From positions 1 through 64,000 of the IMG/VR virus record IMGVR_UViG_3300023105_001349: a DNA stretch of 64,000 nucleotides; one strand, given 5' to 3'. The notes below the pieces were generated by a model. That model was not told the origin of the DNA. It made no database searches and worked only from the letters and a program-made list of their open reading frames with translations. Origin of the DNA: a virus. Its lineage: Duplodnaviria; Caudoviricetes. A program made the translations under genes and the position numbers. Shown one piece after another: positions 1 to 64,000 of the stretch. Numbering within the stretch: the stretch's first letter is position 1; the number at the start of each line of letters is the position of its first letter.

Positions 1-132
1 GCAGTTTTTCGACAGCCAACAATCAGTCTATGCCAATCAAACACCCTACTACCGGATGCCGCTCAGCATGTTACGTGTGCTCCTATACGGATGCTTTTTC
101 CACAGCGGTATTTTCAAACTGGCCCGCTAACC
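1..132 (-). ncRNA. Candidate structured non-coding RNA directly 3' of the GIY-YIG gene (truncated by window edge)
   Basis: 65/132 GC by hand count in an AT-rich genome; four hairpins rich in G-U pairs and a 6-bp loop-to-distal pairing can be drawn on the minus strand; no ORF in the track. Confidence 0.4.
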
Positions 133-582
133 TTATGTGTTGGATTGTTTTGCCTTGATTGTATGTTCTAGCAATGCCTTGCGCAATTTATCGGAACCGC
201 CAACTCTAACATTAATAATTCCATTGTAATACTCGTCGCTCTCTAATACACGGCGGTCAAATTGCTCTCTTGCCTCAATGTAGGACATTTCGCCTCTGCC
301 TTTGCAAAGATATAATATTTCTCTTGTGAAGTTTTTTGGGCCTAGTGCCTTAACGTCTGCATTTAGTCTATCAGATGAACCCCAATAGTCCTTCCAGTCG
401 CTTTCCTTGTAGCCTCTGCGTTTGTTCTTTTTGCCTTTGAGAGGTGGCTTAGTAGTTTTAAATTTGGCTAATTTTTTGCCTATGTATTTTTGCCCAGTTT
501 TAAGATTGGTTATGAGATATACAAAGCCTTCATACTCGTCTGGTATTTTATCTATTACTTTGCCTTCATAAGTCCACTGCAT
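133..582 (-). CDS. Compact stand-alone GIY-YIG endonuclease
   Basis: GFVYLITN...KYIGKK motif, downstream E (YIEAREQF) and N (YYNGII); no C-terminal DNA-binding domain. Confidence 0.8.
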   Translation of the reverse strand: MQWTYEGKVIDKIPDEYEGFVYLITNLKTGQKYIGKKLAKFKTTKPPLKGKKNKRRGYKESDWKDYWGSSDRLNADVKALGPKNFTREILYLCKGRGEMSYIEAREQFDRRVLESDEYYNGIINVRVGGSDKLRKALLEHTIKAKQSNT

Positions 583-590
583 GAACTTAC

Positions 591-803
591 TTATTGTGTG
601 CCTTTTTTCTCAGCCTCTTTCTTGGCGGTATAGTCTTCGTGTATCTCAGCCATACGCTGATAAGCAAGTTCACGAATTTTACGCAACCAGCGTCTACTGC
701 TTGCGTGTGTTCTATGCGACTTGCGTGACTCATACGCCTCGTTTGCCTTAAAATACTCCATGTAGGCTTTTGTCAGCTTGTCATGTGTATCGTCGTCTAT
801 CAT
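591..803 (-). CDS. Small basic helical protein, weakly Hc1/histone-H1-like
   Basis: ATGA-coupled to gp46; Arg/Lys-rich helical hairpin (SRRWLRKIRELAYQRMAEI); family call tentative. Confidence 0.55.
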   Translation of the reverse strand: MIDDDTHDKLTKAYMEYFKANEAYESRKSHRTHASSRRWLRKIRELAYQRMAEIHEDYTAKKEAEKKGTQ

Positions 804-2572
804 TCTACAACTTCAATGTCATTCTCGTAACTAGTAAAACCATTTTCTTTTACAACTTTTAAAATATGATTAACTCTACCTACAAGTTCGTCTTTATGTG
901 AGATAAGGAATACATTCTTATCTCGCTCTCTAGTCATTTTCTTAAGGACACTTAGTGAATTTTCAACACCGGCAGTATCCATACCACTATCAATCAACTC
1001 GTCAATAAACAATAAATTAATCTGTTGATATAGTGATTCCCAAACATCGCGGAATGCAAAACTTAATCCTAAAATTAATCTATTACGTTCGCCTCTTGAC
1101 AAGTTATCAAAGTCTAAGTCTTGACCTAGTTGTGTAATTTCTACTGCTAGATCATTTTGAAATTGTACTTGATGCGGCAAGCCTAATTTATCAAGATAGT
1201 ATGTAAGTCGATTGTTTAGGTATGCTAAGTTTTGATCAATAATTTTTTTACGAATAAAACTATCTTTGTTTGTTAGAAGTTTTAACAAAAATTCTTGATG
1301 TTCTTTTACACTTGTTAATTCGTTAACAGGACCCCAGTCAATTTCTTGAATTGCTTCTTTTTCAAGATCGTCAATTTGACTTTGATAAGGATCTTCTTCT
1401 TGTTCTTTATTAGAAACGGCTGACTTTAAATTGTCTACATTGTTTCTATGGTCGTATGCTTCTTTAGCAGTTTCGTAAAATGTATTAGGCTTGCCATTAA
1501 TATCGCCAATGTCATTAATAGCGTTTACTACTTCAGATAGTTTACCGTTAACATCAGTTTGATATGCGATTGCTTCTTCTAATTCTGTTGCTTTACTAGA
1601 TAAAATTTCTTGTTTTTTGTCTTCGTGTAGCGACTGACCACAAGTATAACATGTTGCATCATCTAATTCTAAGACGTCTTTTTCAATCTTTTTAACACGC
1701 TTGTCGGCTTGTAGTAATGCTGCATCTAGTGTGCTTTTTTCTTTATTAAGAGCCGTCTTTGCGTTATTCATTTCTGTCCAATTAGACAGTTTTTCGTGGG
1801 ATTCTAACTCTGCTTCGATGTCTAAATGTTCTAATTCATTTAAACTTTGTTGTAATTTTGCAAGATCTTGTTGGGTTTTAGTATTCCATGCACGTTGTTT
1901 AGTCTTAAGACTTTTAATAGTTTCTTCAATGTGTGCGTTAGCACTATTGATTGCATCAATCTTTAATGTTTCTTGTGTAATACTTTCTTTAGTTTGACGT
2001 ATGTGTTCTTTTAATGCTTCTGCCTTTTCAGATAGTATTGTAATACCTAACAACTGCTCAATAATAGCACGTTGATCATTTTGACGCATACTTAAGAACG
2101 GTTCGCTGTAGGTATTTAGAGCAACAATATGTTTAAACATATCGTGACTCATTTCTAACAAGTCGTTAATGTATTCTTGTGTTTTACGACTGTCACCTTG
2201 ACTTTCGTCAACCATCTCTTGTTCTTGATCATTGATATAGAACTTTAAAACATTAGGAGAACGTCCGCGCTCAATCCTATAATCTTGTCCGCCCTTCTCA
2301 AAGTGTAGGGTGACCAACATTCCTTTGGAATTAGTCTTGTTAATAAGATTGTTCCGCTTGATGTTGGTCAGTGCTTGGCCGTAAAGTGCGTATGACAATG
2401 CATTAATAATTGTCGTTTTGCCTGTACCGTTACGTGAGCCAGAATCGTCACCTCCTTGGTCTAAGTTTTCGCCCAGCACTAAAGTTAGTTTCTCTTTGTT
2501 AAAATCTACTGCTTGGGTTTGATTGCCCACGCTCATAAAATTCTTTACTGTAAGATCTTTAATTCTAATCAT
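800..2572 (-). CDS. gp46: SbcC/Rad50-like recombination ATPase (T4 gp46 homologue)
   Basis: Walker A NGTGKTT, coiled coil with CYTC zinc hook, signature LSRGE, Walker B LLFIDE, H-loop LISH. Confidence 0.95.
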   Translation of the reverse strand: MIRIKDLTVKNFMSVGNQTQAVDFNKEKLTLVLGENLDQGGDDSGSRNGTGKTTIINALSYALYGQALTNIKRNNLINKTNSKGMLVTLHFEKGGQDYRIERGRSPNVLKFYINDQEQEMVDESQGDSRKTQEYINDLLEMSHDMFKHIVALNTYSEPFLSMRQNDQRAIIEQLLGITILSEKAEALKEHIRQTKESITQETLKIDAINSANAHIEETIKSLKTKQRAWNTKTQQDLAKLQQSLNELEHLDIEAELESHEKLSNWTEMNNAKTALNKEKSTLDAALLQADKRVKKIEKDVLELDDATCYTCGQSLHEDKKQEILSSKATELEEAIAYQTDVNGKLSEVVNAINDIGDINGKPNTFYETAKEAYDHRNNVDNLKSAVSNKEQEEDPYQSQIDDLEKEAIQEIDWGPVNELTSVKEHQEFLLKLLTNKDSFIRKKIIDQNLAYLNNRLTYYLDKLGLPHQVQFQNDLAVEITQLGQDLDFDNLSRGERNRLILGLSFAFRDVWESLYQQINLLFIDELIDSGMDTAGVENSLSVLKKMTRERDKNVFLISHKDELVGRVNHILKVVKENGFTSYENDIEVVE

Positions 2573-3583
2573 TTATAGCTCGTGATATATGTCTAGTAGC
2601 ATTTTTTTGTTAAAGTTATCGCTGTCAATTGCAGTAATTTCTTTAGATACAATTTCGTCAACACTTTCAAATGTTGAAATGTCTACATCTGTTGTAATTT
2701 CTTCAATTTGTTTTTGCGGAATTAGTGTAATTTCTCGACAGTTGTGAGTACTAATGTAAGTTTCTTTGATAAACTGTGCTTCTTCGTAACTAATAGGCAA
2801 GTCTAATGTAACACGCAAATACATTTTAGGTTTAATAATGTCTGCATCTGGGTCGAGTAACTTGCTTAGTGTAGTTGTACGATACTTAGGACAGTTCCAC
2901 CAGTTGATGTATTCGGGTTCTTTGCCGTTTTCTTTGTCAAGGATCATCATGCCGCGTTCGTCGTCCCATGCATCTGCATAGTTGTGCGGAAATGCGTTAC
3001 CAATGTAATGAATTTTACCTTGCACTTGTCGTTTGTGGAAGTGTCCAGAGAACACGTATTCTTGATTTTTAAAATGCTGTGGACGCAAGTCACCGTGATC
3101 TGGCATCTGCACCATAGCATTCATATAGAAACTTGGAAGTTCAAAGTGTCCAAACATATATTTGGATTTAATATTCTCAATTTTCTTCCATTCGTCGCCT
3201 ACAAGCCAGGGAACAAGCACTACATCATCTTCTTCGTAGATCTCGTCTACAAATGTAATGCCGTCAATATGCTTACCAAATATGGTTGAACTTACATCAC
3301 GTTTGTCTTTATAGTACAAATCGTGATTTCCAACGAACATGTAAAATTTATCAAATGCTTTGCCTAGTTTTTCAAGACTGCGAATAGTAGCATCCATAGT
3401 AGTAAGGTTAAGACTATTCCTATTATGGTGCCAATCTCCGCAGAAGATACCAGTTTCGCATTTATTTTCTTTGGCTTGTTCAATAAACCAATCAATAAAT
3501 TCTTCACAGTCGTCATTGTGTATTTTGCTGTTGCCTTTTAACCCGAAATGTATATCAGTAAAGACTGCTGCTTTTTTAAACAA
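2573..3583 (-). CDS. gp47: SbcD/Mre11-like nuclease (T4 gp47 homologue), TTG start
   Basis: Phosphoesterase motifs DIH, GD, GNHD, GHFE, GHFH; adjacent to gp46; GAGG SD upstream. Confidence 0.95.
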   Translation of the reverse strand: MFKKAAVFTDIHFGLKGNSKIHNDDCEEFIDWFIEQAKENKCETGIFCGDWHHNRNSLNLTTMDATIRSLEKLGKAFDKFYMFVGNHDLYYKDKRDVSSTIFGKHIDGITFVDEIYEEDDVVLVPWLVGDEWKKIENIKSKYMFGHFELPSFYMNAMVQMPDHGDLRPQHFKNQEYVFSGHFHKRQVQGKIHYIGNAFPHNYADAWDDERGMMILDKENGKEPEYINWWNCPKYRTTTLSKLLDPDADIIKPKMYLRVTLDLPISYEEAQFIKETYISTHNCREITLIPQKQIEEITTDVDISTFESVDEIVSKEITAIDSDNFNKKMLLDIYHEL

Positions 3584-3609
3584 AACGAATCCTCTATTAT
3601 TTTTTAATA

Positions 3610-3638
3610 AGTTTACTATCTTTTGTGCAGAAAGTCAA
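3610..3638 (-). promoter_or_regulatory. Sigma70-type promoter for gp47-gp46
   Basis: TTGACT (3638-3633), 17-nt spacer, TAAACT (3615-3610). Confidence 0.6.
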
Positions 3639-3641
3639 CCT

Positions 3642-4472
3642 TTATTCTTTATTTTGTAGCTCTTTTTCTCTACGCATTGCTGCTTCCCACTCGCCTTGGC
3701 TTTGTCTAGTGTATGAAGGATTCAAATCATTCATTTCAAGAATGTCGTCACGGATATTTTGGTTACGCTTTTCGAGGTTAATAATGCGTACAAATGAGTT
3801 TGTAACTGCTGCTGTGTAGTAAGCAAACGGATTATTTGATTTAGATTCATCAAATTGTAAGCCAATTTGTGCTAGTTGTAGAATTGCTTGACCACGCATT
3901 TCGTCGTTATAGGTATAACCACGAACATTGCCGCGAGTTGCATATCTTTCACAAAGTTTCATCCACATCTTTGCCAATTCATTTGTTGCTTGTCCTTTTT
4001 TGAGTGCAAAGTTTCCATTTTCCATTCCGCCTTCCCAATGGCTTTTGCCAACACACACTAATTCGTCGTTGTCGTTAAATTTATAGTGTTGAAACGGAGG
4101 AAAGTTTAATTTTACTTTAGTATCTGCTACAGTTTTAGGATTCTTTTTACGTCCAGGCTCTTCCGGAATGTGATCGTATGTCATAACACGAAAGATTAGT
4201 TCTTCTTTTGTGATCTTTCTATAGTCAATTTCGCATTCTGCCTGCTTTACTTTTTCGCCTGCTGCCTTCCTAGCATCGTAATCTGCTGTACCGAGTCTTT
4301 TTGCTTTGTTTCTTTTTGCTTCTGCAATAGTTCTAATGTTAATTTTGTCTACGCTGTCTAAAATAATGTCATATTGATGGTATTCTGAGTCAACAAAACT
4401 ACAAAATGATGATTTAGATTTGTGTATTTCCTTTAAAATGTCTTTGTTGTTTAGATAATTTACTTTTCTCAT
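3642..4472 (-). CDS. gp55: Late-transcription sigma factor (T4 gp55-like)
   Basis: C-terminal FDESKSNNPFAYYTAAVTNSFVRIINLEK matches the gp55 region; gp55-gp47-gp46 synteny. Confidence 0.85.
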   Translation of the reverse strand: MRKVNYLNNKDILKEIHKSKSSFCSFVDSEYHQYDIILDSVDKINIRTIAEAKRNKAKRLGTADYDARKAAGEKVKQAECEIDYRKITKEELIFRVMTYDHIPEEPGRKKNPKTVADTKVKLNFPPFQHYKFNDNDELVCVGKSHWEGGMENGNFALKKGQATNELAKMWMKLCERYATRGNVRGYTYNDEMRGQAILQLAQIGLQFDESKSNNPFAYYTAAVTNSFVRIINLEKRNQNIRDDILEMNDLNPSYTRQSQGEWEAAMRREKELQNKE

Positions 4473-4496
4473 GTATTCTCCTGTAGTTATAGCTCT

Positions 4497-4525
4497 ATTA
4501 TAATATACTCTGTTAATTTTGTCAA
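4497..4525 (-). promoter_or_regulatory. Consensus sigma70 promoter for gp55
   Basis: TTGACA (4525-4520), 17 nt, TATAAT (4502-4497); AGGAG SD before the ATG. Confidence 0.85.
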
Positions 4526-4526
4526 C

Positions 4527-4532
4527 TAAATA
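4527..4532 (+). promoter_or_regulatory. Late-promoter-like TAAATA upstream of baseplate operon
   Basis: Core of the T4 late promoter TATAAATA, 20 nt before the ATG at 4552; recurs before other structural genes. Confidence 0.65.
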
Positions 4533-4551
4533 ATACTATAGGAGACTAATT

Positions 4552-5358
4552 ATGCCAGAACCAAATCCTCAATCAGGACCAAGTAATAGACAAGGATCGG
4601 ATCAATCCACTTTTGGAACTCGTTTAGTTGAACGAGCAAAACAAAGTGTAGTTGACTACCTAGACGATACCAATATTGGTAGAGCGTTACGAGCAATAAA
4701 CCTATTACCTGGTGCAGAACAACCTGATGGTAAATTTACTAGCGGCTCTTGGTATAGCGGGTCATCAACTGATTGGCGTGTTAGATTGTCATTACCTGCA
4801 AACATGTCAGACAGTTATTTGCTTAAACCATTAAAAGAAACAGGTAACAGTTTAGTCTTTCCTTATACTCCTACAGTATTTGTTACACACACGGCAAACT
4901 ATGATCATTTATCTCCTACTCATAGTAATTATCCGTTCAGAATCTACCAGAACAGTCAAATTGACAATATTACTGTTACTGGAACATTTACAGTTGAGAA
5001 TTCTAGAGAAGCAGAGTATTGGATAGCAATGCAACACTATTTGCGTAGTGTTTCTAAGATGGCGTATGGCGAAAGCGGCAATGCCGGCGCTCCTCCTCCA
5101 GTAGTTAAATTTAATGGATATGGTGATTACGTCTTTAATAACGTTCCTGTTGTAGTTAATACATTTAACTATACATTAATGGCAGACGTTGATTACATTA
5201 AAGCAGACATTGGGCCTAATGGATCTTGGGTACCAACACAAAGTGAGATTTCAGTAACACTTCTACCTACATACAGTAGAGATAGTGTTAACAAGTTTAG
5301 CCTAGATACATTTGTCAACGGTGGTTACTTGTTTGGTAACGATAAAGGATACATGTAA
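4552..5358 (+). CDS. Baseplate tail-tube initiator (gp48/gp54, P2 gpU-like)
   Basis: VFPYTPT...GAPPPVVKFNGYGDYVFNNVPVVV pattern of contractile-tail tube initiators; first gene of baseplate operon. Confidence 0.65.
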   Translation: MPEPNPQSGPSNRQGSDQSTFGTRLVERAKQSVVDYLDDTNIGRALRAINLLPGAEQPDGKFTSGSWYSGSSTDWRVRLSLPANMSDSYLLKPLKETGNSLVFPYTPTVFVTHTANYDHLSPTHSNYPFRIYQNSQIDNITVTGTFTVENSREAEYWIAMQHYLRSVSKMAYGESGNAGAPPPVVKFNGYGDYVFNNVPVVVNTFNYTLMADVDYIKADIGPNGSWVPTQSEISVTLLPTYSRDSVNKFSLDTFVNGGYLFGNDKGYM

Positions 5359-5660
5359 TGGCTTCATATAACTCAAGCAGCCCTTGGCATAAAACAAGAA
5401 TAGTAGATGGTCAATATCTTGACCTGCTTAAAATACGTCCTGTTCCTGCTGAGAATGACGATGTGTCTTATACAATAGAACCACAATATACACACCGTCC
5501 TGATTTATTAGCGTTTGACTTATATAACGATCATAAATTATGGTGGGTTTTTGCACAGAGAAATATGAATGTACTAAAAGATCCAATTTATGATTTTGAA
5601 GCAGGTATAACAATTTATCTTCCAAAATTTAGTAGAATTAAAGAAGTGTTAGGAACGTAA
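5358..5660 (+). CDS. gp53: Baseplate wedge LysM-like protein (gp53 / P2 gpX-like)
   Basis: RPDLLAFDLYNDHKLWWVFAQRN...IYLP motif, 100 aa. Confidence 0.8.
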   Translation: MASYNSSSPWHKTRIVDGQYLDLLKIRPVPAENDDVSYTIEPQYTHRPDLLAFDLYNDHKLWWVFAQRNMNVLKDPIYDFEAGITIYLPKFSRIKEVLGT

Positions 5661-5663
5661 TGT

Positions 5664-8462
5664 ATGCCTTTAAATATACAGAACTTAGCTGATCGTGTAA
5701 GATCAACACTTAACACAAGTGTTCAAGAATTTAAAGATGATTTCCAACGTAGCACTGTTGGACAATTACAACAAAGTGCTAATGTTGCTGTGGATGCAGT
5801 TAGATCATCTGTTGAAGGTTCTGTAAATGAAATAAGAGGCGCTGTTCAAGACATTCTTAATCCTTTAACAAGAGCAAGGAATTTATTTGGCCTCCAAGGA
5901 GATAGTCGAAGTAGTAGTACCGGAACACAAGGCGGCGACAACTCAATTAAATCTTCTCAAAAAAAAGTTTATTCAGGCGGTCCCATAGAGAATCCGCTAA
6001 GTGGGTTTGCTTCTTATAACTGTATTTTTACATTAGGCGTTTTAACAAACACAGAACTTGCACATCCAGATTCTACTTATAGAGTTAATGGACCAAGTAC
6101 TGTTGTTTTAAGAAGCGGCGGAACTGGAAATAATCAAGTTAAGACATCTATAGAGAAACAACTTAATATTACAACAGAATATTATATTGATGATGTAGAA
6201 ATTGAATCTATTATTGCACCAAGTCAAAAAACAAAACAAACAAACGCAACAAATTTAACTTTCTCAGTGCATGAGCCTTATAGTATGGGAATGTTTTTAC
6301 AAACACTTTATGAAGCAGCACTTGCTGGAGGACATAAAAATTATTTAGATGCACCATATTTGTTAGATTTAAATTTTGTAGGTTGGGACGATGCCGGAAA
6401 TATTTTACCAGTTCCTGGAGCACGTCGAATGTTTCCAATGAAATTTACAAACATTACATTTAATGTTACAGCTGGAGGAAGTGTTTATAGTGTAGAAGCT
6501 ATTCCGTGGAACGAACAAGCACTATCAGACGAAACACAACTAGTAAAAGAAGATTTTGATATTAAAGGCGAAACAGTAGCAGAGCTTTTACAAACAGGTC
6601 CAGAGAGTTTAGCAGCATTAATGAACTCTAGAGAAATTGCATTAGAAGGATCAGGAAACAAATCAACTGGCAACCAATACGTTATTATATTTCCTAACAG
6701 TAGAACAAGTGCAAGTGGTGAAATAATTTCACCCCCGCCTGCAGAAGAAGGTGCAACTACAGGGTCGGCATCTACAGGTGAACCAGGTTCGGAAAGAGAA
6801 CTTACACAAGAACGAAAGCAACAAATTTTTGATGCAATTACAGGCATAACTAATGGAGATGTTCCTGCTGACTTTGATGCAGAATTAAGCAAACTTACTG
6901 GAACAGTAATACGTAGATCTAATTTAGGTGAAAGTTTTAGAGAATATGCAGAAAGAGCCGAGAATGCTAATGCAATAGGAAGTTCGCAAATTTCAAAATC
7001 TTATCTTGACGGCGGTGAACAAGCATTTGGTAGGCCAGCATTTGTTGAAGACTTAGACGATGATCCCGAAGGAACAACAGTATTTAAAAGAGGCAACATA
7101 ACAATATCAGAAGGCGGCCGCAGAATTAACTTTAAAAAAGGTACTAGGGTACAAGATGTAATTGAAGAAATTGTATTGTTATCACAATACGGTAGAGATT
7201 TTGCAACTGAGAATCCTGATGAGAAAGGTAATAAAACTTGGTTTAGAATTGACACAGATGTGTTTAATGTTACAGATAGTGACAATGTAAGTCAAACTGG
7301 TTCAGCCCCAAAAATATATGTTTATAGAGTTGTACCATTTGAAGTAAACAGCTCTAAATTAAATTCTCCTACGCAACCAACAAAAGGAATTAGTAATTTA
7401 CAACGTCAGGCTATGAAAGAATATAATTATATTTACACTGGCAAAAATGACGACATTATTAATTTTAATATCGAATTAAAGTATGCATTCTTTACTGCAA
7501 TACAAAGTGATTTAGGCCAAAACATTCAAGATACACAGAATTCAGGTGCTAATAGTATAGCAGCACAAAATGCCCAACCTATTTACGGTACTAACAATGG
7601 ACGTAACGATTCTATTCCTAGTACAGGAACAGGAAGTCAACAACAAGTAACACAAACACGAACCGGTAGTAGCATTGGTGGAACACAAGTTCATCCCGAA
7701 ACACAAGTTGCTAGAACGTTAAACGATGCTGTTGTAAACAGTAATGTTGACTTAGTAATGGCAGAAATGGATATATGGGGAGATCCTTATTATATTGCAG
7801 ATAGTGGAATGGGAAATTATCACGCACCGAGCGGCGAAAGTCCAAATATTGATGCTAATGGCGCAATGGATTATCAATATGGAGAAGTTGATGTATTAGT
7901 TAATTTTAGAACTCCTATTGATGTAGGCAACGACGGAGAAATGATATTTCCAGAATTAGGCACAAAAGTTGTAGGACAGTTTAGCGGCCTTTATCAAGTT
8001 ACAATGGTAAGAAATAAAATTAGTCAAAACAAGTTTACACAAATGTTAACAATGCTACGTAGAAGAAATCAAGAAACAGACACTACTGCTGAGCCACAAA
8101 CACAAAATACAGAAACAGTAGTAGAACAAGGACCGCAGGCTTCTATTACTAATGGTACAAACGGAGCAGCAGGCGTTATTAGTGAGCAGCAAAGAATGCT
8201 AAACGAACAAATGGAAGGCTTTGAAGACGAAACTCCAGCAGCAAATAGCACTACTGGTACAGGAGGAACAGCAAATCCTGGAACAAACACAACTCCTACT
8301 ACGCAACACGGATACGATGAAGTTGGTGTAGTGCCTGGACAAACTCGCAGACCCGGATCAGTTGGTTACGGACAAGGACAAGTTGATCCAAGACTTGCTA
8401 GTGCAGCAGGAATAGGTCCTAATAGTGGCAGTCTTGTAGGCGATGACGTAGGAGGAGCATAA
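5664..8462 (+). CDS. Baseplate hub protein (gp27-like) with low-complexity extensions
   Basis: Position between gp53 and gp5; IWGDPYY and GQFSGLYQVTMVRNKISQNKFTQML hub-like motifs. Confidence 0.6.
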   Translation: MPLNIQNLADRVRSTLNTSVQEFKDDFQRSTVGQLQQSANVAVDAVRSSVEGSVNEIRGAVQDILNPLTRARNLFGLQGDSRSSSTGTQGGDNSIKSSQKKVYSGGPIENPLSGFASYNCIFTLGVLTNTELAHPDSTYRVNGPSTVVLRSGGTGNNQVKTSIEKQLNITTEYYIDDVEIESIIAPSQKTKQTNATNLTFSVHEPYSMGMFLQTLYEAALAGGHKNYLDAPYLLDLNFVGWDDAGNILPVPGARRMFPMKFTNITFNVTAGGSVYSVEAIPWNEQALSDETQLVKEDFDIKGETVAELLQTGPESLAALMNSREIALEGSGNKSTGNQYVIIFPNSRTSASGEIISPPPAEEGATTGSASTGEPGSERELTQERKQQIFDAITGITNGDVPADFDAELSKLTGTVIRRSNLGESFREYAERAENANAIGSSQISKSYLDGGEQAFGRPAFVEDLDDDPEGTTVFKRGNITISEGGRRINFKKGTRVQDVIEEIVLLSQYGRDFATENPDEKGNKTWFRIDTDVFNVTDSDNVSQTGSAPKIYVYRVVPFEVNSSKLNSPTQPTKGISNLQRQAMKEYNYIYTGKNDDIINFNIELKYAFFTAIQSDLGQNIQDTQNSGANSIAAQNAQPIYGTNNGRNDSIPSTGTGSQQQVTQTRTGSSIGGTQVHPETQVARTLNDAVVNSNVDLVMAEMDIWGDPYYIADSGMGNYHAPSGESPNIDANGAMDYQYGEVDVLVNFRTPIDVGNDGEMIFPELGTKVVGQFSGLYQVTMVRNKISQNKFTQMLTMLRRRNQETDTTAEPQTQNTETVVEQGPQASITNGTNGAAGVISEQQRMLNEQMEGFEDETPAANSTTGTGGTANPGTNTTPTTQHGYDEVGVVPGQTRRPGSVGYGQGQVDPRLASAAGIGPNSGSLVGDDVGGA

Positions 8463-10378
8463 TGTCAACTGATGCATATTCACAAAATACTGGCGAAGTA
8501 AAACGTACAACGTCTGAAGTTGATTCAAATAAACACAATCCCGGACCGTTTATTGCTGTGGTAAAAAATCATCTAGATAGTCAATTTATGGGCAGACTAG
8601 AAGTAATGCTTCAAACAAAAAGCGGCAGTGGTAACAGCGAAGACGAACCTGGTAAAACAGTGCCTGTAAGTTATCTAAGTCCTTTTTGGGGTATTACACC
8701 TTATAAAGGCGTTACTGAGAATGAAGGTCATCAGTTTAGTCAAAAGAGTTATGGTTTTTGGGGTGTTCCGCCAGACGTTGGCGCAAAAGTACTTGTTATT
8801 TTTGCAGAAGGCGGACAAGGCTTTTGGATTGGGTGTATTCAAGAAGACTACACCAATATTCTTACACCTGGTGGTCCTTTTACTAGTACTACTTTTAACA
8901 CAGAAGATAACACTAAAAAACTTCCAGTTGCTGAACCAAACAAAAAAACTAGTGATGGCACACAACGTAATGTAACAAAAGAATTAAAACCTGTTAATAC
9001 TGATGCTAAAGCAATATTAGAAACTCAAGGTTTGCTAAATGACGAATTTAGAGGTACAACAACTTCTAGTGCTAGACGCGAATTACCAAGTATGGTTACA
9101 GGATTTAGTAGTCCAGGACCAGCAGATAGACGAGAGGGTGCGCCTAAAGTAACTTATGGTGAGAATTTTGCACAATCAGTTGTACCGCAAAACCGCTTAG
9201 GCGGCTCTAGTCTAGTATTTGATGACGGCGATGCAACACTTTTAAGAACAAAGCCTGCCGGAGGCCCGGATGGTGCAGCACCTGAATATAAAAATAAAGA
9301 AGCAGGCGAAGAAGGCGGAGATCCTACTTTACCGCACAACGAACTTGTACGTCTAAGAACACGTACAGGGCATCAAATTTTAATGCACAATACAGAAGAT
9401 TTTATCTATATTGCAAACGCTAAAGGAACAACGTGGATTGAATTAACAAGCAACGGCAAAGTAGACATTTATGCAGCAAGTGATGTAAGCATTCATAGTG
9501 AAGCAAACATGAATTTTAAAGCCGACGGAAGTATGTATTTTGAAGCAGGTGCAGATATACATATGAAAGCAGGTACAAACATATTTCAAACCACTGGAGC
9601 AAATTGGGAAATTAAAGCAGGCGCTGACGGCAAGATAACAACCGCAGCAAACTTAGATTTAAGTTCTGGTGGCGACACAAGATCAAATGCTGCTAATACT
9701 CATTGGACAGCAAGTTCGCATACACATACTGGCAACATTGAACAAAATGGCACAGCAGCAACAGCAGCAACAGAAGCGGCTGAAGCAGATCCTAGTAAAC
9801 GTGTCCCAGAACACGAACCTTGGTTTGGGCACGAACACCTTCATATCGAAGGCGAAGAAGATTATTACGGAAGTGCTACACAAGAAGATGTTGCTGCTAC
9901 GCCAGATACATTTGCACAAAGCACTACAAGACCTGCAAACTCTACACCTAGCACTCCGCCCCCTGGAACAACACCGGCTGCAACAACAGCAGACCCTGCA
10001 ACACAGACAGCAGAAGAAGCATCGCAGGGAGTTATACAAACTCCAACATCTACAAGTACAGGTACAGGTCTTGGAGGACTCTTTAGTGGGTTAAGTAATC
10101 TAGCGTCTGGAATTAGTAATGCTATTAGTAATCTTACTAATGGAATAACGTTAGGATCTGTAGGAGAATTAACAAGATCTATAGACTTTAATACAATTAG
10201 ATTCCCAGCAGCACAAACAGTAATTAGAGAAATGGACAGAGTAGCAAGCCCGTCAGAATTAAATAGAGTAATAACTGGCGCTGCAACAGAAATTCAAGGC
10301 GTTGCTGGACAAATTGCTCCTCAAGCAGCATCAGCAATGCGCGATTTAAGAACACGTTTAGCAAGGGTAAATACATAA
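8462..10378 (+). CDS. gp5: Baseplate central spike (gp5/VgrG-like), no lysozyme domain
   Basis: OB-fold GPFIAVVKNHLDSQFMGRLEV and PPDVGAKVLVIF, RLRTRTGHQILM, beta-helix repeats, HTH and HEPWFGH motifs. Confidence 0.8.
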   Translation: MSTDAYSQNTGEVKRTTSEVDSNKHNPGPFIAVVKNHLDSQFMGRLEVMLQTKSGSGNSEDEPGKTVPVSYLSPFWGITPYKGVTENEGHQFSQKSYGFWGVPPDVGAKVLVIFAEGGQGFWIGCIQEDYTNILTPGGPFTSTTFNTEDNTKKLPVAEPNKKTSDGTQRNVTKELKPVNTDAKAILETQGLLNDEFRGTTTSSARRELPSMVTGFSSPGPADRREGAPKVTYGENFAQSVVPQNRLGGSSLVFDDGDATLLRTKPAGGPDGAAPEYKNKEAGEEGGDPTLPHNELVRLRTRTGHQILMHNTEDFIYIANAKGTTWIELTSNGKVDIYAASDVSIHSEANMNFKADGSMYFEAGADIHMKAGTNIFQTTGANWEIKAGADGKITTAANLDLSSGGDTRSNAANTHWTASSHTHTGNIEQNGTAATAATEAAEADPSKRVPEHEPWFGHEHLHIEGEEDYYGSATQEDVAATPDTFAQSTTRPANSTPSTPPPGTTPAATTADPATQTAEEASQGVIQTPTSTSTGTGLGGLFSGLSNLASGISNAISNLTNGITLGSVGELTRSIDFNTIRFPAAQTVIREMDRVASPSELNRVITGAATEIQGVAGQIAPQAASAMRDLRTRLARVNT

Positions 10379-10379
10379 A

Positions 10380-10826
10380 ATGAGTACAGTAGAGAAGAAC
10401 ATATACAAGCAGATTACAGTTCCTAGTAATCAAAAATCACAACCTGTTCCTGAAAGCAGAGCATACAGAGGTATCTCTACAGTAGATCCTGATGCTACAA
10501 ATGTTGTTCTTTACGATATTGAACTTATTAAACAGGATATTATTAATCATTTCCATATTAGACAAGGTGAGAAATTGTCAGATCCTAAGTTTGGAACAAT
10601 AATATGGGACGTACTATTTGAACCGCTTACAGATGATCTTAAAGACGCAATAGTACGTAATGTATCTAAAATTATTAACTTTGATCCACGAGTTAATGTA
10701 GATCAAATTATAGTTGACAGCTATGAAAGCGGCATCCAAATTGAGTGCGTATTAACATATTTGCCTTACAATATATCAGAATCGATGCGTATGAAGTTTG
10801 ATGAGAATGCTGGTTTCCTCTCATAA
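10380..10826 (+). CDS. gp25: Baseplate wedge/sheath initiator gp25
   Basis: LIKQDIINHFHIRQGEKLSDPKFGTIIWDVLFEP; gp5-gp25-gp6 order. Confidence 0.9.
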   Translation: MSTVEKNIYKQITVPSNQKSQPVPESRAYRGISTVDPDATNVVLYDIELIKQDIINHFHIRQGEKLSDPKFGTIIWDVLFEPLTDDLKDAIVRNVSKIINFDPRVNVDQIIVDSYESGIQIECVLTYLPYNISESMRMKFDENAGFLS

Positions 10827-10854
10827 AATAAACTACGCACATAATTAAATCCGC

Positions 10855-10860
10855 TAAATA
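10855..10860 (+). promoter_or_regulatory. Late-promoter-like TAAATA upstream of gp6
   Basis: In the 56-nt intergenic gap, GAGGA SD downstream. Confidence 0.55.
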
Positions 10861-10882
10861 GTTTATATGAGAGGAATGAGTA

Positions 10883-13800
10883 ATGTCATCAACAGATAGA
10901 CAAAATAGATTATTACTTGCTGAAGACTGGAAGCGAGTATACCAAACATTTAGAAACGCTGATTTCAAGAGTTACGACTTTGATAACCTTCGTCGTACAA
11001 TGATTAACTATCTGCGTCAAAACTATCCAGAAGACTTTAATGATTACATTGAATCAAGTGAATACCTAGCATTAATTGATCTTATTTCATTCCTTGGACA
11101 AAACATTGCATATAGAATTGATTTAAATGCAAGAGAGAATTATTTAGAACTTGCAGAACGTAGAGAAAGTGTACTACGTTTAGCTCGTTTACTATCTTAT
11201 AATCCTAAACGTAATCAAGCCGCAAATGGATTATTAAAAGTTGCTTCGGTGTCAACTACTGAAGAAATTACCGACTCTAACAATATTAATCTTGAAGGAC
11301 AAACTATTGTATGGAACGATCCTAGTAACCCCGATTGGTTCGAACAATTTACACGAGTAATGAATGCAGCTCTGCCTGTAAACAATACTTTTGGTAGACC
11401 TGTAAAATCTGAAACAATTAGTGGAATACCTACAGAGCAGTATCGTTTAAATTCTACAAACAACGAGGTGCCTGCTTATAGTTTTAGTAAAACAATTGAC
11501 GGAAGAAGTGCAGTATTTGAAGTAGTATCAAGTGACTTTGGTACAAGCGATATTAGAGAAGAAGCACCATTTCCTGGTAACAACTTTGCCTTACTTTATA
11601 GAGATGACGGCAAAGGTGCAGCAAGTTCAAATACAGGTTTCTTCTCACACTTTAGACAAGGTAAATTAGATCAAGGTACGTTTAATGTTACTAATCCAAG
11701 CACAAACCAAGTAGTTGCTGTTGACGCAACTAATGTTAACCAAACAGACGTTTGGTTGTATAAACTTGATAGTTTAGGAAATGAATTAGAACAGTGGGCT
11801 AAGGTTGACGCTGTTGAAGGCAACAACGTAATTTATAATAGTCTTTCAAGAAACGAACGTAACATTTACAGTGTTCTTACTCGTATTGATGATAGAATTA
11901 GTTTAATATTCTCAGACGGTGTATTTGGTAATTTACCACAAGGCAATTTCCGTGTTTATTATCGTACAAGTAAAAATCAACGTCTTGTTGTAACACCAGA
12001 TGATATGAGAGGTATTGCTATCAAAATACCTTATGTTTCTAAACAAGGTAAAGCAGAAACAATTACAATGACCTACGCATTAGGTTATACTGTTGACAAT
12101 GGAACAGTTAGTGAAACAAGTGCAAGCATTAAACGTAATGCGCCTGCAACTTATTACACACAGAACAGATTAATTACTGCTGAAGATTATCAAATTGGAC
12201 CACTTACTGTAAGCCAAGAAATTGTAAAAGCAAAATCTTCAAATAGAATTTCAAGTGGTATTAGTAGATACTTTGATCTTACTGATGCTACTGGCAAATA
12301 TTCAACAACAAACTTGTTTGGTAAAGACGGTGCATTATATAAAGAGTACTTAAACTTAAAAGCAGGATTTAGTTTTGAAACATTAACAGACGTAGAAGGT
12401 GCGTTAGTTAATACAGTTGAACCTATTCTTGCAAATATTAAATTAAGAAACTATTATTACGATTCATTTCCAAAACTTTTAGTTGACGATTTAGGATCAT
12501 CTTGGGTACAAGTTAGTACAGCAACAAATCAAACAACAGGTTACTTTATAAATCCAAATAATGTTAAAGTAAAAGTAGGAACATTTACAGGAAGTAATAA
12601 TAAATTTATTAAAGTTAATTCTTTATTAAAATTTGAAGCACCAACAGGATATCATTTCTTAAATGGTAAATTAGAAACTGGTGCACCTGATTACAGAGGC
12701 GGCTCAACATATAAATGGACAAAAATTATCACTGTAGTTGACGACGGCACTGAGCTTAATGCAGACGGCAGTGGTCCAATTGTTCTTAATGATGTTATTC
12801 CTTCAACTGCTAAACTAGTTGAAATTAGAACAGCACTTCCAAAAGCACTTACAAATGACGTTCAAGCGCAGGTTATTAATCAAATATTTGCTTATCAAAC
12901 ATTTGGTCTACGTTATTCACAAGCACAAGGCGAGTGGAGACTTATTACAGAGAATAACCTAGATGCAGTAAATGATTTCTCAACAGGTAAAACTGGTGAT
13001 ACAACTAATCAACAACTAGACGCAAGTTGGTTATTGTTATTTGAAACCGATGGTGAGAAATATACAATTACATATCGTGCAATGCGTTACGTTTTTGAAA
13101 GTGATGCAGAAATACGTTTCTATTATGATAGTAGCGATAAAATTTATAACAACTTAACAGGTAAAATTGTTAAAGATAAAATTTCAGTTTTAAACATTAA
13201 TACACAACCAGATAGTTCAAACCCATTTAATGTTGATTTTGATTGGGAAGTTGTAGAAGAATACAGAGATGTTGAAGGTTATGTTGATAGTAAAAAAATA
13301 CAAATTAGTTTCTTTGACGACGACGATGACGGAGTAGTTGATAATCCTGAAATGTTTGACGAGATTATTGATCCTGAAACAAACCTAGCAGACAAACTAG
13401 TATTTTTAGAATTAATAACATCAACTGATGGCGTAAATGATTATGTATTTGTAGACAAAGATTCTATTGGAGTACAAGTGTTTACAAATAAAAATTCAGT
13501 TGGTGCATTAAGTCAATACGACGACCAAGCATTGTTTTATTATATAGAAGAAGATATTTTTGAAAGATTAACAAAAGCAACTTCTATATTAACAATTGAA
13601 ACAAAATACAAAGCACAAATTGGTCGTAGTAATTTAAAATTCCAATACATTCATGCAGCAGATCAAGATAATAGAATTGATCCTAGTGCAAGTAATATTA
13701 TTGACACATATTTGTTAACACGCGAATATGACACACAATTTAGACTTTGGTTAGATGGTTCAAGAAGTAATAAACCGTTGCCACCAAGTAGTGACGAATT

Positions 13801-14302
13801 GTATATAAATTATAGTTCAGAACTTAACAGCATTAAGTCGTTAAGTGACGAAATAATTTATCATCCAGTTAAGTACAAAGTACTATTTGGTGATAAGGCA
13901 AATTCAGAGTTGCAAGCAAAATTTAAAATAGTTAAAAACTCAGACTTAGTTATTAACAACAACGAATTAAAATCTAATGTTATTAGTGCAGTTAATAGAT
14001 TCTTTGCACTTGATAACTGGGACTTTGGTGATAGATTTTATTTCTCAGAACTAGCAACTTATGTAATGAATGAATTATCTCCAAATATTTCAACATTCAT
14101 TATTGTTCCAGATCAAGCAGACCAAGCGTTTGGTTCCTTGTTTGAAATAAAAGCAGAATCAGATGAAATTTTTATAAGCGGTGCAGAAGTTACCGACATT
14201 GAAATTATTGATGCTGTTACAGCAAGCAGGTTAAAAGCAACCGGTAGTGTAGTAACAGAAACAGCAGTCAGCAATACAGGAATTACAAGTTCTAATACGT
14301 AA
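10883..14302 (+). CDS. gp6: Baseplate wedge subunit gp6
   Basis: N-terminal DFKSYDFDNLRRTMINYL...ENYLELAERRESVLRLARLLSYNPKR; LITAEDY motif. Confidence 0.9.
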   Translation: MSSTDRQNRLLLAEDWKRVYQTFRNADFKSYDFDNLRRTMINYLRQNYPEDFNDYIESSEYLALIDLISFLGQNIAYRIDLNARENYLELAERRESVLRLARLLSYNPKRNQAANGLLKVASVSTTEEITDSNNINLEGQTIVWNDPSNPDWFEQFTRVMNAALPVNNTFGRPVKSETISGIPTEQYRLNSTNNEVPAYSFSKTIDGRSAVFEVVSSDFGTSDIREEAPFPGNNFALLYRDDGKGAASSNTGFFSHFRQGKLDQGTFNVTNPSTNQVVAVDATNVNQTDVWLYKLDSLGNELEQWAKVDAVEGNNVIYNSLSRNERNIYSVLTRIDDRISLIFSDGVFGNLPQGNFRVYYRTSKNQRLVVTPDDMRGIAIKIPYVSKQGKAETITMTYALGYTVDNGTVSETSASIKRNAPATYYTQNRLITAEDYQIGPLTVSQEIVKAKSSNRISSGISRYFDLTDATGKYSTTNLFGKDGALYKEYLNLKAGFSFETLTDVEGALVNTVEPILANIKLRNYYYDSFPKLLVDDLGSSWVQVSTATNQTTGYFINPNNVKVKVGTFTGSNNKFIKVNSLLKFEAPTGYHFLNGKLETGAPDYRGGSTYKWTKIITVVDDGTELNADGSGPIVLNDVIPSTAKLVEIRTALPKALTNDVQAQVINQIFAYQTFGLRYSQAQGEWRLITENNLDAVNDFSTGKTGDTTNQQLDASWLLLFETDGEKYTITYRAMRYVFESDAEIRFYYDSSDKIYNNLTGKIVKDKISVLNINTQPDSSNPFNVDFDWEVVEEYRDVEGYVDSKKIQISFFDDDDDGVVDNPEMFDEIIDPETNLADKLVFLELITSTDGVNDYVFVDKDSIGVQVFTNKNSVGALSQYDDQALFYYIEEDIFERLTKATSILTIETKYKAQIGRSNLKFQYIHAADQDNRIDPSASNIIDTYLLTREYDTQFRLWLDGSRSNKPLPPSSDELYINYSSELNSIKSLSDEIIYHPVKYKVLFGDKANSELQAKFKIVKNSDLVINNNELKSNVISAVNRFFALDNWDFGDRFYFSELATYVMNELSPNISTFIIVPDQADQAFGSLFEIKAESDEIFISGAEVTDIEIIDAVTASRLKATGSVVTETAVSNTGITSSNT

Positions 14303-14329
14303 GTAAGATAGTGTATAGGATAACAAAGA

Positions 14330-17300
14330 ATGGCATTTAACAACGATCAGACAGAACAACCATTACCAGCAGGCGGTAATCAAAAACGTAAAAGTTCTCA
14401 GCATCTACCTAAATATTTTAGAACGCAGTTTAACAAAAAGTTTTTAGCTGCGACACTAGATCAATTAATACAACCGGGTGTAGCAGAGAAACTTAACGGA
14501 TACTTTGGACGTAAAACTGCTAAAGGTTATCAGTCATCTGATTTTTATATTGGTGACGTTAGTACTGACAGAGAAGATTATCAGTTTGAACCTGCGTCTG
14601 TTATTAAAGACGAACTTAATAATGTAAATTATTTTGGAACATACAATGACTATATTAATCAAATTAAAAACCTTGACGGTTCCGTTGACGATCACAGCCT
14701 TCTTAATAGACAAGAATACTATGCTTGGAATCCGCACATTAACTGGGATAAGTTTGTAAATTTTAGAGAATACTATTGGTTACCAAATGGTCCACAAAGT
14801 GTTCCTGTTGCAGGCGAAACAATTAATGTAGAAAGTACTATTAAAGTAACTGCTAGTGATGCACAAGATAATAAAGCATTTGTGTTTACACCAGATGGGT
14901 TAACAACTAATCCAGAACTTACTCTTTATAGAGGTATTACTTATAGATTTGAAATAGACGCTCCTGGCTTACCATTGTCATTTAGAACTTCAAGACGTGT
15001 TGCACCAGACTGGAGAGCAGTAAGTTTTTACAAAGCAGGCGAACAAGTACAATACAAAGGAGCAATTTATACTGCAATAGATGATGTTGCTACTGATTGG
15101 GAATTTGAAACACATGCTGATAAATGGGAATTAGATTTAAACTTTAATTTAAAAACACAAGTATCTCAACAAGATGTAGAAGATGGTGTCATTGAAGTTA
15201 CATTAGATGGCGGAACACCAGATGCAATTTATTATGTTAGTAACAATGATATTAATGCCGGTGGTTTAATTAGAGTTTACGATATTGACCAAGCAACAAG
15301 CATTAATGTTGAACAAGAAATACTAGGTAAAAAAGATTACACTACTTCTAGCGGCTTTGATTTATCAAACGGAATGAAGATTTCTTTTAGTGGCGAAGTT
15401 ACTCCTGAGAAATATGGTATTGGTTCTTGGTATGTTGAAGGCGTTGGAGATGAAATACAACTTATTTCAGAAGAAGAATTAAGTGCTGCAAGTGCATTTA
15501 CAGATGACTTTGATATTGAATTTGATACTGAAGGATTTGATAGACTTCCGTATTCACAGGCTATTGGTTATCCTGCTAAAAAAGATTATATTACAATTAG
15601 TAGAACAAGTCAAGACGGTAACTTATGGTCAAAGTATAATAGATGGTTCCATAAATCAGTTATTGAACAATCCGCGTCGATTAACAATCAGCCATCAGAA
15701 CTTGATCAATCTCAACGTGCAACAAGACCAATTATTGAATTTGAAGCAAACTTAAAACTGTTTGACTTTGGTACTAGAGTTAAATTAAATGTAGATCTAG
15801 TTGACGACTTTACTACAGATGTGTTTAGTACAATTGAAGGATCTAAAGGTTATAATGTAGACGGCGTTGATCTTACAAATGGTATGCGAGTACTGTTTAC
15901 AGCAGATCCTGACAGTTTAGTAAACGGTAAGATTTACGAAGTTAAGTTTATTACAATTTTAAATGATAGACAAATAACACTACAAGAAACTGAAGATTCA
16001 GCTCCACAGCAATTTGAAACTGTGTTATGTAAAGACGGTGATACCTATAAAGGTAAAATGTTATTTTACACAGGAACAAAGTGGAAACTAGCACAAGATA
16101 AAACAGATGTTAACCAAGCACCGCTATTTGATTTGTTTGATAAAGACGGTTATAGTTTAAGCGACGAAACTGTTTATGATTCAAGTTCTTTTAAAGGAAC
16201 TAAATTATTCTCGTATAAAACAGGTACAGGAACAAACGATACTGAATTAGGATTTCCTTTATCATATAGAAGTATTGAGAACGTTGGTGACGTTACATTT
16301 AATTTTAATTTAATAACTGATTCTGTAGATTATGTTTTAGATACCGAAGAAACATCAATTTCAACATCTGTAGCATACTTAAGAAAGTATAATAGTTTAA
16401 CAGATTTTAATCCAGTTAACGGTTGGATCAAATCAGATAATCTTAGTAGTCAAGTTATAATTAGACAATTTGTTGTTGATAATACAAGAACAGTATATCC
16501 TATTGATGTATATAATCGCAGTGGTCTTTTAAATGACTTATGGGTTAAAGTTTTTGTAAACAATAAAGTATTATTTGAGGGTGTTGATTATACACTTTCT
16601 TCAAATAATGAAGATATTTTAGAAATAACATTTACTACTGATCTAGAGTTAGATGATGTTATTCTTATAAAAACAAGATCAACAGCATTAAAAAATGACA
16701 ACGGTTTTTATGAAATTGCAAATAGTTTAGAAAGAAACCCATTAAACAAGGACATGCAAGACTTTACCTTAGGTGAAGTTAATGATCATGTAGGAACAAT
16801 TATTGATGAAATTGATATGTTTAGTGGTGTATACCCTGGCATAAGCAACTTAAGAGATGCAGGTCCTATATCTCAGTTTGGTAAAAGATTTGTAAAACAT
16901 AGCAGTCCAATTAACCTTGCTATGTATCATTTATTAAACAAGGAATCAAATCTTGTAAAATCATTAAAATATTCTCGCAGAGAATACGGTAAGTTTAAAA
17001 GAACTTTCTTGCAAACAGCACATGATTTAGGATTTAGTGGATCTGTTAAAAAACATGTTGATGCAATAATAAAAGAAATTAATAAAAACAAAACTTCTAA
17101 GATGCCATTCTATTTTAGTGATATGGTACCTGCAGGAGCATCAGTTGTTAATTCTGTAACAGTTGAAGACGTTGATAATCAATTTTTTGCATTGAGCAAA
17201 GTTTTTACACTTGAAACATTAAGTGATGCAGCAGTACAAGTTTATCAAAATGAAGTACAACTAATACACGGTAAGGATTACACTTTTAATGATCAAGGTT

Positions 17301-20300
17301 TTGTAATTATTACTACTACAAAACAACGTGGTGATACAATTACAATTTACGAATACGAAACCACAAATGGAAGTTTTGTACCACCTACACCTACTAAATT
17401 AGGTTTATATCCAAAATACGAACCTACAATGTATGTAGATGACACGTACCTTGAACCACAAACAGTTATACAAGGACACGACGGAAGCATAATGATTGCT
17501 TTTGGAGATTTCCGTGATGATTTAATTTTAGAATTAGAGAAGAGAATATTTAACAACATTAAAGTTCGCTACGATACAGATTTGTTTAACTTGTTTGATT
17601 TTATTCCTAGCGAAGGAAGAAATACAGTTTTAACTAAAGAGCAAATTGACGAAACAATGCTTAGTGATTTTGCTCAGTGGCTACAATTAGTAGATGAAGA
17701 TTACACTGCTAATCCTGCATATGAAAGAACAAATACATTTACATTCAACCATCAAGGAATGTCAGATCCTAGCGGAAACAATGTAACTGGATATTGGAGA
17801 GCAGTTTACAAATGGGCATACGACACTGATCGTCCTCATACACATCCATGGGAAATGTTAGGTTTTACAATTAAACCAACTTGGTGGGATGAGCAGTACG
17901 GCGAAGCACCGTACACTAGCAACAACTTGTTAATGTGGGAAGATATTGAAAGTGGTATTATTAGAATTCCTGATCAACCTGTAACAGTTAACGAGCAGTT
18001 TTTAAGACCATTTTTAACAAGTCATTTACCAGTGGACGAAAGCGGTAATCTTGTAAGTCCTGTAATTAGTGGTTATATTAGAAATTACGATACTACTGAA
18101 CTTGATTTTAATTTTGTCTACGGTGATCATGGTCCTGTCGAGAATGCTTGGAGACGTAGTTCAGAATATCCATTTGCATTACTTACTTCGCTGTTTATTA
18201 ATCAGCCTAATTATGTATTAGGTACAGCCTGGGATAGATCAAGACAGTCTAGAAATATTGCTGGGCAGTTAGTGTATAATGATCAAACGCAATTAAGATT
18301 AGATAACTTAGTATTTCCAAATAATGTTACAGATAAATCTAGAACATATACTAGCGGTCTAGTAAATTACATTTATGATTATATGGCATCTAGTGTATCA
18401 ACTAGTTATAATTTATATGTTGATTCTGTAAAATCTATTAATAACCAAATGGCATTTAAGATTGCAGGATTTACTAATAAAGATAAATTTAAATTAATTC
18501 TTGACAGTAGAACTCCAACTAACCAAGGCAATGTTTTTGTTCCTGAAGAGAACTATCAGATATTCTTAAACACAAGTACACCTGTAACAACTATTGATTA
18601 TAGTGGTGTTATTGTAGAGAAACAAGAATACGGTTTTGTTGTTAGAGGTTATAACGGACAACGTCCATATTTTTACTATCATAAACCATATGAAATTACA
18701 AACGACCCTTATATAAACGTTGGCGGAATATCAGCAAACTTTTTATTATGGGATTCAAGAAAGGCATATACCCAAGATAGTATTGTTGAATATCAAAACA
18801 GTTATTACAGAGTTACAGAAGCACATACTAGCGGAACAGACTTTGATTCAACAAAATTTGCAAAGATTCCTAGCGTACCATTAACTGGTGGTAGAGATGC
18901 ATTTTTTAGAACTTCATTTGATAAGACACCTGTAAAAGTTCCTTACGGAACAGTGTATGAAACTATTCAAGAAGTAGTTGATTTTATTTTAGGTTATAGC
19001 GATTATCTTGTTGATCAAGGATTTGTTTTTGACTATTATGATACAAATGAACAATACGTTAGCGATTGGAAGACCAGTGCAAAAGAATTTATGTTCTGGA
19101 CCACACAAAACTGGGGCGCCGGCGCAGTTATTACACTAAGTCCAGCAGCATCACAATTAAAATTTATTAGCGAATATGCTGTTGTAGATGATGTATTTGA
19201 TACATTCTATGGCTACAGTTTGTTTAAAGCAGACGGTAAAAAATTAGAATCAGAGTTTGCAAGTTTAACTAGAGAGAATCCAGCAGAATTTATTTTAAGA
19301 CCTAAGAATACTGAAGACGGAATCTTTGCTGTACGTTTGGCATTAGTACAAAAAGAACATGCTGTATTAATTGATAATAAGACAGTGTTTAACGATATTA
19401 TATTTGACCAAGAGCCTGGTTATAGACAAGAAAGAATTAAAGTATTAGGTTATAGAACAGGTGATTGGGACGGAAGTTTAAATATTCCAGGATTTATTTT
19501 TGATAATGCAAAAATAACTGAATGGGAATCTTGGAAAGATTATGCAATTGGCGATCTTGTAAAATATAAAGAGTTTTATTATAGTGCAAGAAACAAAGTT
19601 CCAGGTGTAGAAGTATTTAATGATTCAGATTGGGTTAGACTAGACGAGAAGCCTTCAATGGGGTTAATACCTAACTTTGAATATAAGACTAATCAGTTTG
19701 CTGACTTTTACGATTTAGACACAGACAATTTTGATTTAGAACAACAAAAATTTGCACAGCATTTAATTGGTTATCAAAACCGCGACTATCTTGCTAACAT
19801 TATTAATGACGATGTAAGTCAGTATAAGTTCTACCAAGGTATGATTCAAGACAAAGGTACTAAAAATGCATTAAGCAAATTGTTTGATGTATTAAGTAGT
19901 AGCGATAAAGATAGTTTAGAATTTTTTGAAGAATGGGCAGTTAAAGCAGGACAATATGGTGCTTCTGAAGGATTTGAAGAAGTTGAATATTTAATTGACG
20001 AAGCAAACATGCGTTTGTCGCCACAAACAATTGAACTTGTTAATAATACTACCGGTCAAGAAACAGATTTAGTTTATAGAATTAAACCTTTTGAGACTTA
20101 TTTAAAACCAGCAGGATACAATCATGCTCCGTGGCCATCAAAGTATGTAGAAGATACGTATACAAAGAATAGTGGATTTGTAAATAGAGATGATGTAGAT
20201 TTTGTTGTATCAACTTATGACAGTATTTTAAATATTGATTATTCTACATGTAATTTTAACGATACTATTTGGGTAGGTAATGACGGATTAACTTGGAATG

Positions 20301-23300
20301 TTTACAGTCATATAAGAACTGATTACATTGTTGAAGATGTAGAAGAAGGCGGCAAGTTAAATCTTAATACTACAGATATTGATATTTCTGTAGGCGACAT
20401 TATTGGTGTTACTGAAACTAACTTTGCAGAAGGATTTTATAAAGTTACAGAAATTTTAGGTAACACTGTTACTATTGATCGTACTACAGAAGCAACTGAT
20501 ACATCAATTAGTGGTAGAATTACTAAACTTGTTAATGTAAGAGTTTCAGATCTTGAAAGTGCAAACACATTAGTACAATCTATTCCAGAAGGAATTACTA
20601 AATTATGGGTTGACAAGTCTGTAAATGATAGATGGGCAGTAATTGAACAAGTTTCTTCTTTTGCAGAACACGATGTTGTTTCAAATGAAATTGGCGAGCA
20701 AGCCGCAAGTTATGGTATTGCTGTTGCATCTAATAGTGCTAATAACGTTTTAGTAGTAGGTGCACCAGATGACGAAGATGGCAAAGTATATGTTTATACT
20801 AGAGCCGGTGGCGCAGGCAAGTTTAAATTATCAAATGTTATAGAACCTGATGATAATCAAGCAGACGACTTTGAAGGTTTTGGATCTTCGCTTGCATTAA
20901 GTGCTGACGGAAGATATCTTGCAGTAGGATCTCCTAATGCATCAAATGTTAGAACTACTTTCTTAGGTGACTATGTATCTACACAAGATTATGCACAAGG
21001 TAGTATTGTAAAATATCAAAACAATCTTTGGAAAGCCTTAGTTGCAATTGAAGGGGCAGAAGCAAACATTCAATTTGGTAGCAACGATAGTGTTCCTGAG
21101 ATTTTAACTTCTTTAGGATTAACAGAATCTTTTGATGAGAAGATTCCTGTATTACTAACTGGTAATTATCCATTTACAAATATTAACAACGTTGATCATA
21201 TTGTAGTTAAAGCACCTGCAGACATGTACGAAGGTTCGGGTGTAGGTGATACATTAAGACTAAAATGGAATCTAATAACAAATGCAAACCAAGATGTTGC
21301 AAAATATACAGAAGTACAACCATTTGCGGGAGATATTGGTTTAATTAATAACAATTATCTAACTGGCAATTTTACTATTGCTGCAAAAATTGACAGCATA
21401 CTTTATGTTCCAAGTTCAACTACAGTGCCCCTTGTAGGACAAGTTGTTGAAGTAGTTGGCGGATTTGGTAATGTTGAGTATGTATATGAGGACGAAGTTG
21501 AAGGCTCTGCAACAATTTATGTCTCAGGACAAAACGGTACATTTGGATTAAGCGGATCTTTAACAACTAGCATTGGTGAGTTTGTTGGTGAATACACAAC
21601 TGTTGCTCCTGCAGAAACTGTTAACAATTCAGAAGCATTCTGGGGTGGTTACTGGAAATTAGATTTAGGAACCACTTACAATGTAGGAACAATTAACTCT
21701 GACGAAGGCCGCGGTTTAGCATATGTTGACATTGTTCCTAATGGAACAGCAGATCCTAATAGAGATTGGTATTCAATTTTTGATACTAAACCGTCTGAGG
21801 CAATCGCAACAAACGCAGTTTACAGTAATAACAAATTGTTTAGTGAACTTACAAAATTATCATATGACGGCCAACCTGGACCAGGTGGCGTCATTGGAGA
21901 ACAACTATCAAATCAGTTTGTACTAAGAGTTCCAAAAGGATTAAGCGATGTATTAAATGTAGTTGCTGCTGGTAATACTAATAATTCAACTGTTAATGTA
22001 TTTTACAATCCAATGCCACAGTGGGAATTATCTGAATGGGAACCAAACACTGTTTATAGAGCAGGTGACATTGTAAGATATGTTACTGCTGAATATGATA
22101 ACATTTATTGGGAAGTAACAGCAAGACATCAAAGTGCAACATCATTCTTGCAATTTGATACTTCTACAGAAGATCCAACTGATTTAATTTACGATATTGA
22201 TTTTTACAGACCACTTGATCAATTGCCATTTGACAATCCTGAAGATATTGGTCTAAACCTAAATGACATTAACAAAAAACATACTATCTATGATGTATGG
22301 GACGGCTACATTGATTTTGACATTACTAAAACGCTTAATGATGTACCAATTGAACCTAAAGCAGGTATTGAAGTTAGAGATGTAACTAACAGAGGTACTG
22401 CATTAGTTACACACTATCAACGAACTGGTATTAGTAGTGGTAGAATTTACGTTAAGAATGTATCAGGCACATGGGCTGCTGGTGCGTTGTTTGGCGAGAA
22501 CAGGGAAATTGAATTTTTAGCAGACGGCAGTGGAGATACGTTATACGATCCAGGTTCCGGAAGTCGTATTTTTGGTCAAATACAGTCACGAGCATTTGAA
22601 TTACCAGCAGCTGGCATTGGTAAAATGATTGTATTAACAAGATCTGCTGATATTCCTGTTACAGATGAACAAACAATTTTAGAAGGCGAATACTTTGTAT
22701 ACCAAGAAGAATTAGTTGATGGTATTGCTCGTCCTGCAAATATTCCATCTGAAGCCAATAATGATTGGCAAACAATGTTTAATTTACCAGTTACTGCTGG
22801 AACAACTGAAAGCGGTCTTACAAATGAAGGTTATTATACTGTTTATCAAAGAACAGGAGTAGGACAGTTTGCAAAATTAGGAGCATTTAGTTCTGCAGAT
22901 AGACAAGACAATGCAAAACTAGGTGCAGAATTATCTTTTGCAAAAATTAATGATTTATACAAACTATTCATTAAAGAAGAAGGCAATGGCACATTAACAA
23001 ATAACGGTAGACTTTATATTGTAAACAACGGTACTGAAGGTGACTATCAGTATGGTTGGGAATTAAGTACTGACAAGAAATACAAAGGTGCTTATGATAA
23101 TACAAGAAGTTATAGCGAAGATGATGTTGTATTTTTTAACAACAGATTGTATCAAGCAATTACTAATATGAGTGCTGGAGTATTTAATTCTAATAACTGG
23201 ACAGAGATTGAAGACCCAAGAGATTATACAGGCTATATTCCTAATGATACAGGTTTAGCGTTATCAGGAAACACTTTACTTGATCAAACTGATATGCTTG

Positions 23301-26300
23301 AATTTGCTAAGAGCTTTGATATAAGTGCTAACGGCGAAGTGATTGTTGCAAGTGTAGTTAACGATACACAACCAAATTTAGTAGTTGTATATAGAAACTT
23401 AAACGGACTTTATTATAAGTCGCAAGAAATACAAGCACCTGATAATATAAATGGTTTTGGAGATAAAGTAAGTATTAGTCCAGACGGTACTCTTATTGCT
23501 GTATCAGAACCGTACAATGATGCCTTAGGTACAGACACAGGTAAAGTTTATATTTACAAACAAGTTAGCGGATCATTTACGCTATCACAAGAATTACGTA
23601 GTCCCGACACTCAACGTGCAGAAATGTTTGGTATTGACATTGACTTTGATGGTAATACGTTAGTAGTGGGTTGTCGTCAAGGTGATGCGTTTGTTGAAAC
23701 AACATTTGATCAGTTTGGCGACGGAACTACATTTGATAGTGAGTTTACTAAATTTAGAACTGTTAACGAAGATTCTGGTAATGTAAGAATTTTTGAAAGA
23801 CTTGGTGATACACTAGTTTATGGACAAACTATTGATTTTGACGATAGTGGTGTAAGATTCTTTGGTAGAAATATTACATTAAATAATGGACACATTTATG
23901 CAGGCCTACCGTCATTACAATATAGCGGTGCTAGACAAGGTACTGTTGTAGACTTCCGTAGAACTGAAGGCAGTATTTGGAATGAACTACGTGTTGGTAA
24001 AGAAACTGTTGATGTTGATAAAATTAAACGTGTTATTATGTATGACACAAAAACTAATGAACTATTACAGTACTTAGATTATGTTGATGTATTACAAGGA
24101 AAAGTCCCTGGACCAGCAGAACAAGAACTTTCGTTTAAAACATATTACGATCCAGCAACATATTCATTTGCATCTAGCGGACAAAATTTAGATGTAACAA
24201 ATGCCTGGGCGTCAGAGCAAGTTGGTAAACTATGGTGGGATTTAACAAATGCTAAATTTATTAATCCTTATCAAGATTCTGTAATTTACAGTGCAAATAA
24301 CTGGAATAAATTATTCTCAACTACTAATTCAATTGATATTTACGAGTGGGTAGAGTCAAAATATTTGCCAAGTGAATGGGATGAAAAGTCTGGTACAGAT
24401 AAAGGACTTGCCCAAGGCATTACTGGAACATCATTATACGGTGACGATGCATATTCTACTAAACGTGTTTATGACGAAGCAACAAGAACATTTAGTGTTT
24501 ACTATTATTTCTGGGTTGCAAACAAATCAACTGTTCCTAGCATTGAAGGAAGAAGTTTAAGTGCAGTAAACATTAGAGATCTTATTGCAGATCCAGCAGC
24601 ACAAGGATATCGATTTGTATCATTTATTAGTCCTACACAGTTTGCATTATATAACTGTGATAGTTTAGTTAAAGGAAACGACATTGCATTTAGTGTGCAG
24701 TATTGGACAATTGATAATCAAACACAGAATATTCATAATCAATATCAAATTCTTAGTGAAGGACTTGCTTCGAGCAGACCAAGTACAGACATTGAAAGAA
24801 AATGGTTTGATAGTTTAATTGGTTTTGACACACAAAATAGAAGTGTGCCTGCACCAGAACTTAGTGCAAAGGAAAAATACGGTATTTTAAACAAGCCACG
24901 TCAAGGTTGGTTTGTTAATAGAATTGAAGCATTTAAACAAGTTGTAGATAGAATTAATAATGTTTTAGCAACTGAACTAATTGTTGACGAAAAGGATATA
25001 TCAAATCTAACAAAGAAAGAGGCACAGCCATTACTAACATCAAATGTATACGATAGAACTGTTGATAGGTATAGTGATTTACAATTTGTTGGTGTTGCAA
25101 AAGCAAGACAAGCAGTTTTAACTCCAGTTATTACTGACGGTGTAATTACTCGAGTTGATATTACTGATACTGGTAGAGGTTATTTAAGACCTCCTACAGT
25201 TGAAATTTTTGGTGCAGGTAAAGATGCAGAAGTTAAAACAGAAATAGATGCACAAGGTAGAATTACTAATGTAACTGTTACTAAAGGCGGCAAGTATTAT
25301 GATAGTAATACAAGACTAACAGTAAGAAAATATACTGTTCTTGTAATAGCAGACGAAACTATTGCTGACAGATGGTCGCTATATGAAAGAGATGTTGTAA
25401 ACAGCACTTGGGTAAGAGTTGGAAGCCAAAGTTATAATGTAAACAATTATTGGTATTATCAAGATTGGTGGGAAGAAGGTTACAGTCAATTTACACAAAT
25501 TGATCAAGTAATTGATTATTCATACGAACTTGAAGGACTTGATAATGCATACGGTGACGTTGTAAAAATCAATAACGTTGGTTCTGGCGGTTGGCTATTA
25601 CTAGAAAAAATTGATACACAAACTGGTGTTGATTATACTGTAAATTACAAAACTATTGGTAGACAAAATGGTACAATACAAATTGCAGAAGCATTGTACG
25701 ATCCTACAAAAAATCTTGTAGGTTACGATACTACAAGTTTTGATATTAAACAGTTTGACGGTATTCCTAGCACTGAATCACGAATTGTATTAGAAACAAT
25801 TAGAGATAAGTTATTTACAGATGACTTAGCAGTTGAATATAATAAGTTGTTCTTTGCAAGTTTACGTTATGTGTTTGCAGAACAAAGTTATGTAGACTGG
25901 GCATTTAAAACATCGTTTATAAAAGCAAAACACAATGTTGGCGAATTAACACAGAAACTTAATTTCCAAAATGATAACTTACCGTCATATGAGGAATATA
26001 TTAAAGAAGTTAAACCTTACAAGTCTAAAATTAGAGAATATTTAAGTAGTTATGAAAATACTGATAATTCTCAGTCAATGATTTCGGACTTTGATTTACC
26101 TCCTAGATATATTGAAAACTCAGACGAAATAACTCCGCAACGTATTAAAGTAATTGATAGTCAGTTAGTTAATACTGATGCAAATATTGATGTTTATCCT
26201 TATAAAAACTGGGCAGACAATGCAGGGTTTGAAGTTTCTCATATTAACATCGCAGACGCCGGTTCAGGATACACTAATGCACCTCAAGTAATTATTAGCG

Positions 26301-29300
26301 GTGGCGGTGGATCAGGTGCTAAAGCAGTAGCATCTATTGGTACAGGCGGTAAAGTTACTAGTATAACAGTAACTAATCCAGGGTCAGGATATTTGTCGGC
26401 ACCGAGAATTAGTTTTAACGGCAGTATCACTGCTGGAGGATCTGAAGTAAAGGCAAATGCAGTTATTAACAATACTGTTGTTAGAACATTAACAACTGCA
26501 ATTAAGTTTGACAGAGTATCTGGAACATACGAATTTATTGATCTTGCAACGACTGAAGAATTTGCAGGCACCGGTAATAAAAACGTGTTTAATTTGTTAT
26601 GGCCAATGAACTTAAGAACTGACAAAGTTACAGTTTATGTTGACGGTGATGAAGTACTTGGCGGAAACTACACATACGAAAATGTTCTTGATCAAACAAA
26701 GGGATATGATAGATATTATGGTAGAATTACATTTACTGATTCTCCAATAAGCGGAACTAACATTGTTGTAGAATATTCAAAAGATATTGCATTATTAAAT
26801 GCACAGGATAGAATTAATCTTGCGTATGCACCTACAACAGAGCAGTTTGGTAAAACACTAGGTCAGTTAATGGATGGTGTTGACTATGGCGGCGTACAAG
26901 TTAGAGGATTTGAGTTTGGTGGACAAAATGGTTGGGACACTGGAAACTGGATGGACGATGCCTGGGACGTATTTGATACAACATATGAAGATTATGTTGT
27001 AACACTTGACGGATCAACTAATGAATTTAACTTAATAGATAGTTTAGGAGAACCTAAGCCATTAGAAGATGGAATCACTTATAACGTTTATAAAAACGGA
27101 GTACGAATTGACGATCCTAATTACGGAACACCGGATCAAACAAACGACAATGCATTAATGTTACCTATTGTAGGCGATGGCGTACAAACAACTATTAACA
27201 TTAATGACTATGATATTACTGGTAATGATGGCGACACATTTATTATTAGAAAAATTACTTCAGACGGTGCATTCCTTCCTGATCCTGATGTATATGATAC
27301 TGCACTAGAAGGCGGCAATTTACAATATCAAACTGCTACAGGTTTAAGATCAGAAGATATTACTGTAGACGGTGACGGATTTGTAACACATACTACATCA
27401 AAAGGTCCAGAAGAAGTTGTACCAGGACAAGTCCTTGACACTCTTGATATTACAGTTTACGAAAGACCTACTGTAGGATCTTCACAAATAGAATCAAGAA
27501 ACTATATTGGCAATGGTGCAACAAGAACTTATAGTATTGGTGCTTCTCCAATTAAGAAAGAAAACTTATTTGTTAAAGTGGGATCAACTATTTTAACAAG
27601 TGATGATTATGTAATTGACTATAACAGTGAAACAGTTACATTTGATACCGCACCAACCTTAGGACAAAGAATAAACATTATTTCAGTAGGGATGAGTGCT
27701 TCAAATATATTAGATATTGACACATATACTGGCGACGGCACTACAGTTGAATTCCTTTCAAATGCAAGATACCAAGATAGTGCAGAAGCATTTGTTACAG
27801 TGAACGGTAAGGTAGTAAATGTATCTTTACTAGAAGCAGACGAAACGTATGCATATCCAGGTAACTTTATTGTTAAATTACCGTCACCTCCGTTTACAGA
27901 TGCAAACATTAAAGTTCTTATTGCAGAAGAAGGACTAACAAATGTAGGATATAGTCAAGTTACTATTGATTCTATTGTAGCAGATGGTAGTACTACAAAC
28001 TTTGCACTAAGTCAAGCACCTTTTGAGCAAGAACCATTAAGAACAAATATGCTTGTTAAAGTTAATGACAAAGTATTACATGCTGGTTACAATGAAACAT
28101 TTGATGTAACATCTACTAGACAATATCAGTTAGACTTAACTCAGGTACCTATTGCAAGTGTTAACGCATATGATGTTGAAGTTTATCTGAATGGAAGAAG
28201 ATTAACTTACTTGCAAGAATGGACATTTGAAGGTGCAAGTGCATATGATAGCACATTGCCGCCATCGGGTCAAGCAGGTAGTACAGTTACACTTGAATTA
28301 GGTATTGGCGAAGCGGGTGATAAACTTGAAGTTTACATCATTAGTGATGCAGAATACAATTTAGGTTACTATGATAATAATAATGATTTCCAAAGAACAC
28401 CTGGAACAATATATCTAACTTCTGCTTACAATGATAACGATATTATTACAGTGTATCAGTTTAGTAATCATGATAGTCAGGGCATTGAACGTCAAAAAAT
28501 ACAAGTTACTGAAAAAACAGAATTAGAAGTAGGCACCGAAGATTACTATGCATTTAGAAGATGGCAGCGTGGACTGTTTGATTTAAGATCACCTGCGTTA
28601 TCTGCAGAGTTTGTTTGGGTAATACAAAATGGACAACTGTTAATGCCTAGTGTTGATTACTCGTTAACAACCAACAAACTAACTGTGAAATTACTTCAAC
28701 AACCTGCTGAAGATGATGTAATTGAACTTATACATTTTGCAAACGGTGTTGTTGTAGATCAGTTTGGTTGGAGACAATTTAAAGACATTCTAAACAGAAC
28801 ACATTACAAGCGTCTAGAAGAAAGTTATGAACTTGCTGAAGAATTATTGTATTACGATAAAATTATTAAAGTTGTAGATGCAACTAATTTGCCTAGCCCA
28901 GCATTTGATGCAAAATATCCAGGTGTTATATTCATCAACGGAGAACGTATTGAATACTTTGTTAAAGACGGCAATGAATTAAAACAACTCCGCAGAGGAA
29001 CATTAGGAACTAGTATTAAAACCTCATACGAAGCAGGAACAACTTTTGTTTCTGGTAATGTTGATACAACTGTTCCGTACAAAGACGAAGAAGAAACTGT
29101 CACGGTTACAAGTAGTGGTTACAGTATAGCATCAACTATATATGAGGATAGCGCAGGCGTTACAGTAGATAAGTTTACATACGACTTTAACAATAACACT
29201 GCTTTCCCATTAGGCGGACAGTTGACAACTATTATTGGTACAGAATTTGAAACTAATGTTAACGTTCTTGTAGGAGATACCGAACCAACAGTAACTTTAC

Positions 29301-30292
29301 CAGCAAATGATATTTTAACAAGTTCTTATATTAGAGTAAAACCACCGTTTTACTTCCAACCAAATAGTTGGAACAAAACTCTAATTGATGGCAAAGTTAT
29401 AAGATTTACAGGAACTCCATTTGGTGGATTACTACCTGATACAGATTACTATGTAGTTGATGTAGTAAAAGCATCAACACTCGATAGTAGTGCAGCAGCA
29501 AACGAAGTTGCTATTGCAGTAAGTACAACACAAGGCGGAACAGCAGAAGTATTAACACCAGGTAACGGCATAATGAATGTTGTTTATAACAGCAGTACAT
29601 ACGTAAGTGATACAGAAGTATTGTTTATTACTCCGTTGTTGCCTGTAGGTGCTTATGACCTAGTAGTTGTAAATCCTGCAACATCAGTACCAATTGATAG
29701 AGCGCAAACTAGTGTTGTTGTACCAGGCGCAGTGATTTATGTACAAATTTTATTACCGTATGCTCCAATACCAAACCCAAGAACTGCAACAGGATGGTAT
29801 AAAGAGCAAGCAGAGATACCAGTAAGTGAAATTGTTCCGGGTAGAGGCTATGTTATTGCTTCTCAGGGCACAACAACATTTACAAATTATGGTTCACCAA
29901 ACAATGCTATTGGAACAGAGTTTATTGCTACAAGCATTCCAGCAGGAACGGGCACAGTATTAGACTTTACAAGTATTCCATTAGAGTATTGGGAAGCACA
30001 AGACATTGAAGTATTTGTTGCAGGACGTAGATTGCGTAAATCACCAATAAGTGTTTACAATTACGATGCGCAAGATAGTCCAGAAGGCGACATTACAGTA
30101 GAAGCAGAGTTTGCAGTAAACAAAAACGTGGGTGCGTATGTACGTTTAACATCGCCTCCACCGGCTGGAACACAGGTAACAATCGTTAAAAGGATTGGTA
30201 CTTTATGGTCAGAACCGGGCATTGCGTTATCTAAATCAGAAAATGACATTGCTAAGTTCTTACAAGCGAAGACAACTGAGTTACCACGATAA
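14330..30292 (+). CDS. Giant (5320 aa) baseplate wedge/attachment protein, gp7-like position
   Basis: Single uninterrupted ORF after gp6; contains CBM5/12-like modules, FG-GAP-like blades, GSGY beta repeats and Ig-like domains. Confidence 0.75.
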   Translation: MAFNNDQTEQPLPAGGNQKRKSSQHLPKYFRTQFNKKFLAATLDQLIQPGVAEKLNGYFGRKTAKGYQSSDFYIGDVSTDREDYQFEPASVIKDELNNVNYFGTYNDYINQIKNLDGSVDDHSLLNRQEYYAWNPHINWDKFVNFREYYWLPNGPQSVPVAGETINVESTIKVTASDAQDNKAFVFTPDGLTTNPELTLYRGITYRFEIDAPGLPLSFRTSRRVAPDWRAVSFYKAGEQVQYKGAIYTAIDDVATDWEFETHADKWELDLNFNLKTQVSQQDVEDGVIEVTLDGGTPDAIYYVSNNDINAGGLIRVYDIDQATSINVEQEILGKKDYTTSSGFDLSNGMKISFSGEVTPEKYGIGSWYVEGVGDEIQLISEEELSAASAFTDDFDIEFDTEGFDRLPYSQAIGYPAKKDYITISRTSQDGNLWSKYNRWFHKSVIEQSASINNQPSELDQSQRATRPIIEFEANLKLFDFGTRVKLNVDLVDDFTTDVFSTIEGSKGYNVDGVDLTNGMRVLFTADPDSLVNGKIYEVKFITILNDRQITLQETEDSAPQQFETVLCKDGDTYKGKMLFYTGTKWKLAQDKTDVNQAPLFDLFDKDGYSLSDETVYDSSSFKGTKLFSYKTGTGTNDTELGFPLSYRSIENVGDVTFNFNLITDSVDYVLDTEETSISTSVAYLRKYNSLTDFNPVNGWIKSDNLSSQVIIRQFVVDNTRTVYPIDVYNRSGLLNDLWVKVFVNNKVLFEGVDYTLSSNNEDILEITFTTDLELDDVILIKTRSTALKNDNGFYEIANSLERNPLNKDMQDFTLGEVNDHVGTIIDEIDMFSGVYPGISNLRDAGPISQFGKRFVKHSSPINLAMYHLLNKESNLVKSLKYSRREYGKFKRTFLQTAHDLGFSGSVKKHVDAIIKEINKNKTSKMPFYFSDMVPAGASVVNSVTVEDVDNQFFALSKVFTLETLSDAAVQVYQNEVQLIHGKDYTFNDQGFVIITTTKQRGDTITIYEYETTNGSFVPPTPTKLGLYPKYEPTMYVDDTYLEPQTVIQGHDGSIMIAFGDFRDDLILELEKRIFNNIKVRYDTDLFNLFDFIPSEGRNTVLTKEQIDETMLSDFAQWLQLVDEDYTANPAYERTNTFTFNHQGMSDPSGNNVTGYWRAVYKWAYDTDRPHTHPWEMLGFTIKPTWWDEQYGEAPYTSNNLLMWEDIESGIIRIPDQPVTVNEQFLRPFLTSHLPVDESGNLVSPVISGYIRNYDTTELDFNFVYGDHGPVENAWRRSSEYPFALLTSLFINQPNYVLGTAWDRSRQSRNIAGQLVYNDQTQLRLDNLVFPNNVTDKSRTYTSGLVNYIYDYMASSVSTSYNLYVDSVKSINNQMAFKIAGFTNKDKFKLILDSRTPTNQGNVFVPEENYQIFLNTSTPVTTIDYSGVIVEKQEYGFVVRGYNGQRPYFYYHKPYEITNDPYINVGGISANFLLWDSRKAYTQDSIVEYQNSYYRVTEAHTSGTDFDSTKFAKIPSVPLTGGRDAFFRTSFDKTPVKVPYGTVYETIQEVVDFILGYSDYLVDQGFVFDYYDTNEQYVSDWKTSAKEFMFWTTQNWGAGAVITLSPAASQLKFISEYAVVDDVFDTFYGYSLFKADGKKLESEFASLTRENPAEFILRPKNTEDGIFAVRLALVQKEHAVLIDNKTVFNDIIFDQEPGYRQERIKVLGYRTGDWDGSLNIPGFIFDNAKITEWESWKDYAIGDLVKYKEFYYSARNKVPGVEVFNDSDWVRLDEKPSMGLIPNFEYKTNQFADFYDLDTDNFDLEQQKFAQHLIGYQNRDYLANIINDDVSQYKFYQGMIQDKGTKNALSKLFDVLSSSDKDSLEFFEEWAVKAGQYGASEGFEEVEYLIDEANMRLSPQTIELVNNTTGQETDLVYRIKPFETYLKPAGYNHAPWPSKYVEDTYTKNSGFVNRDDVDFVVSTYDSILNIDYSTCNFNDTIWVGNDGLTWNVYSHIRTDYIVEDVEEGGKLNLNTTDIDISVGDIIGVTETNFAEGFYKVTEILGNTVTIDRTTEATDTSISGRITKLVNVRVSDLESANTLVQSIPEGITKLWVDKSVNDRWAVIEQVSSFAEHDVVSNEIGEQAASYGIAVASNSANNVLVVGAPDDEDGKVYVYTRAGGAGKFKLSNVIEPDDNQADDFEGFGSSLALSADGRYLAVGSPNASNVRTTFLGDYVSTQDYAQGSIVKYQNNLWKALVAIEGAEANIQFGSNDSVPEILTSLGLTESFDEKIPVLLTGNYPFTNINNVDHIVVKAPADMYEGSGVGDTLRLKWNLITNANQDVAKYTEVQPFAGDIGLINNNYLTGNFTIAAKIDSILYVPSSTTVPLVGQVVEVVGGFGNVEYVYEDEVEGSATIYVSGQNGTFGLSGSLTTSIGEFVGEYTTVAPAETVNNSEAFWGGYWKLDLGTTYNVGTINSDEGRGLAYVDIVPNGTADPNRDWYSIFDTKPSEAIATNAVYSNNKLFSELTKLSYDGQPGPGGVIGEQLSNQFVLRVPKGLSDVLNVVAAGNTNNSTVNVFYNPMPQWELSEWEPNTVYRAGDIVRYVTAEYDNIYWEVTARHQSATSFLQFDTSTEDPTDLIYDIDFYRPLDQLPFDNPEDIGLNLNDINKKHTIYDVWDGYIDFDITKTLNDVPIEPKAGIEVRDVTNRGTALVTHYQRTGISSGRIYVKNVSGTWAAGALFGENREIEFLADGSGDTLYDPGSGSRIFGQIQSRAFELPAAGIGKMIVLTRSADIPVTDEQTILEGEYFVYQEELVDGIARPANIPSEANNDWQTMFNLPVTAGTTESGLTNEGYYTVYQRTGVGQFAKLGAFSSADRQDNAKLGAELSFAKINDLYKLFIKEEGNGTLTNNGRLYIVNNGTEGDYQYGWELSTDKKYKGAYDNTRSYSEDDVVFFNNRLYQAITNMSAGVFNSNNWTEIEDPRDYTGYIPNDTGLALSGNTLLDQTDMLEFAKSFDISANGEVIVASVVNDTQPNLVVVYRNLNGLYYKSQEIQAPDNINGFGDKVSISPDGTLIAVSEPYNDALGTDTGKVYIYKQVSGSFTLSQELRSPDTQRAEMFGIDIDFDGNTLVVGCRQGDAFVETTFDQFGDGTTFDSEFTKFRTVNEDSGNVRIFERLGDTLVYGQTIDFDDSGVRFFGRNITLNNGHIYAGLPSLQYSGARQGTVVDFRRTEGSIWNELRVGKETVDVDKIKRVIMYDTKTNELLQYLDYVDVLQGKVPGPAEQELSFKTYYDPATYSFASSGQNLDVTNAWASEQVGKLWWDLTNAKFINPYQDSVIYSANNWNKLFSTTNSIDIYEWVESKYLPSEWDEKSGTDKGLAQGITGTSLYGDDAYSTKRVYDEATRTFSVYYYFWVANKSTVPSIEGRSLSAVNIRDLIADPAAQGYRFVSFISPTQFALYNCDSLVKGNDIAFSVQYWTIDNQTQNIHNQYQILSEGLASSRPSTDIERKWFDSLIGFDTQNRSVPAPELSAKEKYGILNKPRQGWFVNRIEAFKQVVDRINNVLATELIVDEKDISNLTKKEAQPLLTSNVYDRTVDRYSDLQFVGVAKARQAVLTPVITDGVITRVDITDTGRGYLRPPTVEIFGAGKDAEVKTEIDAQGRITNVTVTKGGKYYDSNTRLTVRKYTVLVIADETIADRWSLYERDVVNSTWVRVGSQSYNVNNYWYYQDWWEEGYSQFTQIDQVIDYSYELEGLDNAYGDVVKINNVGSGGWLLLEKIDTQTGVDYTVNYKTIGRQNGTIQIAEALYDPTKNLVGYDTTSFDIKQFDGIPSTESRIVLETIRDKLFTDDLAVEYNKLFFASLRYVFAEQSYVDWAFKTSFIKAKHNVGELTQKLNFQNDNLPSYEEYIKEVKPYKSKIREYLSSYENTDNSQSMISDFDLPPRYIENSDEITPQRIKVIDSQLVNTDANIDVYPYKNWADNAGFEVSHINIADAGSGYTNAPQVIISGGGGSGAKAVASIGTGGKVTSITVTNPGSGYLSAPRISFNGSITAGGSEVKANAVINNTVVRTLTTAIKFDRVSGTYEFIDLATTEEFAGTGNKNVFNLLWPMNLRTDKVTVYVDGDEVLGGNYTYENVLDQTKGYDRYYGRITFTDSPISGTNIVVEYSKDIALLNAQDRINLAYAPTTEQFGKTLGQLMDGVDYGGVQVRGFEFGGQNGWDTGNWMDDAWDVFDTTYEDYVVTLDGSTNEFNLIDSLGEPKPLEDGITYNVYKNGVRIDDPNYGTPDQTNDNALMLPIVGDGVQTTININDYDITGNDGDTFIIRKITSDGAFLPDPDVYDTALEGGNLQYQTATGLRSEDITVDGDGFVTHTTSKGPEEVVPGQVLDTLDITVYERPTVGSSQIESRNYIGNGATRTYSIGASPIKKENLFVKVGSTILTSDDYVIDYNSETVTFDTAPTLGQRINIISVGMSASNILDIDTYTGDGTTVEFLSNARYQDSAEAFVTVNGKVVNVSLLEADETYAYPGNFIVKLPSPPFTDANIKVLIAEEGLTNVGYSQVTIDSIVADGSTTNFALSQAPFEQEPLRTNMLVKVNDKVLHAGYNETFDVTSTRQYQLDLTQVPIASVNAYDVEVYLNGRRLTYLQEWTFEGASAYDSTLPPSGQAGSTVTLELGIGEAGDKLEVYIISDAEYNLGYYDNNNDFQRTPGTIYLTSAYNDNDIITVYQFSNHDSQGIERQKIQVTEKTELEVGTEDYYAFRRWQRGLFDLRSPALSAEFVWVIQNGQLLMPSVDYSLTTNKLTVKLLQQPAEDDVIELIHFANGVVVDQFGWRQFKDILNRTHYKRLEESYELAEELLYYDKIIKVVDATNLPSPAFDAKYPGVIFINGERIEYFVKDGNELKQLRRGTLGTSIKTSYEAGTTFVSGNVDTTVPYKDEEETVTVTSSGYSIASTIYEDSAGVTVDKFTYDFNNNTAFPLGGQLTTIIGTEFETNVNVLVGDTEPTVTLPANDILTSSYIRVKPPFYFQPNSWNKTLIDGKVIRFTGTPFGGLLPDTDYYVVDVVKASTLDSSAAANEVAIAVSTTQGGTAEVLTPGNGIMNVVYNSSTYVSDTEVLFITPLLPVGAYDLVVVNPATSVPIDRAQTSVVVPGAVIYVQILLPYAPIPNPRTATGWYKEQAEIPVSEIVPGRGYVIASQGTTTFTNYGSPNNAIGTEFIATSIPAGTGTVLDFTSIPLEYWEAQDIEVFVAGRRLRKSPISVYNYDAQDSPEGDITVEAEFAVNKNVGAYVRLTSPPPAGTQVTIVKRIGTLWSEPGIALSKSENDIAKFLQAKTTELPR

Positions 30293-30295
30293 ATA
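30290..30295 (+). promoter_or_regulatory. Late-promoter-like TAAATA overlapping the giant gene stop codon
   Basis: TAAATA then TAGGA SD before the ATG at 30315. Confidence 0.55.
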
Positions 30296-30314
30296 GTGTA
30301 TAGGAAACAAAAAA

Positions 30315-30929
30315 ATGGCAGATAACTTAAAAGATCAAAGCGGTGTATTGTTGCAAGGGCATATTAAAATACATAACCCTGAAACTGGGGAAGTGTTAGT
30401 TAATAAGCGCAATGCAATACACTACGAAAATATGAGTATTTCATTAGCTGAAAGTATCGGTAATGGCGGCACTGGATGGATATATGAAATGAGCCTAGGC
30501 AACGGCGGTACGTCAGTTGATCCTACTGGTATCATTACATATTTGACGCCAAACAGTACAGGTACTAATGCAAGTTTGTACAATCAAACTTACAGCAAAG
30601 TGATTGACGATAGAAGTGTTAATAACGTAGATCCAGTACGTAACAAAATTGAAACAAGACACGTAAGTGGTACTAATTATACAGACATATTAGTTACTTG
30701 TTTACTAGATTACGGAGAACCAAACGGACAAGATGCATTTGATACTGCCACAGATGAAAATAGTTCGTATATCTTCGACGAGTTAGGATTAAGAGCTTAT
30801 TCAGCTACTGGTACAGGACGTTTACTTACACATGTTATCTTCCATCCTGTACAAAAGAGTTTAAACAGACTGATACAAATTGATTATACTGTGCGAGTGC
30901 AATCACTTTCAGGCTTTAACGAGGTGTAA
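30315..30929 (+). CDS. Baseplate/tail structural protein (gp8-like position)
   Basis: Between giant wedge gene and fibre genes; beta-rich; phage-like codon usage. Confidence 0.55.
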   Translation: MADNLKDQSGVLLQGHIKIHNPETGEVLVNKRNAIHYENMSISLAESIGNGGTGWIYEMSLGNGGTSVDPTGIITYLTPNSTGTNASLYNQTYSKVIDDRSVNNVDPVRNKIETRHVSGTNYTDILVTCLLDYGEPNGQDAFDTATDENSSYIFDELGLRAYSATGTGRLLTHVIFHPVQKSLNRLIQIDYTVRVQSLSGFNEV

Positions 30930-30932
30930 TAA

Positions 30933-32963
30933 ATGGCATATACTATTCCTTACACAGACCAAGCAAACAACGGTACAATTACTGTTGAAGATAATACAAT
31001 TAATACGGAAACTACACTACAGTTTCCAGGAAGAAATACTACTTCATACGGTAAAATTGTAGCAACTAACCTTTTACACTTATTAGAAAACTTTGCAAGT
31101 GCTACAGAGCCAGCAAGACCTACTGAAGGTCAGCTTTGGTACGATACTACACCAAGTGGAGAGCAACTTAAAGTATATGACGGTACTCAATGGGTGCCAG
31201 CAGGTGGACTTAATAAGGGAGCATCAGAACCAAATGTAACAAGTTCTCAACGAGGCGACCTTTGGGTTGACACAGACAACCAACAACTTTACTTAAACTC
31301 AGGTTCAGGTTGGGTATTAGTTGGACCTACGTTTAGCGATGGTCTTTCAACAGGTGTTACACCATTAAATGTTACTGGTACAGACAATGCAGAATACACT
31401 GTAGTACAAGTTGAAGTAAATGCTCAACCAGTTGCACTAATTAGCACAAGTGCATTTAGTCCTAAAACTACTATTCCTGGTTTTGAAGCTGGCTTAAAAC
31501 CTGGCTTTAATCTAAGTACAAGAAATATTACTGGCAACGGCGTTGCAAAATATTACGGTACTGCTGAAAAAGCAGAAAATCTTGTAGTAAACAATGCAAC
31601 AGTTCCAGCAGGTAACTTCTTAAGAAGTGATGTCACTAGTACAACACTATTTCCTTTAAACGTACAAAACAATACAGGTGTTACTATTGGTACTGACGCT
31701 GCACTAAACGTTGCAGTTGAAGGTCAGGCAGGTATTATTCAACAAAACATTGAAGGTTCAAACATTGACTTAAGAACTAGAAGCCAAGGTAGAACTAGAA
31801 CAGTATTAAGAGTTGATGCTTCACAACGTATTGGTGTAAACACGCAAGCACCAGACGAAGCATTAGATGTTGTAGGTAATATACAAACTAATTCTTCATT
31901 GTTTATTAATGGTACTACAGAAAGCTCTACAATTAGCACAGGTAGTTTAATAACTAAAGGCGGCGTTGGCGTTGCAAAAAGTGTTAATATTGGCGGAGAG
32001 TTACAAGTAAATGACGTTACTACACTAGCAAACACTATTCCAGATGGTAACAACACAAGAGATTTAGGTGCAGCAGCATCTAAATGGCAAAACATTTATG
32101 CTACTACGTTTGTCGGTAACTTGACTGGTAACGTAAACGGTACAGTTTCGGGCGTTGCTGGTAGTGCTAACAAACTAACATCAGGTAGTACATTTAGAAT
32201 TAGTGGTGACGTAACAGCAGATGACGTTGTATTTGACGGACAAACTGGCGGCACACTAAAAATATTTAATACAGAAATTAGTAACGCAATTATTTCTTCA
32301 AAAGAACTTACAAACGTTACACAAATTGATGATGAAATTTTAATTAACAGAACTACAGGTAACCAAGGACTATACAGAACTTCAAGAAGAACGTTGTTAA
32401 GTGCTGTTCCGGTAAACCCACCAGGTGTGTTACTTCCATATGCAGGTACTTCTGCACCAACTGGTTGGTTGTTATGTGATGGTTCAGAATACAGAATTTC
32501 AGAATACACAGTTTTATTCCAAGCAATTGGTTACGCATTTGGTGCAAGAACTACAGTAACAAGTGGATTCTTTAAAGTACCTGATATGAGAGGCAGATTG
32601 CCACTAGGTGCAGATAACATTGGCGGCCTAAGTGCAAATACTGTAACAGCAGACTACGCAGACGGTATTGGACAAATTGGCGGTTCGGAAACAAAAACTA
32701 TTAATGTAGAAAATTTACCAGAGCACAAGCACAATTTAAGTGGTGACTCCGGTGACCAGTACTTTGCAATACGTGACGTTAGTGGTACACCTAGAGATAA
32801 CGAAGCGATTGTATATGATGCTCCAACAGGGTTAGGTAACGGACAAGCACTTCCAAATAGTGGTGCTATTATTAGTGAAGACGATGTAGGACAACCTATT
32901 AATGCAATGAACCCAACACTAACACTTAATTACATTATCTATACTGGGAGGACGATAACCTAA
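30933..32963 (+). CDS. Tail fibre/short fibre with tail-collar domain
   Basis: Shared fibre N-terminal domain; RIGVNTQAPDEALDVVG; collar PGVLLPYAGTSAPTGWLLCDG...FKVPDMRGR; HKH metal site. Confidence 0.8.
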   Translation: MAYTIPYTDQANNGTITVEDNTINTETTLQFPGRNTTSYGKIVATNLLHLLENFASATEPARPTEGQLWYDTTPSGEQLKVYDGTQWVPAGGLNKGASEPNVTSSQRGDLWVDTDNQQLYLNSGSGWVLVGPTFSDGLSTGVTPLNVTGTDNAEYTVVQVEVNAQPVALISTSAFSPKTTIPGFEAGLKPGFNLSTRNITGNGVAKYYGTAEKAENLVVNNATVPAGNFLRSDVTSTTLFPLNVQNNTGVTIGTDAALNVAVEGQAGIIQQNIEGSNIDLRTRSQGRTRTVLRVDASQRIGVNTQAPDEALDVVGNIQTNSSLFINGTTESSTISTGSLITKGGVGVAKSVNIGGELQVNDVTTLANTIPDGNNTRDLGAAASKWQNIYATTFVGNLTGNVNGTVSGVAGSANKLTSGSTFRISGDVTADDVVFDGQTGGTLKIFNTEISNAIISSKELTNVTQIDDEILINRTTGNQGLYRTSRRTLLSAVPVNPPGVLLPYAGTSAPTGWLLCDGSEYRISEYTVLFQAIGYAFGARTTVTSGFFKVPDMRGRLPLGADNIGGLSANTVTADYADGIGQIGGSETKTINVENLPEHKHNLSGDSGDQYFAIRDVSGTPRDNEAIVYDAPTGLGNGQALPNSGAIISEDDVGQPINAMNPTLTLNYIIYTGRTIT

Positions 32964-34822
32964 TGAGTTACAAGTTAAACAAAACTGACGGCGAACTACT
33001 AGTCGAATTAGCAGACGGCCAGATAGATACTACTACAACCGATATTACGTTAGTTGGAAGAAACTACAAGGGCTTTGGCGAAAGTGTCAACGAAAACTTT
33101 ATTAAGATGGTTGAGAACTTTGCTAATACCGCTGCCCCAGGTAATCCTCTAGTTGGACAACTTTGGTATGATACTAGCGATCAAAGATTAAAATTATATG
33201 ACGGCAATTCATTTAGAACCGCCGGCGGACCTATTGTAAGTAATTCACAACCAAGTATGGTTGCTGGTGATATTTGGATTGATAACGAAAATAACAAAAT
33301 GTACTTCTTTGATGGTACAGATTTAGTATTAGTTGGTCCAGACTACGATGCAGGGCAAGGACAAACAGGTTTTGAAGTTGCATCAGTAATTGATATTTCA
33401 GCACGTGAGCGTGTTATTCTTAAGATATGGATGGGCGGAACATTATTTGGTATTATTACTAAAGAAGAATTTCGTTTAAGCGGCGACAATAAAATTCCAG
33501 GTTATCCAGATGATCCAAATGATGTTGTATTTCCAGCAAGACAATTAATCAAAAAAGGTTTTAATTTTGTAGATGATGCTTTTTGGTATCAAGGAACAGC
33601 AGCAGATGCAAGATCTCTTGTAGACGCCGACGGCAACTCATTTACTAGTGCAGACTTTTTACCAACTGGCGCTAATGGTGTTACTACAGGTAGCATAAGA
33701 ATTAAGAACAGCGCAGGTTTAAGTGTAGGTATTGGCGATACTGAGTACGGTGTTTTAAAAATTGTAGGTAGTACTACAACATTAGAAACACAACAAAGTA
33801 ATACTAATATACAACTTAGAACAAGAACTGGTAACCAGTTTACTACACCTTTATTTGTTAATGCTCAGTACAGTAGATTAGGTATATATCAAACAAATCC
33901 TCAGTATACGCTTGACATTACTGGAACATTACACGCTACAGGAAGTGCTGTTATTGATGGTGATTTAACTGTTAACGGTAATGCTACATATGTTAATGTT
34001 GCAAATATTCAAGTTGAAGATAAAAACATTGAATTAAACATATCGGGCGGTGTAACAGCAAGCGACGATGCAGGGCTTGATGGCGCAGGACTTATTTTAA
34101 AGTCAACCGATAGCGATAAATCAATTATTTGGGATAATACACAATCGTCACTAGACATTAGCGAAAATGTTAATTTACCACTTGGTAAAGAATTTAGAAT
34201 TAATGATCAGCTAGTTTTAAGCAGAACAGAATTAGGTCCAACAGTTGCTACAGCAAATGGACTAAGCAGTATTGGTACACTTGTACAGTTAAACGTAGAC
34301 AATGTAAGCATTGATGGCAACACTATTTCAACTGTAGGAACAGGTTTAATTATTAACCCTGCAGGTAATATTACAGTTAGTAATAGTAGAATTACAGACG
34401 TTACTGATCCAGTTAATCCGCAAGATGCAGCAACAAAAGAATACGTTGATATACAACTAAGTTCAGAGCCTGTTGTATTAACAATGGATGCTACTGGATT
34501 TGTATTACCGTCGGCTGGTAACCCGTATGATGATGTTAAGGCAGTACTAGAAAGTATTTCGCCAGCAGCAGCAAAACAAAACGGAACACTAGCAAAAATT
34601 GCAACAGTGTCATATAGTAACGTATCTGTTACAGGAATTGACGTACAAGGAGCAATGAACAAGAGTTATTTAAGTGTAATTGCAGAAGATTCAAGTGCAG
34701 AATCAGTAGTTCAAGACGTGAACTTTGATCCAGTAAGTGGTACTGCAAACTTTACACCGACACGAACAGTTATGACATTTGAAGTACAAGGCGGGGCTTG
34801 GGCTTGGGTAAGTACAGTGTAA
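32963..34822 (+). CDS. Tail-fibre-like protein, paralogue 2
   Basis: Shared N-terminus (LVGRNYKGFGE..NENF..MVENFA..GQLWYD); RLGIYQTNPQYTLDITG; VTDPVNPQDAATKEYVD. Confidence 0.75.
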   Translation: MSYKLNKTDGELLVELADGQIDTTTTDITLVGRNYKGFGESVNENFIKMVENFANTAAPGNPLVGQLWYDTSDQRLKLYDGNSFRTAGGPIVSNSQPSMVAGDIWIDNENNKMYFFDGTDLVLVGPDYDAGQGQTGFEVASVIDISARERVILKIWMGGTLFGIITKEEFRLSGDNKIPGYPDDPNDVVFPARQLIKKGFNFVDDAFWYQGTAADARSLVDADGNSFTSADFLPTGANGVTTGSIRIKNSAGLSVGIGDTEYGVLKIVGSTTTLETQQSNTNIQLRTRTGNQFTTPLFVNAQYSRLGIYQTNPQYTLDITGTLHATGSAVIDGDLTVNGNATYVNVANIQVEDKNIELNISGGVTASDDAGLDGAGLILKSTDSDKSIIWDNTQSSLDISENVNLPLGKEFRINDQLVLSRTELGPTVATANGLSSIGTLVQLNVDNVSIDGNTISTVGTGLIINPAGNITVSNSRITDVTDPVNPQDAATKEYVDIQLSSEPVVLTMDATGFVLPSAGNPYDDVKAVLESISPAAAKQNGTLAKIATVSYSNVSVTGIDVQGAMNKSYLSVIAEDSSAESVVQDVNFDPVSGTANFTPTRTVMTFEVQGGAWAWVSTV

Positions 34823-34836
34823 TGTCAAAATTGCGA

Positions 34837-34842
34837 TAAATA
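34837..34842 (+). promoter_or_regulatory. Late-promoter-like TAAATA upstream of fibre 3
   Basis: Intergenic, 25 nt before ATG 34867. Confidence 0.55.
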
Positions 34843-34866
34843 CCATATAGGACACAAGGTTAGCAC

Positions 34867-36765
34867 ATGGCATATACTATAAACAGATACGATAGATCGA
34901 TTTTAACAACTGTAGAAGAGGGCACAGTTGATAGAACTACTGACATACAGTTGGTGGGAAAAAACTATGCCGGCTATGGTGAAATACAAAACGAAAACTT
35001 CCTTTATTTGCTTGAAAATTTTAGTGGCGGAAACGCACCAACTAAAGCACTAAGCGGACAACTTTGGTACGATACTACATCTAAAAAAATTAGAGTATTT
35101 GACGGAACTACATGGAGAAAGTTAGGAGTAACAACTACTAACACAACTGAGCCGTCAGGTCAAGTTTTAGGCGATTTTTGGTGGGATACTGACAAAGGAC
35201 AGTTATATGCTTACAACGGTACATCTCATGAATTAATTGGTCCTGAAAAAGCTGGCACAGGCATTACAAAAATGGTTAGTGCTGAAGTTGTTGATACTGT
35301 AGGAAATACACATTCTATTATTCAAGCATACAGTAACAACGATGTAATTTTTATTATTAGTACAGATACGTTTACTCTTGATAATGCTATTAATCCTATA
35401 ACAGGATATTCAGATATACGTTCAGGAACAACACTAATAAACAGTGCAAGTGCATCGGGCGTAACAAGTTCTGCTCATAGATACTGGGGTACAGCATCTA
35501 ATGCAGAAAAATTAGATGATTTAGATAGTACACAGTTTTTACGCAGTGATGTAAGCACAGCGTTAACAGGCGAATTTACATTTAATAACGAAGCAACAGG
35601 CGTTAATTGGGTCGGTGGTGACCAAACAATTAAAGGTTTTGATGCTGACGCCAAGTTAGAAATTAAAACTAGATCAACTGACGAAACAGTTTTTAAAGCA
35701 GGAACCGCAACAACATTAAAAATTAATCCAGGTGCAGTACAACTAGGATTAACTTACTTAGGTAACACAGTTTGGCATGCAGGAAATCAAGGACCTGGAA
35801 GCGGCCTAGATGCAGATAAACTTGATGGCTACCAGCACGGTGACTTCTTAAAAGTAAATGCTAAAGCAGTTGACTCAGAGTTATTAGACGGATTAGATAG
35901 TACAGCATTCTTACAACGTTCCGGCGGAACAATGACCGGTAATGTTACTTTTAGTGATAACGGTGAAGGATTAGTATTTGCACCAAATACAGATAATGCA
36001 ACTATCAAATATCATAATGCAGGTGTTGGTGACACAGATGCACGTTTAGAGTTTCAAACTTTAAATAATGACTATAACGCATTCCGTTGGACACATAATT
36101 CAACAGGTAGTAGTGTTGTTGAGTTAATGAAACTTGTAAACAATGACGTTGCTAATGGATTAACATATAGAGGAAACACTGTATGGCACGAAGGTAATCA
36201 GGGTGCTGGCACAGGACTAGATGCTGATACACTAGATGGGTTACAAGCAACAGACTTTTTACTTGTTAATGGTAAAGCAGTTGATTCTGCACTAGCAGAT
36301 TATGCTACAAATTCAGGTCAACTAGATGGATTAGATTCAACAGACTTTTTACGTGTTAACGGAAAGGCTGTTACTGCTGGTAGAGCAGACAGTGCATTTC
36401 AAGCAGATAATGCAGATAAATTAGATGGGTTCCATCATGATTCGTTTTTAAAAATAGCAGGCGGAACACTAAGTGGGTACTTAACACTACATGCTTCTCC
36501 AACTCAAATTAACCATGCAGCAACAAAAGGTTATGTAGATGCTATTTTTGCACAAAGTGATATTTACTGGGCAGGTGCAACAACTCTTGCAAATGTTCAG
36601 TCAACTTATTCATCGTTCCCAACAGGAACAAAAGTTGCGTTTTGGAATGAACGTGTTTACAATGCACCAAGAAACGGTAACGGTGGTAATGCAACAGTTT
36701 ATGACAGATATAAGCAAACAGTACAAAAACAAAGTAATGGCAGTTGGCTAACGATTGGGGATTAA
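34867..36765 (+). CDS. Long tail fibre, paralogue 3, with LDADxLDG repeats
   Basis: Shared N-terminus; two LTYxGNTVWHxGNQG motifs and repeated LDG..xxFL units; HAATKGYVD. Confidence 0.8.
   Translation: MAYTINRYDRSILTTVEEGTVDRTTDIQLVGKNYAGYGEIQNENFLYLLENFSGGNAPTKALSGQLWYDTTSKKIRVFDGTTWRKLGVTTTNTTEPSGQVLGDFWWDTDKGQLYAYNGTSHELIGPEKAGTGITKMVSAEVVDTVGNTHSIIQAYSNNDVIFIISTDTFTLDNAINPITGYSDIRSGTTLINSASASGVTSSAHRYWGTASNAEKLDDLDSTQFLRSDVSTALTGEFTFNNEATGVNWVGGDQTIKGFDADAKLEIKTRSTDETVFKAGTATTLKINPGAVQLGLTYLGNTVWHAGNQGPGSGLDADKLDGYQHGDFLKVNAKAVDSELLDGLDSTAFLQRSGGTMTGNVTFSDNGEGLVFAPNTDNATIKYHNAGVGDTDARLEFQTLNNDYNAFRWTHNSTGSSVVELMKLVNNDVANGLTYRGNTVWHEGNQGAGTGLDADTLDGLQATDFLLVNGKAVDSALADYATNSGQLDGLDSTDFLRVNGKAVTAGRADSAFQADNADKLDGFHHDSFLKIAGGTLSGYLTLHASPTQINHAATKGYVDAIFAQSDIYWAGATTLANVQSTYSSFPTGTKVAFWNERVYNAPRNGNGGNATVYDRYKQTVQKQSNGSWLTIGD
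35500..36450 (+). repeat. Diverged intragenic repeats of fibre shaft
   Basis: Six (A)D(K/T)LD(G/D)xxxxxFL units; related DNA at about 35761-35830 and 36172-36240. Confidence 0.7.
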
Positions 36766-36768
36766 ACA

Positions 36769-37284
36769 ATGACAGAATTAAACAGACAACCGGCACTAGC
36801 ACAATTTAACAAACTTAATAATAAGTTTACTACAGTGTTGGGTATGGTTGAAGATCAATCGTTACTAAATCACGATTTATATCTTTACAGAGAAATTGAA
36901 ATAGACTTTGATAACGAAGATGTTGACGGAACATATGACAATTATACAATTTATAATGTTTATGATAATCCTTTAATTACAGAAGATAGTCTAAATGAAA
37001 TGGCTCGTGTTAGAATAACAGATGAATATCCGTTAGAAATACAATTATCTATTTTAGGTAATGTATTAGAAAAAGTTGCTGACGCAAATGCTATTGAATG
37101 TGAAGATTTAAAAGAAATGAATGACTTTATTGCAGAAGCACGTAGAGTTAACAAATTAAGAAAACAGTTTTATGCAGACAATCCTGAATTCCGTTATATG
37201 ACAACTGAAGAAGCGGATGCTGCAATTAATGAGAAATACGAAGGCGCAATTCAAGAATATGGAACAGACACTAGAGATATCTAA
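36769..37284 (+). CDS. Putative tail fibre assembly/chaperone protein
   Basis: Immediately follows fibre; RITDEYPLEIQLSIL...EMNDFIAEAR resembles fibre-assembly chaperones. Confidence 0.45.
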   Translation: MTELNRQPALAQFNKLNNKFTTVLGMVEDQSLLNHDLYLYREIEIDFDNEDVDGTYDNYTIYNVYDNPLITEDSLNEMARVRITDEYPLEIQLSILGNVLEKVADANAIECEDLKEMNDFIAEARRVNKLRKQFYADNPEFRYMTTEEADAAINEKYEGAIQEYGTDTRDI

Positions 37285-37738
37285 AATATTAGAAAAGGAT
37301 ATAGCACTACAAGTGCGTTCTCTAGCAGAATCTATAGAAGAACCTAGGTGGTTTCATAGAGATAGAATGGCACCGGGAAGAGCAATCGACGGTGCTAGTT
37401 GTAAATATGATTTTTGTGGGCATAAGCAAATGTCTAAAGAAACTAAAGAGTTTCTAAAAGATATTGCTCCTAAATTTGAAAACTATAGACTTGCTGAAAT
37501 AGCAATAAATAGGTATAAGCAAGGAGATTATTTAGGAAAGCACAAGGATAGAGATTATTACAGAAAAAACCTTGTAATATCTCTACAAGAACAAGGCGAT
37601 GGTTTGTACATCGACGATGAAGATAAATTTGTTGAAGATGTTACAGGACAGGGAGTATGTATTAACGGAATAGGACCTACACATTCAGTGCCGGAAGTAA
37701 AGAAGTTAAGATATACTTTAATATATTTGTATGAGTGA
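37259..37738 (+). CDS. 2OG-Fe(II) oxygenase (likely start 37259; track start 37217)
   Basis: AINRYKQGDYLGKHKD (HxD), LVISL, distal H in THSV, terminal RYTLIY. Confidence 0.8.
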   Translation: MEQTLEISKILEKDIALQVRSLAESIEEPRWFHRDRMAPGRAIDGASCKYDFCGHKQMSKETKEFLKDIAPKFENYRLAEIAINRYKQGDYLGKHKDRDYYRKNLVISLQEQGDGLYIDDEDKFVEDVTGQGVCINGIGPTHSVPEVKKLRYTLIYLYE

Positions 37739-38205
37739 AAGACATGATTGAAAGAATAGGAAATCTAGAAGCAGATAAAATTGCTACATTAAAAAACTTA
37801 CAAAGTAACATAGATTTTGTAAGCAATAGAATACGACTTGGCACTAATGGTGCTAACAAGTTGAGCGTCTATTCGTTCTCTAAATGGAAAACTTGGGATA
37901 GAGCAACACGTAATTCTTTCAAAGAATGCTTTAATCAAGATGATATTGATAAAGCACTTATAGGATGGTTTTTACACTTACCTGCAAATACAGGATTTTT
38001 AGATGAACAAAACGCATGGGTTGATGCACCAGTTGCAGGAACTGTAATTGCATACAGTTTATCTGATAGTAATAATATTTGGGTAGCTGGAAATGAGGCT
38101 AGAATTTCAACCGGCGAAGGGATCAAATTTAGTTTAAAAAACTTACATGAGATTAAAACGTCAACTACCGATAAAAATTGGGCATGTTTGATGCTACTGC
38201 AATAA
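37735..38205 (+). CDS. 2OG-oxygenase/cupin-fold-like protein with atypical metal motif
   Basis: WFLHLPANTGFLDEQ...VIAYSL...LHEIK...WACLM pattern parallels a double-stranded beta-helix; GTGA-overlap coupling to previous gene. Confidence 0.45.
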   Translation: MKDMIERIGNLEADKIATLKNLQSNIDFVSNRIRLGTNGANKLSVYSFSKWKTWDRATRNSFKECFNQDDIDKALIGWFLHLPANTGFLDEQNAWVDAPVAGTVIAYSLSDSNNIWVAGNEARISTGEGIKFSLKNLHEIKTSTTDKNWACLMLLQ

Positions 38206-38208
38206 TGC

Positions 38209-38214
38209 TAAATA
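38209..38214 (+). promoter_or_regulatory. Late-promoter-like TAAATA upstream of fibre 4
   Basis: Intergenic, before AGGA SD and ATG 38233. Confidence 0.55.
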
Positions 38215-38232
38215 CATTAAGGAATAGGAAAA

Positions 38233-39762
38233 ATGTCATATCAAATAGATAGATACAACAAAACACTCTTAACAGTAGTTGAAGACGGTACAATCGATCA
38301 GTCAACTGATCTAAACTTTGTTGGTAAAAACTACGCAGGATACGGAGAAATACACAACGAGAACTTTTTGTTCTTGTTAGAAAATTTTGCGGGTGCAAAC
38401 CCTCCACCAAGAGCAATTAGCGGTCAAGTATGGTTTGATTCAAACGAAAGCAAACTAAAATTTTACGATGGCAGCAGATGGCGTACAACAGGCGGTGCTG
38501 AAACTACAGGTAGCACTCCGACAGGTTTAACAGAAGGCGACTTTTGGTGGGATACAGCAAACGAACAACTTTACGCATATAACGGAACTGACTTTATTCT
38601 AATTGGTCCGCAAGATGCAGGTGAAGGTGTTACGCAGATGCAATCACGTTCTGTTAGAGATACAAACGGTTTTGTACATCCTGTAATTACTTCTGTTGTA
38701 AACGATGTTGTTGTACACATTATTTCTAATGACACATTTACTATTGATACTACTGATGCAGAAAACGTTATTCCTGGCTTTGATGTTGTTAAGAAAGGTG
38801 TTACAATGGTTAACACTCAAGCAGCAACAGGCGGAGTTACATCAAGTGAACATATATTTTGGGGAACAGCATCTGGGTCTTTATCACTAGTTGACTCTGC
38901 AGGTAATAGAATTTCAGTTGATGATGTTGTTGTTTCCAATCCAGGCGCACCAACAGTGTTTACTGAAATTGCAGAATTTGCAGATGCTGGTGTTGCTATT
39001 GGTGATTCAAACGATTTTAAAATTTATGTACCAAACAATACAGATAATAAAATAGCACTATCAAACGAAATTGGTAATACTATATTTTTAATGGCTAAGC
39101 CAGTTGATGCACAAGCAAAGAACTCTATTAGAATTACTCCTACTGCAATGTTACCAGGTGTAACAGATGTAGAAGAATCAGATGAGAACAATTATGTTTT
39201 AGAAACAGTTAGTATTGGATCATCAACAGCACCGTTTAGTGAAGTGTTTGCAGATAACTTTACAGGATTAGCAGAAAAAGCAACTGCACTTGTAGTTGAT
39301 GGAAATAATAGACTTGGTGCTACTTTAGCAACAGCAAACACTGTTGCAGTTAGAGATGGTAGCGGCGATTTAAGAGCAAATTTATTTAGAGGTACAGCAC
39401 TAACAGCTCGTTATGCAGACCTTGCAGAAAAATATACTACAGACAATCATTATGCAGTTGGAACTGCTATGGCAGTTGGTGGAAACGAAGAAACAAGAGC
39501 TGCAAAAACAAGCGATCTTTGTATTGGAGTTATTTCCGAAGCACCGGCATTGCTAATGAATGAAGAAAGTGAAGGCCAGGCCATTGCACTTAAAGGGCGT
39601 GTTCCTGTAAGAGTAAAAGGTCCAGTATCAAAAGGTCAAGCAGTATATGCATGGGAAGGCGGAGTTTGTACAACTATTGCATCGATGGCATTAGTTGGAG
39701 TGGCTTTAGAATCTAGCACCGACGATGAAGAAAAATTAATCGAGTGCGTACTAAAGGTATAA
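38233..39762 (+). CDS. Tail-fibre-like paralogue 4 with C-terminal intramolecular-chaperone (peptidase G2-like) domain
   Basis: Shared N-terminus; C-terminal ARYADLAEKY...GVISEAP...IALKGRVPVRVKG. Confidence 0.7.
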   Translation: MSYQIDRYNKTLLTVVEDGTIDQSTDLNFVGKNYAGYGEIHNENFLFLLENFAGANPPPRAISGQVWFDSNESKLKFYDGSRWRTTGGAETTGSTPTGLTEGDFWWDTANEQLYAYNGTDFILIGPQDAGEGVTQMQSRSVRDTNGFVHPVITSVVNDVVVHIISNDTFTIDTTDAENVIPGFDVVKKGVTMVNTQAATGGVTSSEHIFWGTASGSLSLVDSAGNRISVDDVVVSNPGAPTVFTEIAEFADAGVAIGDSNDFKIYVPNNTDNKIALSNEIGNTIFLMAKPVDAQAKNSIRITPTAMLPGVTDVEESDENNYVLETVSIGSSTAPFSEVFADNFTGLAEKATALVVDGNNRLGATLATANTVAVRDGSGDLRANLFRGTALTARYADLAEKYTTDNHYAVGTAMAVGGNEETRAAKTSDLCIGVISEAPALLMNEESEGQAIALKGRVPVRVKGPVSKGQAVYAWEGGVCTTIASMALVGVALESSTDDEEKLIECVLKV

Positions 39763-39765
39763 ATA
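39758..39765 (+). promoter_or_regulatory. T4-type late promoter TATAAATA
   Basis: Exact T4 late consensus overlapping the stop of the previous gene. Confidence 0.65.
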
Positions 39766-39791
39766 TACGTAGTTAATAAGGAACAGACATT

Positions 39792-40856
39792 ATGCCATCT
39801 GTGGGTGATACAATACAAGCAACGGACTATAACAATTTACAAAGTAAAATCTCTCAAATTTTAGGTAATGGTCAAGTTACAGACAATTTTGGATATGGTC
39901 AATCAGTAGGAAGCAGCCAAGTTTCAGGTCCGGGTGCAAGTACACCAGGAGATACTGTAACCCATACACAACTTAGAGCGTTGTATGATGACATGGAAAC
40001 AGCTTGGATACACCAAAACGGAACATCTGGTGCTGCACTAGACACACTTTTAGCATATATCGATGCAACTGATGTAATTGGAGCAGATGCTACTGGTTCT
40101 GGTGTTACATATGCAACAGACGGTTCGTATACTATTGACAATTTAGATAATAAAGGTGGCATTAACGACTTCTCAACTGTAATGGCACTATTAGAAGCAG
40201 GACGTACTACAGTTGGCGCTGGTCAAACTGATACTGATTTAGCCGCAGAAACAGATTTTAGAGATACATCCTTTAATGGTGATGTTGATTCTGAATTTAC
40301 AGTAACATTTGCAAACGCAAATGAAAGACGTTACTTTTTTAATTCAGGCGGACAAATAACAATACAAGGAGCCGTTGATGCTGCAACTCTTGGTGTTGTT
40401 GGTGATGCTAGTTATGAAAGAAACTTAGGCTGGCAAAGCATGATTACCACTCCGGGTGTAATTAGAATGGGATTTAACTATACTACTTACGACGGACAAA
40501 GCACAAACCTTGATAAACCAGATGGCGAAATTGGCAACGATACATTAAGTTCTGTATATCAAACAATTATTAGAAGAACAGCCGCTGCTGGTGACTACTC
40601 AGATAGTTATTGGTCGGTACAGGCTAGAGTTCAAGACGCTGGTAGTAACACTGATCCGGCTATTTTAAGATTTAAAGTCCTTTTACATGACGATGGTCCA
40701 GAAACAGATGCAGACTTTGGAGCAAAAGGCGGTGTAGACGGCGGTGTTGTAGAACCAGTAACAATTGATATTGACTTTAATTTTGGATATAGACGCTCAA
40801 TTAATTCAGTAGATGTTACTGCACCATCAATTCTTCGTGTAAATACGTTCGAATAA
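39792..40856 (+). CDS. Virion structural protein (fibre/baseplate-associated), function unknown
   Basis: Last gene of the late module; own late promoter; acidic, Gly/Thr/Asp-rich. Confidence 0.55.
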   Translation: MPSVGDTIQATDYNNLQSKISQILGNGQVTDNFGYGQSVGSSQVSGPGASTPGDTVTHTQLRALYDDMETAWIHQNGTSGAALDTLLAYIDATDVIGADATGSGVTYATDGSYTIDNLDNKGGINDFSTVMALLEAGRTTVGAGQTDTDLAAETDFRDTSFNGDVDSEFTVTFANANERRYFFNSGGQITIQGAVDAATLGVVGDASYERNLGWQSMITTPGVIRMGFNYTTYDGQSTNLDKPDGEIGNDTLSSVYQTIIRRTAAAGDYSDSYWSVQARVQDAGSNTDPAILRFKVLLHDDGPETDADFGAKGGVDGGVVEPVTIDIDFNFGYRRSINSVDVTAPSILRVNTFE

Positions 40857-40859
40857 CAC

Positions 40860-40888
40860 TTGACAAACCATTAAATTTGTTATATAAT
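40860..40888 (+). promoter_or_regulatory. Consensus sigma70 promoter heading the enzyme cluster
   Basis: TTGACA 40860-40865, 17 nt, TATAAT 40883-40888; AGGAG SD 40898-40902. Confidence 0.85.
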
Positions 40889-40908
40889 ATACAAACTAGG
40901 AGTTTTGT

Positions 40909-41259
40909 ATGGATAACAGATTAAAAATGGCGTTGCATTTCTCAAACTACATGGCAACGTTAAACAACCAACGTAGAATTTTAAAAGAAAAATTTAAAAA
41001 CGACACCACTTACTACTTTAATGGTGGGCAGTTTACTATTGATAGATCTCTTATTGTGTATGTTAAAGATCTTTGCGATCAAAGCACTGTAGAAACTATT
41101 TTAATAGACGATAATCAAAATCCTATACAAGTATCTCCGTTATCAAATTTCCTAGAAGTTATTACTGACAAGTACAATAATGCAACTGCAACATATTTTA
41201 CAGAATATGATGCTCTAAGGAAAAATAGATCTGTGGAGAAACTTGTAGAGCATGAGTAA
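40909..41259 (+). CDS. Hypothetical protein, first gene of cluster
   Basis: Strong promoter and SD; overlap-coupled to the glycosyltransferase. Confidence 0.7.
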   Translation: MDNRLKMALHFSNYMATLNNQRRILKEKFKNDTTYYFNGGQFTIDRSLIVYVKDLCDQSTVETILIDDNQNPIQVSPLSNFLEVITDKYNNATATYFTEYDALRKNRSVEKLVEHE

Positions 41260-42097
41260 GGGTATCTTAACACTTGCATCAAACAATAGTGAATTTGATT
41301 ATTTGTTACAGGCACAGCAATTAGCAGAACGTGCATTAAAATACTTAGATTTACCTACTACTGTTGTTACAGATAAGTCATCTGTTGCAAATACTTCATG
41401 TAATCTATCTGTATTTGAAAATATAATTTATACAGACGAAGAATCTTTTGGAATTAGCAATCAACGAGAAATGTATGACGGCGATTACGGATTTAAAAAA
41501 GCACATTGGAAGAATGAAGCAAGACCTCTTGCTTACGATCTAACGCCATACGATGAAACTATACTAGTTGATACTGATATTGTAATTTGTAATAGTGATT
41601 GGAATATATGTTTTGACCAACCACACAATTTTATGATATACAAAGACTGTATAAATCTATCAGAGAATCATTGGCCTTATCAATATGAAAAATTAGGAGA
41701 AATAGGTCCAGACTTTTACTGGGCAAGTGTTGTATTTTTTAGAAAGACTGATGAAAATAAAATTTATTTTGATTTGTTAAAGCATATAAAAGAAGAATGG
41801 ATACATTATACTCATGTGTATTCTTTGCCATCTAAAAAATATAGAAGCGATTACGCTTTTAGTATTGCAATACACATTGTTAACGGATTTAAGAAAGGCG
41901 ACTTTGCTAAAAATATGCCAGGACAACTGTATTATATAACAGACAAAGGTATATTAAAAGAAATAGATAACGAGAATATGTTACTTTTAATTAATGATCC
42001 TACATACCCAAGAAAATTTACTGCTTGTAGAACTAAAAAAATGAATGTTCATGTTATGAATAAGTTTAGTTTGGAGAGGTGCTTATGCGAGGAATAG
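41252..42097 (+). CDS. GT-A glycosyltransferase (GT8-like)
   Basis: YDLTPYDETILVDTDIV (DxD), YWASVVFFRK, SDYAFSIA. Confidence 0.75.
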   Translation: MSKGILTLASNNSEFDYLLQAQQLAERALKYLDLPTTVVTDKSSVANTSCNLSVFENIIYTDEESFGISNQREMYDGDYGFKKAHWKNEARPLAYDLTPYDETILVDTDIVICNSDWNICFDQPHNFMIYKDCINLSENHWPYQYEKLGEIGPDFYWASVVFFRKTDENKIYFDLLKHIKEEWIHYTHVYSLPSKKYRSDYAFSIAIHIVNGFKKGDFAKNMPGQLYYITDKGILKEIDNENMLLLINDPTYPRKFTACRTKKMNVHVMNKFSLERCLCEE

Positions 42098-42831
42098 TAT
42101 TGTATGCATCTGGCGAAAAGTACGAAGAACAAGCAGAGCTTTGTGCATCTAGCATTCGTAAACACAATAAAGAAATTAGTATTACTACAGTTATAGAAAC
42201 GGACACTGGTAGATTTGCAACTGATGGTAGATGTAACATATATCAAGAATCAATATATGATGAAACTATTGTTTTAGATACTGACACATTAGTATTAGAT
42301 AACTTAGATTATGTTTGGGAGTGTTTATCGCAGCAAGACATTTACTATACTACAAAAGCATTTACCTTTAGAGGCGATGTTATTAACGACACGTTTTATA
42401 GAAAAACATTTATTAAAAATAATTTACCTAATGTGTACAATGCATTTTACTATTTTAAAAAATCTAAAGCAGCAGATGAGTTTTATAAAGTACAAAAAGA
42501 AGTAAACGATAACTGGAAAGATGTGTATGCAGAGTTTTGTCCGTTTCACACTCCTACTAAACCTAGTATGGATGTTAACACTGCTATTACTAGTTTAATT
42601 ACAGGAACAAATTTTTATAAAAGCAATATTCCACATCTAGTACACATGAAACCTAGAATACAAGGATGGGAAAATAATCCAGAGCACTGGCAAGATAAGG
42701 TTGGTGTTTATTTAACAGACGATTGTGAATTGTTTATTGGTAATAATAAACAACACGGTATATTTCATTATACAGAAAATGATTTTGTAACCAAAGAAAA
42801 GGTAAGGAAGTATCAATGTCAGAACAGTTAA
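42085..42831 (+). CDS. GT-A glycosyltransferase (GT8-like); likely ATG 42085 (track start 42079)
   Basis: IYQESIYDETIVLDTDTL (DxD), LPNVYNAFYYFKK, VHMKP; paralogous to preceding gene. Confidence 0.75.
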   Translation: MRGIVLYASGEKYEEQAELCASSIRKHNKEISITTVIETDTGRFATDGRCNIYQESIYDETIVLDTDTLVLDNLDYVWECLSQQDIYYTTKAFTFRGDVINDTFYRKTFIKNNLPNVYNAFYYFKKSKAADEFYKVQKEVNDNWKDVYAEFCPFHTPTKPSMDVNTAITSLITGTNFYKSNIPHLVHMKPRIQGWENNPEHWQDKVGVYLTDDCELFIGNNKQHGIFHYTENDFVTKEKVRKYQCQNS

Positions 42832-43352
42832 TGTACTTGTGTTGGAACGACAAAGGTTCTATTACAAGAATGTCCGGACAAGAAATTCCTAATTCTATTG
42901 CAGTGCCTATTAAAGCAATAGAAGATGTTGTATTAGGTAAAGAAAATATTTCAAAATATAAAATTAAATTTAATACAGAAGAAAAGAAGTATGAACTAGT
43001 AGACGATGAAAATTTTGAATTAATGACTTTTAGAATAAAAGACAGTATTCATAAAATTAATCCAAATACAGTTAGCGATTACGATTTTAAAATTGTACAA
43101 GATACAAAAAATAAAACGTGGACATTTAAATTAGTACAAGAATTAAATGTTGTACTTGATAAAGATCTTTGGTTTGCGTGTACACAAAAAGACAACCCTA
43201 ATATTGTGTTAAGAACGTTTTTTGTTAATCTAAAAGAACTTACTGAAAACGAAATAACAGTAGGTTTCATTAATGACAAAGAAGAGTCTAATAAAGATGT
43301 AAGTATCTTTACAGCCAAGGCATTTGATAGATATAGTTACATACAGGTATAA
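42816..43352 (+). CDS. Hypothetical protein in glycosyltransferase operon
   Basis: Overlapping neighbours on both sides; no recognisable motif. Confidence 0.6.
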   Translation: MSEQLMYLCWNDKGSITRMSGQEIPNSIAVPIKAIEDVVLGKENISKYKIKFNTEEKKYELVDDENFELMTFRIKDSIHKINPNTVSDYDFKIVQDTKNKTWTFKLVQELNVVLDKDLWFACTQKDNPNIVLRTFFVNLKELTENEITVGFINDKEESNKDVSIFTAKAFDRYSYIQV

Positions 43353-43353
43353 A

Positions 43354-44958
43354 ATGAAAGTAGTAGATTACGATATAATTTATTTAAGTTACGATGAACC
43401 TAATGCAGAGAAGAATTATGCAGATCTTCTTACTAAAGTTCCGTGGGCAAAACGTGTACACGGTGTAGAAGGCTCAGATGCTGCACATAAGGCTTGTGCT
43501 GATTTAAGCGAAACAGATAGACTAATTGTAATAGACGGCGATAATGTTATTAATCAAGAATTTGTTAATCAAGAGTTTGAAGTAGATCCTAATGTAGATC
43601 TAAGTAGAAGTGTACTCAGTTGGACGGCTAAAAATATTATTAACGGCTTAGAATACGGCAACGGCGGTATTAAAAGTTGGCCAAAAGATGTACTGCTAAA
43701 CATGCGTACACACGAAAATGCTCCACCTGATAATATACAAGCTCAAGTAGAATTTTGTTGGGATATTAATTATTATCATATGGAAGGCTGTTATAGTACA
43801 GTACTTAATAATGAAACACCGCAGCAAGCATGGAGAGCAGGTTTCCGTGAAGGTGTCAAAATGGCATTAAAAGAAGGCAGAAAAGTTTCACCTTTAGATT
43901 TTAAAAAATTACATCAAGGCAATTTAGATAGACTGTATATTTGGACAATGGTAGGCTCAGATGTTGATAATGGACTATGGGCAATCTACGGAGCAAGACA
44001 AGGCTTGTATATGACAATGTGTACAGACTGGGATTATGTTAATGTTCGTGATTTTACATATCTAAATAATATGTGGGAAAACGAAAGAATTAAAGAAGAT
44101 GAATTGCTAATACATATACAAGCACTAGGTAATGATTTAATTAGTCAGTTAGATATTCCTATTGATCCTAACCCTTTGCTGCCAGGACAAAGTAAGTTCT
44201 TTAAGCAAGTATATACTAACCCAGCAAGAGCAAAAATGAAGCAAGCATCATTATCTGCTAGAAGTATTAGTAACTATGATATTGTGTTTATCAGTTATAA
44301 TGAACCTAACGCTGAAAAGAATTGGGAATTATTAAAACATAGATTTCCAAGAGCGCAACGTGTACACGGTGTAAAAGGTATTCACCAAGCACACATTGAA
44401 GCAGCAAAATTATCTAAAACGCCAATGACTTGGATTGTTGATGGTGATGCAGTAATTAAGGATAATTTTAATTTTGATTACTATGTAGACATAAAAGATT
44501 ATGATGTTGTTCATGTTTGGAGAAGCGAGAATAAAGTTAAAGGATTAGAATACGGCTATGGCGGTGTAAAATTATTCCCTACAGAATTAACTTTGAATAT
44601 GGATATTAGTAAGCCAGACATGACTACTAGCATCAGCAGAAAATTTAAACCTGTAAAAGAAGTAGCAAACATAACAGAATTTAATACAGATCCGTTCAAC
44701 GCCTGGAAGAGTGCGTTTAGAGAATGTGCAAAATTATCTTCTAAAATTATTGATAGACAGAAAGATGATGAAACAGATATTCGCTTAGATGTATGGACAA
44801 GTGATACTGGCAATAATGAACCTTTTGGTGATTATGTTACTCAAGGTGCAAGAGCCGGTAGAGAGTACGGTACTGCTAATCGCGGTAATGTAGACGCACT
44901 AAAAATGATAAACAACTTTGATTGGTTAAAGGAAAAATTTAATGCTAGAACCATTTGA
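43354..44958 (+). CDS. Tandem two-domain glycosyltransferase-like protein (likely ATG 43354; track start 43324)
   Basis: Two homologous halves: YDI..SY.EPNAEKN...RVHGV.G...AH...(V/I)DGD and G(N/Y)GG(I/V)K...AW..(G/A)FRE. Confidence 0.7.
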   Translation: MKVVDYDIIYLSYDEPNAEKNYADLLTKVPWAKRVHGVEGSDAAHKACADLSETDRLIVIDGDNVINQEFVNQEFEVDPNVDLSRSVLSWTAKNIINGLEYGNGGIKSWPKDVLLNMRTHENAPPDNIQAQVEFCWDINYYHMEGCYSTVLNNETPQQAWRAGFREGVKMALKEGRKVSPLDFKKLHQGNLDRLYIWTMVGSDVDNGLWAIYGARQGLYMTMCTDWDYVNVRDFTYLNNMWENERIKEDELLIHIQALGNDLISQLDIPIDPNPLLPGQSKFFKQVYTNPARAKMKQASLSARSISNYDIVFISYNEPNAEKNWELLKHRFPRAQRVHGVKGIHQAHIEAAKLSKTPMTWIVDGDAVIKDNFNFDYYVDIKDYDVVHVWRSENKVKGLEYGYGGVKLFPTELTLNMDISKPDMTTSISRKFKPVKEVANITEFNTDPFNAWKSAFRECAKLSSKIIDRQKDDETDIRLDVWTSDTGNNEPFGDYVTQGARAGREYGTANRGNVDALKMINNFDWLKEKFNARTI

Positions 44959-45985
44959 GTTATTAGATAGATTTGAATTGCTATACAACAATAATGTTGC
45001 TTTAGCTGATCTACGACGAGCATATATTGATAAAGATATTAGTTCAATAATGCGTTTAGCTCATGCAGACGAAGATGTAAGAAAAGCAGTAGTTGATAAA
45101 AATAAGCACAGTATTTTTAGATTACTTGGCAGTGGGTCGTTTGTTGGCGACATAGAAGATTTAAGAAAGTTTACACTAACAGATAATTTACATTCTTTGT
45201 TCAGACTTGTTAAAAATGACGAGTTGCGTAAAGCAGTAATTGAAGAAAATTTATATAGCATATTTAAATTTGCACCAGATGAAGATTTACGAAAATTAGT
45301 AATACAAGATAATAGATGGAAACTTTGGCCAGTATTGTCTAGGTACACAGATACACAATTTGTTGAAGCATTTAAAAATTTATTTGCTAACGAAATAGAA
45401 TACGATAAAGATTGTTTTAGTAGAGGACAGTTAAAAAGTAAACTGTGGTTGGTTGAAGAACTATCTAAACTAAATCAAAGTTTAGGAACAGTATATCTTT
45501 GTGCAGGTTGGTATTCTACATTAGCAACTATGTTATTTGAATCTAAAATAAATGTTGACAAAATTAGAAGTTTTGATATAGATGAATCGTGTGTTTCAAT
45601 TGCAGAAGTTATGAACAAGCCTTGGGTTTTAGACAAATGGAAGTTTAAAGCAACAACTAAAGATATTCATAATATTAATTTTAATATGCACTCTTATGTT
45701 ACAAAAAATTCTAAAGGTGAAGAAACAAAAGTTGTAGAATCACCTGATACTATTATTAACACAAGTTGTGAGCATATTGAAAACTTTGCAGAATGGTATA
45801 ATAAAATTCCTAAAAATAAATTAGTTATATTACAAAGTAACAATTACTTTGAAATTGAGGATCACATTAACTGTTCTAAATCACTAGAAGAATTTAGTGA
45901 AACTGCTCCTATGTCAAATGTTTTATATGAAGGACGTCTAGACTTAGGACAATACATAAGGTATATGAAAATTGGAATTAGATAA
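44942..45985 (+). CDS. Class I SAM-dependent methyltransferase with N-terminal helical repeats
   Basis: VYLCAGWY (motif I), IRSFDID, INTSCEH, VILQSNNY. Confidence 0.75.
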   Translation: MLEPFELLDRFELLYNNNVALADLRRAYIDKDISSIMRLAHADEDVRKAVVDKNKHSIFRLLGSGSFVGDIEDLRKFTLTDNLHSLFRLVKNDELRKAVIEENLYSIFKFAPDEDLRKLVIQDNRWKLWPVLSRYTDTQFVEAFKNLFANEIEYDKDCFSRGQLKSKLWLVEELSKLNQSLGTVYLCAGWYSTLATMLFESKINVDKIRSFDIDESCVSIAEVMNKPWVLDKWKFKATTKDIHNINFNMHSYVTKNSKGEETKVVESPDTIINTSCEHIENFAEWYNKIPKNKLVILQSNNYFEIEDHINCSKSLEEFSETAPMSNVLYEGRLDLGQYIRYMKIGIR

Positions 45986-46196
45986 TTTAACATTGCGCGA
46001 GTTACAAACAGAGAGTGCAAGAGCTCTGAGTACCATGCAGGCTACAAATAATAATATATTTCAATTTAATAAACAAGCACACCATAATAGTCATAATTGG
46101 TATAAGGCTGTAATTACATGGTATGTAGAACAATACGGAGATTTGCCTAGCAAAGCAGGTCCGGGCAAAGATGTAGAATTGGTTTATAATGTATAG
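45972..46196 (+). CDS. 74-aa protein directly upstream of the radical SAM array
   Basis: Overlaps both neighbours; phage-like codon usage. Confidence 0.7.
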   Translation: MELDNLTLRELQTESARALSTMQATNNNIFQFNKQAHHNSHNWYKAVITWYVEQYGDLPSKAGPGKDVELVYNV

Positions 46197-47274
46197 ATAT
46201 CAAGACATAAAAGAAGTACATTTAGAAATTACGCAACGCTGTCAAGCGGCTTGTCCTATGTGCGATAGAAATTGTAATGGTGGCCCTGATAATCCGCATA
46301 TTACAAATGCAGAACTTACTCTTGAAGATTGTAAGCGTATCTTCAAACCAGACTTTATTAAACAACTTAAAACAATGTATATGTGTGGTAACTTAGGTGA
46401 TCCTATTGTTGCTAAAGATACACTAGAAGTATTTGAATATTTTAGAGAACACAATCCTACAATGTGGTTGAGTATGAATACAAATGCAGGAGCACGAGAT
46501 GAAGATTGGTGGAGATCACTTGCGAGAGTTTTTGGCAGATATGGTGCTGTTATTTTTAGCGTGGACGGGTTGGCTGATACTAATCACATATATCGTCAAG
46601 GTGTTAATTGGAGCATAGTAGAGCGCAGTGCGAAAGCATTTATAGATGCTGGCGGCAGAGCTCGCTGGGATTTTATTGTGTTTGAACATAACGAACATCA
46701 AGTTGAAAGAGCAGAAGAATTATCAAAGCAATACGGCTTTGAAAGATTTGTAGCAAAAAAGACAGGACGTTTTTATAGTACAGCACAACTTACAGGCAAG
46801 GAAACACATCAAGCAATTAATCGCAAAGGTGAAGAAACAGCAGAACTTGCAAAACCTAAAAAACAAGAATATATCAATCTTGCTCTTTTAAAAGAAGAAG
46901 AAATAACTAAAACTTATGGTAGCATGGAACAATACTATAACAAGTGTAGCATTGATTGTAAAGTTGCCAAACAGGGTAGTATTTTTATTACAGCAGAAGG
47001 ACTATTAATGCCTTGCTGTTGGACTGCTGGACGTATGTATAAATGGTGGCATCCTGATTATCGTGTAGAACAAATTTGGGATCACATTGACAACGCTGGA
47101 GGTAAAGAAGGTATTGATGTAATTAATAAAGATCTTGAAACTGTAATGAATGGTACACTATTAAAAGGTATACAAGACAGTTGGAATATTGACGGAATTA
47201 AAAACGGTAAACTAGGTGTATGTGCAATGAAGTGCGGAACAGAGTTTGACCCATATACGGAACAGTTTAAATGA
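46189..47274 (+). CDS. Radical SAM enzyme with C-terminal SPASM/twitch domain
   Basis: CQAACPMC (CxxxCxxC), CGNLGDP, TNAG, FSVDG; C-terminal C..IFITAEGLLMPCC...C..KC. Confidence 0.9.
   Translation: MYRYQDIKEVHLEITQRCQAACPMCDRNCNGGPDNPHITNAELTLEDCKRIFKPDFIKQLKTMYMCGNLGDPIVAKDTLEVFEYFREHNPTMWLSMNTNAGARDEDWWRSLARVFGRYGAVIFSVDGLADTNHIYRQGVNWSIVERSAKAFIDAGGRARWDFIVFEHNEHQVERAEELSKQYGFERFVAKKTGRFYSTAQLTGKETHQAINRKGEETAELAKPKKQEYINLALLKEEEITKTYGSMEQYYNKCSIDCKVAKQGSIFITAEGLLMPCCWTAGRMYKWWHPDYRVEQIWDHIDNAGGKEGIDVINKDLETVMNGTLLKGIQDSWNIDGIKNGKLGVCAMKCGTEFDPYTEQFK
46499..46618 (+). CDS. Candidate nested 39-aa membrane peptide (+1 frame within radical SAM gene)
   Basis: AGGAG 46488-46492, ATG 6 nt later; MKIGGDHLREFLADMVLLFLAWTGWLILITYIVKVLIGA; lies in a GC-enriched patch. 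Confidence 0.35.
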   Translation: MKIGGDHLREFLADMVLLFLAWTGWLILITYIVKVLIGA

Positions 47275-48323
47275 TTAATAAGATTGAATTAGAAATTACT
47301 AGTGATTGTAATGCAGCCTGCCCAGGATGTGCTAGAACACTTAATCCTGATAAGTTAAAAATACAAAGTTTTACATATCATGATATTTTAAGATTATTCC
47401 CTACTGAAGCAGATATTCGCGGTAAAGAATTTAAATTTTGCGGAGTATTAGGAGATCCTGCTCTTAATGTTGAATGTGTTAAGATGGTAGATTACCTAGT
47501 TACTAACGGAGCATATTGTGAACTAAGCACAAATGGCGGTTATCAAACTGCTGACTGGTGGCGTAGTTTAGGCAACATCGCAGCAGAATATCCTGGTAGA
47601 GTGTATATACATTTTTGTGTTGACGGACATAAAGAAACTAATCATATCTATCGTGTTAATACAAAGTTTAATATTATTGAACGTAATATGAAAGCGTTCT
47701 CTGATGCTGCACCTAAAAATAGTGCATCTTGGATCTATATTGTATTTGATCACAATGAGCATGAATTAGAAGCAGCAAAAGAACATGCAGCCAAGTTAAA
47801 TTTTGAATTTGCTACACGAACAGGTATGCGTAACAGTTACCATGATTGGGTAGCACAATTAGGTAAAAAGAACAATAAACAGGAAAAGGTTATTACAACT
47901 ACAGGTGCTAAAGAACATAGTAAAAAAGAAGTTGTAAAAGAACTTGATAAGTTTATTGAAGAATACAAAACAACACAAGTTGATGAAGATAAAATTAAAG
48001 CAGTTACTGATAGTATTGTTTGCAAATATATTCACGAAGGTGAAATCTTTATTGCAAGCGATCTTACTATGTGGCCTTGCTGTTTCCTTTGGGATAGTGC
48101 TTTTAAAAATAAAGAAGACATTGTAAACAAGTTAGCACAATTTGAACCAAATTGGAATAGTTTAAAACACCATTCTATACAAGAAGTTATGCAACATGAG
48201 TGGTATAGCAAGTTATTAGGTGCAAGTTGGCACCCTTATCATAGTATGCATTTTGCTAGATGTATTAAGACATGTGCAAAAAATAAAGCATATCACAACG
48301 AAATAAACTACACAGTTAATTAG
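47271..48323 (+). CDS. Radical SAM enzyme with C-terminal SPASM/twitch domain
   Basis: CNAACPGC, CGVLGDP, STNGG, FCVDG; IFIASDLTMWPCC...CIKTC; paralogue of 46189. Confidence 0.9.
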   Translation: MINKIELEITSDCNAACPGCARTLNPDKLKIQSFTYHDILRLFPTEADIRGKEFKFCGVLGDPALNVECVKMVDYLVTNGAYCELSTNGGYQTADWWRSLGNIAAEYPGRVYIHFCVDGHKETNHIYRVNTKFNIIERNMKAFSDAAPKNSASWIYIVFDHNEHELEAAKEHAAKLNFEFATRTGMRNSYHDWVAQLGKKNNKQEKVITTTGAKEHSKKEVVKELDKFIEEYKTTQVDEDKIKAVTDSIVCKYIHEGEIFIASDLTMWPCCFLWDSAFKNKEDIVNKLAQFEPNWNSLKHHSIQEVMQHEWYSKLLGASWHPYHSMHFARCIKTCAKNKAYHNEINYTVN

Positions 48324-48335
48324 GTAAGTATTAAT

Positions 48336-49736
48336 ATGACAAAGAAAGTATCAGATACCTGGTGTATCCTTCCTTGGGTGCATCTTAGCACAAGACCAGA
48401 TGGAAGTATGCGTGTATGTTGTACTGCAAATGCAAGCAGTGTAGGACCTACAAATGATAAAGTACACGGAGGTCAAGTTGGTATTCTTAAAACTGAAGAT
48501 GGTAAACCTAACAATTTAAATGTAAGTGATTTTGAAACTGCATGGAATAGCACTTATATGAAGAATGTAAGGTTACAAATGCTAAACGGAGAAATACCTC
48601 CTAGTTGCGTTAAATGTTTTAAAGAAGAAGCAGCAGGACATAATTCAAAACGTATGTGGGAAACTGCATATTGGAGTGAGCGTGTAGATGTAGATAATCT
48701 TATTGCTAGTACAAAAGAGGACGGCAGTGTGCCTCCACAATTAGCATATATCGATTTACGTTTTGGAACCAAGTGTCAACTTGCTTGTGTCATGTGTTCA
48801 CCGCACGATAGCTCAGGCTGGGTTAAAGATTGGAAAGCAATATTTCCAGCAGTTGAAAATGCTAGTCTTAAAGAAACTATGCAATGGAAGGATAAAGGCA
48901 GTTATAACGGTAGTAGTTATAATTGGCATAAACAAAATCCTACTTTTTGGAAACAGTTCTATGAGCAAATGCCAAATATGCAACAGATATATTTTGCCGG
49001 CGGAGAAAGTTTAATTATAGAGGAACATTATGAAATACTTGAAGAAGCGATCCGTCAAGGTGTTGCAAAGGACTTGGAACTTCGATATAACAGTAACGGG
49101 GTTGAATGGAGAGACGATTTATTTGATCTGTGGAAAGAGTTTAAACTTGTAAGATTTCATTATAGTGTTGATAGCATACACGAAATGAATGATTATATTC
49201 GTTATCCGAGCAAATGGAAACGTACTGAAGAAGTATTCCACATACTTGATAATGAAACACCTAGCAATACAGAAGTTACAGTTGCTTGTGCAGTACAAGC
49301 ATTAAACATCTATTATATTCCAGACTTTATCAAATGGAAACTTACACAAAATTTTAAAAAGATTAATATGTGGCCGTTTGGAGCAGGAGGTGTAAACTAT
49401 CATTTTGTTTATCATCCACCGCATTTGAACGTAAAGGTATTGCCAGATTGGTTTAAAGCAGAAGTGCGTAAAAAGTACGAAGAATTTTATCCATGGTGGG
49501 AAGAGAACTGGGAGTTAGGTGTTCCTAGTTGGCATAAAGGCAAGGTTACTAAAGAACAATTTATGGAAGCAGGTTATGGTATTAAACGTTTAAAAGGTAT
49601 GTTATCATTTATGGAAAGTGAAGACTGGAGTAGACGCTTGCCTGAAATGCAAGAATTTTTAAATCGTTGCGATGCACAGCGTGGTATTAGTTTTACAGAA
49701 GTATTTCCTGAAATGAAGGAGATATTTACAAAATGA
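48336..49736 (+). CDS. N-terminal-twitch radical SAM enzyme
   Basis: N-terminal CILPWVHL...RVCC...CVKC; CQLACVMC; YFAGGE; NSNG; SVD. Confidence 0.9.
   Translation: MTKKVSDTWCILPWVHLSTRPDGSMRVCCTANASSVGPTNDKVHGGQVGILKTEDGKPNNLNVSDFETAWNSTYMKNVRLQMLNGEIPPSCVKCFKEEAAGHNSKRMWETAYWSERVDVDNLIASTKEDGSVPPQLAYIDLRFGTKCQLACVMCSPHDSSGWVKDWKAIFPAVENASLKETMQWKDKGSYNGSSYNWHKQNPTFWKQFYEQMPNMQQIYFAGGESLIIEEHYEILEEAIRQGVAKDLELRYNSNGVEWRDDLFDLWKEFKLVRFHYSVDSIHEMNDYIRYPSKWKRTEEVFHILDNETPSNTEVTVACAVQALNIYYIPDFIKWKLTQNFKKINMWPFGAGGVNYHFVYHPPHLNVKVLPDWFKAEVRKKYEEFYPWWEENWELGVPSWHKGKVTKEQFMEAGYGIKRLKGMLSFMESEDWSRRLPEMQEFLNRCDAQRGISFTEVFPEMKEIFTK
49030..49152 (+). CDS. Candidate nested 40-aa basic peptide (+1 frame)
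   Basis: GAGGA 49020-49024, ATG 5 nt later; MKYLKKRSVKVLQRTWNFDITVTGLNGETIYLICGKSLNL. Confidence 0.25.
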   Translation: MKYLKKRSVKVLQRTWNFDITVTGLNGETIYLICGKSLNL

Positions 49737-51040
49737 GTCTACCATGTTACTATGCACTAGGTGGCGTAAACTTTAAAAACGGGTTTGTTACTAGTTGTCC
49801 ACAGCAAAGTGATCAATTACAAATCCTTTCTGACGATTACTTGCCTAGTAAGTTTTTTAATAACGAAAACTTTAAAAAGCATAGATTAGACTTATTAAAT
49901 GGTAAATGGCCTAAAGGATGCGACATTTGTCAACACGTTGAAGAACGTAAAGCAGGCAAGAGTATGCGTCAAGAAGAACCTGTAACATTAGATAATGTAA
50001 ATGTTACTACTGGAGAAGTAGACTTTGCAGGACTAAAAACTGCGGAAATACGTTTTAGTCATAGTTGTAATATGAGTTGTTTGCATTGTAGTCAAGTATA
50101 TAGCAGTGGATGGATGCAAAAACTAAAAAAGTATATACCTGATCAGGAAGATAAAGAACTTAAACTAATACAGTTAACAGGTGAAATGCATCGTGCATCG
50201 GAAGATGATGATTTAACAATGCAAATTCCTACTAAACAAGCATTAGAAATTGTAGACGATTTAAATAAAAACTTTCCTAATTTAGAGCGTGTAGACTTTG
50301 CAGGCGGCGAAGTATTGTATCAAAAACAATTCTTTCCTACATTAGAAAAGTTAGCAGAACATCCTAATGCAAGTAATATGCTTATCATGTTTCATAGTAA
50401 CTTTAATGCAGATTTTAATCCAGTAACACTATCAGACTTGCTTATTAAGTTTAAAAAATCTGTTATTCATGTTAGTGTTGACAGCGGTCCTACATTATAT
50501 CCGTATTTTAGACAAGGTGATTGGAACAAACTAAAAAGTAATATTGCTAAATTTAGAGAAGTAAACAAAAATAAAAGCGAATTAAATTTAGTTTGTACTA
50601 CAGGAACATATCAAATAATGGAAATTAAAGATGTGTTTGAAGGCTTTTTAAGTTTAGATTGTAATTATATTGATAGTAGTATTATCTACACACCTACATA
50701 TCTAAACCCTGCACTAATGATGCAACACTTTGGAACCAAAGTTTTAGAAGATATTGCTGAAACTGAAAATATGATTTTTAGAGTAAACAAACAACGACTT
50801 GATAATATTGACGAAGCAAGACATCTGCATAGTTTCAATAGAGGAACTTGGACAGATATAGAAGGTGCCCATAGGGCATTAAAGAACATTAAGGACTATA
50901 TTACAAATAACAAAACAAGTTCTAAAGATTGGAATGCTTTTAAAGCATATATTAGAAAAACTGATAATATATGGAATCAAGATTTTAATAGTCATGTAAC
51001 AAACTATAAGTTTGACGGAGAGAACATTGTACGAAACTAA
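49733..51040 (+). CDS. N-terminal-twitch radical SAM enzyme
   Basis: N-terminal CYY...SC...CDIC; CNMSCLHC; DFAGGE; HSN; VSVD. Confidence 0.88.
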   Translation: MSLPCYYALGGVNFKNGFVTSCPQQSDQLQILSDDYLPSKFFNNENFKKHRLDLLNGKWPKGCDICQHVEERKAGKSMRQEEPVTLDNVNVTTGEVDFAGLKTAEIRFSHSCNMSCLHCSQVYSSGWMQKLKKYIPDQEDKELKLIQLTGEMHRASEDDDLTMQIPTKQALEIVDDLNKNFPNLERVDFAGGEVLYQKQFFPTLEKLAEHPNASNMLIMFHSNFNADFNPVTLSDLLIKFKKSVIHVSVDSGPTLYPYFRQGDWNKLKSNIAKFREVNKNKSELNLVCTTGTYQIMEIKDVFEGFLSLDCNYIDSSIIYTPTYLNPALMMQHFGTKVLEDIAETENMIFRVNKQRLDNIDEARHLHSFNRGTWTDIEGAHRALKNIKDYITNNKTSSKDWNAFKAYIRKTDNIWNQDFNSHVTNYKFDGENIVRN

Positions 51041-51845
51041 TAACAAACTTTATAAGACATTAGATGAGTCTTTAATAACAGAAACGTTTAGTCACTTAGA
51101 CATTGTGTTTGATCCTAAATGGAAACGTATAGGAGTAAATTTAAGCGGCGGAGCAGATAGTGCATTACTTACATATTTGCTTTGTACTATTATTACCAAA
51201 CATTCATTAGATACTAAGATTGATGTTATAACTTATCAACGTTGTTGGGAAACAAGACCGTGGCAAGGATATATAAGCATACAAGTTTTTAATAAAATCA
51301 AAGACATGTTTCCTAATATTATTAGTAATAGAATTACTACATTTATTCCTCCTGAACTTGAACACGGAGTAATTGGTCCTATTGTTAATGGTCGTAGCGG
51401 AGATCAAATTATAGTTGGTAGTTTTAATAAATTTGCATTATGGCATTATAATTTAGATGCAGTGTTTAATGCTACTAGTAAAAATCCTGATAGTAGTCGC
51501 AGCGATAGAATGACTAATAGAGATAAAGATGCAGAAGATGGAACACAGGAAGATTTATGGGTAGAACGTAAAGGACGAGTGCAAGCACACCCTTTCCGTT
51601 TTGTAAAAAAAGATTGGATTGTGGCACAATACTTTCTTTACAATATTGAAGATTTATATTATACTACACGTAGTTGTGAAGGTGATATTTCACAACATAA
51701 CATTATTCATGAAGTTTGCGATCATTATACAAAGTATACAGACGGAATGGACATTCCAGAGTGTGGTCAGTGCTGGTGGTGCGAAGAACGTAAATGGGCA
51801 GAATCAAGACTAGACGAAATGAAACAGGAAATTAACAATGGCTGA
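51027..51845 (+). CDS. QueC-like PP-loop ATPase (likely TTG start 51027; track start 51012)
   Basis: NLSGGADSA PP-loop; C-terminal TRSC...CGQCWWCEER Cys cluster; GGAG SD at 51017-51020. Confidence 0.75.
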   Translation: MYETNNKLYKTLDESLITETFSHLDIVFDPKWKRIGVNLSGGADSALLTYLLCTIITKHSLDTKIDVITYQRCWETRPWQGYISIQVFNKIKDMFPNIISNRITTFIPPELEHGVIGPIVNGRSGDQIIVGSFNKFALWHYNLDAVFNATSKNPDSSRSDRMTNRDKDAEDGTQEDLWVERKGRVQAHPFRFVKKDWIVAQYFLYNIEDLYYTTRSCEGDISQHNIIHEVCDHYTKYTDGMDIPECGQCWWCEERKWAESRLDEMKQEINNG

Positions 51846-53157
51846 TACTTATTGCCCTATACCTTGGATATTTCAAGCAGCAAGAGCAAACGGAGATATG
51901 CGTGTTTGTTGTCAAGCCAACGTGACTAAAAACAGAGGTGTAATTAGACATAAAGACGGAACAGCATATAATGCCGGAGTTGACAATTTAGACAAAGCAC
52001 GTAATGCTAAACTAATGACTGACATGCGTCTTAATATGCTTAATGGTGTATGGAACGAGGAGTGCGGACGTTGTCGCAACGAAGAAGCCGCAGGATTAAA
52101 CAGTAGACGACAATACGAGCAACAGCAGTGGAGTTACACTATAGACAATGCTCGTAACGATACTAACTTAGATGGCACAATAGATGTTGAACAAGTTCCT
52201 GTAAAATATTTTGATTTAAGATTTGGAAATTTTTGTAATTTAAAATGTCGTATGTGTGGACCAACAGATAGCAATGCATGGTATGACGACTGGATTAAAT
52301 TGACAGGAAGTAATGCGTTTAAAGAAACAAGTGGTGATATTATTATTAAAGAAGTGGGTGGCAAATTATGCACTAGCGAGTATGATTGGCCTAATCACGA
52401 ACCTTTCTGGGAATACTTAGAAAAGAATGCTAATAGTATTCAGCATGTTTATTTTGCAGGCGGCGAGCCAATGTTAATAGATCGTCATTATGACTTTTTA
52501 GAACGTTGTATTGAAAACGGTAGTGCAAAACACATGATTGTAGAATATAATACAAACATGAGTACACTTCCTCCTAGGGTTGCAAAACTTTGGGAACAGT
52601 TTAAACAAGTGCGAGTAGGAGCAAGTATTGACGGTTATGGTAAAGTATTAGAATATCAACGTCATCCTGCCAAGTGGGATAAACTATTGCGTAACTTAAC
52701 AACATTAGATTCAATGCCTAAAAACATTGCTGCTTGGTTAGCATTTACTGTAACAGCATACAACGTAAATCATATGATTGATTTTATGAAATGGAAATTA
52801 ACAGAAAGCGGATTTAAAAAGATCAATAGCACAATACGTAGGCCAATTATTACACACCATGTAGCACACCATCCGCAACATTTAAATATAAGAGTACTGC
52901 CAGTTAAAATGAAAGAGGAAATTACTAAAAAGTTCCAAGATTTTATTTTATGGACAGAAAAACAAGAGTTTGATTTACACGTAATTAATAATGCTAGAGA
53001 TATTGCTACTGGAGTTTGTAAGTATATGAACAGTGAGAGTTATTATGATACTCACTGGGAAGAATTTAAAAATTATACAAAAAAATTAGACTTAATTCGA
53101 TCTGAGAATTTATTAGATGTAGAACCAATGTTTAAGGATTATATAGATGAGCTTTGA
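51838..53157 (+). CDS. N-terminal-twitch radical SAM enzyme
   Basis: CPIPW...RVCC...CGRC; CNLKCRMC; YFAGGEP; NTN; ASIDG. Confidence 0.9.
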   Translation: MADTYCPIPWIFQAARANGDMRVCCQANVTKNRGVIRHKDGTAYNAGVDNLDKARNAKLMTDMRLNMLNGVWNEECGRCRNEEAAGLNSRRQYEQQQWSYTIDNARNDTNLDGTIDVEQVPVKYFDLRFGNFCNLKCRMCGPTDSNAWYDDWIKLTGSNAFKETSGDIIIKEVGGKLCTSEYDWPNHEPFWEYLEKNANSIQHVYFAGGEPMLIDRHYDFLERCIENGSAKHMIVEYNTNMSTLPPRVAKLWEQFKQVRVGASIDGYGKVLEYQRHPAKWDKLLRNLTTLDSMPKNIAAWLAFTVTAYNVNHMIDFMKWKLTESGFKKINSTIRRPIITHHVAHHPQHLNIRVLPVKMKEEITKKFQDFILWTEKQEFDLHVINNARDIATGVCKYMNSESYYDTHWEEFKNYTKKLDLIRSENLLDVEPMFKDYIDEL

Positions 53158-54313
53158 TACTATTGATTTATTAACCGGTAAAGTATTTCAAGTTACTTGG
53201 GATACTGGTAGACGTTGTAATTATGACTGTTCATACTGTCCTGCACATAGACATGACAATTTTAGTAAACATGCTACATTAGATGAATTAAAAGCAAATA
53301 CAGATTTCTTATTTGAATATATTGATACGTATATGCAGTATAGAGATTTTAAGGTTGCTAATATAGGATTTACAGGCGGTGAGCCTACAGTAAACCCAAA
53401 TTTTATTCCTTTTATACAATATTTAAAAAGTCAGTATGAAGGAAAGTATGCCAATAAATGGCAGGCAGGATTTGCTCTTACAACTAACGGTGCAATGGGT
53501 CAAAAGATGGCACAAGCAGTTATGGAGAACTTTGGTCATGCTACTGTAAGTTACCATGCTGAAAGTGATGACAAATTAAAACAACAAGTGCGAGATAGAA
53601 TTAAACAGTTTTATACAGAAGGTCCTAAGCATAACTTTACAGTAAGTGTTAATGTAATGTTCCATGCAGGTTATTTTGACGAATGTAAAGACTTGTGTGA
53701 TTACCTAGACGAAATAGGTGTTAGTTATGTTCCCCGTGTTATTGGTGAAGAACCTAATAGTCGAAGTAATTTTGCTCATACATATACTGACGAACAATTA
53801 GATTATATTAAAAATTATTGGACATATAAAAACGAAAAGTTAAATGACTCAAAAGAAGAAACTGCTGTATTAAGTGCTGCTGGCGAAAAAACAACTGAGA
53901 AGAAAAAATTAGGATTAACATTAGGACGTCCTTGTTGTGGAAGTCGCGAAATGTGTCTAAGCAACAATGGAGAAAGTCGTAAAGCAACGTTTGTTGATAT
54001 GAGAGAATTTAAAGGTTGGCATTGTAGTGTTAACTGGTTCTTCCTACATTTAGAACAGCAAACAGACAGTGTATTTCATCACCAAACTTGTCAAGCAAAG
54101 TTTGATCAAACAAGAGGACCTATTGGTAAAATTAGTGAAGGTAAGAAATTAATTGCCGACTTAAAACAAAAATTAGAAAGCGGCACAATGCCTACAGTAA
54201 TTTGTCCTAAGCAAACATGTGGCTGCGGATTATGTGCTCCTAAGAGTTTGTTTAAAGAAAATTATAAAAGTGTATTAGAGAATCATATAGACATTAAGGT
54301 GTTGGCTGAATGA
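53147..54313 (+). CDS. Radical SAM enzyme with C-terminal Cys cluster
   Basis: WDTGRRCNYDCSYC; FTGGEPT; TTNG; GWHC...TC...CPKQTCGCGLC. Confidence 0.9.
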   Translation: MSFDTIDLLTGKVFQVTWDTGRRCNYDCSYCPAHRHDNFSKHATLDELKANTDFLFEYIDTYMQYRDFKVANIGFTGGEPTVNPNFIPFIQYLKSQYEGKYANKWQAGFALTTNGAMGQKMAQAVMENFGHATVSYHAESDDKLKQQVRDRIKQFYTEGPKHNFTVSVNVMFHAGYFDECKDLCDYLDEIGVSYVPRVIGEEPNSRSNFAHTYTDEQLDYIKNYWTYKNEKLNDSKEETAVLSAAGEKTTEKKKLGLTLGRPCCGSREMCLSNNGESRKATFVDMREFKGWHCSVNWFFLHLEQQTDSVFHHQTCQAKFDQTRGPIGKISEGKKLIADLKQKLESGTMPTVICPKQTCGCGLCAPKSLFKENYKSVLENHIDIKVLAE

Positions 54314-54981
54314 TAATAGACTTTAATATTACTAACTATTGTAATGCAAAATGTCCTACTTGTAAAAGATTTGATGCAGTAAACTATTTAGAAGTTGATA
54401 AAAATCTAGATGTTAGTCATATGGAATATAAAAAATTTGAAGAAGTTGTTAAGAAAAATAAAAAATTCTTTGAATATAAAACTTGTTATTTTTGTGGCGA
54501 GTTTGGCGATCCATTAATGCATCCTCAGATAAAAGATTTTGCAGAACTTGCTGCTGATCATTTTGCTTCGCTTACTGTGTATACAAACGGCGGGTTAAAA
54601 CGAGATGAATTTTTTAAGTATGTAGCAGAAACAAAAAATAAAATTAGTGTTAGGTTTGGTATTGACGGATTAACACACGAAATTAATAATTTATATAGAA
54701 TAAATGTTAAAACTGATCTGGCATATGAAAACATGTTTATGTTAGCCAAGCATGGTAAAGCAAGATGGGACTATACAATTTTTGAACATAATAAACATGA
54801 AGTAGAAGATGTAGTAAAACTTGCATTAGAAAAAAATATAAAACTTATGATACGTTGTAATCTTCGTCCTAGTAAGTTTGGTATTAATAGAATTACTAAA
54901 GACGATTATGAAAAATTTATACAAATAGCAAAAAAATACGAAAAAGAAGATATTGAATTTGATAAGTTTTGGATAAACTAA
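54310..54981 (+). CDS. Radical SAM core domain only (no SPASM)
   Basis: CNAKCPTC, CGEFGDP, TNGG, FGIDG; ends where paralogues continue into SPASM. Confidence 0.85.
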   Translation: MIIDFNITNYCNAKCPTCKRFDAVNYLEVDKNLDVSHMEYKKFEEVVKKNKKFFEYKTCYFCGEFGDPLMHPQIKDFAELAADHFASLTVYTNGGLKRDEFFKYVAETKNKISVRFGIDGLTHEINNLYRINVKTDLAYENMFMLAKHGKARWDYTIFEHNKHEVEDVVKLALEKNIKLMIRCNLRPSKFGINRITKDDYEKFIQIAKKYEKEDIEFDKFWIN

Positions 54982-54982
54982 A

Positions 54983-55306
54983 ATGCAAAAAGTAAGATGT
55001 GCAGCATATGATTATAATTTAAAAAAGTGGGACGAGCTTGATGTGTCTGCTCATCTTAAAGTATATCCGTGTTGTGCATATCAAGGATATTATGAACTAA
55101 ATGAATGGGATGACAAGCGTTTTAAAAAACTTCCTGTACACTGGAATGATCTAACACAACATAGCATGGAAGAAATTAAGGCCACTATGGAAACTATTCT
55201 AAATGTTAAAAACTTTGAGTCAGGTAAAGCGCCAAACAGATGTAAACTTATTTGCGGCATTGGAAATGATGAAAGACATACTCCGGGAAGGGATCATAAA
55301 TTATAA
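54983..55306 (+). CDS. Stand-alone SPASM/twitch iron-sulfur domain
   Basis: RC...DVSAHLKVYPCC...RCKLIC aligns with C-termini of 46189 and 47271 products. Confidence 0.7.
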   Translation: MQKVRCAAYDYNLKKWDELDVSAHLKVYPCCAYQGYYELNEWDDKRFKKLPVHWNDLTQHSMEEIKATMETILNVKNFESGKAPNRCKLICGIGNDERHTPGRDHKL

Positions 55307-56421
55307 TGACTAAACGAAAACACAGTTGCGATCTTCCATTTCATCATATAGCAACACGACCAGACGGTCGTGTGTTTCCGTGTTGTTATTTTAGATGGGA
55401 AGAAACTCCTACAGACTTAACTGTTGATCACAAAGATCCTTTTAATCATCCGTTTTTAGTTGACTTAAGAAATAAAATGCTTAATGACGAATATATTGAA
55501 GGTTGTAGTAGATGTTATAAAGACGAAGAAACAAGCGGACATAGTATGCGCCTTGATATGAATAGCGTAAAACACTTTGGATTTCCTGAAGACAGTCGCG
55601 GCAAAGTTCCTAAACTAACTAACATAGACTTAACATTTAGTAACGTTTGTAATAATAAGTGTAGAATGTGCGGACCAGAGCTTAGTACTAGTTGGTATAG
55701 TGATGCTAAAAAGTTAGGTATTAAGCATAGTGGTATTATTGCCAAAAATACAATATTAGATGATTATGATTTAAGTGAATTAAGATTTATAAAACTGTTA
55801 GGTGGCGAGCCACTAATGGAAGAAGCTAAATTAATTGACTTACTTAAAAAATGTAATCGCAAAGAACTTACACTGCTTTTAATAACAAACACTACAATAC
55901 GTCCAAAAGGAGAACTATACGAACTGTTAAAAGAAGTTAAAAATCTTAAAGTAGAACTTAGTATAGATAGTTACGGCCGGTTGAATGATTTCTTACGTAA
56001 AGGTAGTGATTGGGACGAAGTATGGGAGAATGTCTTTTGGTTTAAAGAACAAGGGGTTGAACCTAGTGTACATAGTGTTGCAAGTATATACAATGTTAAC
56101 AAAGTTCACGAACTAATTAGTTTTTGTAAAACTTTAGAACTAGATCACAAATATGTTATGTTAGATGGTCCTGATTGGATGATGCCAAGAAACTTACCTA
56201 ACTTTGCTAAAAAAGAATTAATCGAAGAATACAAAGATAAGAAAGCACCTATATACAAGTTAATTGTAGAAGAATTAAAACAAGAAGGTAATTTTAGAAA
56301 GTTTTTAGACATGGATAATAAACTTAATGAAATACGGAAAGAACATTGGGCGCCTCATAACGAATGGTTGCTTAAAGTCTTGACAACATACAATGAAGAT
56401 GTTATTATAAAATATGAATGA
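55306..56421 (+). CDS. N-terminal-twitch radical SAM enzyme
   Basis: CDLPF...PDGRVFPCC...CSRC; CNNKCRMC; LLGGEP; TNT; SID. Confidence 0.9.
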   Translation: MTKRKHSCDLPFHHIATRPDGRVFPCCYFRWEETPTDLTVDHKDPFNHPFLVDLRNKMLNDEYIEGCSRCYKDEETSGHSMRLDMNSVKHFGFPEDSRGKVPKLTNIDLTFSNVCNNKCRMCGPELSTSWYSDAKKLGIKHSGIIAKNTILDDYDLSELRFIKLLGGEPLMEEAKLIDLLKKCNRKELTLLLITNTTIRPKGELYELLKEVKNLKVELSIDSYGRLNDFLRKGSDWDEVWENVFWFKEQGVEPSVHSVASIYNVNKVHELISFCKTLELDHKYVMLDGPDWMMPRNLPNFAKKELIEEYKDKKAPIYKLIVEELKQEGNFRKFLDMDNKLNEIRKEHWAPHNEWLLKVLTTYNEDVIIKYE

Positions 56422-57538
56422 AGATTTAAAATGGAGCGAGTATGACTTCTCTAAAATACCATTTGACGACATTGTTGGTGTTGGTCAACGTACTTTGCTT
56501 TATCGTGATATATTTACTGTTAGTTGGTTACTGGGAAGATTCTGTAACTACAGATGCTCCTACTGCTGGCCTTACGCCCGATCCGATCGTAAAGACCACC
56601 GTCCTACCGAGCTCTGCTTGCTTACAGTGGATGAAATTAAACGTCAAGCCCGAGACAATGGCTTCAATTCTTTCCACTTCTCCTTGTCAGGAGGAGAGCC
56701 TACTTTCCATCCTGGATACTTGGACATACTAAAGCATCTAGCAGACGATGTAGCAAACACAAACTATACTAGCGTACATATGACTAGTAATTGTAGTAGG
56801 AATATGGACTGGTTTAAACAATATGTTGAAGCAGTAAAACCGTTTCATCGAGCCAGCATAACAGCAAGTTTACACACAGAACATGTAAATACTACTGAAA
56901 GGATGGAGGAGTTTGCTAACAAACTCATCCTATGTCAAGAAAATGATGTCCAAGTTACGATCAATATGGTCATGGTTCCAGAACAGTTTGAACGAGACTG
57001 GAGCAATGCCTTATTCTTCCATTCCAGAGGCATTAATGTCACTCTCAAGCCTCAGTCTGATCCAACAGCATCAAGAGTTGTTGAGGGATATACAGAAGAA
57101 ATGCTCCAAAGACTCCACAACGGAATGCCCCAAAGAGCATACACAGAAGTAAAGAGAATCTGGAATGATAGACCAAAACCACAATTTGCACTACCTAGTT
57201 ATATAGACGGTATTAATGATGCCAGTGTACCGTGGCATATGCAAGTTGAATTAAGAGATAAAAACGGTAAAAAATGGTATATGGATCAAGCAGAAAGATT
57301 TAATGCCTTTAATTTTAATAAGTTTAAAGGATGGCATTGCTCTGCTGGATACAGTGGAATCATTATACGAGAGCCTGATGGCAGTGTAAAACGTAGTTAT
57401 AGTTGCCACGATGTACCATTAGGAAATATAGAAACAGGTTTTAAATTATTTGATAGCCCTAAACCCTGTATTACAGAAAGTTGCGTAAGTAGCGCAGACT
57501 CAAAGATCCCTAAACGATTAATAGCATCAAGTAAATAA
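56414..57538 (+). CDS. Radical SAM enzyme with C-terminal Cys cluster
   Basis: WLLGRFCNYRCSYC; LSGGEPT; TSN; GWHC...YSC...CITESC; paralogue of 53147. Confidence 0.9.
   Translation: MNEDLKWSEYDFSKIPFDDIVGVGQRTLLYRDIFTVSWLLGRFCNYRCSYCWPYARSDRKDHRPTELCLLTVDEIKRQARDNGFNSFHFSLSGGEPTFHPGYLDILKHLADDVANTNYTSVHMTSNCSRNMDWFKQYVEAVKPFHRASITASLHTEHVNTTERMEEFANKLILCQENDVQVTINMVMVPEQFERDWSNALFFHSRGINVTLKPQSDPTASRVVEGYTEEMLQRLHNGMPQRAYTEVKRIWNDRPKPQFALPSYIDGINDASVPWHMQVELRDKNGKKWYMDQAERFNAFNFNKFKGWHCSAGYSGIIIREPDGSVKRSYSCHDVPLGNIETGFKLFDSPKPCITESCVSSADSKIPKRLIASSK
56442..56732 (+). CDS. Candidate nested 96-aa protein with N-terminal hydrophobic helix (+1 frame)
   Basis: GGAG 56433-56436, ATG 5 nt later; covers a patch of about 49% GC. 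Confidence 0.35.
   Translation: MTSLKYHLTTLLVLVNVLCFIVIYLLLVGYWEDSVTTDAPTAGLTPDPIVKTTVLPSSACLQWMKLNVKPETMASILSTSPCQEESLLSILDTWTY
56913..57152 (+). CDS. Candidate nested 79-aa protein (+1 frame)
   Basis: TTG start after AAGGATGGAGGAG; covers a patch of about 42% GC. Confidence 0.3.
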   Translation: MLTNSSYVKKMMSKLRSIWSWFQNSLNETGAMPYSSIPEALMSLSSLSLIQQHQELLRDIQKKCSKDSTTECPKEHTQK

Positions 57539-57542
57539 TACT

Positions 57543-59027
57543 ATGCCTACATTTGACGCAATATTATTCACAGATACAGCCGCATATCCACATTGGACTA
57601 GAGGATATGGCGCTCACCGTCTTGCATCTCATTTAAGGACTCACGGATATAGCGTATTAGTAATAGATTTTAGTTTAGCACTACAGTTTGAAACTTGGAA
57701 AGAAATTTGCAAATATGCAATAGGTAGCAATACTTTATTCTTAGGATTCTCTACTACATGGTGGCCGTATAGAAATCCAGATCAAGATAATCCGTTTATT
57801 AATCCTAGTGTAAATATGGCAGACACACTTATAGATAACTTCAAAAAAGAAATGCCTGAAGATCGTACACTTACTTACGATGCTGCAAATGGAACAGTTA
57901 ATCGATGGATTGACGAAGCAAAGAATTATAATGAGAATATTAAAGTTTTAATTGGTGGAGCCAAAATTGATTGGTACAGAGATTTCCCAGCAGATTATTT
58001 TTTTAGTGGATTAAGCGAAACACAAATAGTAGATTTTTTAACAGAAGAACTTCGAATTTGGCCAAGATATATTAAACACGATACACATGCAGATCATCAT
58101 AGATGGGATTGGTTGCATAGTAGCACACGATATACAGATTTAGATTTTATAGTTCCGGGAGAAGTTCTTACATTGGAAACAGCCCGTGGATGTAAATTTA
58201 AATGTTCATTTTGTTCTTTCCCTTTGATAGGGCAAAAAAAGATTGCAGATTATACAAAAACAGAAGAAACACTTTATCAAGAACTTTTAGAGAACTGGGA
58301 GAAGTGGGGAATAACTGATTACTGGATTGCAGATGACACATTCAACGATAATACTGAGAAGTTAAGAATGTTTCATAAAATTACAAAAAAACTACCGTTT
58401 GATCTTAACTATAGAGCATATTTAAGATTAGACGTAATGGCAATGCATCCTGAACAAATAGGATTGCTTTACGAATCAGGAATTAAAAACTGTTGGTTTG
58501 GAATTGAAACTTTCCATCCTGAGGCAGCAAAAGCAATAGGCAAAGGCATGCCCGAAGAGAAACGTAAACAAGCATTATATGATATGCAAAAAGTATGGGG
58601 CAATGATGTAGCAGTTGCTAGTGGATATATTGTAGGATTGCCTCATGAGCCAGTAGATCATATATACAAACAAGCAGAGTGGTTTATGGAAGATAATAAT
58701 CCAGTAAATCATAATCCTAACTTTATGCCTTTAATTATTAATCCTCCCGGAGCGTATGAATATCATCCAATGAGTGCAATTGACAGAAATCCTGAGAAGT
58801 ACGGATATAATATTCCTGATATGAAACGTTTTAATTTTTGGACTAAAGACGACGGCACCGGCATTGAATCTTTTGAGAAAGCCTGGCAAATAAGCGGAGA
58901 TATTACTCAAAAGATTGCTAGTAGGGGTAATAAAATAATTAATGAATTAGACTATCAACACGGTATTAAAGATCCACAAGAAGAATACTTTAAGCCGTTA
59001 GTGGAGAAATTAAAAAATGGAAGATGA
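57543..59027 (+). CDS. Cobalamin-binding (class B-type) radical SAM enzyme
   Basis: N-terminal GAHRLASHLRTHGYSVLVID B12-binding-like domain; LETARGCKFKCSFC; GIETF; IVGLPHE. Confidence 0.85.
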   Translation: MPTFDAILFTDTAAYPHWTRGYGAHRLASHLRTHGYSVLVIDFSLALQFETWKEICKYAIGSNTLFLGFSTTWWPYRNPDQDNPFINPSVNMADTLIDNFKKEMPEDRTLTYDAANGTVNRWIDEAKNYNENIKVLIGGAKIDWYRDFPADYFFSGLSETQIVDFLTEELRIWPRYIKHDTHADHHRWDWLHSSTRYTDLDFIVPGEVLTLETARGCKFKCSFCSFPLIGQKKIADYTKTEETLYQELLENWEKWGITDYWIADDTFNDNTEKLRMFHKITKKLPFDLNYRAYLRLDVMAMHPEQIGLLYESGIKNCWFGIETFHPEAAKAIGKGMPEEKRKQALYDMQKVWGNDVAVASGYIVGLPHEPVDHIYKQAEWFMEDNNPVNHNPNFMPLIINPPGAYEYHPMSAIDRNPEKYGYNIPDMKRFNFWTKDDGTGIESFEKAWQISGDITQKIASRGNKIINELDYQHGIKDPQEEYFKPLVEKLKNGR

Positions 59028-59877
59028 TTACCTATTAGGTCCAGATAAAATGCTGTATCAAATACCAGTAAACTTTCCTACACTTCCGGAAGGATCAAGA
59101 GTAGGAATATTCTTCTCGGGTGGCATGGAATCAAGTTTAATTGCTGCTATAGCAATGCATCAATATGGCAAAGATAATGTATTTTTATTTTATAGTGATT
59201 CTATGTTCTCTGGAAACAACAAAGTTATAGATAGAAATATACGAGCTAATGTAGAACGTAGTGCTGTTTTATTTGATAAAGAACCTATATACGTTGAAAC
59301 TGATTTAGAACTATTAGCAAACGATCGTAAAGAATTTGTAATTTCGTATACTCAACAAGTTATAGACGAATACAAATTATCTGGTATGTTATTTGGGTTT
59401 ACTAGATTGTTTTTTGAAGTAGAACCGTTTAAGGATGAAAGTTTAACATTAGAACAAATTGTAGATATGGCATACGAAACTCCAATGTTATATAAAGATA
59501 CAATTAGAGAATTTCACTTAGACACCAAAGAATATGCAGATCATTTACAAGATATAGATATTCCGTCTGAAGTATATCCTATACTTAGAGGAGCTCCTGG
59601 AATAAGAAGTCCGTTTGCTGAATTAAACAAAAAAGAAATTGTTGATTTATATGCACAATTAGGTATTTTAGAAATATCATATGCAACTAGTTCTTGTATC
59701 ATGGACGAGTTATACGATACAGGCAAACATTGTGGCAAATGTTTTAATTGTCAACAACGATATGATGCTTATCAAATGGCAGGATATCCTGATAATACTC
59801 CGTACTTAAATACAGATATAGTAGACCGATACAATGAGTTACAGAAAGTAAGACATGAACTTTATAACAAAGACTGA
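59017..59877 (+). CDS. Second QueC-like PP-loop ATPase
   Basis: FFSGGMESS; C-terminal SC...HCGKCFNCQQR. Confidence 0.75.
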   Translation: MEDDYLLGPDKMLYQIPVNFPTLPEGSRVGIFFSGGMESSLIAAIAMHQYGKDNVFLFYSDSMFSGNNKVIDRNIRANVERSAVLFDKEPIYVETDLELLANDRKEFVISYTQQVIDEYKLSGMLFGFTRLFFEVEPFKDESLTLEQIVDMAYETPMLYKDTIREFHLDTKEYADHLQDIDIPSEVYPILRGAPGIRSPFAELNKKEIVDLYAQLGILEISYATSSCIMDELYDTGKHCGKCFNCQQRYDAYQMAGYPDNTPYLNTDIVDRYNELQKVRHELYNKD

Positions 59878-60418
59878 TTTTAAAGTAGACCTAGAACAAA
59901 TGCGTTCTGACTTAGATGCATTATTAAATGTGCATGACGGTTGGCCTAAAGAAGATTTTGTACGCAAAATGTCGGGTAATCAACTTAGTGCTAAACACCG
60001 TCTAAACGAAGACATTTGGTTAGATGGTCAAGGTAATTTATGGGATCCTGTTAAAGAAGAATTTATAGCAACAGAAGCAGACTTTACAGAGTATAATCCT
60101 CATTTAGGATCGTATACTGTACAAGCATTAAAAGATTTAGAAACGCACGAAGGTGTTAAATTTGGTCGTATACGTTATATGCGATTAGAGCCTAAAAAAG
60201 GTCTAAGTATACATAAAGACTTTGATGCTAGATATCATTTTGTATTACATACAAATGACAATGCTCTATTTGGAGAAGTAACAAATAGTAATGTCAAAGC
60301 CGTTTGTTATCATTTACCTGCTGATGGGCATGCCTATAAAGTAGATACTACTAGAGAACATTTTGTTTATAACGGCGGTTGGGAAGATAGAATACACTTA
60401 GTAATTAATATTGCTTAG
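59855..60418 (+). CDS. Asp/Asn beta-hydroxylase-like Fe(II) oxygenase
   Basis: RIRYMRLEPKKGLSIHKD, RYHFVL, VDTTREH, RIHLVI. Confidence 0.8.
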   Translation: MNFITKTDFKVDLEQMRSDLDALLNVHDGWPKEDFVRKMSGNQLSAKHRLNEDIWLDGQGNLWDPVKEEFIATEADFTEYNPHLGSYTVQALKDLETHEGVKFGRIRYMRLEPKKGLSIHKDFDARYHFVLHTNDNALFGEVTNSNVKAVCYHLPADGHAYKVDTTREHFVYNGGWEDRIHLVINIA

Positions 60419-61187
60419 GTTTATCTTCAACAGTGTCTATTGCTAAAAATCTTTTAATAATCCAAGCAGGCGGATCAATTTGCCACTTACCAATACCTTG
60501 TGTTAACTTCCACGGCATTGCATGATGATTGTTATGCCATCCTTCACCTAAACTTGTAATATTAGCAATCCAGCTATTACGTGCTTCGTCTGCACCTAAA
60601 TCGTGTGTTTTGTATCCATGTCTGTGTGCAATTACAATAATGCTACTAGAAGCGTGTAATGTTAAACAACTAGGTATTGCATAACCAAAGATAACTAACC
60701 ATGGGCTAATAAGTGCTAGTAGTATACAATAAGTTACTATAATAGTAACATAGTGTTTATGTAAAAACTTTTGAAACGAATCTTTACGTAAATCTTTTAC
60801 TAAACGTAAATCTAATTTTGGTATATCCCAAAATCCAAACCATGCTCTTAAATTACCTAGTAGATAAGGACTATGAGGATCTTCATCTGTTTCTGTATGT
60901 TTATGGTGCTGTCTATGTACAGCAGTCCATGCAAGTGGACTTCCAATAGTAGTTAAACTTCCAATTAAAGACAATGCTTTCTCTATAAAGGGATAAGTTG
61001 TAAAACTTCTATGGCTAAGTAATCTATGAAATCCTATATTAATGCCTAATATAGTTGTTACTACAAAAAATGCAAGCGCAATAGCAAGCCAATGATATTG
61101 TCCTGTAGCAAATACAAATCCTAAACCAACTAGGCCTAGAACGTGATTAATTACTTGCAAACCTCTTGTTTTTTGATTGTGTGTCAC
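60405..61187 (-). CDS. Membrane fatty-acid (delta-9-type) desaturase; likely GTG start 61187 (track start 61247)
   Basis: Three His boxes HRLLSH, HRQHH, HNNHH; GEGWHNNHH; hydrophobic segments; TAGTG stop/start coupling. Confidence 0.9.
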   Translation of the reverse strand: MTHNQKTRGLQVINHVLGLVGLGFVFATGQYHWLAIALAFFVVTTILGINIGFHRLLSHRSFTTYPFIEKALSLIGSLTTIGSPLAWTAVHRQHHKHTETDEDPHSPYLLGNLRAWFGFWDIPKLDLRLVKDLRKDSFQKFLHKHYVTIIVTYCILLALISPWLVIFGYAIPSCLTLHASSSIIVIAHRHGYKTHDLGADEARNSWIANITSLGEGWHNNHHAMPWKLTQGIGKWQIDPPAWIIKRFLAIDTVEDKPKQY

Positions 61188-61804
61188 TAGTCTGTTCCTT
61201 CTGGCAAAGTATTCCACTCTGCTGTATCTATGATGTTTGGCTTCCAATCTTCGAAAGCATTATTTTTTAAATTCAAATAAACATAGTACTGATAGCAATT
61301 TTTTACACTAGAAGGACAAGTTTGTAAAAATCCATCTCCCTTAATCCATCTAGGATCTGCTCTTTGTAAACCTCTAACCCATATGTCAAAATATCCAGTT
61401 GTTGGTTTACGGCGATCCTGCATTGCCATAAAGTACCCGTCAAAATTATTTATTTCAATTAACGGTTTAATACCATGCTCTACGGCTACTTCCCAAAGTT
61501 TACTAAACCCTTTAAATGACGTAGTTCTATATTTAGGAAACCAGTATGTTCTATTAATCATTCTAGCCATGTTCTTTGGCATTAACCGCTCATCACGATA
61601 TACACCACCAAATGATGCTGGTTCGTCTGTCCTCTTATCATAGATAACAATAAAGCCGTTATGTTTAGAAACACTTAAACGTTCTTTTGTGTAAATGTGT
61701 CTTAACCAATTATCTTCTTCTAAACAAAGATCTCTTACATCTTCAAATTCTAAACAATCTTGATAATATATTTTATGATAAAATTGATCGATATCGTGCA
61801 ACAT
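61187..61804 (-). CDS. GNAT-fold-like protein
   Basis: FIVIYD...ASFGGVY...ARMINRTYWFPKYR resembles GNAT strands 2-4 and motif A. Confidence 0.45.
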   Translation of the reverse strand: MLHDIDQFYHKIYYQDCLEFEDVRDLCLEEDNWLRHIYTKERLSVSKHNGFIVIYDKRTDEPASFGGVYRDERLMPKNMARMINRTYWFPKYRTTSFKGFSKLWEVAVEHGIKPLIEINNFDGYFMAMQDRRKPTTGYFDIWVRGLQRADPRWIKGDGFLQTCPSSVKNCYQYYVYLNLKNNAFEDWKPNIIDTAEWNTLPEGTD

Positions 61805-61809
61805 ATAGT

Positions 61810-61854
61810 TACTTAGCCACTATTATATGCGCAGTTAATAAAAGCGAATAAGTA
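61810..61854. promoter_or_regulatory. Divergent regulatory region: two TAAGTA motifs around a TGCGCA palindrome
   Basis: TAAGTA minus 61815-61810, TGCGCA 61828-61833, TAAGTA plus 61849-61854. Confidence 0.45.
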
Positions 61855-61874
61855 TATTATAGAAAGAGGTTCAC

Positions 61875-62414
61875 ATGAATTTACAAGATAAAAAAGATTT
61901 AATACAAAGAATTATTGACAGTCAAGATATTATTGAAGAAGAATATCTAAACTTTAATCGCCGTCGTGTTCCTCTACCTGATTATGATGATGGCGATATT
62001 GTACCTGGCTGGACAGGTACAGCATTATGGTGGGATTATAAAGCATGGCCTAGTTCTCAAAGACGCTGTCCTAGAGTAACTGAATTAGTACGCAATGGTC
62101 CTGACCATAGAGCAACTGGATGGTTAGTATTAGATCCAAAAAGTAAAACACCAGAACATAATCATAAAGACTGGGGACATAAAATCATTTGTCATTTGCC
62201 AACTGTACTTCCAAAAGGTGATAGTGGATTTGTAGTTGAAGGCGAAACATATAATTGGAAGATGGGCGAATTCTTTGCGTTCGATGCTTCAAAAAATCAT
62301 TATGGATATAACGATACTAATTTTGAAAGATCGCTATTTGTATTAGATTTTGATTATAAAGAATGGATTGATGTACTAGAACCGTACATGCATCTAGATA
62401 ATAAGGCGTCTTAG
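61875..62414 (+). CDS. Asp/Asn beta-hydroxylase-like Fe(II) oxygenase
   Basis: WLVLDPKSKTPEHNH, IICHLP, WKMGEFFAFDASKNH, ERSLFVLDF. Confidence 0.8.
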   Translation: MNLQDKKDLIQRIIDSQDIIEEEYLNFNRRRVPLPDYDDGDIVPGWTGTALWWDYKAWPSSQRRCPRVTELVRNGPDHRATGWLVLDPKSKTPEHNHKDWGHKIICHLPTVLPKGDSGFVVEGETYNWKMGEFFAFDASKNHYGYNDTNFERSLFVLDFDYKEWIDVLEPYMHLDNKAS

Positions 62415-63113
62415 ACGCCCATACAAGCCCGTAGAGCAGCTTAAAAAGAACTGATATCCACTTGCATCCTCGCATATTGCATCGTGTACTATAGACGTAT
62501 CTATTAGGTATAAACGCCCTGGTTCTACTTCAGTAGTGTCTACTAATTCGTCGTTTACAGCGTATCTTAATTTAATACCATCTGTAGTAGTACCCCAAAG
62601 TCTAATCCAAGGACTAGGTACAGCAGTATCGATGTGTGGTTTAAAATGAGCACCGGGCTTCCAATAAAGTATATTTGAACGCAACCAATGGTTACTAAAT
62701 TGTTTTAATGGTTGTAACGATGGTAAATCCATAACTTCTGTTTCTTGTGTAAAGTCAGTTTCTAGTAATGGATTATCTGGATTCTTTAAATTGTATTCGT
62801 ATAATGAACCATTTACGGGATCGTTATGATGTAGTTCGCCTGTTTGATTTACAAGTGCTAACCCGTATCTTGGTAAATGTAAGTGTTCATTCCCCCATTG
62901 TTCAAAAAAATCATTGTATGCTACAATTTCTTTATTAAATTGTTCAACATCAATTTTTATATCAATAGGAGTTAAAAAGAAAGGATGGAGTCGAGTATAA
63001 TCTTCCTCGTGAATCCATCCTACTAAAGAGTTGTATTTTTGTTTTTGAATGTCAGAAGTTAAAAAAACTTCTTTTGATAATCTAATTATTTCTTCGGAGT
63101 TTACCCGCATCAA
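62394..63113 (-). CDS. Asp/Asn beta-hydroxylase-like Fe(II) oxygenase
   Basis: YWKPGAHFKPHID (HxD), EPGRLYLIDTSIVHDA. Confidence 0.75.
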   Translation of the reverse strand: MMRVNSEEIIRLSKEVFLTSDIQKQKYNSLVGWIHEEDYTRLHPFFLTPIDIKIDVEQFNKEIVAYNDFFEQWGNEHLHLPRYGLALVNQTGELHHNDPVNGSLYEYNLKNPDNPLLETDFTQETEVMDLPSLQPLKQFSNHWLRSNILYWKPGAHFKPHIDTAVPSPWIRLWGTTTDGIKLRYAVNDELVDTTEVEPGRLYLIDTSIVHDAICEDASGYQFFLSCSTGLYGRLRRLII

Positions 63114-63120
63114 TTACCTA

Positions 63121-63999
63121 TTAGTGGAAGTTTACCCAGGCAGATCCATCCCAACCTTTAAATTTGCTAGTAGTAGTATCAAAGATAATTTCACCAGCAG
63201 TTGGACTACCTGGCTCAGCACCACCTGCATAACTACCAACTGTTAAACTTGGTACCTTTGCTCTACCTGATGATGGAATTTCTAAATAGTTACCGTTCGC
63301 TGTTAATACATTTGAAGCAGCACCTAATCTGATAGTTGTAGGAACTTCAACGTCTGCAGGTCCAATAGCACCTTCAGTAATTGCACCAATAGTTCCTGCA
63401 ACAACATAGTCTTGTCCTGTATATGCTTGGAAACTAAATCCGCCAACAGCATCACCTGCTTGTGGAGCAGTTGGAGCAGAGAAAGAACCTCTATGTGCTT
63501 GAGTTACAATAGTTGGAAATTCAAAAGGACTTACACCAGTTGCACCGTTAAGTACAACACCATTATTAGTAGTGTTTGCTACAACTTTAAAGTTTGCATT
63601 TGTAACAGCGTTACCAACTTGTACATAATCTGCATCAGCAGTAATTGGCTTTGTTCCAGATACATATAAAGCACCTGTTGCGCCGTCTACTGCTACTGAA
63701 CTGTCATCTAATTGTACAGTACCAATGTGTGTTCCATAAGTATTTGCTTCAATAGATTGAGCAACAACAAGATCTGATCTTACAGTTTTAATAAAGCCTT
63801 CTGCCCATCTTGCAGTAGCGCCGCCTAAATCATAACTATTATCACCATCTGGAGTTAAAGAACTTGCAATCTGGCCTCCAACGATTACGTTATCTTCTGC
63901 TCCATCGCCTAAGTTAATATTACCTGAGGCTGTAATAGTACCAGTAATGTTTATATTACCTGTACCAACAATGTTATTTCCGTTAAGATCTAAGTTTGT
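63121..63999 (-). CDS. 3' part of a fibre-like virion protein (start outside window)
   Basis: Open frame of 293 codons: LDLNGNNIVGTGNINITG, YDLGGATARW, ending IIFDTTTSKFKGWDGSAWVNFH. Confidence 0.7.
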   Translation of the reverse strand, partial: TNLDLNGNNIVGTGNINITGTITASGNINLGDGAEDNVIVGGQIASSLTPDGDNSYDLGGATARWAEGFIKTVRSDLVVAQSIEANTYGTHIGTVQLDDSSVAVDGATGALYVSGTKPITADADYVQVGNAVTNANFKVVANTTNNGVVLNGATGVSPFEFPTIVTQAHRGSFSAPTAPQAGDAVGGFSFQAYTGQDYVVAGTIGAITEGAIGPADVEVPTTIRLGAASNVLTANGNYLEIPSSGRAKVPSLTVGSYAGGAEPGSPTAGEIIFDTTTSKFKGWDGSAWVNFH

Positions 64000-64000
64000 T

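What the first reader, a model, noticed from the sequence alone, without database searches (positions are those of the whole stretch)
1..582. Minimal GIY-YIG nuclease with an attached GC-rich, possibly pseudoknotted RNA
Seen: right after the nuclease stop (minus strand) is a 49% GC non-coding stretch. It can fold into UAGCGG/CCGCUG (129-124 with 108-103), GCAUCC/GGAGC (94-89 with 83-79), GGCAUCC/GGGUGUU (60-54 with 46-40) and GAUUGG/CUGAUU (38-33 with 26-21). CAGUUU in the first loop (121-116) is complementary to AAACUG at 7-2, which would be a pseudoknot. An A-rich joiner (GUGGAAAAA) recalls group I J4/5. Known: GIY-YIG homing endonucleases usually carry DNA-binding modules, which this 149-aa protein lacks. 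Inference: the RNA could be an intron-like ribozyme or a guide/scaffold for the nuclease. The element runs off the window.
Basis: partly seen in the sequence, partly recalled or inferred. Interest (0 to 1): 0.72.

Follow-up and report, generated by a model that had tools for sequence, protein, structure and literature searches.

The report
Truncated start of phage twin-box RNA
The GC-rich stretch behind the small nuclease gene is the first quarter of a real, roughly 420-580-base folded RNA that is shared by hundreds of uncultured marine phages and listed in no RNA catalogue. The contig breaks off inside it, and nothing shows that it is an intron or a guide for the nuclease.

Summary
Window 1-132 (minus strand) is non-coding and 49% GC in a 35% GC window. 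It is the 5' peripheral domain of a conserved, pseudoknotted RNA of about 420-580 nt. The contig itself ends inside the RNA, so the invariant core and the two "twin boxes" are seen only in relatives, some 99% identical.

The fourth hairpin (GAUUGG/CUGAUU) and the proposed pseudoknot are not. Two other helices explain that sequence better.

Rfam 15 and ARAGORN find nothing, so no group I, HEARO, GOLLD, ROOL or tmRNA match. The 149-aa protein is an intact GIY-YIG nuclease (Pfam SegE_GIY-YIG; fold closest to I-TevI).

In T4-like relatives the RNA follows this gene in 111 of 113 loci, always in one syntenic block. The RNA also occurs without any GIY-YIG gene in another phage lineage. The nuclease family occurs in 633 cultured phage records, none of which has the RNA. 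The function is unknown. My best guess is a trans-acting RNA that binds an outside partner through its two identical boxes.

This scan has already found the same family on other DNA, where it was noted as the "twin-box RNA".

The parts
1..132 (-). 5' peripheral domain of the large structured RNA ('twin-box RNA'), cut off by the end of the contig. It holds four hairpins, an A-rich joiner, and the first 4 nt (CUGC, window 4-1) of the long-range F helix.
   Evidence: 87-99% identical to the same position in most relatives, which continue for a further 290-450 nt of conserved non-coding sequence. Covariation on A2. 49% GC.
103..129 (-). Hairpin Pa: 129-124 pairs with 108-103 (UAGCGG/CCGCUG).
   Evidence: 99.4% of cells paired; G-C to A-U or C-G double changes at 2 pairs.
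95..103 (-). Conserved single-stranded A-rich joiner GUGGAAAAA.
   Evidence: G30, G32, A34, A35 and A36 are invariant in 103 sequences. No group I context was found.
79..94 (-). Hairpin Pb: 94-89 pairs with 83-79, with one bulged base.
   Evidence: All 5 pairs show changes on both sides, for example CC/GG to GG/CC.
30..69 (-). Hairpin Pc. Base helix: 69-63 with 36-30. Tip: 60-54 with 46-40, which other subfamilies replace with a longer module.
   Evidence: Base: 99% paired, 33-41 double changes at 3 pairs. Tip: A-U to G-C in 22 sequences and C-G to U-A in 14. Alternative tip modules are seen.
11..28 (-). Hairpin Pd: 28-24 pairs with 15-11, with a conserved 8-nt loop AUUGUUGG.
   Evidence: 97.5% paired; all 5 pairs changed on both sides.
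133..157 (-). The last ~8 codons of the nuclease ORF, under an extra nucleotide-level constraint. This is a likely 5' leader or start of the RNA overlapping the ORF end.
   Evidence: Third-position entropy is 0-0.24 for codons 143-146 and 148, against about 0.8 across the ORF. The same AAGGCAAAACAA word is non-coding in relatives with shorter ORFs.
133..582 (-). 149-aa GIY-YIG nuclease: a catalytic domain plus a short helical tail, with no separate DNA-binding domain.
   Evidence: Pfam PF19835 at E 2e-35 and phrog_447 at E 4e-39. AlphaFold pLDDT 87. Fold matches: I-TevI catalytic domain Z 7.5, PD-T4-3 6.5, UvrC N-terminal domain 5.2, T4 EndoII 4.8. Motif residues are invariant in 138 homologues.
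591..803 (-). 70-aa basic ORF of no known family, usually found just upstream of the nuclease gene (context only).
   Evidence: Detected at that position in 118 of the 172 relatives with enough upstream sequence. No significant Pfam, PHROG or NCBIfam match.
800..3583 (-). gp46-like (SbcC/Rad50) and gp47-like (Mre11) recombination nuclease genes, the conserved upstream anchor of the block.
   Evidence: Pfam AAA_23, SMC_N and Metallophos; phrog_77 at E 4e-105. gp46 is detected upstream in 143 of 172 relatives with room, and in several of the others it lies further off behind inserted genes.

Best explanation
Window 1-132 (minus strand), probably with about 25 nt reaching into the end of the ORF, is the 5' peripheral domain of a large, autonomous, pseudoknotted non-coding RNA. 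The RNA is about 420-580 nt long. It lies on the same strand as, and directly behind, a conserved small GIY-YIG nuclease gene in uncultured marine T4-like phages.

The assembly broke inside the RNA. Its invariant core (GUCGACGUAGGUUGGGAAAGGUCAGAGCCCAUUG), its long-range helices and its two identical 7-nt boxes are therefore missing from this record.

Shown: the RNA is real, strand-specific, conserved and covarying. Its 5' domain is a swappable module. The RNA and the nuclease gene can each occur without the other.

Inferred, with roughly 25% odds: the RNA works in trans as a folded scaffold. It would present two identical single-stranded boxes to two copies of one outside partner, a nucleic acid or a dimeric protein. 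On this reading the nuclease is simply the upstream gene of the same transcription unit. The 0.85 below is for the identity of the element, not for this mechanism.
For: Homologous continuation:
- 77 of the 80 best relatives of the nuclease gene carry the same sequence after the stop.
- The 45 distinct relatives with enough flank align from the stop to a 3' hairpin over 417-577 nt.

Structure:
- 19 of 65 RNAalifold pairs are compensated.
- The 5'-domain helices are 88% paired against 30-50% for slid controls; 0 of 500 shuffles reach the observed covariation.
- F helix: cognate strands -10.1 kcal/mol, non-cognate -6.5 kcal/mol.
- K helix GUAGGU/ACCUAC is compensated in L079-type and L126-type sequences.
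- Variable hairpins are capped by UUCG and GNRA loops.
- G-U pairs fit only this strand.

Distribution:
- All 120 viral contigs returned by a scan for a 17-mer of the core carry the RNA.
- Rfam has no hit.

Twin boxes:
- The two 7-mers are identical in 163 of 165 RNAs, across 10 different words.
- No complementary partner lies inside the RNA or the loci.

Independence from the nuclease.
Against: - The window holds only the least conserved quarter of the RNA. Its own core and boxes are unseen and are inferred from relatives.
- The 132-nt fragment folds no better than shuffled sequence (z +0.53).
- No transcript data exist, so the ends, the abundance and even expression are inferred.
- No promoter or canonical terminator was found by consensus scans.
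- The partner of the boxes is unknown, so the trans-acting mechanism is a guess.
- 98% adjacency to the nuclease gene in T4-like relatives leaves a functional link open.
Confidence: 0.85

Rival explanations
1. The RNA is a partner of the GIY-YIG nuclease. It would act as a scaffold or guide that supplies the target recognition the 149-aa protein lacks, with the two fast-evolving boxes as short guides.
For: The RNA follows the nuclease gene directly in 111 of 113 T4-like loci that have upstream sequence. This holds even where other genes are inserted elsewhere in the block. The protein has no DNA-binding domain. RNA-level constraint overlaps the ORF end.
Against: The RNA occurs with no GIY-YIG gene on the contig in a second lineage (tblastn E<=1). 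The same protein family is in 633 cultured phage records, none with the RNA. Melnitz has the gene at 66% identity, followed by only a 148-nt promoter-bearing gap, and has no core motif anywhere in its genome. Seven nt is too short for a guide. In a few relatives the adjacency is broken by a 245-nt insert carrying an ORF (L054). Adjacency cannot be separated from synteny.
Confidence: 0.05
2. The nuclease is a free-standing homing endonuclease, and the conserved RNA gene is its landing or recognition site. On this reading the two are linked only by selfish-element biology.
For: Best Pfam match is the SegE family and the closest fold is I-TevI. Homing endonucleases target highly conserved sequences, and the RNA core is invariant over 30 nt.
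Against: No nuclease-less allele was seen among 113 T4-like loci, so the gene is not sporadic. It lacks the DNA-binding domain of the Seg and I-Tev enzymes. The S-SSM5 record annotates its homologue as a T4-like gene cluster, and in S-SSM5, C48C1 and Melnitz it lies in one nrd-side neighbourhood. Strong purifying selection acts on the active-site motifs.
Confidence: 0.08
3. The element acts in cis. It could be a structured 3' UTR that stabilises or terminates the gp47-gp46-nuclease transcript. It could also be an origin-type primer RNA that pairs with its own DNA, in the manner of ColE1 RNA II.
For: It sits at the 3' end of an operon-like block and ends with a covarying hairpin before a late-type promoter. 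No promoter of its own was found. Identical direct boxes could re-pair with the DNA template.
Against: About 450 nt with multiple pseudoknots and a 30-nt invariant core is far more than a stabiliser or terminator needs. The same RNA sits in a different gene context, upstream of a terminase gene, in the second lineage. There is no evidence of an origin.
Confidence: 0.1
4. The ORF plus the RNA form a group I-like self-splicing intron or a derived ribozyme.
For: GIY-YIG genes are classic passengers of phage group I introns. The RNA has an A-rich joiner, GNRA loops and crossing helices.
Against: No Intron_gpI or other ribozyme hit at E<=10. Only 8 nt separate the ORF from the preceding gene. Downstream genes are not conserved. 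The helix order does not match P3-P9.
Confidence: 0.02

Closest known systems
GOLLD (RF01998) and ROOL (RF03087): large ornate RNAs of phages and prophages
   Same: Several hundred nt long. Many helices with pseudoknots, variable peripheral hairpins and conserved joiners. Phage-borne, function unknown, and known only from comparative genomics of mostly uncultured sequence.
   Different: No sequence or structure match (cmscan E<=10). A different host range (marine T4-like phages). Carries two co-varying identical boxes, which those RNAs are not reported to have. Oligomer cages, shown for GOLLD and ROOL (bioRxiv 10.1101/2024.12.08.627333), are untested here.
HEARO / OMEGA RNAs (IscB and TnpB guide RNAs)
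   Same: A large structured RNA encoded next to a small nuclease gene on a mobile or phage background.
   Different: The nuclease here is GIY-YIG, not RuvC/HNH. There is no Rfam HEARO match, no transposon ends, and no long variable guide segment. The RNA and the nuclease each occur alone.
I-TevI and Seg homing endonucleases; T4 endonuclease II (DenA)
   Same: GIY-YIG catalytic fold: I-TevI Z 7.5 with rmsd 2.8 A over 82 residues, T4 EndoII Z 4.8. Like EndoII, the protein is a stand-alone catalytic domain of about 140 aa. In cultured relatives the gene lies beside nrdA/nrdB, as denA does in T4 (from my own knowledge).
   Different: No linker or DNA-binding domain as in I-TevI and Seg. It is not sporadic. 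No sequence-level match to any solved structure. Orthology to DenA is not shown.
'Twin-box RNA' of this scan's earlier notes (unpublished AI notes)
   Same: Same family. The earlier findings share up to 34 of 37 short words with window 1-132. I re-derived the nuclease context, the pseudoknots and the twin boxes independently.
   Different: This window contains only the 5' domain. The boxes and the core lie beyond the contig end.

Membership tests
Large structured 'twin-box' phage RNA (family defined by homologues collected here) | 5' domain with hairpins Pa, Pb, Pc and Pd directly after the nuclease stop codon. | tested here: met
   Window 1-132(-) aligns end to end with 102 homologues. The helices covary.
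Large structured 'twin-box' phage RNA (family defined by homologues collected here) | Invariant core GGGAAAGGUCAGAGCCC with the long-range F and K helices. | not testable with these tools
   The contig ends at the first 4 nt of the F helix. The core is present in relatives whose 5' domain is 99% identical, L004 and L038.
Large structured 'twin-box' phage RNA (family defined by homologues collected here) | Two identical 7-nt boxes about 75 nt apart. | not testable with these tools
   They lie beyond the contig end. In relatives, 163 of 165 box pairs are identical.
Group I intron | Match to the conserved catalytic core (Rfam Intron_gpI). | tested here: not met
   No hit at E<=10 on the fragment or on a full-length relative.
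Group I intron | Interrupts a conserved host gene, with exons on both sides. | tested here: not met
   Only an 8-nt gap lies before the ORF. Downstream genes differ among relatives.
HEARO / GOLLD / ROOL / tmRNA / tRNA | Covariance-model or ARAGORN match. | tested here: not met
   cmscan against Rfam 15 and ARAGORN found none.
GIY-YIG nuclease superfamily | GIY and YIG motifs plus the conserved Arg, Glu and Asn of the active site, on the GIY-YIG fold. | tested here: met
   PF19835 at E 2e-35. FVY20-22, Y33-x-G35, R56, E88, E103/E106 and N120 are invariant in the homologues aligned and at least 97% conserved in 138. The top four fold matches are all GIY-YIG enzymes. Which Glu is catalytic is inferred, not tested.
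Free-standing homing endonuclease (Seg type) | A C-terminal DNA-binding domain joined to the catalytic domain. | tested here: not met
   149 aa in total. The Pfam domain covers residues 3-123, and the rest is one helix. Homologues are 140-152 aa. Longer fused relatives were not searched for.
Free-standing homing endonuclease (Seg type) | Sporadic presence or absence among close relatives. | tested here: not met
   Present in 111 of 113 loci with room. The S-SSM5 homologue is annotated as a T4-like gene cluster.
T4 endonuclease II (DenA)-like host-DNA nuclease | Orthology to DenA in sequence, fold and position beside the nrd genes. | tested here: inconclusive
   Fold Z 4.8, below I-TevI. No sequence hit. 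The cultured homologues lie by nrdA/nrdB, but in this window the gene lies after gp46.

The most novel reading that the evidence does not exclude
The minimal GIY-YIG nuclease and the RNA form an RNA-dependent DNA-cutting system. The folded RNA would dock the domain-less nuclease, and its two identical, fast-changing boxes would set where it cuts. That would be the first RNA-directed GIY-YIG enzyme. The evidence does not exclude it for the T4-like lineage, where the two are adjacent in 98% of loci. It is made unlikely because each component occurs alone elsewhere.
Probability: 0.04. Interest if true: 0.95.

Novelty: new variant of a known kind. Interest (0 to 1): 0.55.

Why it matters
New classes of large, intricately folded bacterial or phage RNAs are rare; OLE, GOLLD, ROOL, HEARO and raiA are the main ones. 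Each has opened new biology, such as RNA-guided nucleases and RNA-only cages.

This family has three features that stand out:
- It is common in uncultured marine phages.
- It has a 30-nt invariant core and crossing helices.
- Its two short boxes stay identical to each other while changing between phages. Ordinary base-pair covariation does not explain that pattern. It points to an unknown bivalent partner.

For this window the practical message is narrower. The fragment is genuine, but it is only the swappable front end of the RNA. Work on the family should use full-length relatives such as L004:3451-3900.

Tried and rejected
- Rfam 15 cmscan found nothing meaningful. I ran it on the fragment, on a full-length relative, on the divergent loci and on the whole window. 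The only rows were a CRISPR repeat and DUF3268 at E about 1-8.
- ARAGORN found no tRNA or tmRNA. I had suspected the two-piece tmRNA and glutamine riboswitch that I recalled for phage Melnitz. Melnitz has neither the RNA nor its core motif.
- Extending leftwards failed. The window starts at base 1 of the record, and the rest of the record holds no second copy.
- blastn of the full RNA against 50,697 cultured phage records found no match.
- The 17-mer scan of 185,579 prokaryote genomes gave 38 hits, about the number expected by chance. Only 3 are real (L203, L235, L239), and all look like phage contigs binned into MAGs. L205 (Polynucleobacter MAG) is a coding coincidence.
- The search for a partner of the twin boxes failed. 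No recurrent exact complement lies in the RNA or at any fixed place in the flanking kilobases. The wobble-tolerant matches coincide with the F-helix strand and follow F, not the boxes.
- Boxes as complements of a tRNA anticodon loop (pattern N-C-codon-A-N, with the U33 and R37 positions fitting): rejected. A CAU anticodon with G37, and A at position 32, are not natural, and the flanking box positions co-vary as well.
- Boxes as start codons of mini-ORFs: rejected, because the indels between them are not multiples of three.
- Boxes as palindromic kissing sites: CAUG and ACGU fit, but CAUA and CAGA do not.
- Sequence and profile searches of the nuclease against PDB sequences found no GIY-YIG enzyme. 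The single-sequence search gave one weak row (Gene 33 protein, E 0.088) and the profile search none. Foldseek gave only E 0.4 to I-TevI.
- Consensus promoter and terminator scans found no promoter or terminator for the RNA on its own strand.

Full report
**What is in the window**

Window 133-582 (minus strand) is a 149-aa ORF. It matches Pfam SegE_GIY-YIG over the whole profile (E 2e-35) and phrog_447 (E 4e-39). Upstream on the same strand lie a 70-aa basic ORF, a gp46-like SbcC/Rad50 gene and a gp47-like Mre11 gene. The genome is therefore that of a T4-like phage.

The record is 79.5 kb, and CheckV rates it 22% complete. The window begins at base 1 of the record. The 132 nt after the stop codon are 49.2% GC against 34.9% for the window. 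Only 0.5% of 132-nt windows reach that value. ARAGORN and Rfam find nothing there.

**Extension through relatives**

The contig cannot be extended, so I collected relatives of the nuclease gene from IMG/VR. There are more than 597, and the best 80 were kept. In 77 of these the sequence after the stop is homologous to window 1-132, at 68-99% identity.

In L004, whose 5' domain is 99% identical to the window's, the non-coding stretch runs on for about 475 nt at 45-51% GC. It ends with a hairpin and a late-type TAAATA promoter for the next gene. That next gene differs from locus to locus.

Forty-five distinct full-length copies measure 417-577 nt. They show:
- long invariant blocks, for example GAUGUCGACGUAGGUUGGGAAAGGUCAGAGCCCAUUG;
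- variable hairpins capped by GNRA or UUCG loops, inserted at fixed points;
- frequent 1-nt indels, which exclude coding on either strand.

**Structure**

RNAalifold finds 65 pairs, 19 of them with compensatory changes.

For the part present in the window I aligned 103 distinct 5' domains (A2).
The results are 99% paired for the first, all five pairs compensated for the second, and A-U to G-C and C-G to U-A exchanges for the third, within the subfamily that carries this tip module.
- The fourth hairpin (GAUUGG/CUGAUU) competes with two helices that fit far better: window 69-63 with 36-30 (99% paired, 33-41 double changes at three pairs) and window 28-24 with 15-11 (97.5% paired, all five pairs compensated).
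- The proposed pseudoknot between the first loop and AAACUG is 48-84% paired and never compensated.
- The revised structure is 88% paired, against 30-50% when the partners are slid. None of 500 shuffles reaches its covariation score.
- The many U-G to U-A to C-G series fit only the strand of the nuclease gene.
- The 132-nt fragment alone folds no better than shuffled sequence (z +0.53). A full-length relative gives z -1.96.

Beyond the contig end, a long-range helix (F) starts with the CUGC at window 4-1. Cognate strand pairs give -10.1 kcal/mol and non-cognate pairs -6.5 kcal/mol, with at least six covarying versions. It crosses a second helix, GUAGGU/ACCUAC, which is compensated in L079-type (GGAGG/CCUCU) and L126-type (GCAGG/CCUGU) sequences.

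**Twin boxes**

Two short words lie about 75 nt apart. One follows ACUC and the other AUCU. They are identical 7-mers in 163 of 165 RNAs, although ten different words occur: ACAUGAA, ACAUGAU, ACAUAAU, ACGUGAA, ACAGAAA, ACAUGAG, ACAUAAA, GCAUGAA, GCAUAAA and GUAUGAA.

I found no recurrent exact complement within the RNA or at a fixed place in the flanking DNA. The wobble-tolerant matches coincide with the F-helix strand and follow F, not the boxes. This window does not contain the boxes.

**Distribution**

Of 38 hits in prokaryote genomes, about the chance number, only three are real. They sit on MAG contigs that look like binned phage DNA. No cultured phage in INPHARED has the RNA.

The 5' domain is modular. 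Some subfamilies carry a different domain of about 100 nt in the same place. The tip of hairpin Pc comes in short and long versions.

Seventeen of the 77 related contigs end within the first 270 nt of the RNA, as this one does. I attribute this to assembly graphs breaking where invariant blocks adjoin mosaic modules.

**Relation to the nuclease**

In T4-like loci with enough upstream sequence, 111 of 113 RNAs follow the GIY-YIG gene directly. The block order is always gp47, gp46, optional inserted genes, the 70-aa ORF, the nuclease and the RNA. Adjacency therefore cannot be separated from synteny.

Three results argue against dependence:
- A second lineage carries a clearly homologous RNA behind a small unrelated ORF and upstream of a terminase gene. 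It has the same core, the same helices and its own twin boxes. These contigs have no GIY-YIG gene (L117, L126, L241-243, L247, L249-251).
- The protein family is present in 633 cultured phage records, mostly cyanomyoviruses and often mislabelled "NAD synthetase". None of them has the RNA.
- In Melnitz, S-SSM5 and C48C1 the gene lies near nrdA/nrdB and is followed by gaps of about 50-150 nt. Melnitz lacks the core motif even with three mismatches allowed.

One result points the other way. The last seven or so codons of the ORF show suppressed synonymous change. The same nucleotides are non-coding in relatives with shorter ORFs. The RNA or its leader therefore probably starts inside the ORF end.

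**The protein**

The GIY and YIG motifs and the conserved Arg, Glu and Asn are invariant or nearly so in 138 homologues of 140-152 aa. The AlphaFold model (pLDDT 87) is closest to four GIY-YIG enzymes:
- the I-TevI catalytic domain (Z 7.5, rmsd 2.8 A over 82 residues);
- PD-T4-3 (Z 6.5);
- the UvrC N-terminal domain (Z 5.2);
- T4 EndoII (Z 4.8).

The protein has no DNA-binding domain, and it is not sporadic. It therefore does not behave like a Seg-type homing endonuclease. A stand-alone enzyme in the style of T4 EndoII is plausible but not shown.

**Verdict**

The stretch is a real structured RNA, but here it is only the truncated, replaceable front end. It is not an intron, and a guide role for the nuclease is unlikely.

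The RNA family is absent from Rfam 15. In general character it is closest to GOLLD and ROOL.

Earlier notes of this scan had already found the same family on other DNA and called it the "twin-box RNA". I used those notes as leads and re-derived the points reported here.

The function remains unknown. My working model, at roughly one chance in four, is a trans-acting scaffold that binds two copies of an outside partner through the boxes.

Noticed in passing
window 1 (contig end); relatives L002, L003, L005, L016, L018, L021, L022, L026, L037, L041, L042, L062, L071, L075 and others: Seventeen of 77 related contigs end within the first 270 nt of the RNA, as this record does. This is probably an assembly artefact: invariant RNA blocks adjoin mosaic modules (alternative Pc tips and F-helix versions) in mixed phage populations.
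   Followed up: partly
L013:1329-2081, L124:984-2697, L054:2031-2777, L161:3787-4626, L121 and L175 (between gp46 and the nuclease gene): Relatives carry extra genes inserted between gp46 and the 70-aa ORF. By eye these look like haem-pathway enzymes (porphobilinogen deaminase-like, uroporphyrinogen decarboxylase-like), with other enzyme-like ORFs in L121 and L175. This window has none. No family search was run on them.
   Followed up: no
window 591-803 (-): A 70-aa basic, probably helical ORF of no known family. It was detected just upstream of the nuclease gene in 118 of the 172 relatives with enough upstream sequence. It could be a small nucleic-acid-binding protein, but that is untested.
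   Followed up: no
GenBank cyanophage records, e.g. NC_015289.1 161059-161544 and OQ984149.1 76852-77346: Homologues of this GIY-YIG nuclease are widely annotated as 'NAD synthetase' (phrog_447 carries the same label). Given the Pfam and fold results, this looks like a propagated misannotation.
   Followed up: partly
L235 and L239 (Neomarinimicrobiota MAG RS350, contigs of 335 kb and 153 kb); L203 (Crocinitomicaceae MAG, 72.8 kb): MAG contigs carry the phage nuclease-RNA module, with an identical copy on two contigs of one MAG. They are probably large-phage contigs binned into bacterial MAGs and are not evidence of a cellular origin.
   Followed up: no
window 133-157 (-): Synonymous sites of the last ~7 codons of the nuclease ORF are almost frozen. 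This indicates an overlapping RNA-level or other nucleotide-level constraint.
   Followed up: partly
window 3642-4472 (-): A 276-aa ORF upstream of gp47 has no Pfam match at E<=0.1. From its position it might be a late-transcription factor, but it was not examined.
   Followed up: no

Follow-up and report, generated by a model that had tools for sequence, protein, structure and literature searches.

What does a tailed phage build with ten radical SAM enzymes, and on what? The DNA analysed here, a window of 64,000 nt, comes from an uncultured marine giant phage and is a fragment of a Rak2/Atu_ph07-like jumbo myophage genome. Directly behind its tail-fibre genes lies an island of ∼20 kb, which a preliminary description took for an assembly line making a heavily modified glycan, glycolipid or peptide on the virion, DNA or host surface.

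Extent and transcription signals of the island

The ORFs and motifs of the cluster (Table 1; genes are named by their first coordinate) lie where that description had placed them. Its same-strand, mostly overlapping genes were recovered, but they number 21 rather than about 23: from 40909 to 60418, all junctions between plus-strand ORFs are overlaps or gaps of ≤12 nt. A 22nd plus-strand gene, 61875, lies further downstream. The consensus sigma70 promoter proposed for the operon was borne out and is the sole perfect match within 20 kb; the identical site is present in the nearest relative, L011, and of 80 related loci 30 have perfect sigma70 promoters, with 33 copies oriented like the island and 4 the other way. 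Since the island promoter is of sigma70 type and conserved in relatives, it points to early or middle expression. The internal late motifs said to favour virion decoration were not upheld. The T4 late box TATAAATA has one copy in the whole window, outside the island, and the local late-like box NTAAATA, which lies 25–33 nt before six structural genes, precedes no island gene at that spacing. A single NTAAATA copy is found 12 nt ahead of 57543.

Table 1. Features of the island and of the module distal to it
Coordinates	Strand	Feature	Basis
40860..40888	+	sigma70-type promoter, TTGACA-17 nt-TATAAT, then GGAG and first ATG	12/12 match
40909..41259	+	first island gene, 116 aa, no family	34% identical to same-position RsoM2USA ORF354
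41252..42097	+	GT8-like (glycogenin-like) glycosyltransferase paralog 1, DTD motif	hhalign; 31% identical to RsoM2USA ORF353
42079..42831	+	GT8-like glycosyltransferase paralog 2	glycogenin profile match; 33% identical to RsoM2USA ORF352
42816..43352	+	fast-evolving 178-aa protein, no family match	diverged in nearest relatives
43324..44958	+	tandem GT-A (GT2-like) fold protein, two DGD-motif domains	AF2, Foldseek, VIA
44942..45985	+	N-terminal ∼20-aa helical repeats, C-terminal class-I SAM methyltransferase fold	AF2, Foldseek
45972..46196	+	phage-specific 74-aa accessory protein of radical SAM enzymes	natural fusions
46189..47274	+	radical SAM type A (CxxxCPxC, GDP motif, C-terminal CC..C..C auxiliary domain), core gene	motifs
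47271..48323	+	radical SAM type A paralog	motif and family A signatures despite Pfam 24.8
48336..49736	+	N-terminal-twitch radical SAM (NF033640)	417 bits, cut-off 170
49733..51040	+	N-terminal-twitch radical SAM (NF033640)	195.6 bits, cut-off 170
51012..51845	+	QueC-like PP-loop ATPase (SGGADS; CGQCWWC)	CxxCxxC; nearest Atlas clusters carry QueC
51838..53157	+	N-terminal-twitch radical SAM (NF033640)	371 bits, cut-off 170
53147..54313	+	radical SAM type C (W.TGRRC...CSYC, C-terminal Cys cluster)	motifs
54310..54981	+	truncated type-A radical SAM core, 223 aa	Pfam 40.8 bits
54983..55306	+	detached auxiliary Fe-S (SPASM/twitch-like) domain, belonging to 54310	BLASTP
55306..56421	+	N-terminal-twitch radical SAM (NF033640)	241.9 bits, cut-off 170
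56414..57538	+	radical SAM type C, core gene	Pfam 57 bits
57543..59027	+	class-B (B12-binding)-like radical SAM	weak NCBIfam matches
59017..59877	+	QueC-like PP-loop ATPase (SGGMES; CGKCFNC)	Pfam QueC 43.1 bits, C-terminal part only
59855..60418	+	Asp/Asn beta-hydroxylase-family (cupin) oxygenase, last operon gene	PF05118, 40.1 bits
60405..61247	-	membrane delta9-type fatty-acid desaturase, separate module	PF00487, 72 bits
61187..61804	-	205-aa protein, no family	no match
61875..62414	+	second Asp/Asn beta-hydroxylase-family oxygenase	PF05118, 69.9 bits
62394..63113	-	239-aa protein, HxD...H pattern seen by eye	no family match

Enzymes of the island

The preliminary description had counted ten CxxxCxxC radical SAM proteins, a free SPASM domain, three glycosyltransferase proteins, a methyltransferase, two QueC-like ATPases and a hydroxylase in the operon, with a later hydroxylase and a desaturase, and these assignments all held. 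The CX3CX2C motif is present in all ten radical SAM proteins, of which only 47271, at 24.8, falls below the Pfam PF04055 cut-off of 29.5 and the other nine exceed it; three are of type A, four N-twitch, two type C and one B12-type. The four N-twitch enzymes (48336, 49733, 51838 and 55306) carry a Cys-rich auxiliary domain N-terminal to the core, as in NF033640 (N_Twi_rSAM), a family name that denotes architecture rather than reaction. Beyond that family, the island brings its four members together with three other radical SAM architectures. The best PDB sequence matches are SkfB, viperin and BlsE (E 1e-5 to 5e-3, core only), and all NCBIfam equivalog scores are far under their cut-offs, including the best matches of 57543, to PhpK, a ladderane-lipid B12 radical SAM enzyme and HpnJ. 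The twitch/SPASM maturases and sugar enzymes (SkfB, BtrN, BlsE, anSME and PqqE) likewise join a CX3CX2C core to an auxiliary Fe-S domain, but the similarity is confined to the core and four island proteins have that domain at the N-terminus.

The free domain, 54983, matches residues 258–306 of 47271, in its C-terminal auxiliary domain (BLASTP E 4e-5; SPASM E 0.054). It represents the separated tail of 54310, a truncated radical SAM, so that one enzyme is encoded in two pieces; no ortholog of 54310 at ≥45% identity was found in relatives. The accessory protein 45972 is 65–86% identical across phages, conserved over its entire length, and also occurs naturally fused to radical SAM enzymes, preceding one of 46189 type (P0126) and following a different one (P0124).

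In the front half, the product of 40909 had no Pfam, NCBIfam or PHROG match. The families of 41252 and 42079 are paralogous (hhalign 99.8%, E 1.6e-28), and the 42079 profile matches glycogenin-1 structures (GT8) at E 1e-6. For 43324, which probably begins at the ATG at 43354, the AF2 model (pLDDT 92) returned only GT-A and nucleotidyl-transferase folds in Foldseek and VIA (Z 10–12), the neighbours including the virus capsid/fibril glycosyltransferases PBCV-1 A64R and Mimivirus R699. The C-terminal domain of 44942 (pLDDT 91) matches TehB, NodS and Coq5 in Foldseek (E 6e-8, TM 0.55–0.65).

The desaturase module lies on the opposite strand and is absent from most related loci; 60405 is probably a lipid auxiliary gene outside the operon. 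It encodes the only protein with membrane segments, the island proteins having neither membrane segment nor signal peptide. The preliminary description had called 61187 GNAT-like and 62394 a further hydroxylase; neither product had a family match in Pfam or PHROGs, so both calls are putative, that for 62394 going back to the HxD...H pattern.

Relatives in phages and bacteria

A random, unconserved gene content under relaxed selection would have spoken against the proposed assembly line. Instead, the genes are intact, conserved and widespread: the island occurs on at least 291 IMG/VR contigs, with 6–13 radical SAM genes each, under strong purifying selection (dN 0.065–0.35, dS saturated). Related loci show 24 distinct arrangements; the core stays fixed and tailoring cassettes are exchanged around it. 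The most conserved gene, 48336, is 83–93% identical in 80 loci (dN 0.065, dS about 1.8); 46189 is present in 32 of 34 full loci at ≥45% identity, 56414 is 75–88% identical in phages, and the triad 49733-51012-53147, with 49733 first, recurs, being adjacent in many relatives. PHROGs and 50,697 phage records contain almost nothing similar to the island genes and no published description of the island was found, which agrees with the earlier view that this biosynthetic line has no characterised phage counterpart.

The cultured Ralstonia phage RsoM2USA carries a minimal syntenic form. The common order is baseplate wedge, giant structural protein, fibre genes, 40909, GT8, GT8, an unknown gene, GT-A, (radical SAM), GT-A and methyltransferase, the counterpart of 43324 being split around the radical SAM gene (43–46% identity). 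Island identities of 31–46% are about equal to that of the baseplate wedge itself. Beside a second N-twitch locus of this phage stand genes for typical sugar O-tailoring enzymes, three of them SGNH-like DUF6071 genes and one for a NodU/CmcH-type carbamoyltransferase; the locus lies between DNA ligase, clamp-loader-like and helicase genes.

Core genes are also found in Bdellovibrionota chromosomes at 40–68% identity. By gene, the values are 44–49% for 46189, 60–64% for 48336, 37–51% for 51838, 56–70% for 56414, 32–46% for 44942 and 40–47% for a single-domain form of 43324; up to three paralogs of 51012 occur, and a homolog of 45972 is absent from these loci. A B12-type radical SAM gene also adjoins the Bdellovibrionota module. 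More distant N-twitch homologs were surveyed in 20 bacterial loci, where the commonest families among 100 non-radical-SAM neighbours were GT2 (14), GT2_3 (9) and GT1/GT4 (5), with epimerase/dehydratase, DegT aminotransferase and UDP-glucose dehydrogenase also represented. Two flagellin genes stand immediately beside two N-twitch genes in one Bdellovibrionales locus.

Candidate products

The reading that we favour, at a probability of about 45%, is a soluble cytoplasmic line that would assemble a short glycan, followed by radical tailoring, probably on a virion protein. We infer its chemical steps, acceptor and role as follows. The GT8 proteins 41252 and 42079 and both GT-A domains of 43324 would transfer sugars to the acceptor. 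The ten radical SAM enzymes would then carry out C–H functionalisations (epimerisation, deoxygenation/dehydration, C-methylation or oxidation), with 45972 serving the three type-A enzymes; the two PP-loop ATPases may adenylate a carboxyl or acetamido group, yielding an amide, amidine or nitrile, and the class-I methyltransferase and cupin hydroxylase would attach further groups. The acceptor would most likely be a protein from the adjacent baseplate/fibre module, and would be cytoplasmic because the island proteins have no membrane segment or signal peptide and export genes are lacking.

Among the products originally offered, a glycan is favoured by the four GT-A domains and by the GT2/GT4 and sugar-nucleotide neighbours, while the case for a glycolipid or host-surface product is weakened by the absence of membrane segments from all proteins but the desaturase and by the island's lack of a flippase, polymerase or exporter. 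Also in favour of a glycan are the A64R and R699 structural likeness, the purifying selection, the cassette swapping, the fast divergence of the fibre tip together with the front of the island, the RsoM2USA identities and O-tailoring genes, and NDP-sugar epimerase/dehydratase-family genes in 4/4 larger related fragments. The earlier argument from position gains support from the front-half synteny behind baseplate/fibre genes in the distant RsoM2USA. Against the glycan reading, fibre adjacency may merely mark a recombination-tolerant region; the GT-A fold is common also to nucleotidyltransferases such as IspD; the island itself contains no gene for sugar-nucleotide synthesis, and NTP_transferase was not found in five fragments. 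The Bdellovibrionota modules stand outside classical polysaccharide loci (flanks flotillin, cytochrome c and DUF1501), peptide maturases are the nearest relatives of the twitch/SPASM enzymes among characterised proteins, and we know of no characterised member of the NF033640, type A or type C families.

Virus-encoded virion glycosylation has precedents. Chlorovirus PBCV-1 (A64R and partners) and the Mimivirus fibril cluster (R699) have cytoplasmic GT-A enzymes, without host-type export, beside structural genes, and mycobacteriophage capsids and tail tubes are glycosylated (Freeman et al., 2023, as cited in PMC12619734). These systems lack radical SAM enzymes and PP-loop ATPases, unlike the island. 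Bacterial flagellin O-glycosylation islands, such as the Campylobacter Pse/Leg loci with the PP-loop amidotransferase PseA, share a soluble cytoplasmic pathway, hypervariable tailoring genes and PP-loop amidation enzymes; they differ in that no nonulosonic-acid synthase, CMP-transferase or Maf-type transferase was seen here, and to our knowledge radical SAM arrays are not a feature of them.

Hypermodification of DNA nucleobases is an unlikely alternative, in which the GT-A proteins, radical SAM enzymes, PP-loop ATPases and methyltransferase would make a glycosylated or amide-linked base for restriction evasion, perhaps drawing on a locus with FolE that lies about 12 kb further on. Glycosylation of phage DNA is an established process, as is base hypermodification that depends on a radical SAM enzyme. 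The conserved sigma70-type promoter, the only consensus promoter, and the absence of a late box before any island gene fit such early functions at least as well as virion decoration. Known clusters (7-deazaguanine DpdA/QueCDE; 5-hmdU-derived with a radical SAM enzyme; glucosyl-hmC) resemble the island in early expression (here predicted), soluble cytoplasmic enzymes, QueC-like and radical SAM components and glycosyltransferases; the downstream FolE, radical-SAM, PRTase and HIT locus lacks QueC, of which the island has two relatives, and replication-type genes surround the second RsoM2USA locus. Yet no canonical QueC was detected (59017 scores 33.5 bits on the QueC equivalog TIGR00364, cut-off 150) and no hydroxymethylase lies in the island; Pfam models found neither TGT/DpdA nor QueD on the 79.5-kb record, a thymidylate-synthase-type gene occurs in only 1/5 fragments, the cellular homologs adjoin GT2/GT4, sugar-nucleotide and flagellin genes rather than restriction or Dpd genes, and the island's synteny is with fibre genes, as far as RsoM2USA. 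A little harder to credit is a soluble nucleoside- or sugar-derived metabolite or cofactor, made early to manipulate host or competitors and attached to no macromolecule. The early-type promoter, the want of an acceptor candidate and of export genes, and the free-standing Bdellovibrionota core would suit it, as would BlsE among the NCBIfam and PDB matches; radical SAM, PP-loop, methyltransferase and glycosyltransferase enzymes together typify nucleoside and aminoglycoside pathways (BlsE, BtrN, toyocamycin). Four GT-A domains, some glycogenin-like, suggest instead chain building on a macromolecule, cassette swapping beside host-range genes is unusual for a metabolite, and transporter and self-resistance genes are absent.

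We think it improbable that the radical SAM enzymes crosslink, epimerise or methylate a peptide or virion protein in RiPP fashion, with PF05118 enzymes hydroxylating Asp/Asn and a glycosyltransferase adding an S-/O-linked sugar as in glycocins. SkfB as top PDB match (E 1e-5), many weak NCBIfam matches to peptide maturases, SunS and ThuS S-glycosyltransferases among the neighbours of 43324, a 45972 that is free or fused like PqqD/RRE domains, and the protein substrates of PF05118 members point that way; but with gaps of ≤12 nt and 45972 conserved full-length there is no precursor-like short ORF with a variable core, leader peptidase and exporter are absent, no PqqD/RRE Pfam match was found, and bacterial N-twitch genes adjoin glycosyltransferases rather than peptides. 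Very improbable, in our view, is remodelling of the host envelope (LPS, lipid A or membrane lipids, for instance for superinfection exclusion): the distal desaturase and two LpxO-family (PF05118) oxygenases, the lipid enzymes (ladderane, HpnJ) among the weak matches of 57543 and the inclusion of LPS core transferases in GT8 are set against the minus-strand desaturase, missing from most related loci, as sole membrane protein and the absence of Und-P-linked, flippase, ligase and transport genes.

If the favoured glycan decoration of a virion protein is right, cassette exchange between close relatives would diversify that decoration. Compared with the nearest relative, divergence is fastest in the stretch from the fibre tip, 39792, through the initial four genes of the island (30–52% identity), and the radical SAM core is 77–93% identical; 42816 is just 22–31% identical in the nearest relatives, where its neighbours reach 47–93%.

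Organization and expression of the island

The window comprises the first 64 kb of an IMG/VR virus record 79.5 kb long, whose estimated completeness of 22% (CheckV) implies a genome of ~350 kb. Its baseplate wedge protein is 34–37% identical to those of jumbo myophages of the Rak2/Atu_ph07/SCTP-2/XacN1 type, while megablast of 14.5-kb and 20-kb queries against 50,697 phage records found no DNA match to a cultured phage. Genes upstream of the island encode T4-type replication and recombination proteins (gp46/47-like), a late sigma factor resembling gp55, virion and baseplate components and several fibre proteins; a 5320-aa ORF lies there as well. An alternative genetic code was ruled out, because TAA, TAG and TGA all terminate island genes and the 5320-aa ORF stays open under table 11. 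The position of this ORF is occupied in the cultured Ralstonia phage RsoM2USA by a 2541-aa virion structural protein.

Features of the window, of the same record downstream (contig coordinates, with those of locus L009 in brackets) and of two other loci; single island genes are given by start coordinate
Feature	Position	Strand	Remarks
Single 5320-aa ORF	14330–30292	+	between baseplate wedge and fibre genes
T4 late box TATAAATA	39758–39765		before fibre gene 39792
sigma70 promoter, TTGACA-17-TATAAT	40860–40888		perfect; precedes the island
Island	40909–60418	+	21 ORFs, overlapping or ≤12 nt apart
Most divergent island gene	42816–43352		22–31% identity to relatives
N-terminal-twitch (N-twitch) radical SAMs	48336, 49733, 51838, 55306	+	NF033640
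Type A radical SAMs	46189, 47271, 54310	+	CxxxCPxC, C-terminal CC..C..C domain
Divided type A radical SAM	54310–55306		223-aa core and 107-aa auxiliary-cluster ORF 54983
Type C radical SAMs	53147, 56414	+	
B12-class-like radical SAM	57543	+	
Membrane desaturase	60405–61247	−	delta9-type; boxes HRLLSH, HRQHH, HNNHH
MoxR-like AAA ATPase and DUF2201 metallopeptidase/VWA protein	65740–68236 (5740–8236)	−	paired
FolE locus	71431–75106 (11431–15106)	−	FolE (132 bits), weak radical SAM, PRTase, HIT protein
Two flagellin genes directly upstream of two N-twitch genes	L144 6228–8350, 10001–11257		Bdellovibrionales MAG
RsoM2USA ORF199–203	L163 7991–13567		three DUF6071 paralogs, GCS...GGSSN-type motifs, SGNH-hydrolase-like

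The nearest relative has a promoter in the same position as that of the island, and of 80 related loci 30 contain perfect sigma70 promoters, 33 of them directed along the island strand and 4 along the opposite one. The T4 late box is found once in the 64 kb as compared with 11.6 expected. A shorter box, NTAAATA, often followed by TATAGGA, lies 25–33 nt before each of six structural genes (4552, 10883, 30315, 34867, 38233 and 39792) and probably serves this phage as late promoter. At that spacing it precedes no island gene; one copy lies 12 nt before 57543. The late motifs that the preliminary description had placed inside the island are thus not borne out. Together, the sigma70 promoter and the distribution of late boxes indicate that the island has an early-type promoter of its own; read-through from the fibre genes is possible.

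Enzyme families encoded by the island

The CX3CX2C motif is present in ten island proteins, and nine of these exceed the Pfam PF04055 threshold of 29.5 bits that, with the motif, defines the radical SAM superfamily. The tenth, 47271, scores 24.8–26.1 bits and retains the motif. By these signatures all ten are assigned to the superfamily. Four score 417 (48336), 371 (51838), 242 (55306) and 196 bits (49733) against NF033640 (N_Twi_rSAM), where at least 170 bits over the whole protein and a twitch-like Cys domain preceding the core are required; Cys29, Cys91 and Cys94 are invariant upstream of CX3CX2C, and the four are accordingly classed, on sequence, as full members. Class B radical SAM methyltransferases combine an N-terminal cobalamin-binding domain with the radical SAM core; the top NCBIfam matches of 57543 are all B12-radical SAM families, at ≤62 bits versus cut-offs of 360–600, and Pfam found no PF02310 in this protein. 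In the divided type A gene, the core and 54983 are separated by TAA plus one base, and the ~70-aa linker of its paralogs is absent; it has no close ortholog in relatives.

The small protein 45972 is 65–86% identical across phages. In other lineages it forms the N-terminal part of a fusion with a 46189-type radical SAM (P0126, 46% identical to 46189) or is joined to the C-terminus of a different one (P0124). These natural fusions suggest that 45972 is a radical SAM accessory module rather than a RiPP precursor.

Profile searches of the PDB with families 43324, 44942 and 41252 returned nothing meaningful, and the folds of the first two were therefore examined by structure prediction. 43324 consists of two domains in tandem, and its DGD motif is invariant. 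The model of its C-domain (pLDDT 92) matches GT-A and nucleotidyl-transferase folds only, with Foldseek giving E 4e-5 for GT-A enzymes and VIA a Z of 10–12 over residues 1–141, although nucleotidyltransferases (IspD) give scores like those of GT-A enzymes. The model conforms to the GT-A (GT2-like) definition, a Rossmann-like NDP-sugar-binding fold with a DxD motif, and 43324 is a putative glycosyltransferase. The family profile of 42079, of which 41252 is a paralog, matches glycogenin (GT8) structures at E 1e-6 over ~100 N-terminal residues. GT8 assignment calls for sequence membership of PF01501 and a DxD motif, and Pfam gave nothing for either protein at E ≤0.01. The C-domain of 44942 has a class I methyltransferase fold by predicted structure and Foldseek; that class is defined by a seven-stranded Rossmann-like fold and a SAM-binding motif I, which here takes the atypical form LCAGWYS, and 44942 has no Pfam or PDB sequence match.

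Two further proteins carry the SGGxDS-type PP-loop and C-terminal Cys-rich zinc motif of QueC-like ATPases (SGGADS and CGQCWWC in 51012; SGGMES and CGKCFNC in 59017). Pfam QueC scores 43.1 bits in 59017 against a cut-off of 22, and among the Atlas clusters nearest to 51012, 14–64% of members carry QueC. By these criteria both are divergent QueC-like PP-loop ATPases. Membership of canonical QueC (7-cyano-7-deazaguanine synthase) does not extend to them as judged by the equivalog TIGR00364, which gives 33.5 bits in 59017, over the C-terminal 50 residues only, versus a cut-off of 150.3, and has no match in 51012. A phmmer search of the PDB with both retrieved the PP-loop stretch of LarE only (E 0.12). 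PF05118 scores 40.1 bits in 59855 and 69.9 bits in 61875 (cut-off 22.6), which places them in the Asp/Asn beta-hydroxylase family of oxygenases that includes LpxO. The desaturase on the minus strand resembles the desaturases that cyanophages carry as lipid auxiliary genes. Neither Pfam nor PHROGs offered a confirming family match for the labels GNAT (61187) and third hydroxylase (62394), and ten island proteins searched against PHROGs gave no family and one weak match of unknown function.

Conservation in phages and in Bdellovibrionota

Relatives of 48336 at 83–93% identity occur in at least 291 IMG/VR contigs, some reaching ~350 kb, and include 2915 metagenome proteins, many of them from Tara. 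Across the 34 loci covered in full over ±10 kb, radical SAM genes number 6–13 per locus (median 10), arranged in 24 distinct orders of orthologs. A near-constant backbone of 43324, 45972, 46189 and 48336, often with 44942, 47271 and 56414, is set among variable genes, and the triad of 49733 (N-twitch), 51012 (QueC-like) and 53147 (type C) travels as a unit. Values of dN are 0.065–0.35, with synonymous sites saturated even against the nearest relative, indicating that all genes are under purifying selection. Random, unconserved gene content under relaxed selection, which the preliminary description had named as one of the grounds for abandoning its cluster, is thereby removed from consideration. 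In this lineage, represented by hundreds of marine contigs, ~5% of a ~350-kb genome goes to 6–13 oxygen-sensitive iron–sulfur enzymes from families without a known reaction, which are maintained under strong purifying selection. Full-text literature searches that covered arrays of radical SAM enzymes in phages, radical SAM genes of marine jumbo phages and the involvement of such enzymes in flagellin glycosylation turned up no published description of the island.

Divergence is fast in a single block made up of the fibre tip and the first four island genes. Within it, 42816 keeps its position as far as ORF351 of RsoM2USA, without detectable sequence similarity, and is a candidate specificity factor or acceptor.

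The 343.8-kb genome of RsoM2USA carries a minimal syntenic form of the island, which makes the nature of the pathway approachable at the bench. Directly after a fibre-like gene come homologs of 40909, 41252 and 42079, then a gene placed like 42816. The first and second 43324 domains follow as separate genes with one N-twitch radical SAM gene between them, and the 44942 methyltransferase domain comes last. These genes (ORF354–347) are 31–46% identical to the island, and all eight are annotated as hypothetical. Before them come baseplate wedge ORF362, the 2541-aa structural ORF361 and virion-confirmed structural proteins (PMC8504454), so that the order from baseplate through structural to island-like genes is identical to that in the window.

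Core genes are also found in Bdellovibrionota at 40–68% identity in a genome scan: a single-domain 43324-like glycosyltransferase, a 44942-like methyltransferase, 48336, 46189, 56414 and 51838, together with paralogs like 53147, 47271 and 51012. Some of these loci lie within a 2.9-Mb chromosome or contigs of 0.8–0.9 Mb. The absence of the phage baseplate wedge gene from five such genomes (2.9–4.0 Mb) indicates that the loci are cellular, and contig sizes of 0.8–2.9 Mb likewise exclude misbinned phage as their source. They are flanked by ordinary cellular genes rather than by a polysaccharide locus, and the 45972 HMM found no copy in true Bdellovibrionota loci. The closest cellular homologs (60–68% identity, L093–L113) are all from Bdellovibrionota, those of other bacteria reaching only ~30%. 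These sequence relationships suggest gene exchange with Bdellovibrionota, or Bdellovibrionota as host of the phage.

Substrate and product of the pathway

Membrane segments were found only in the desaturase, and the island contains no flippase, polymerase, ligase or transporter. With no other membrane protein and no export genes, the substrate is placed in the cytoplasm and would be a protein, nucleic acid or soluble molecule. Assembly of a glycan with radical tailoring is the best-supported reading, because of the four GT-A domains, the abundance of glycosyltransferase genes around homologs, the presence in RsoM2USA of partners of the sugar-tailoring kind and the NDP-sugar epimerase-family genes present in all four larger related fragments. 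Around distant homologs (~28–35% identity) at 20 bacterial loci, GT2 (14 of 100 neighbours), GT2_3 (9) and GT1/GT4 (5) are the commonest families, and sugar-nucleotide enzymes are likewise among the neighbours. In RsoM2USA, a second N-twitch gene (ORF202) lies between three DUF6071 genes and a carbamoyltransferase, at a locus adjoining DNA ligase and helicase genes. Among acceptors, a virion protein is favoured, since the synteny with the fibre module extends to RsoM2USA and the fibre tip shares its fast-diverging block with the first four genes of the island. Assignment to the virus-encoded virion glycosylation systems would call for a glycan on a virion protein that depends on the viral genes. 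Ten abundant bands of RsoM2USA virion proteins have been identified, in a study in which glycans were not analysed (PMC8504454). The flagellin genes of the Bdellovibrionales MAG may provide a flagellin-modification context for the N-twitch family.

Modification of DNA by the pathway keeps weight, given the early-type promoter, the QueC-like genes and a FolE locus 12–15 kb downstream. Against it stand the failure of TGT/DpdA and QueD models to match anything on the record and the position of 59017 under the QueC equivalog cut-off. A 7-deazaguanine DNA modification system would comprise a TGT-like DpdA with preQ0/CDG genes (FolE/QueD/QueE/QueC). Pfam models likewise detected no QueC, QueD (PTPS) or TGT at the FolE locus, although a divergent DpdA could escape such models. 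A soluble metabolite as product and remodelling of the envelope are both possible, at lower odds, as is a RiPP. A RiPP cluster would comprise a precursor gene, an RRE/PqqD-like element and a leader peptidase or exporter, and the island's sequence does not provide this set: its close packing leaves no free intergenic gaps, 45972 is conserved over its entire length, and none of its proteins matched a PqqD, peptidase or ABC family. The product would reveal whether phages decorate virions or DNA by radical chemistry, and would explain a gene module common to jumbo phages and Bdellovibrionota. Its identity would also give a function to NF033640 and two more radical SAM families, as well as to the QueC-like enzymes that have radiated extensively in viruses.

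Returning to glycan assembly, we tentatively propose, at roughly three chances in ten, a new carbohydrate chemistry in which radical SAM arrays and QueC-like ATPases rewrite sugars of the tail apparatus in a globally distributed jumbo-phage lineage, and in which swapping of cassettes yields strain-specific virion glycans. The arrays would consist of uncharacterised enzymes of the N-twitch, type A and type C kinds, those of type A being served by their own accessory protein of 74 aa, and the machinery would be common to this lineage and to predatory Bdellovibrionota. If true, this would be a viral counterpart of O-antigen diversity. Elsewhere on the record, the MoxR-like/DUF2201 pair sits downstream of a minus-strand fibre gene.
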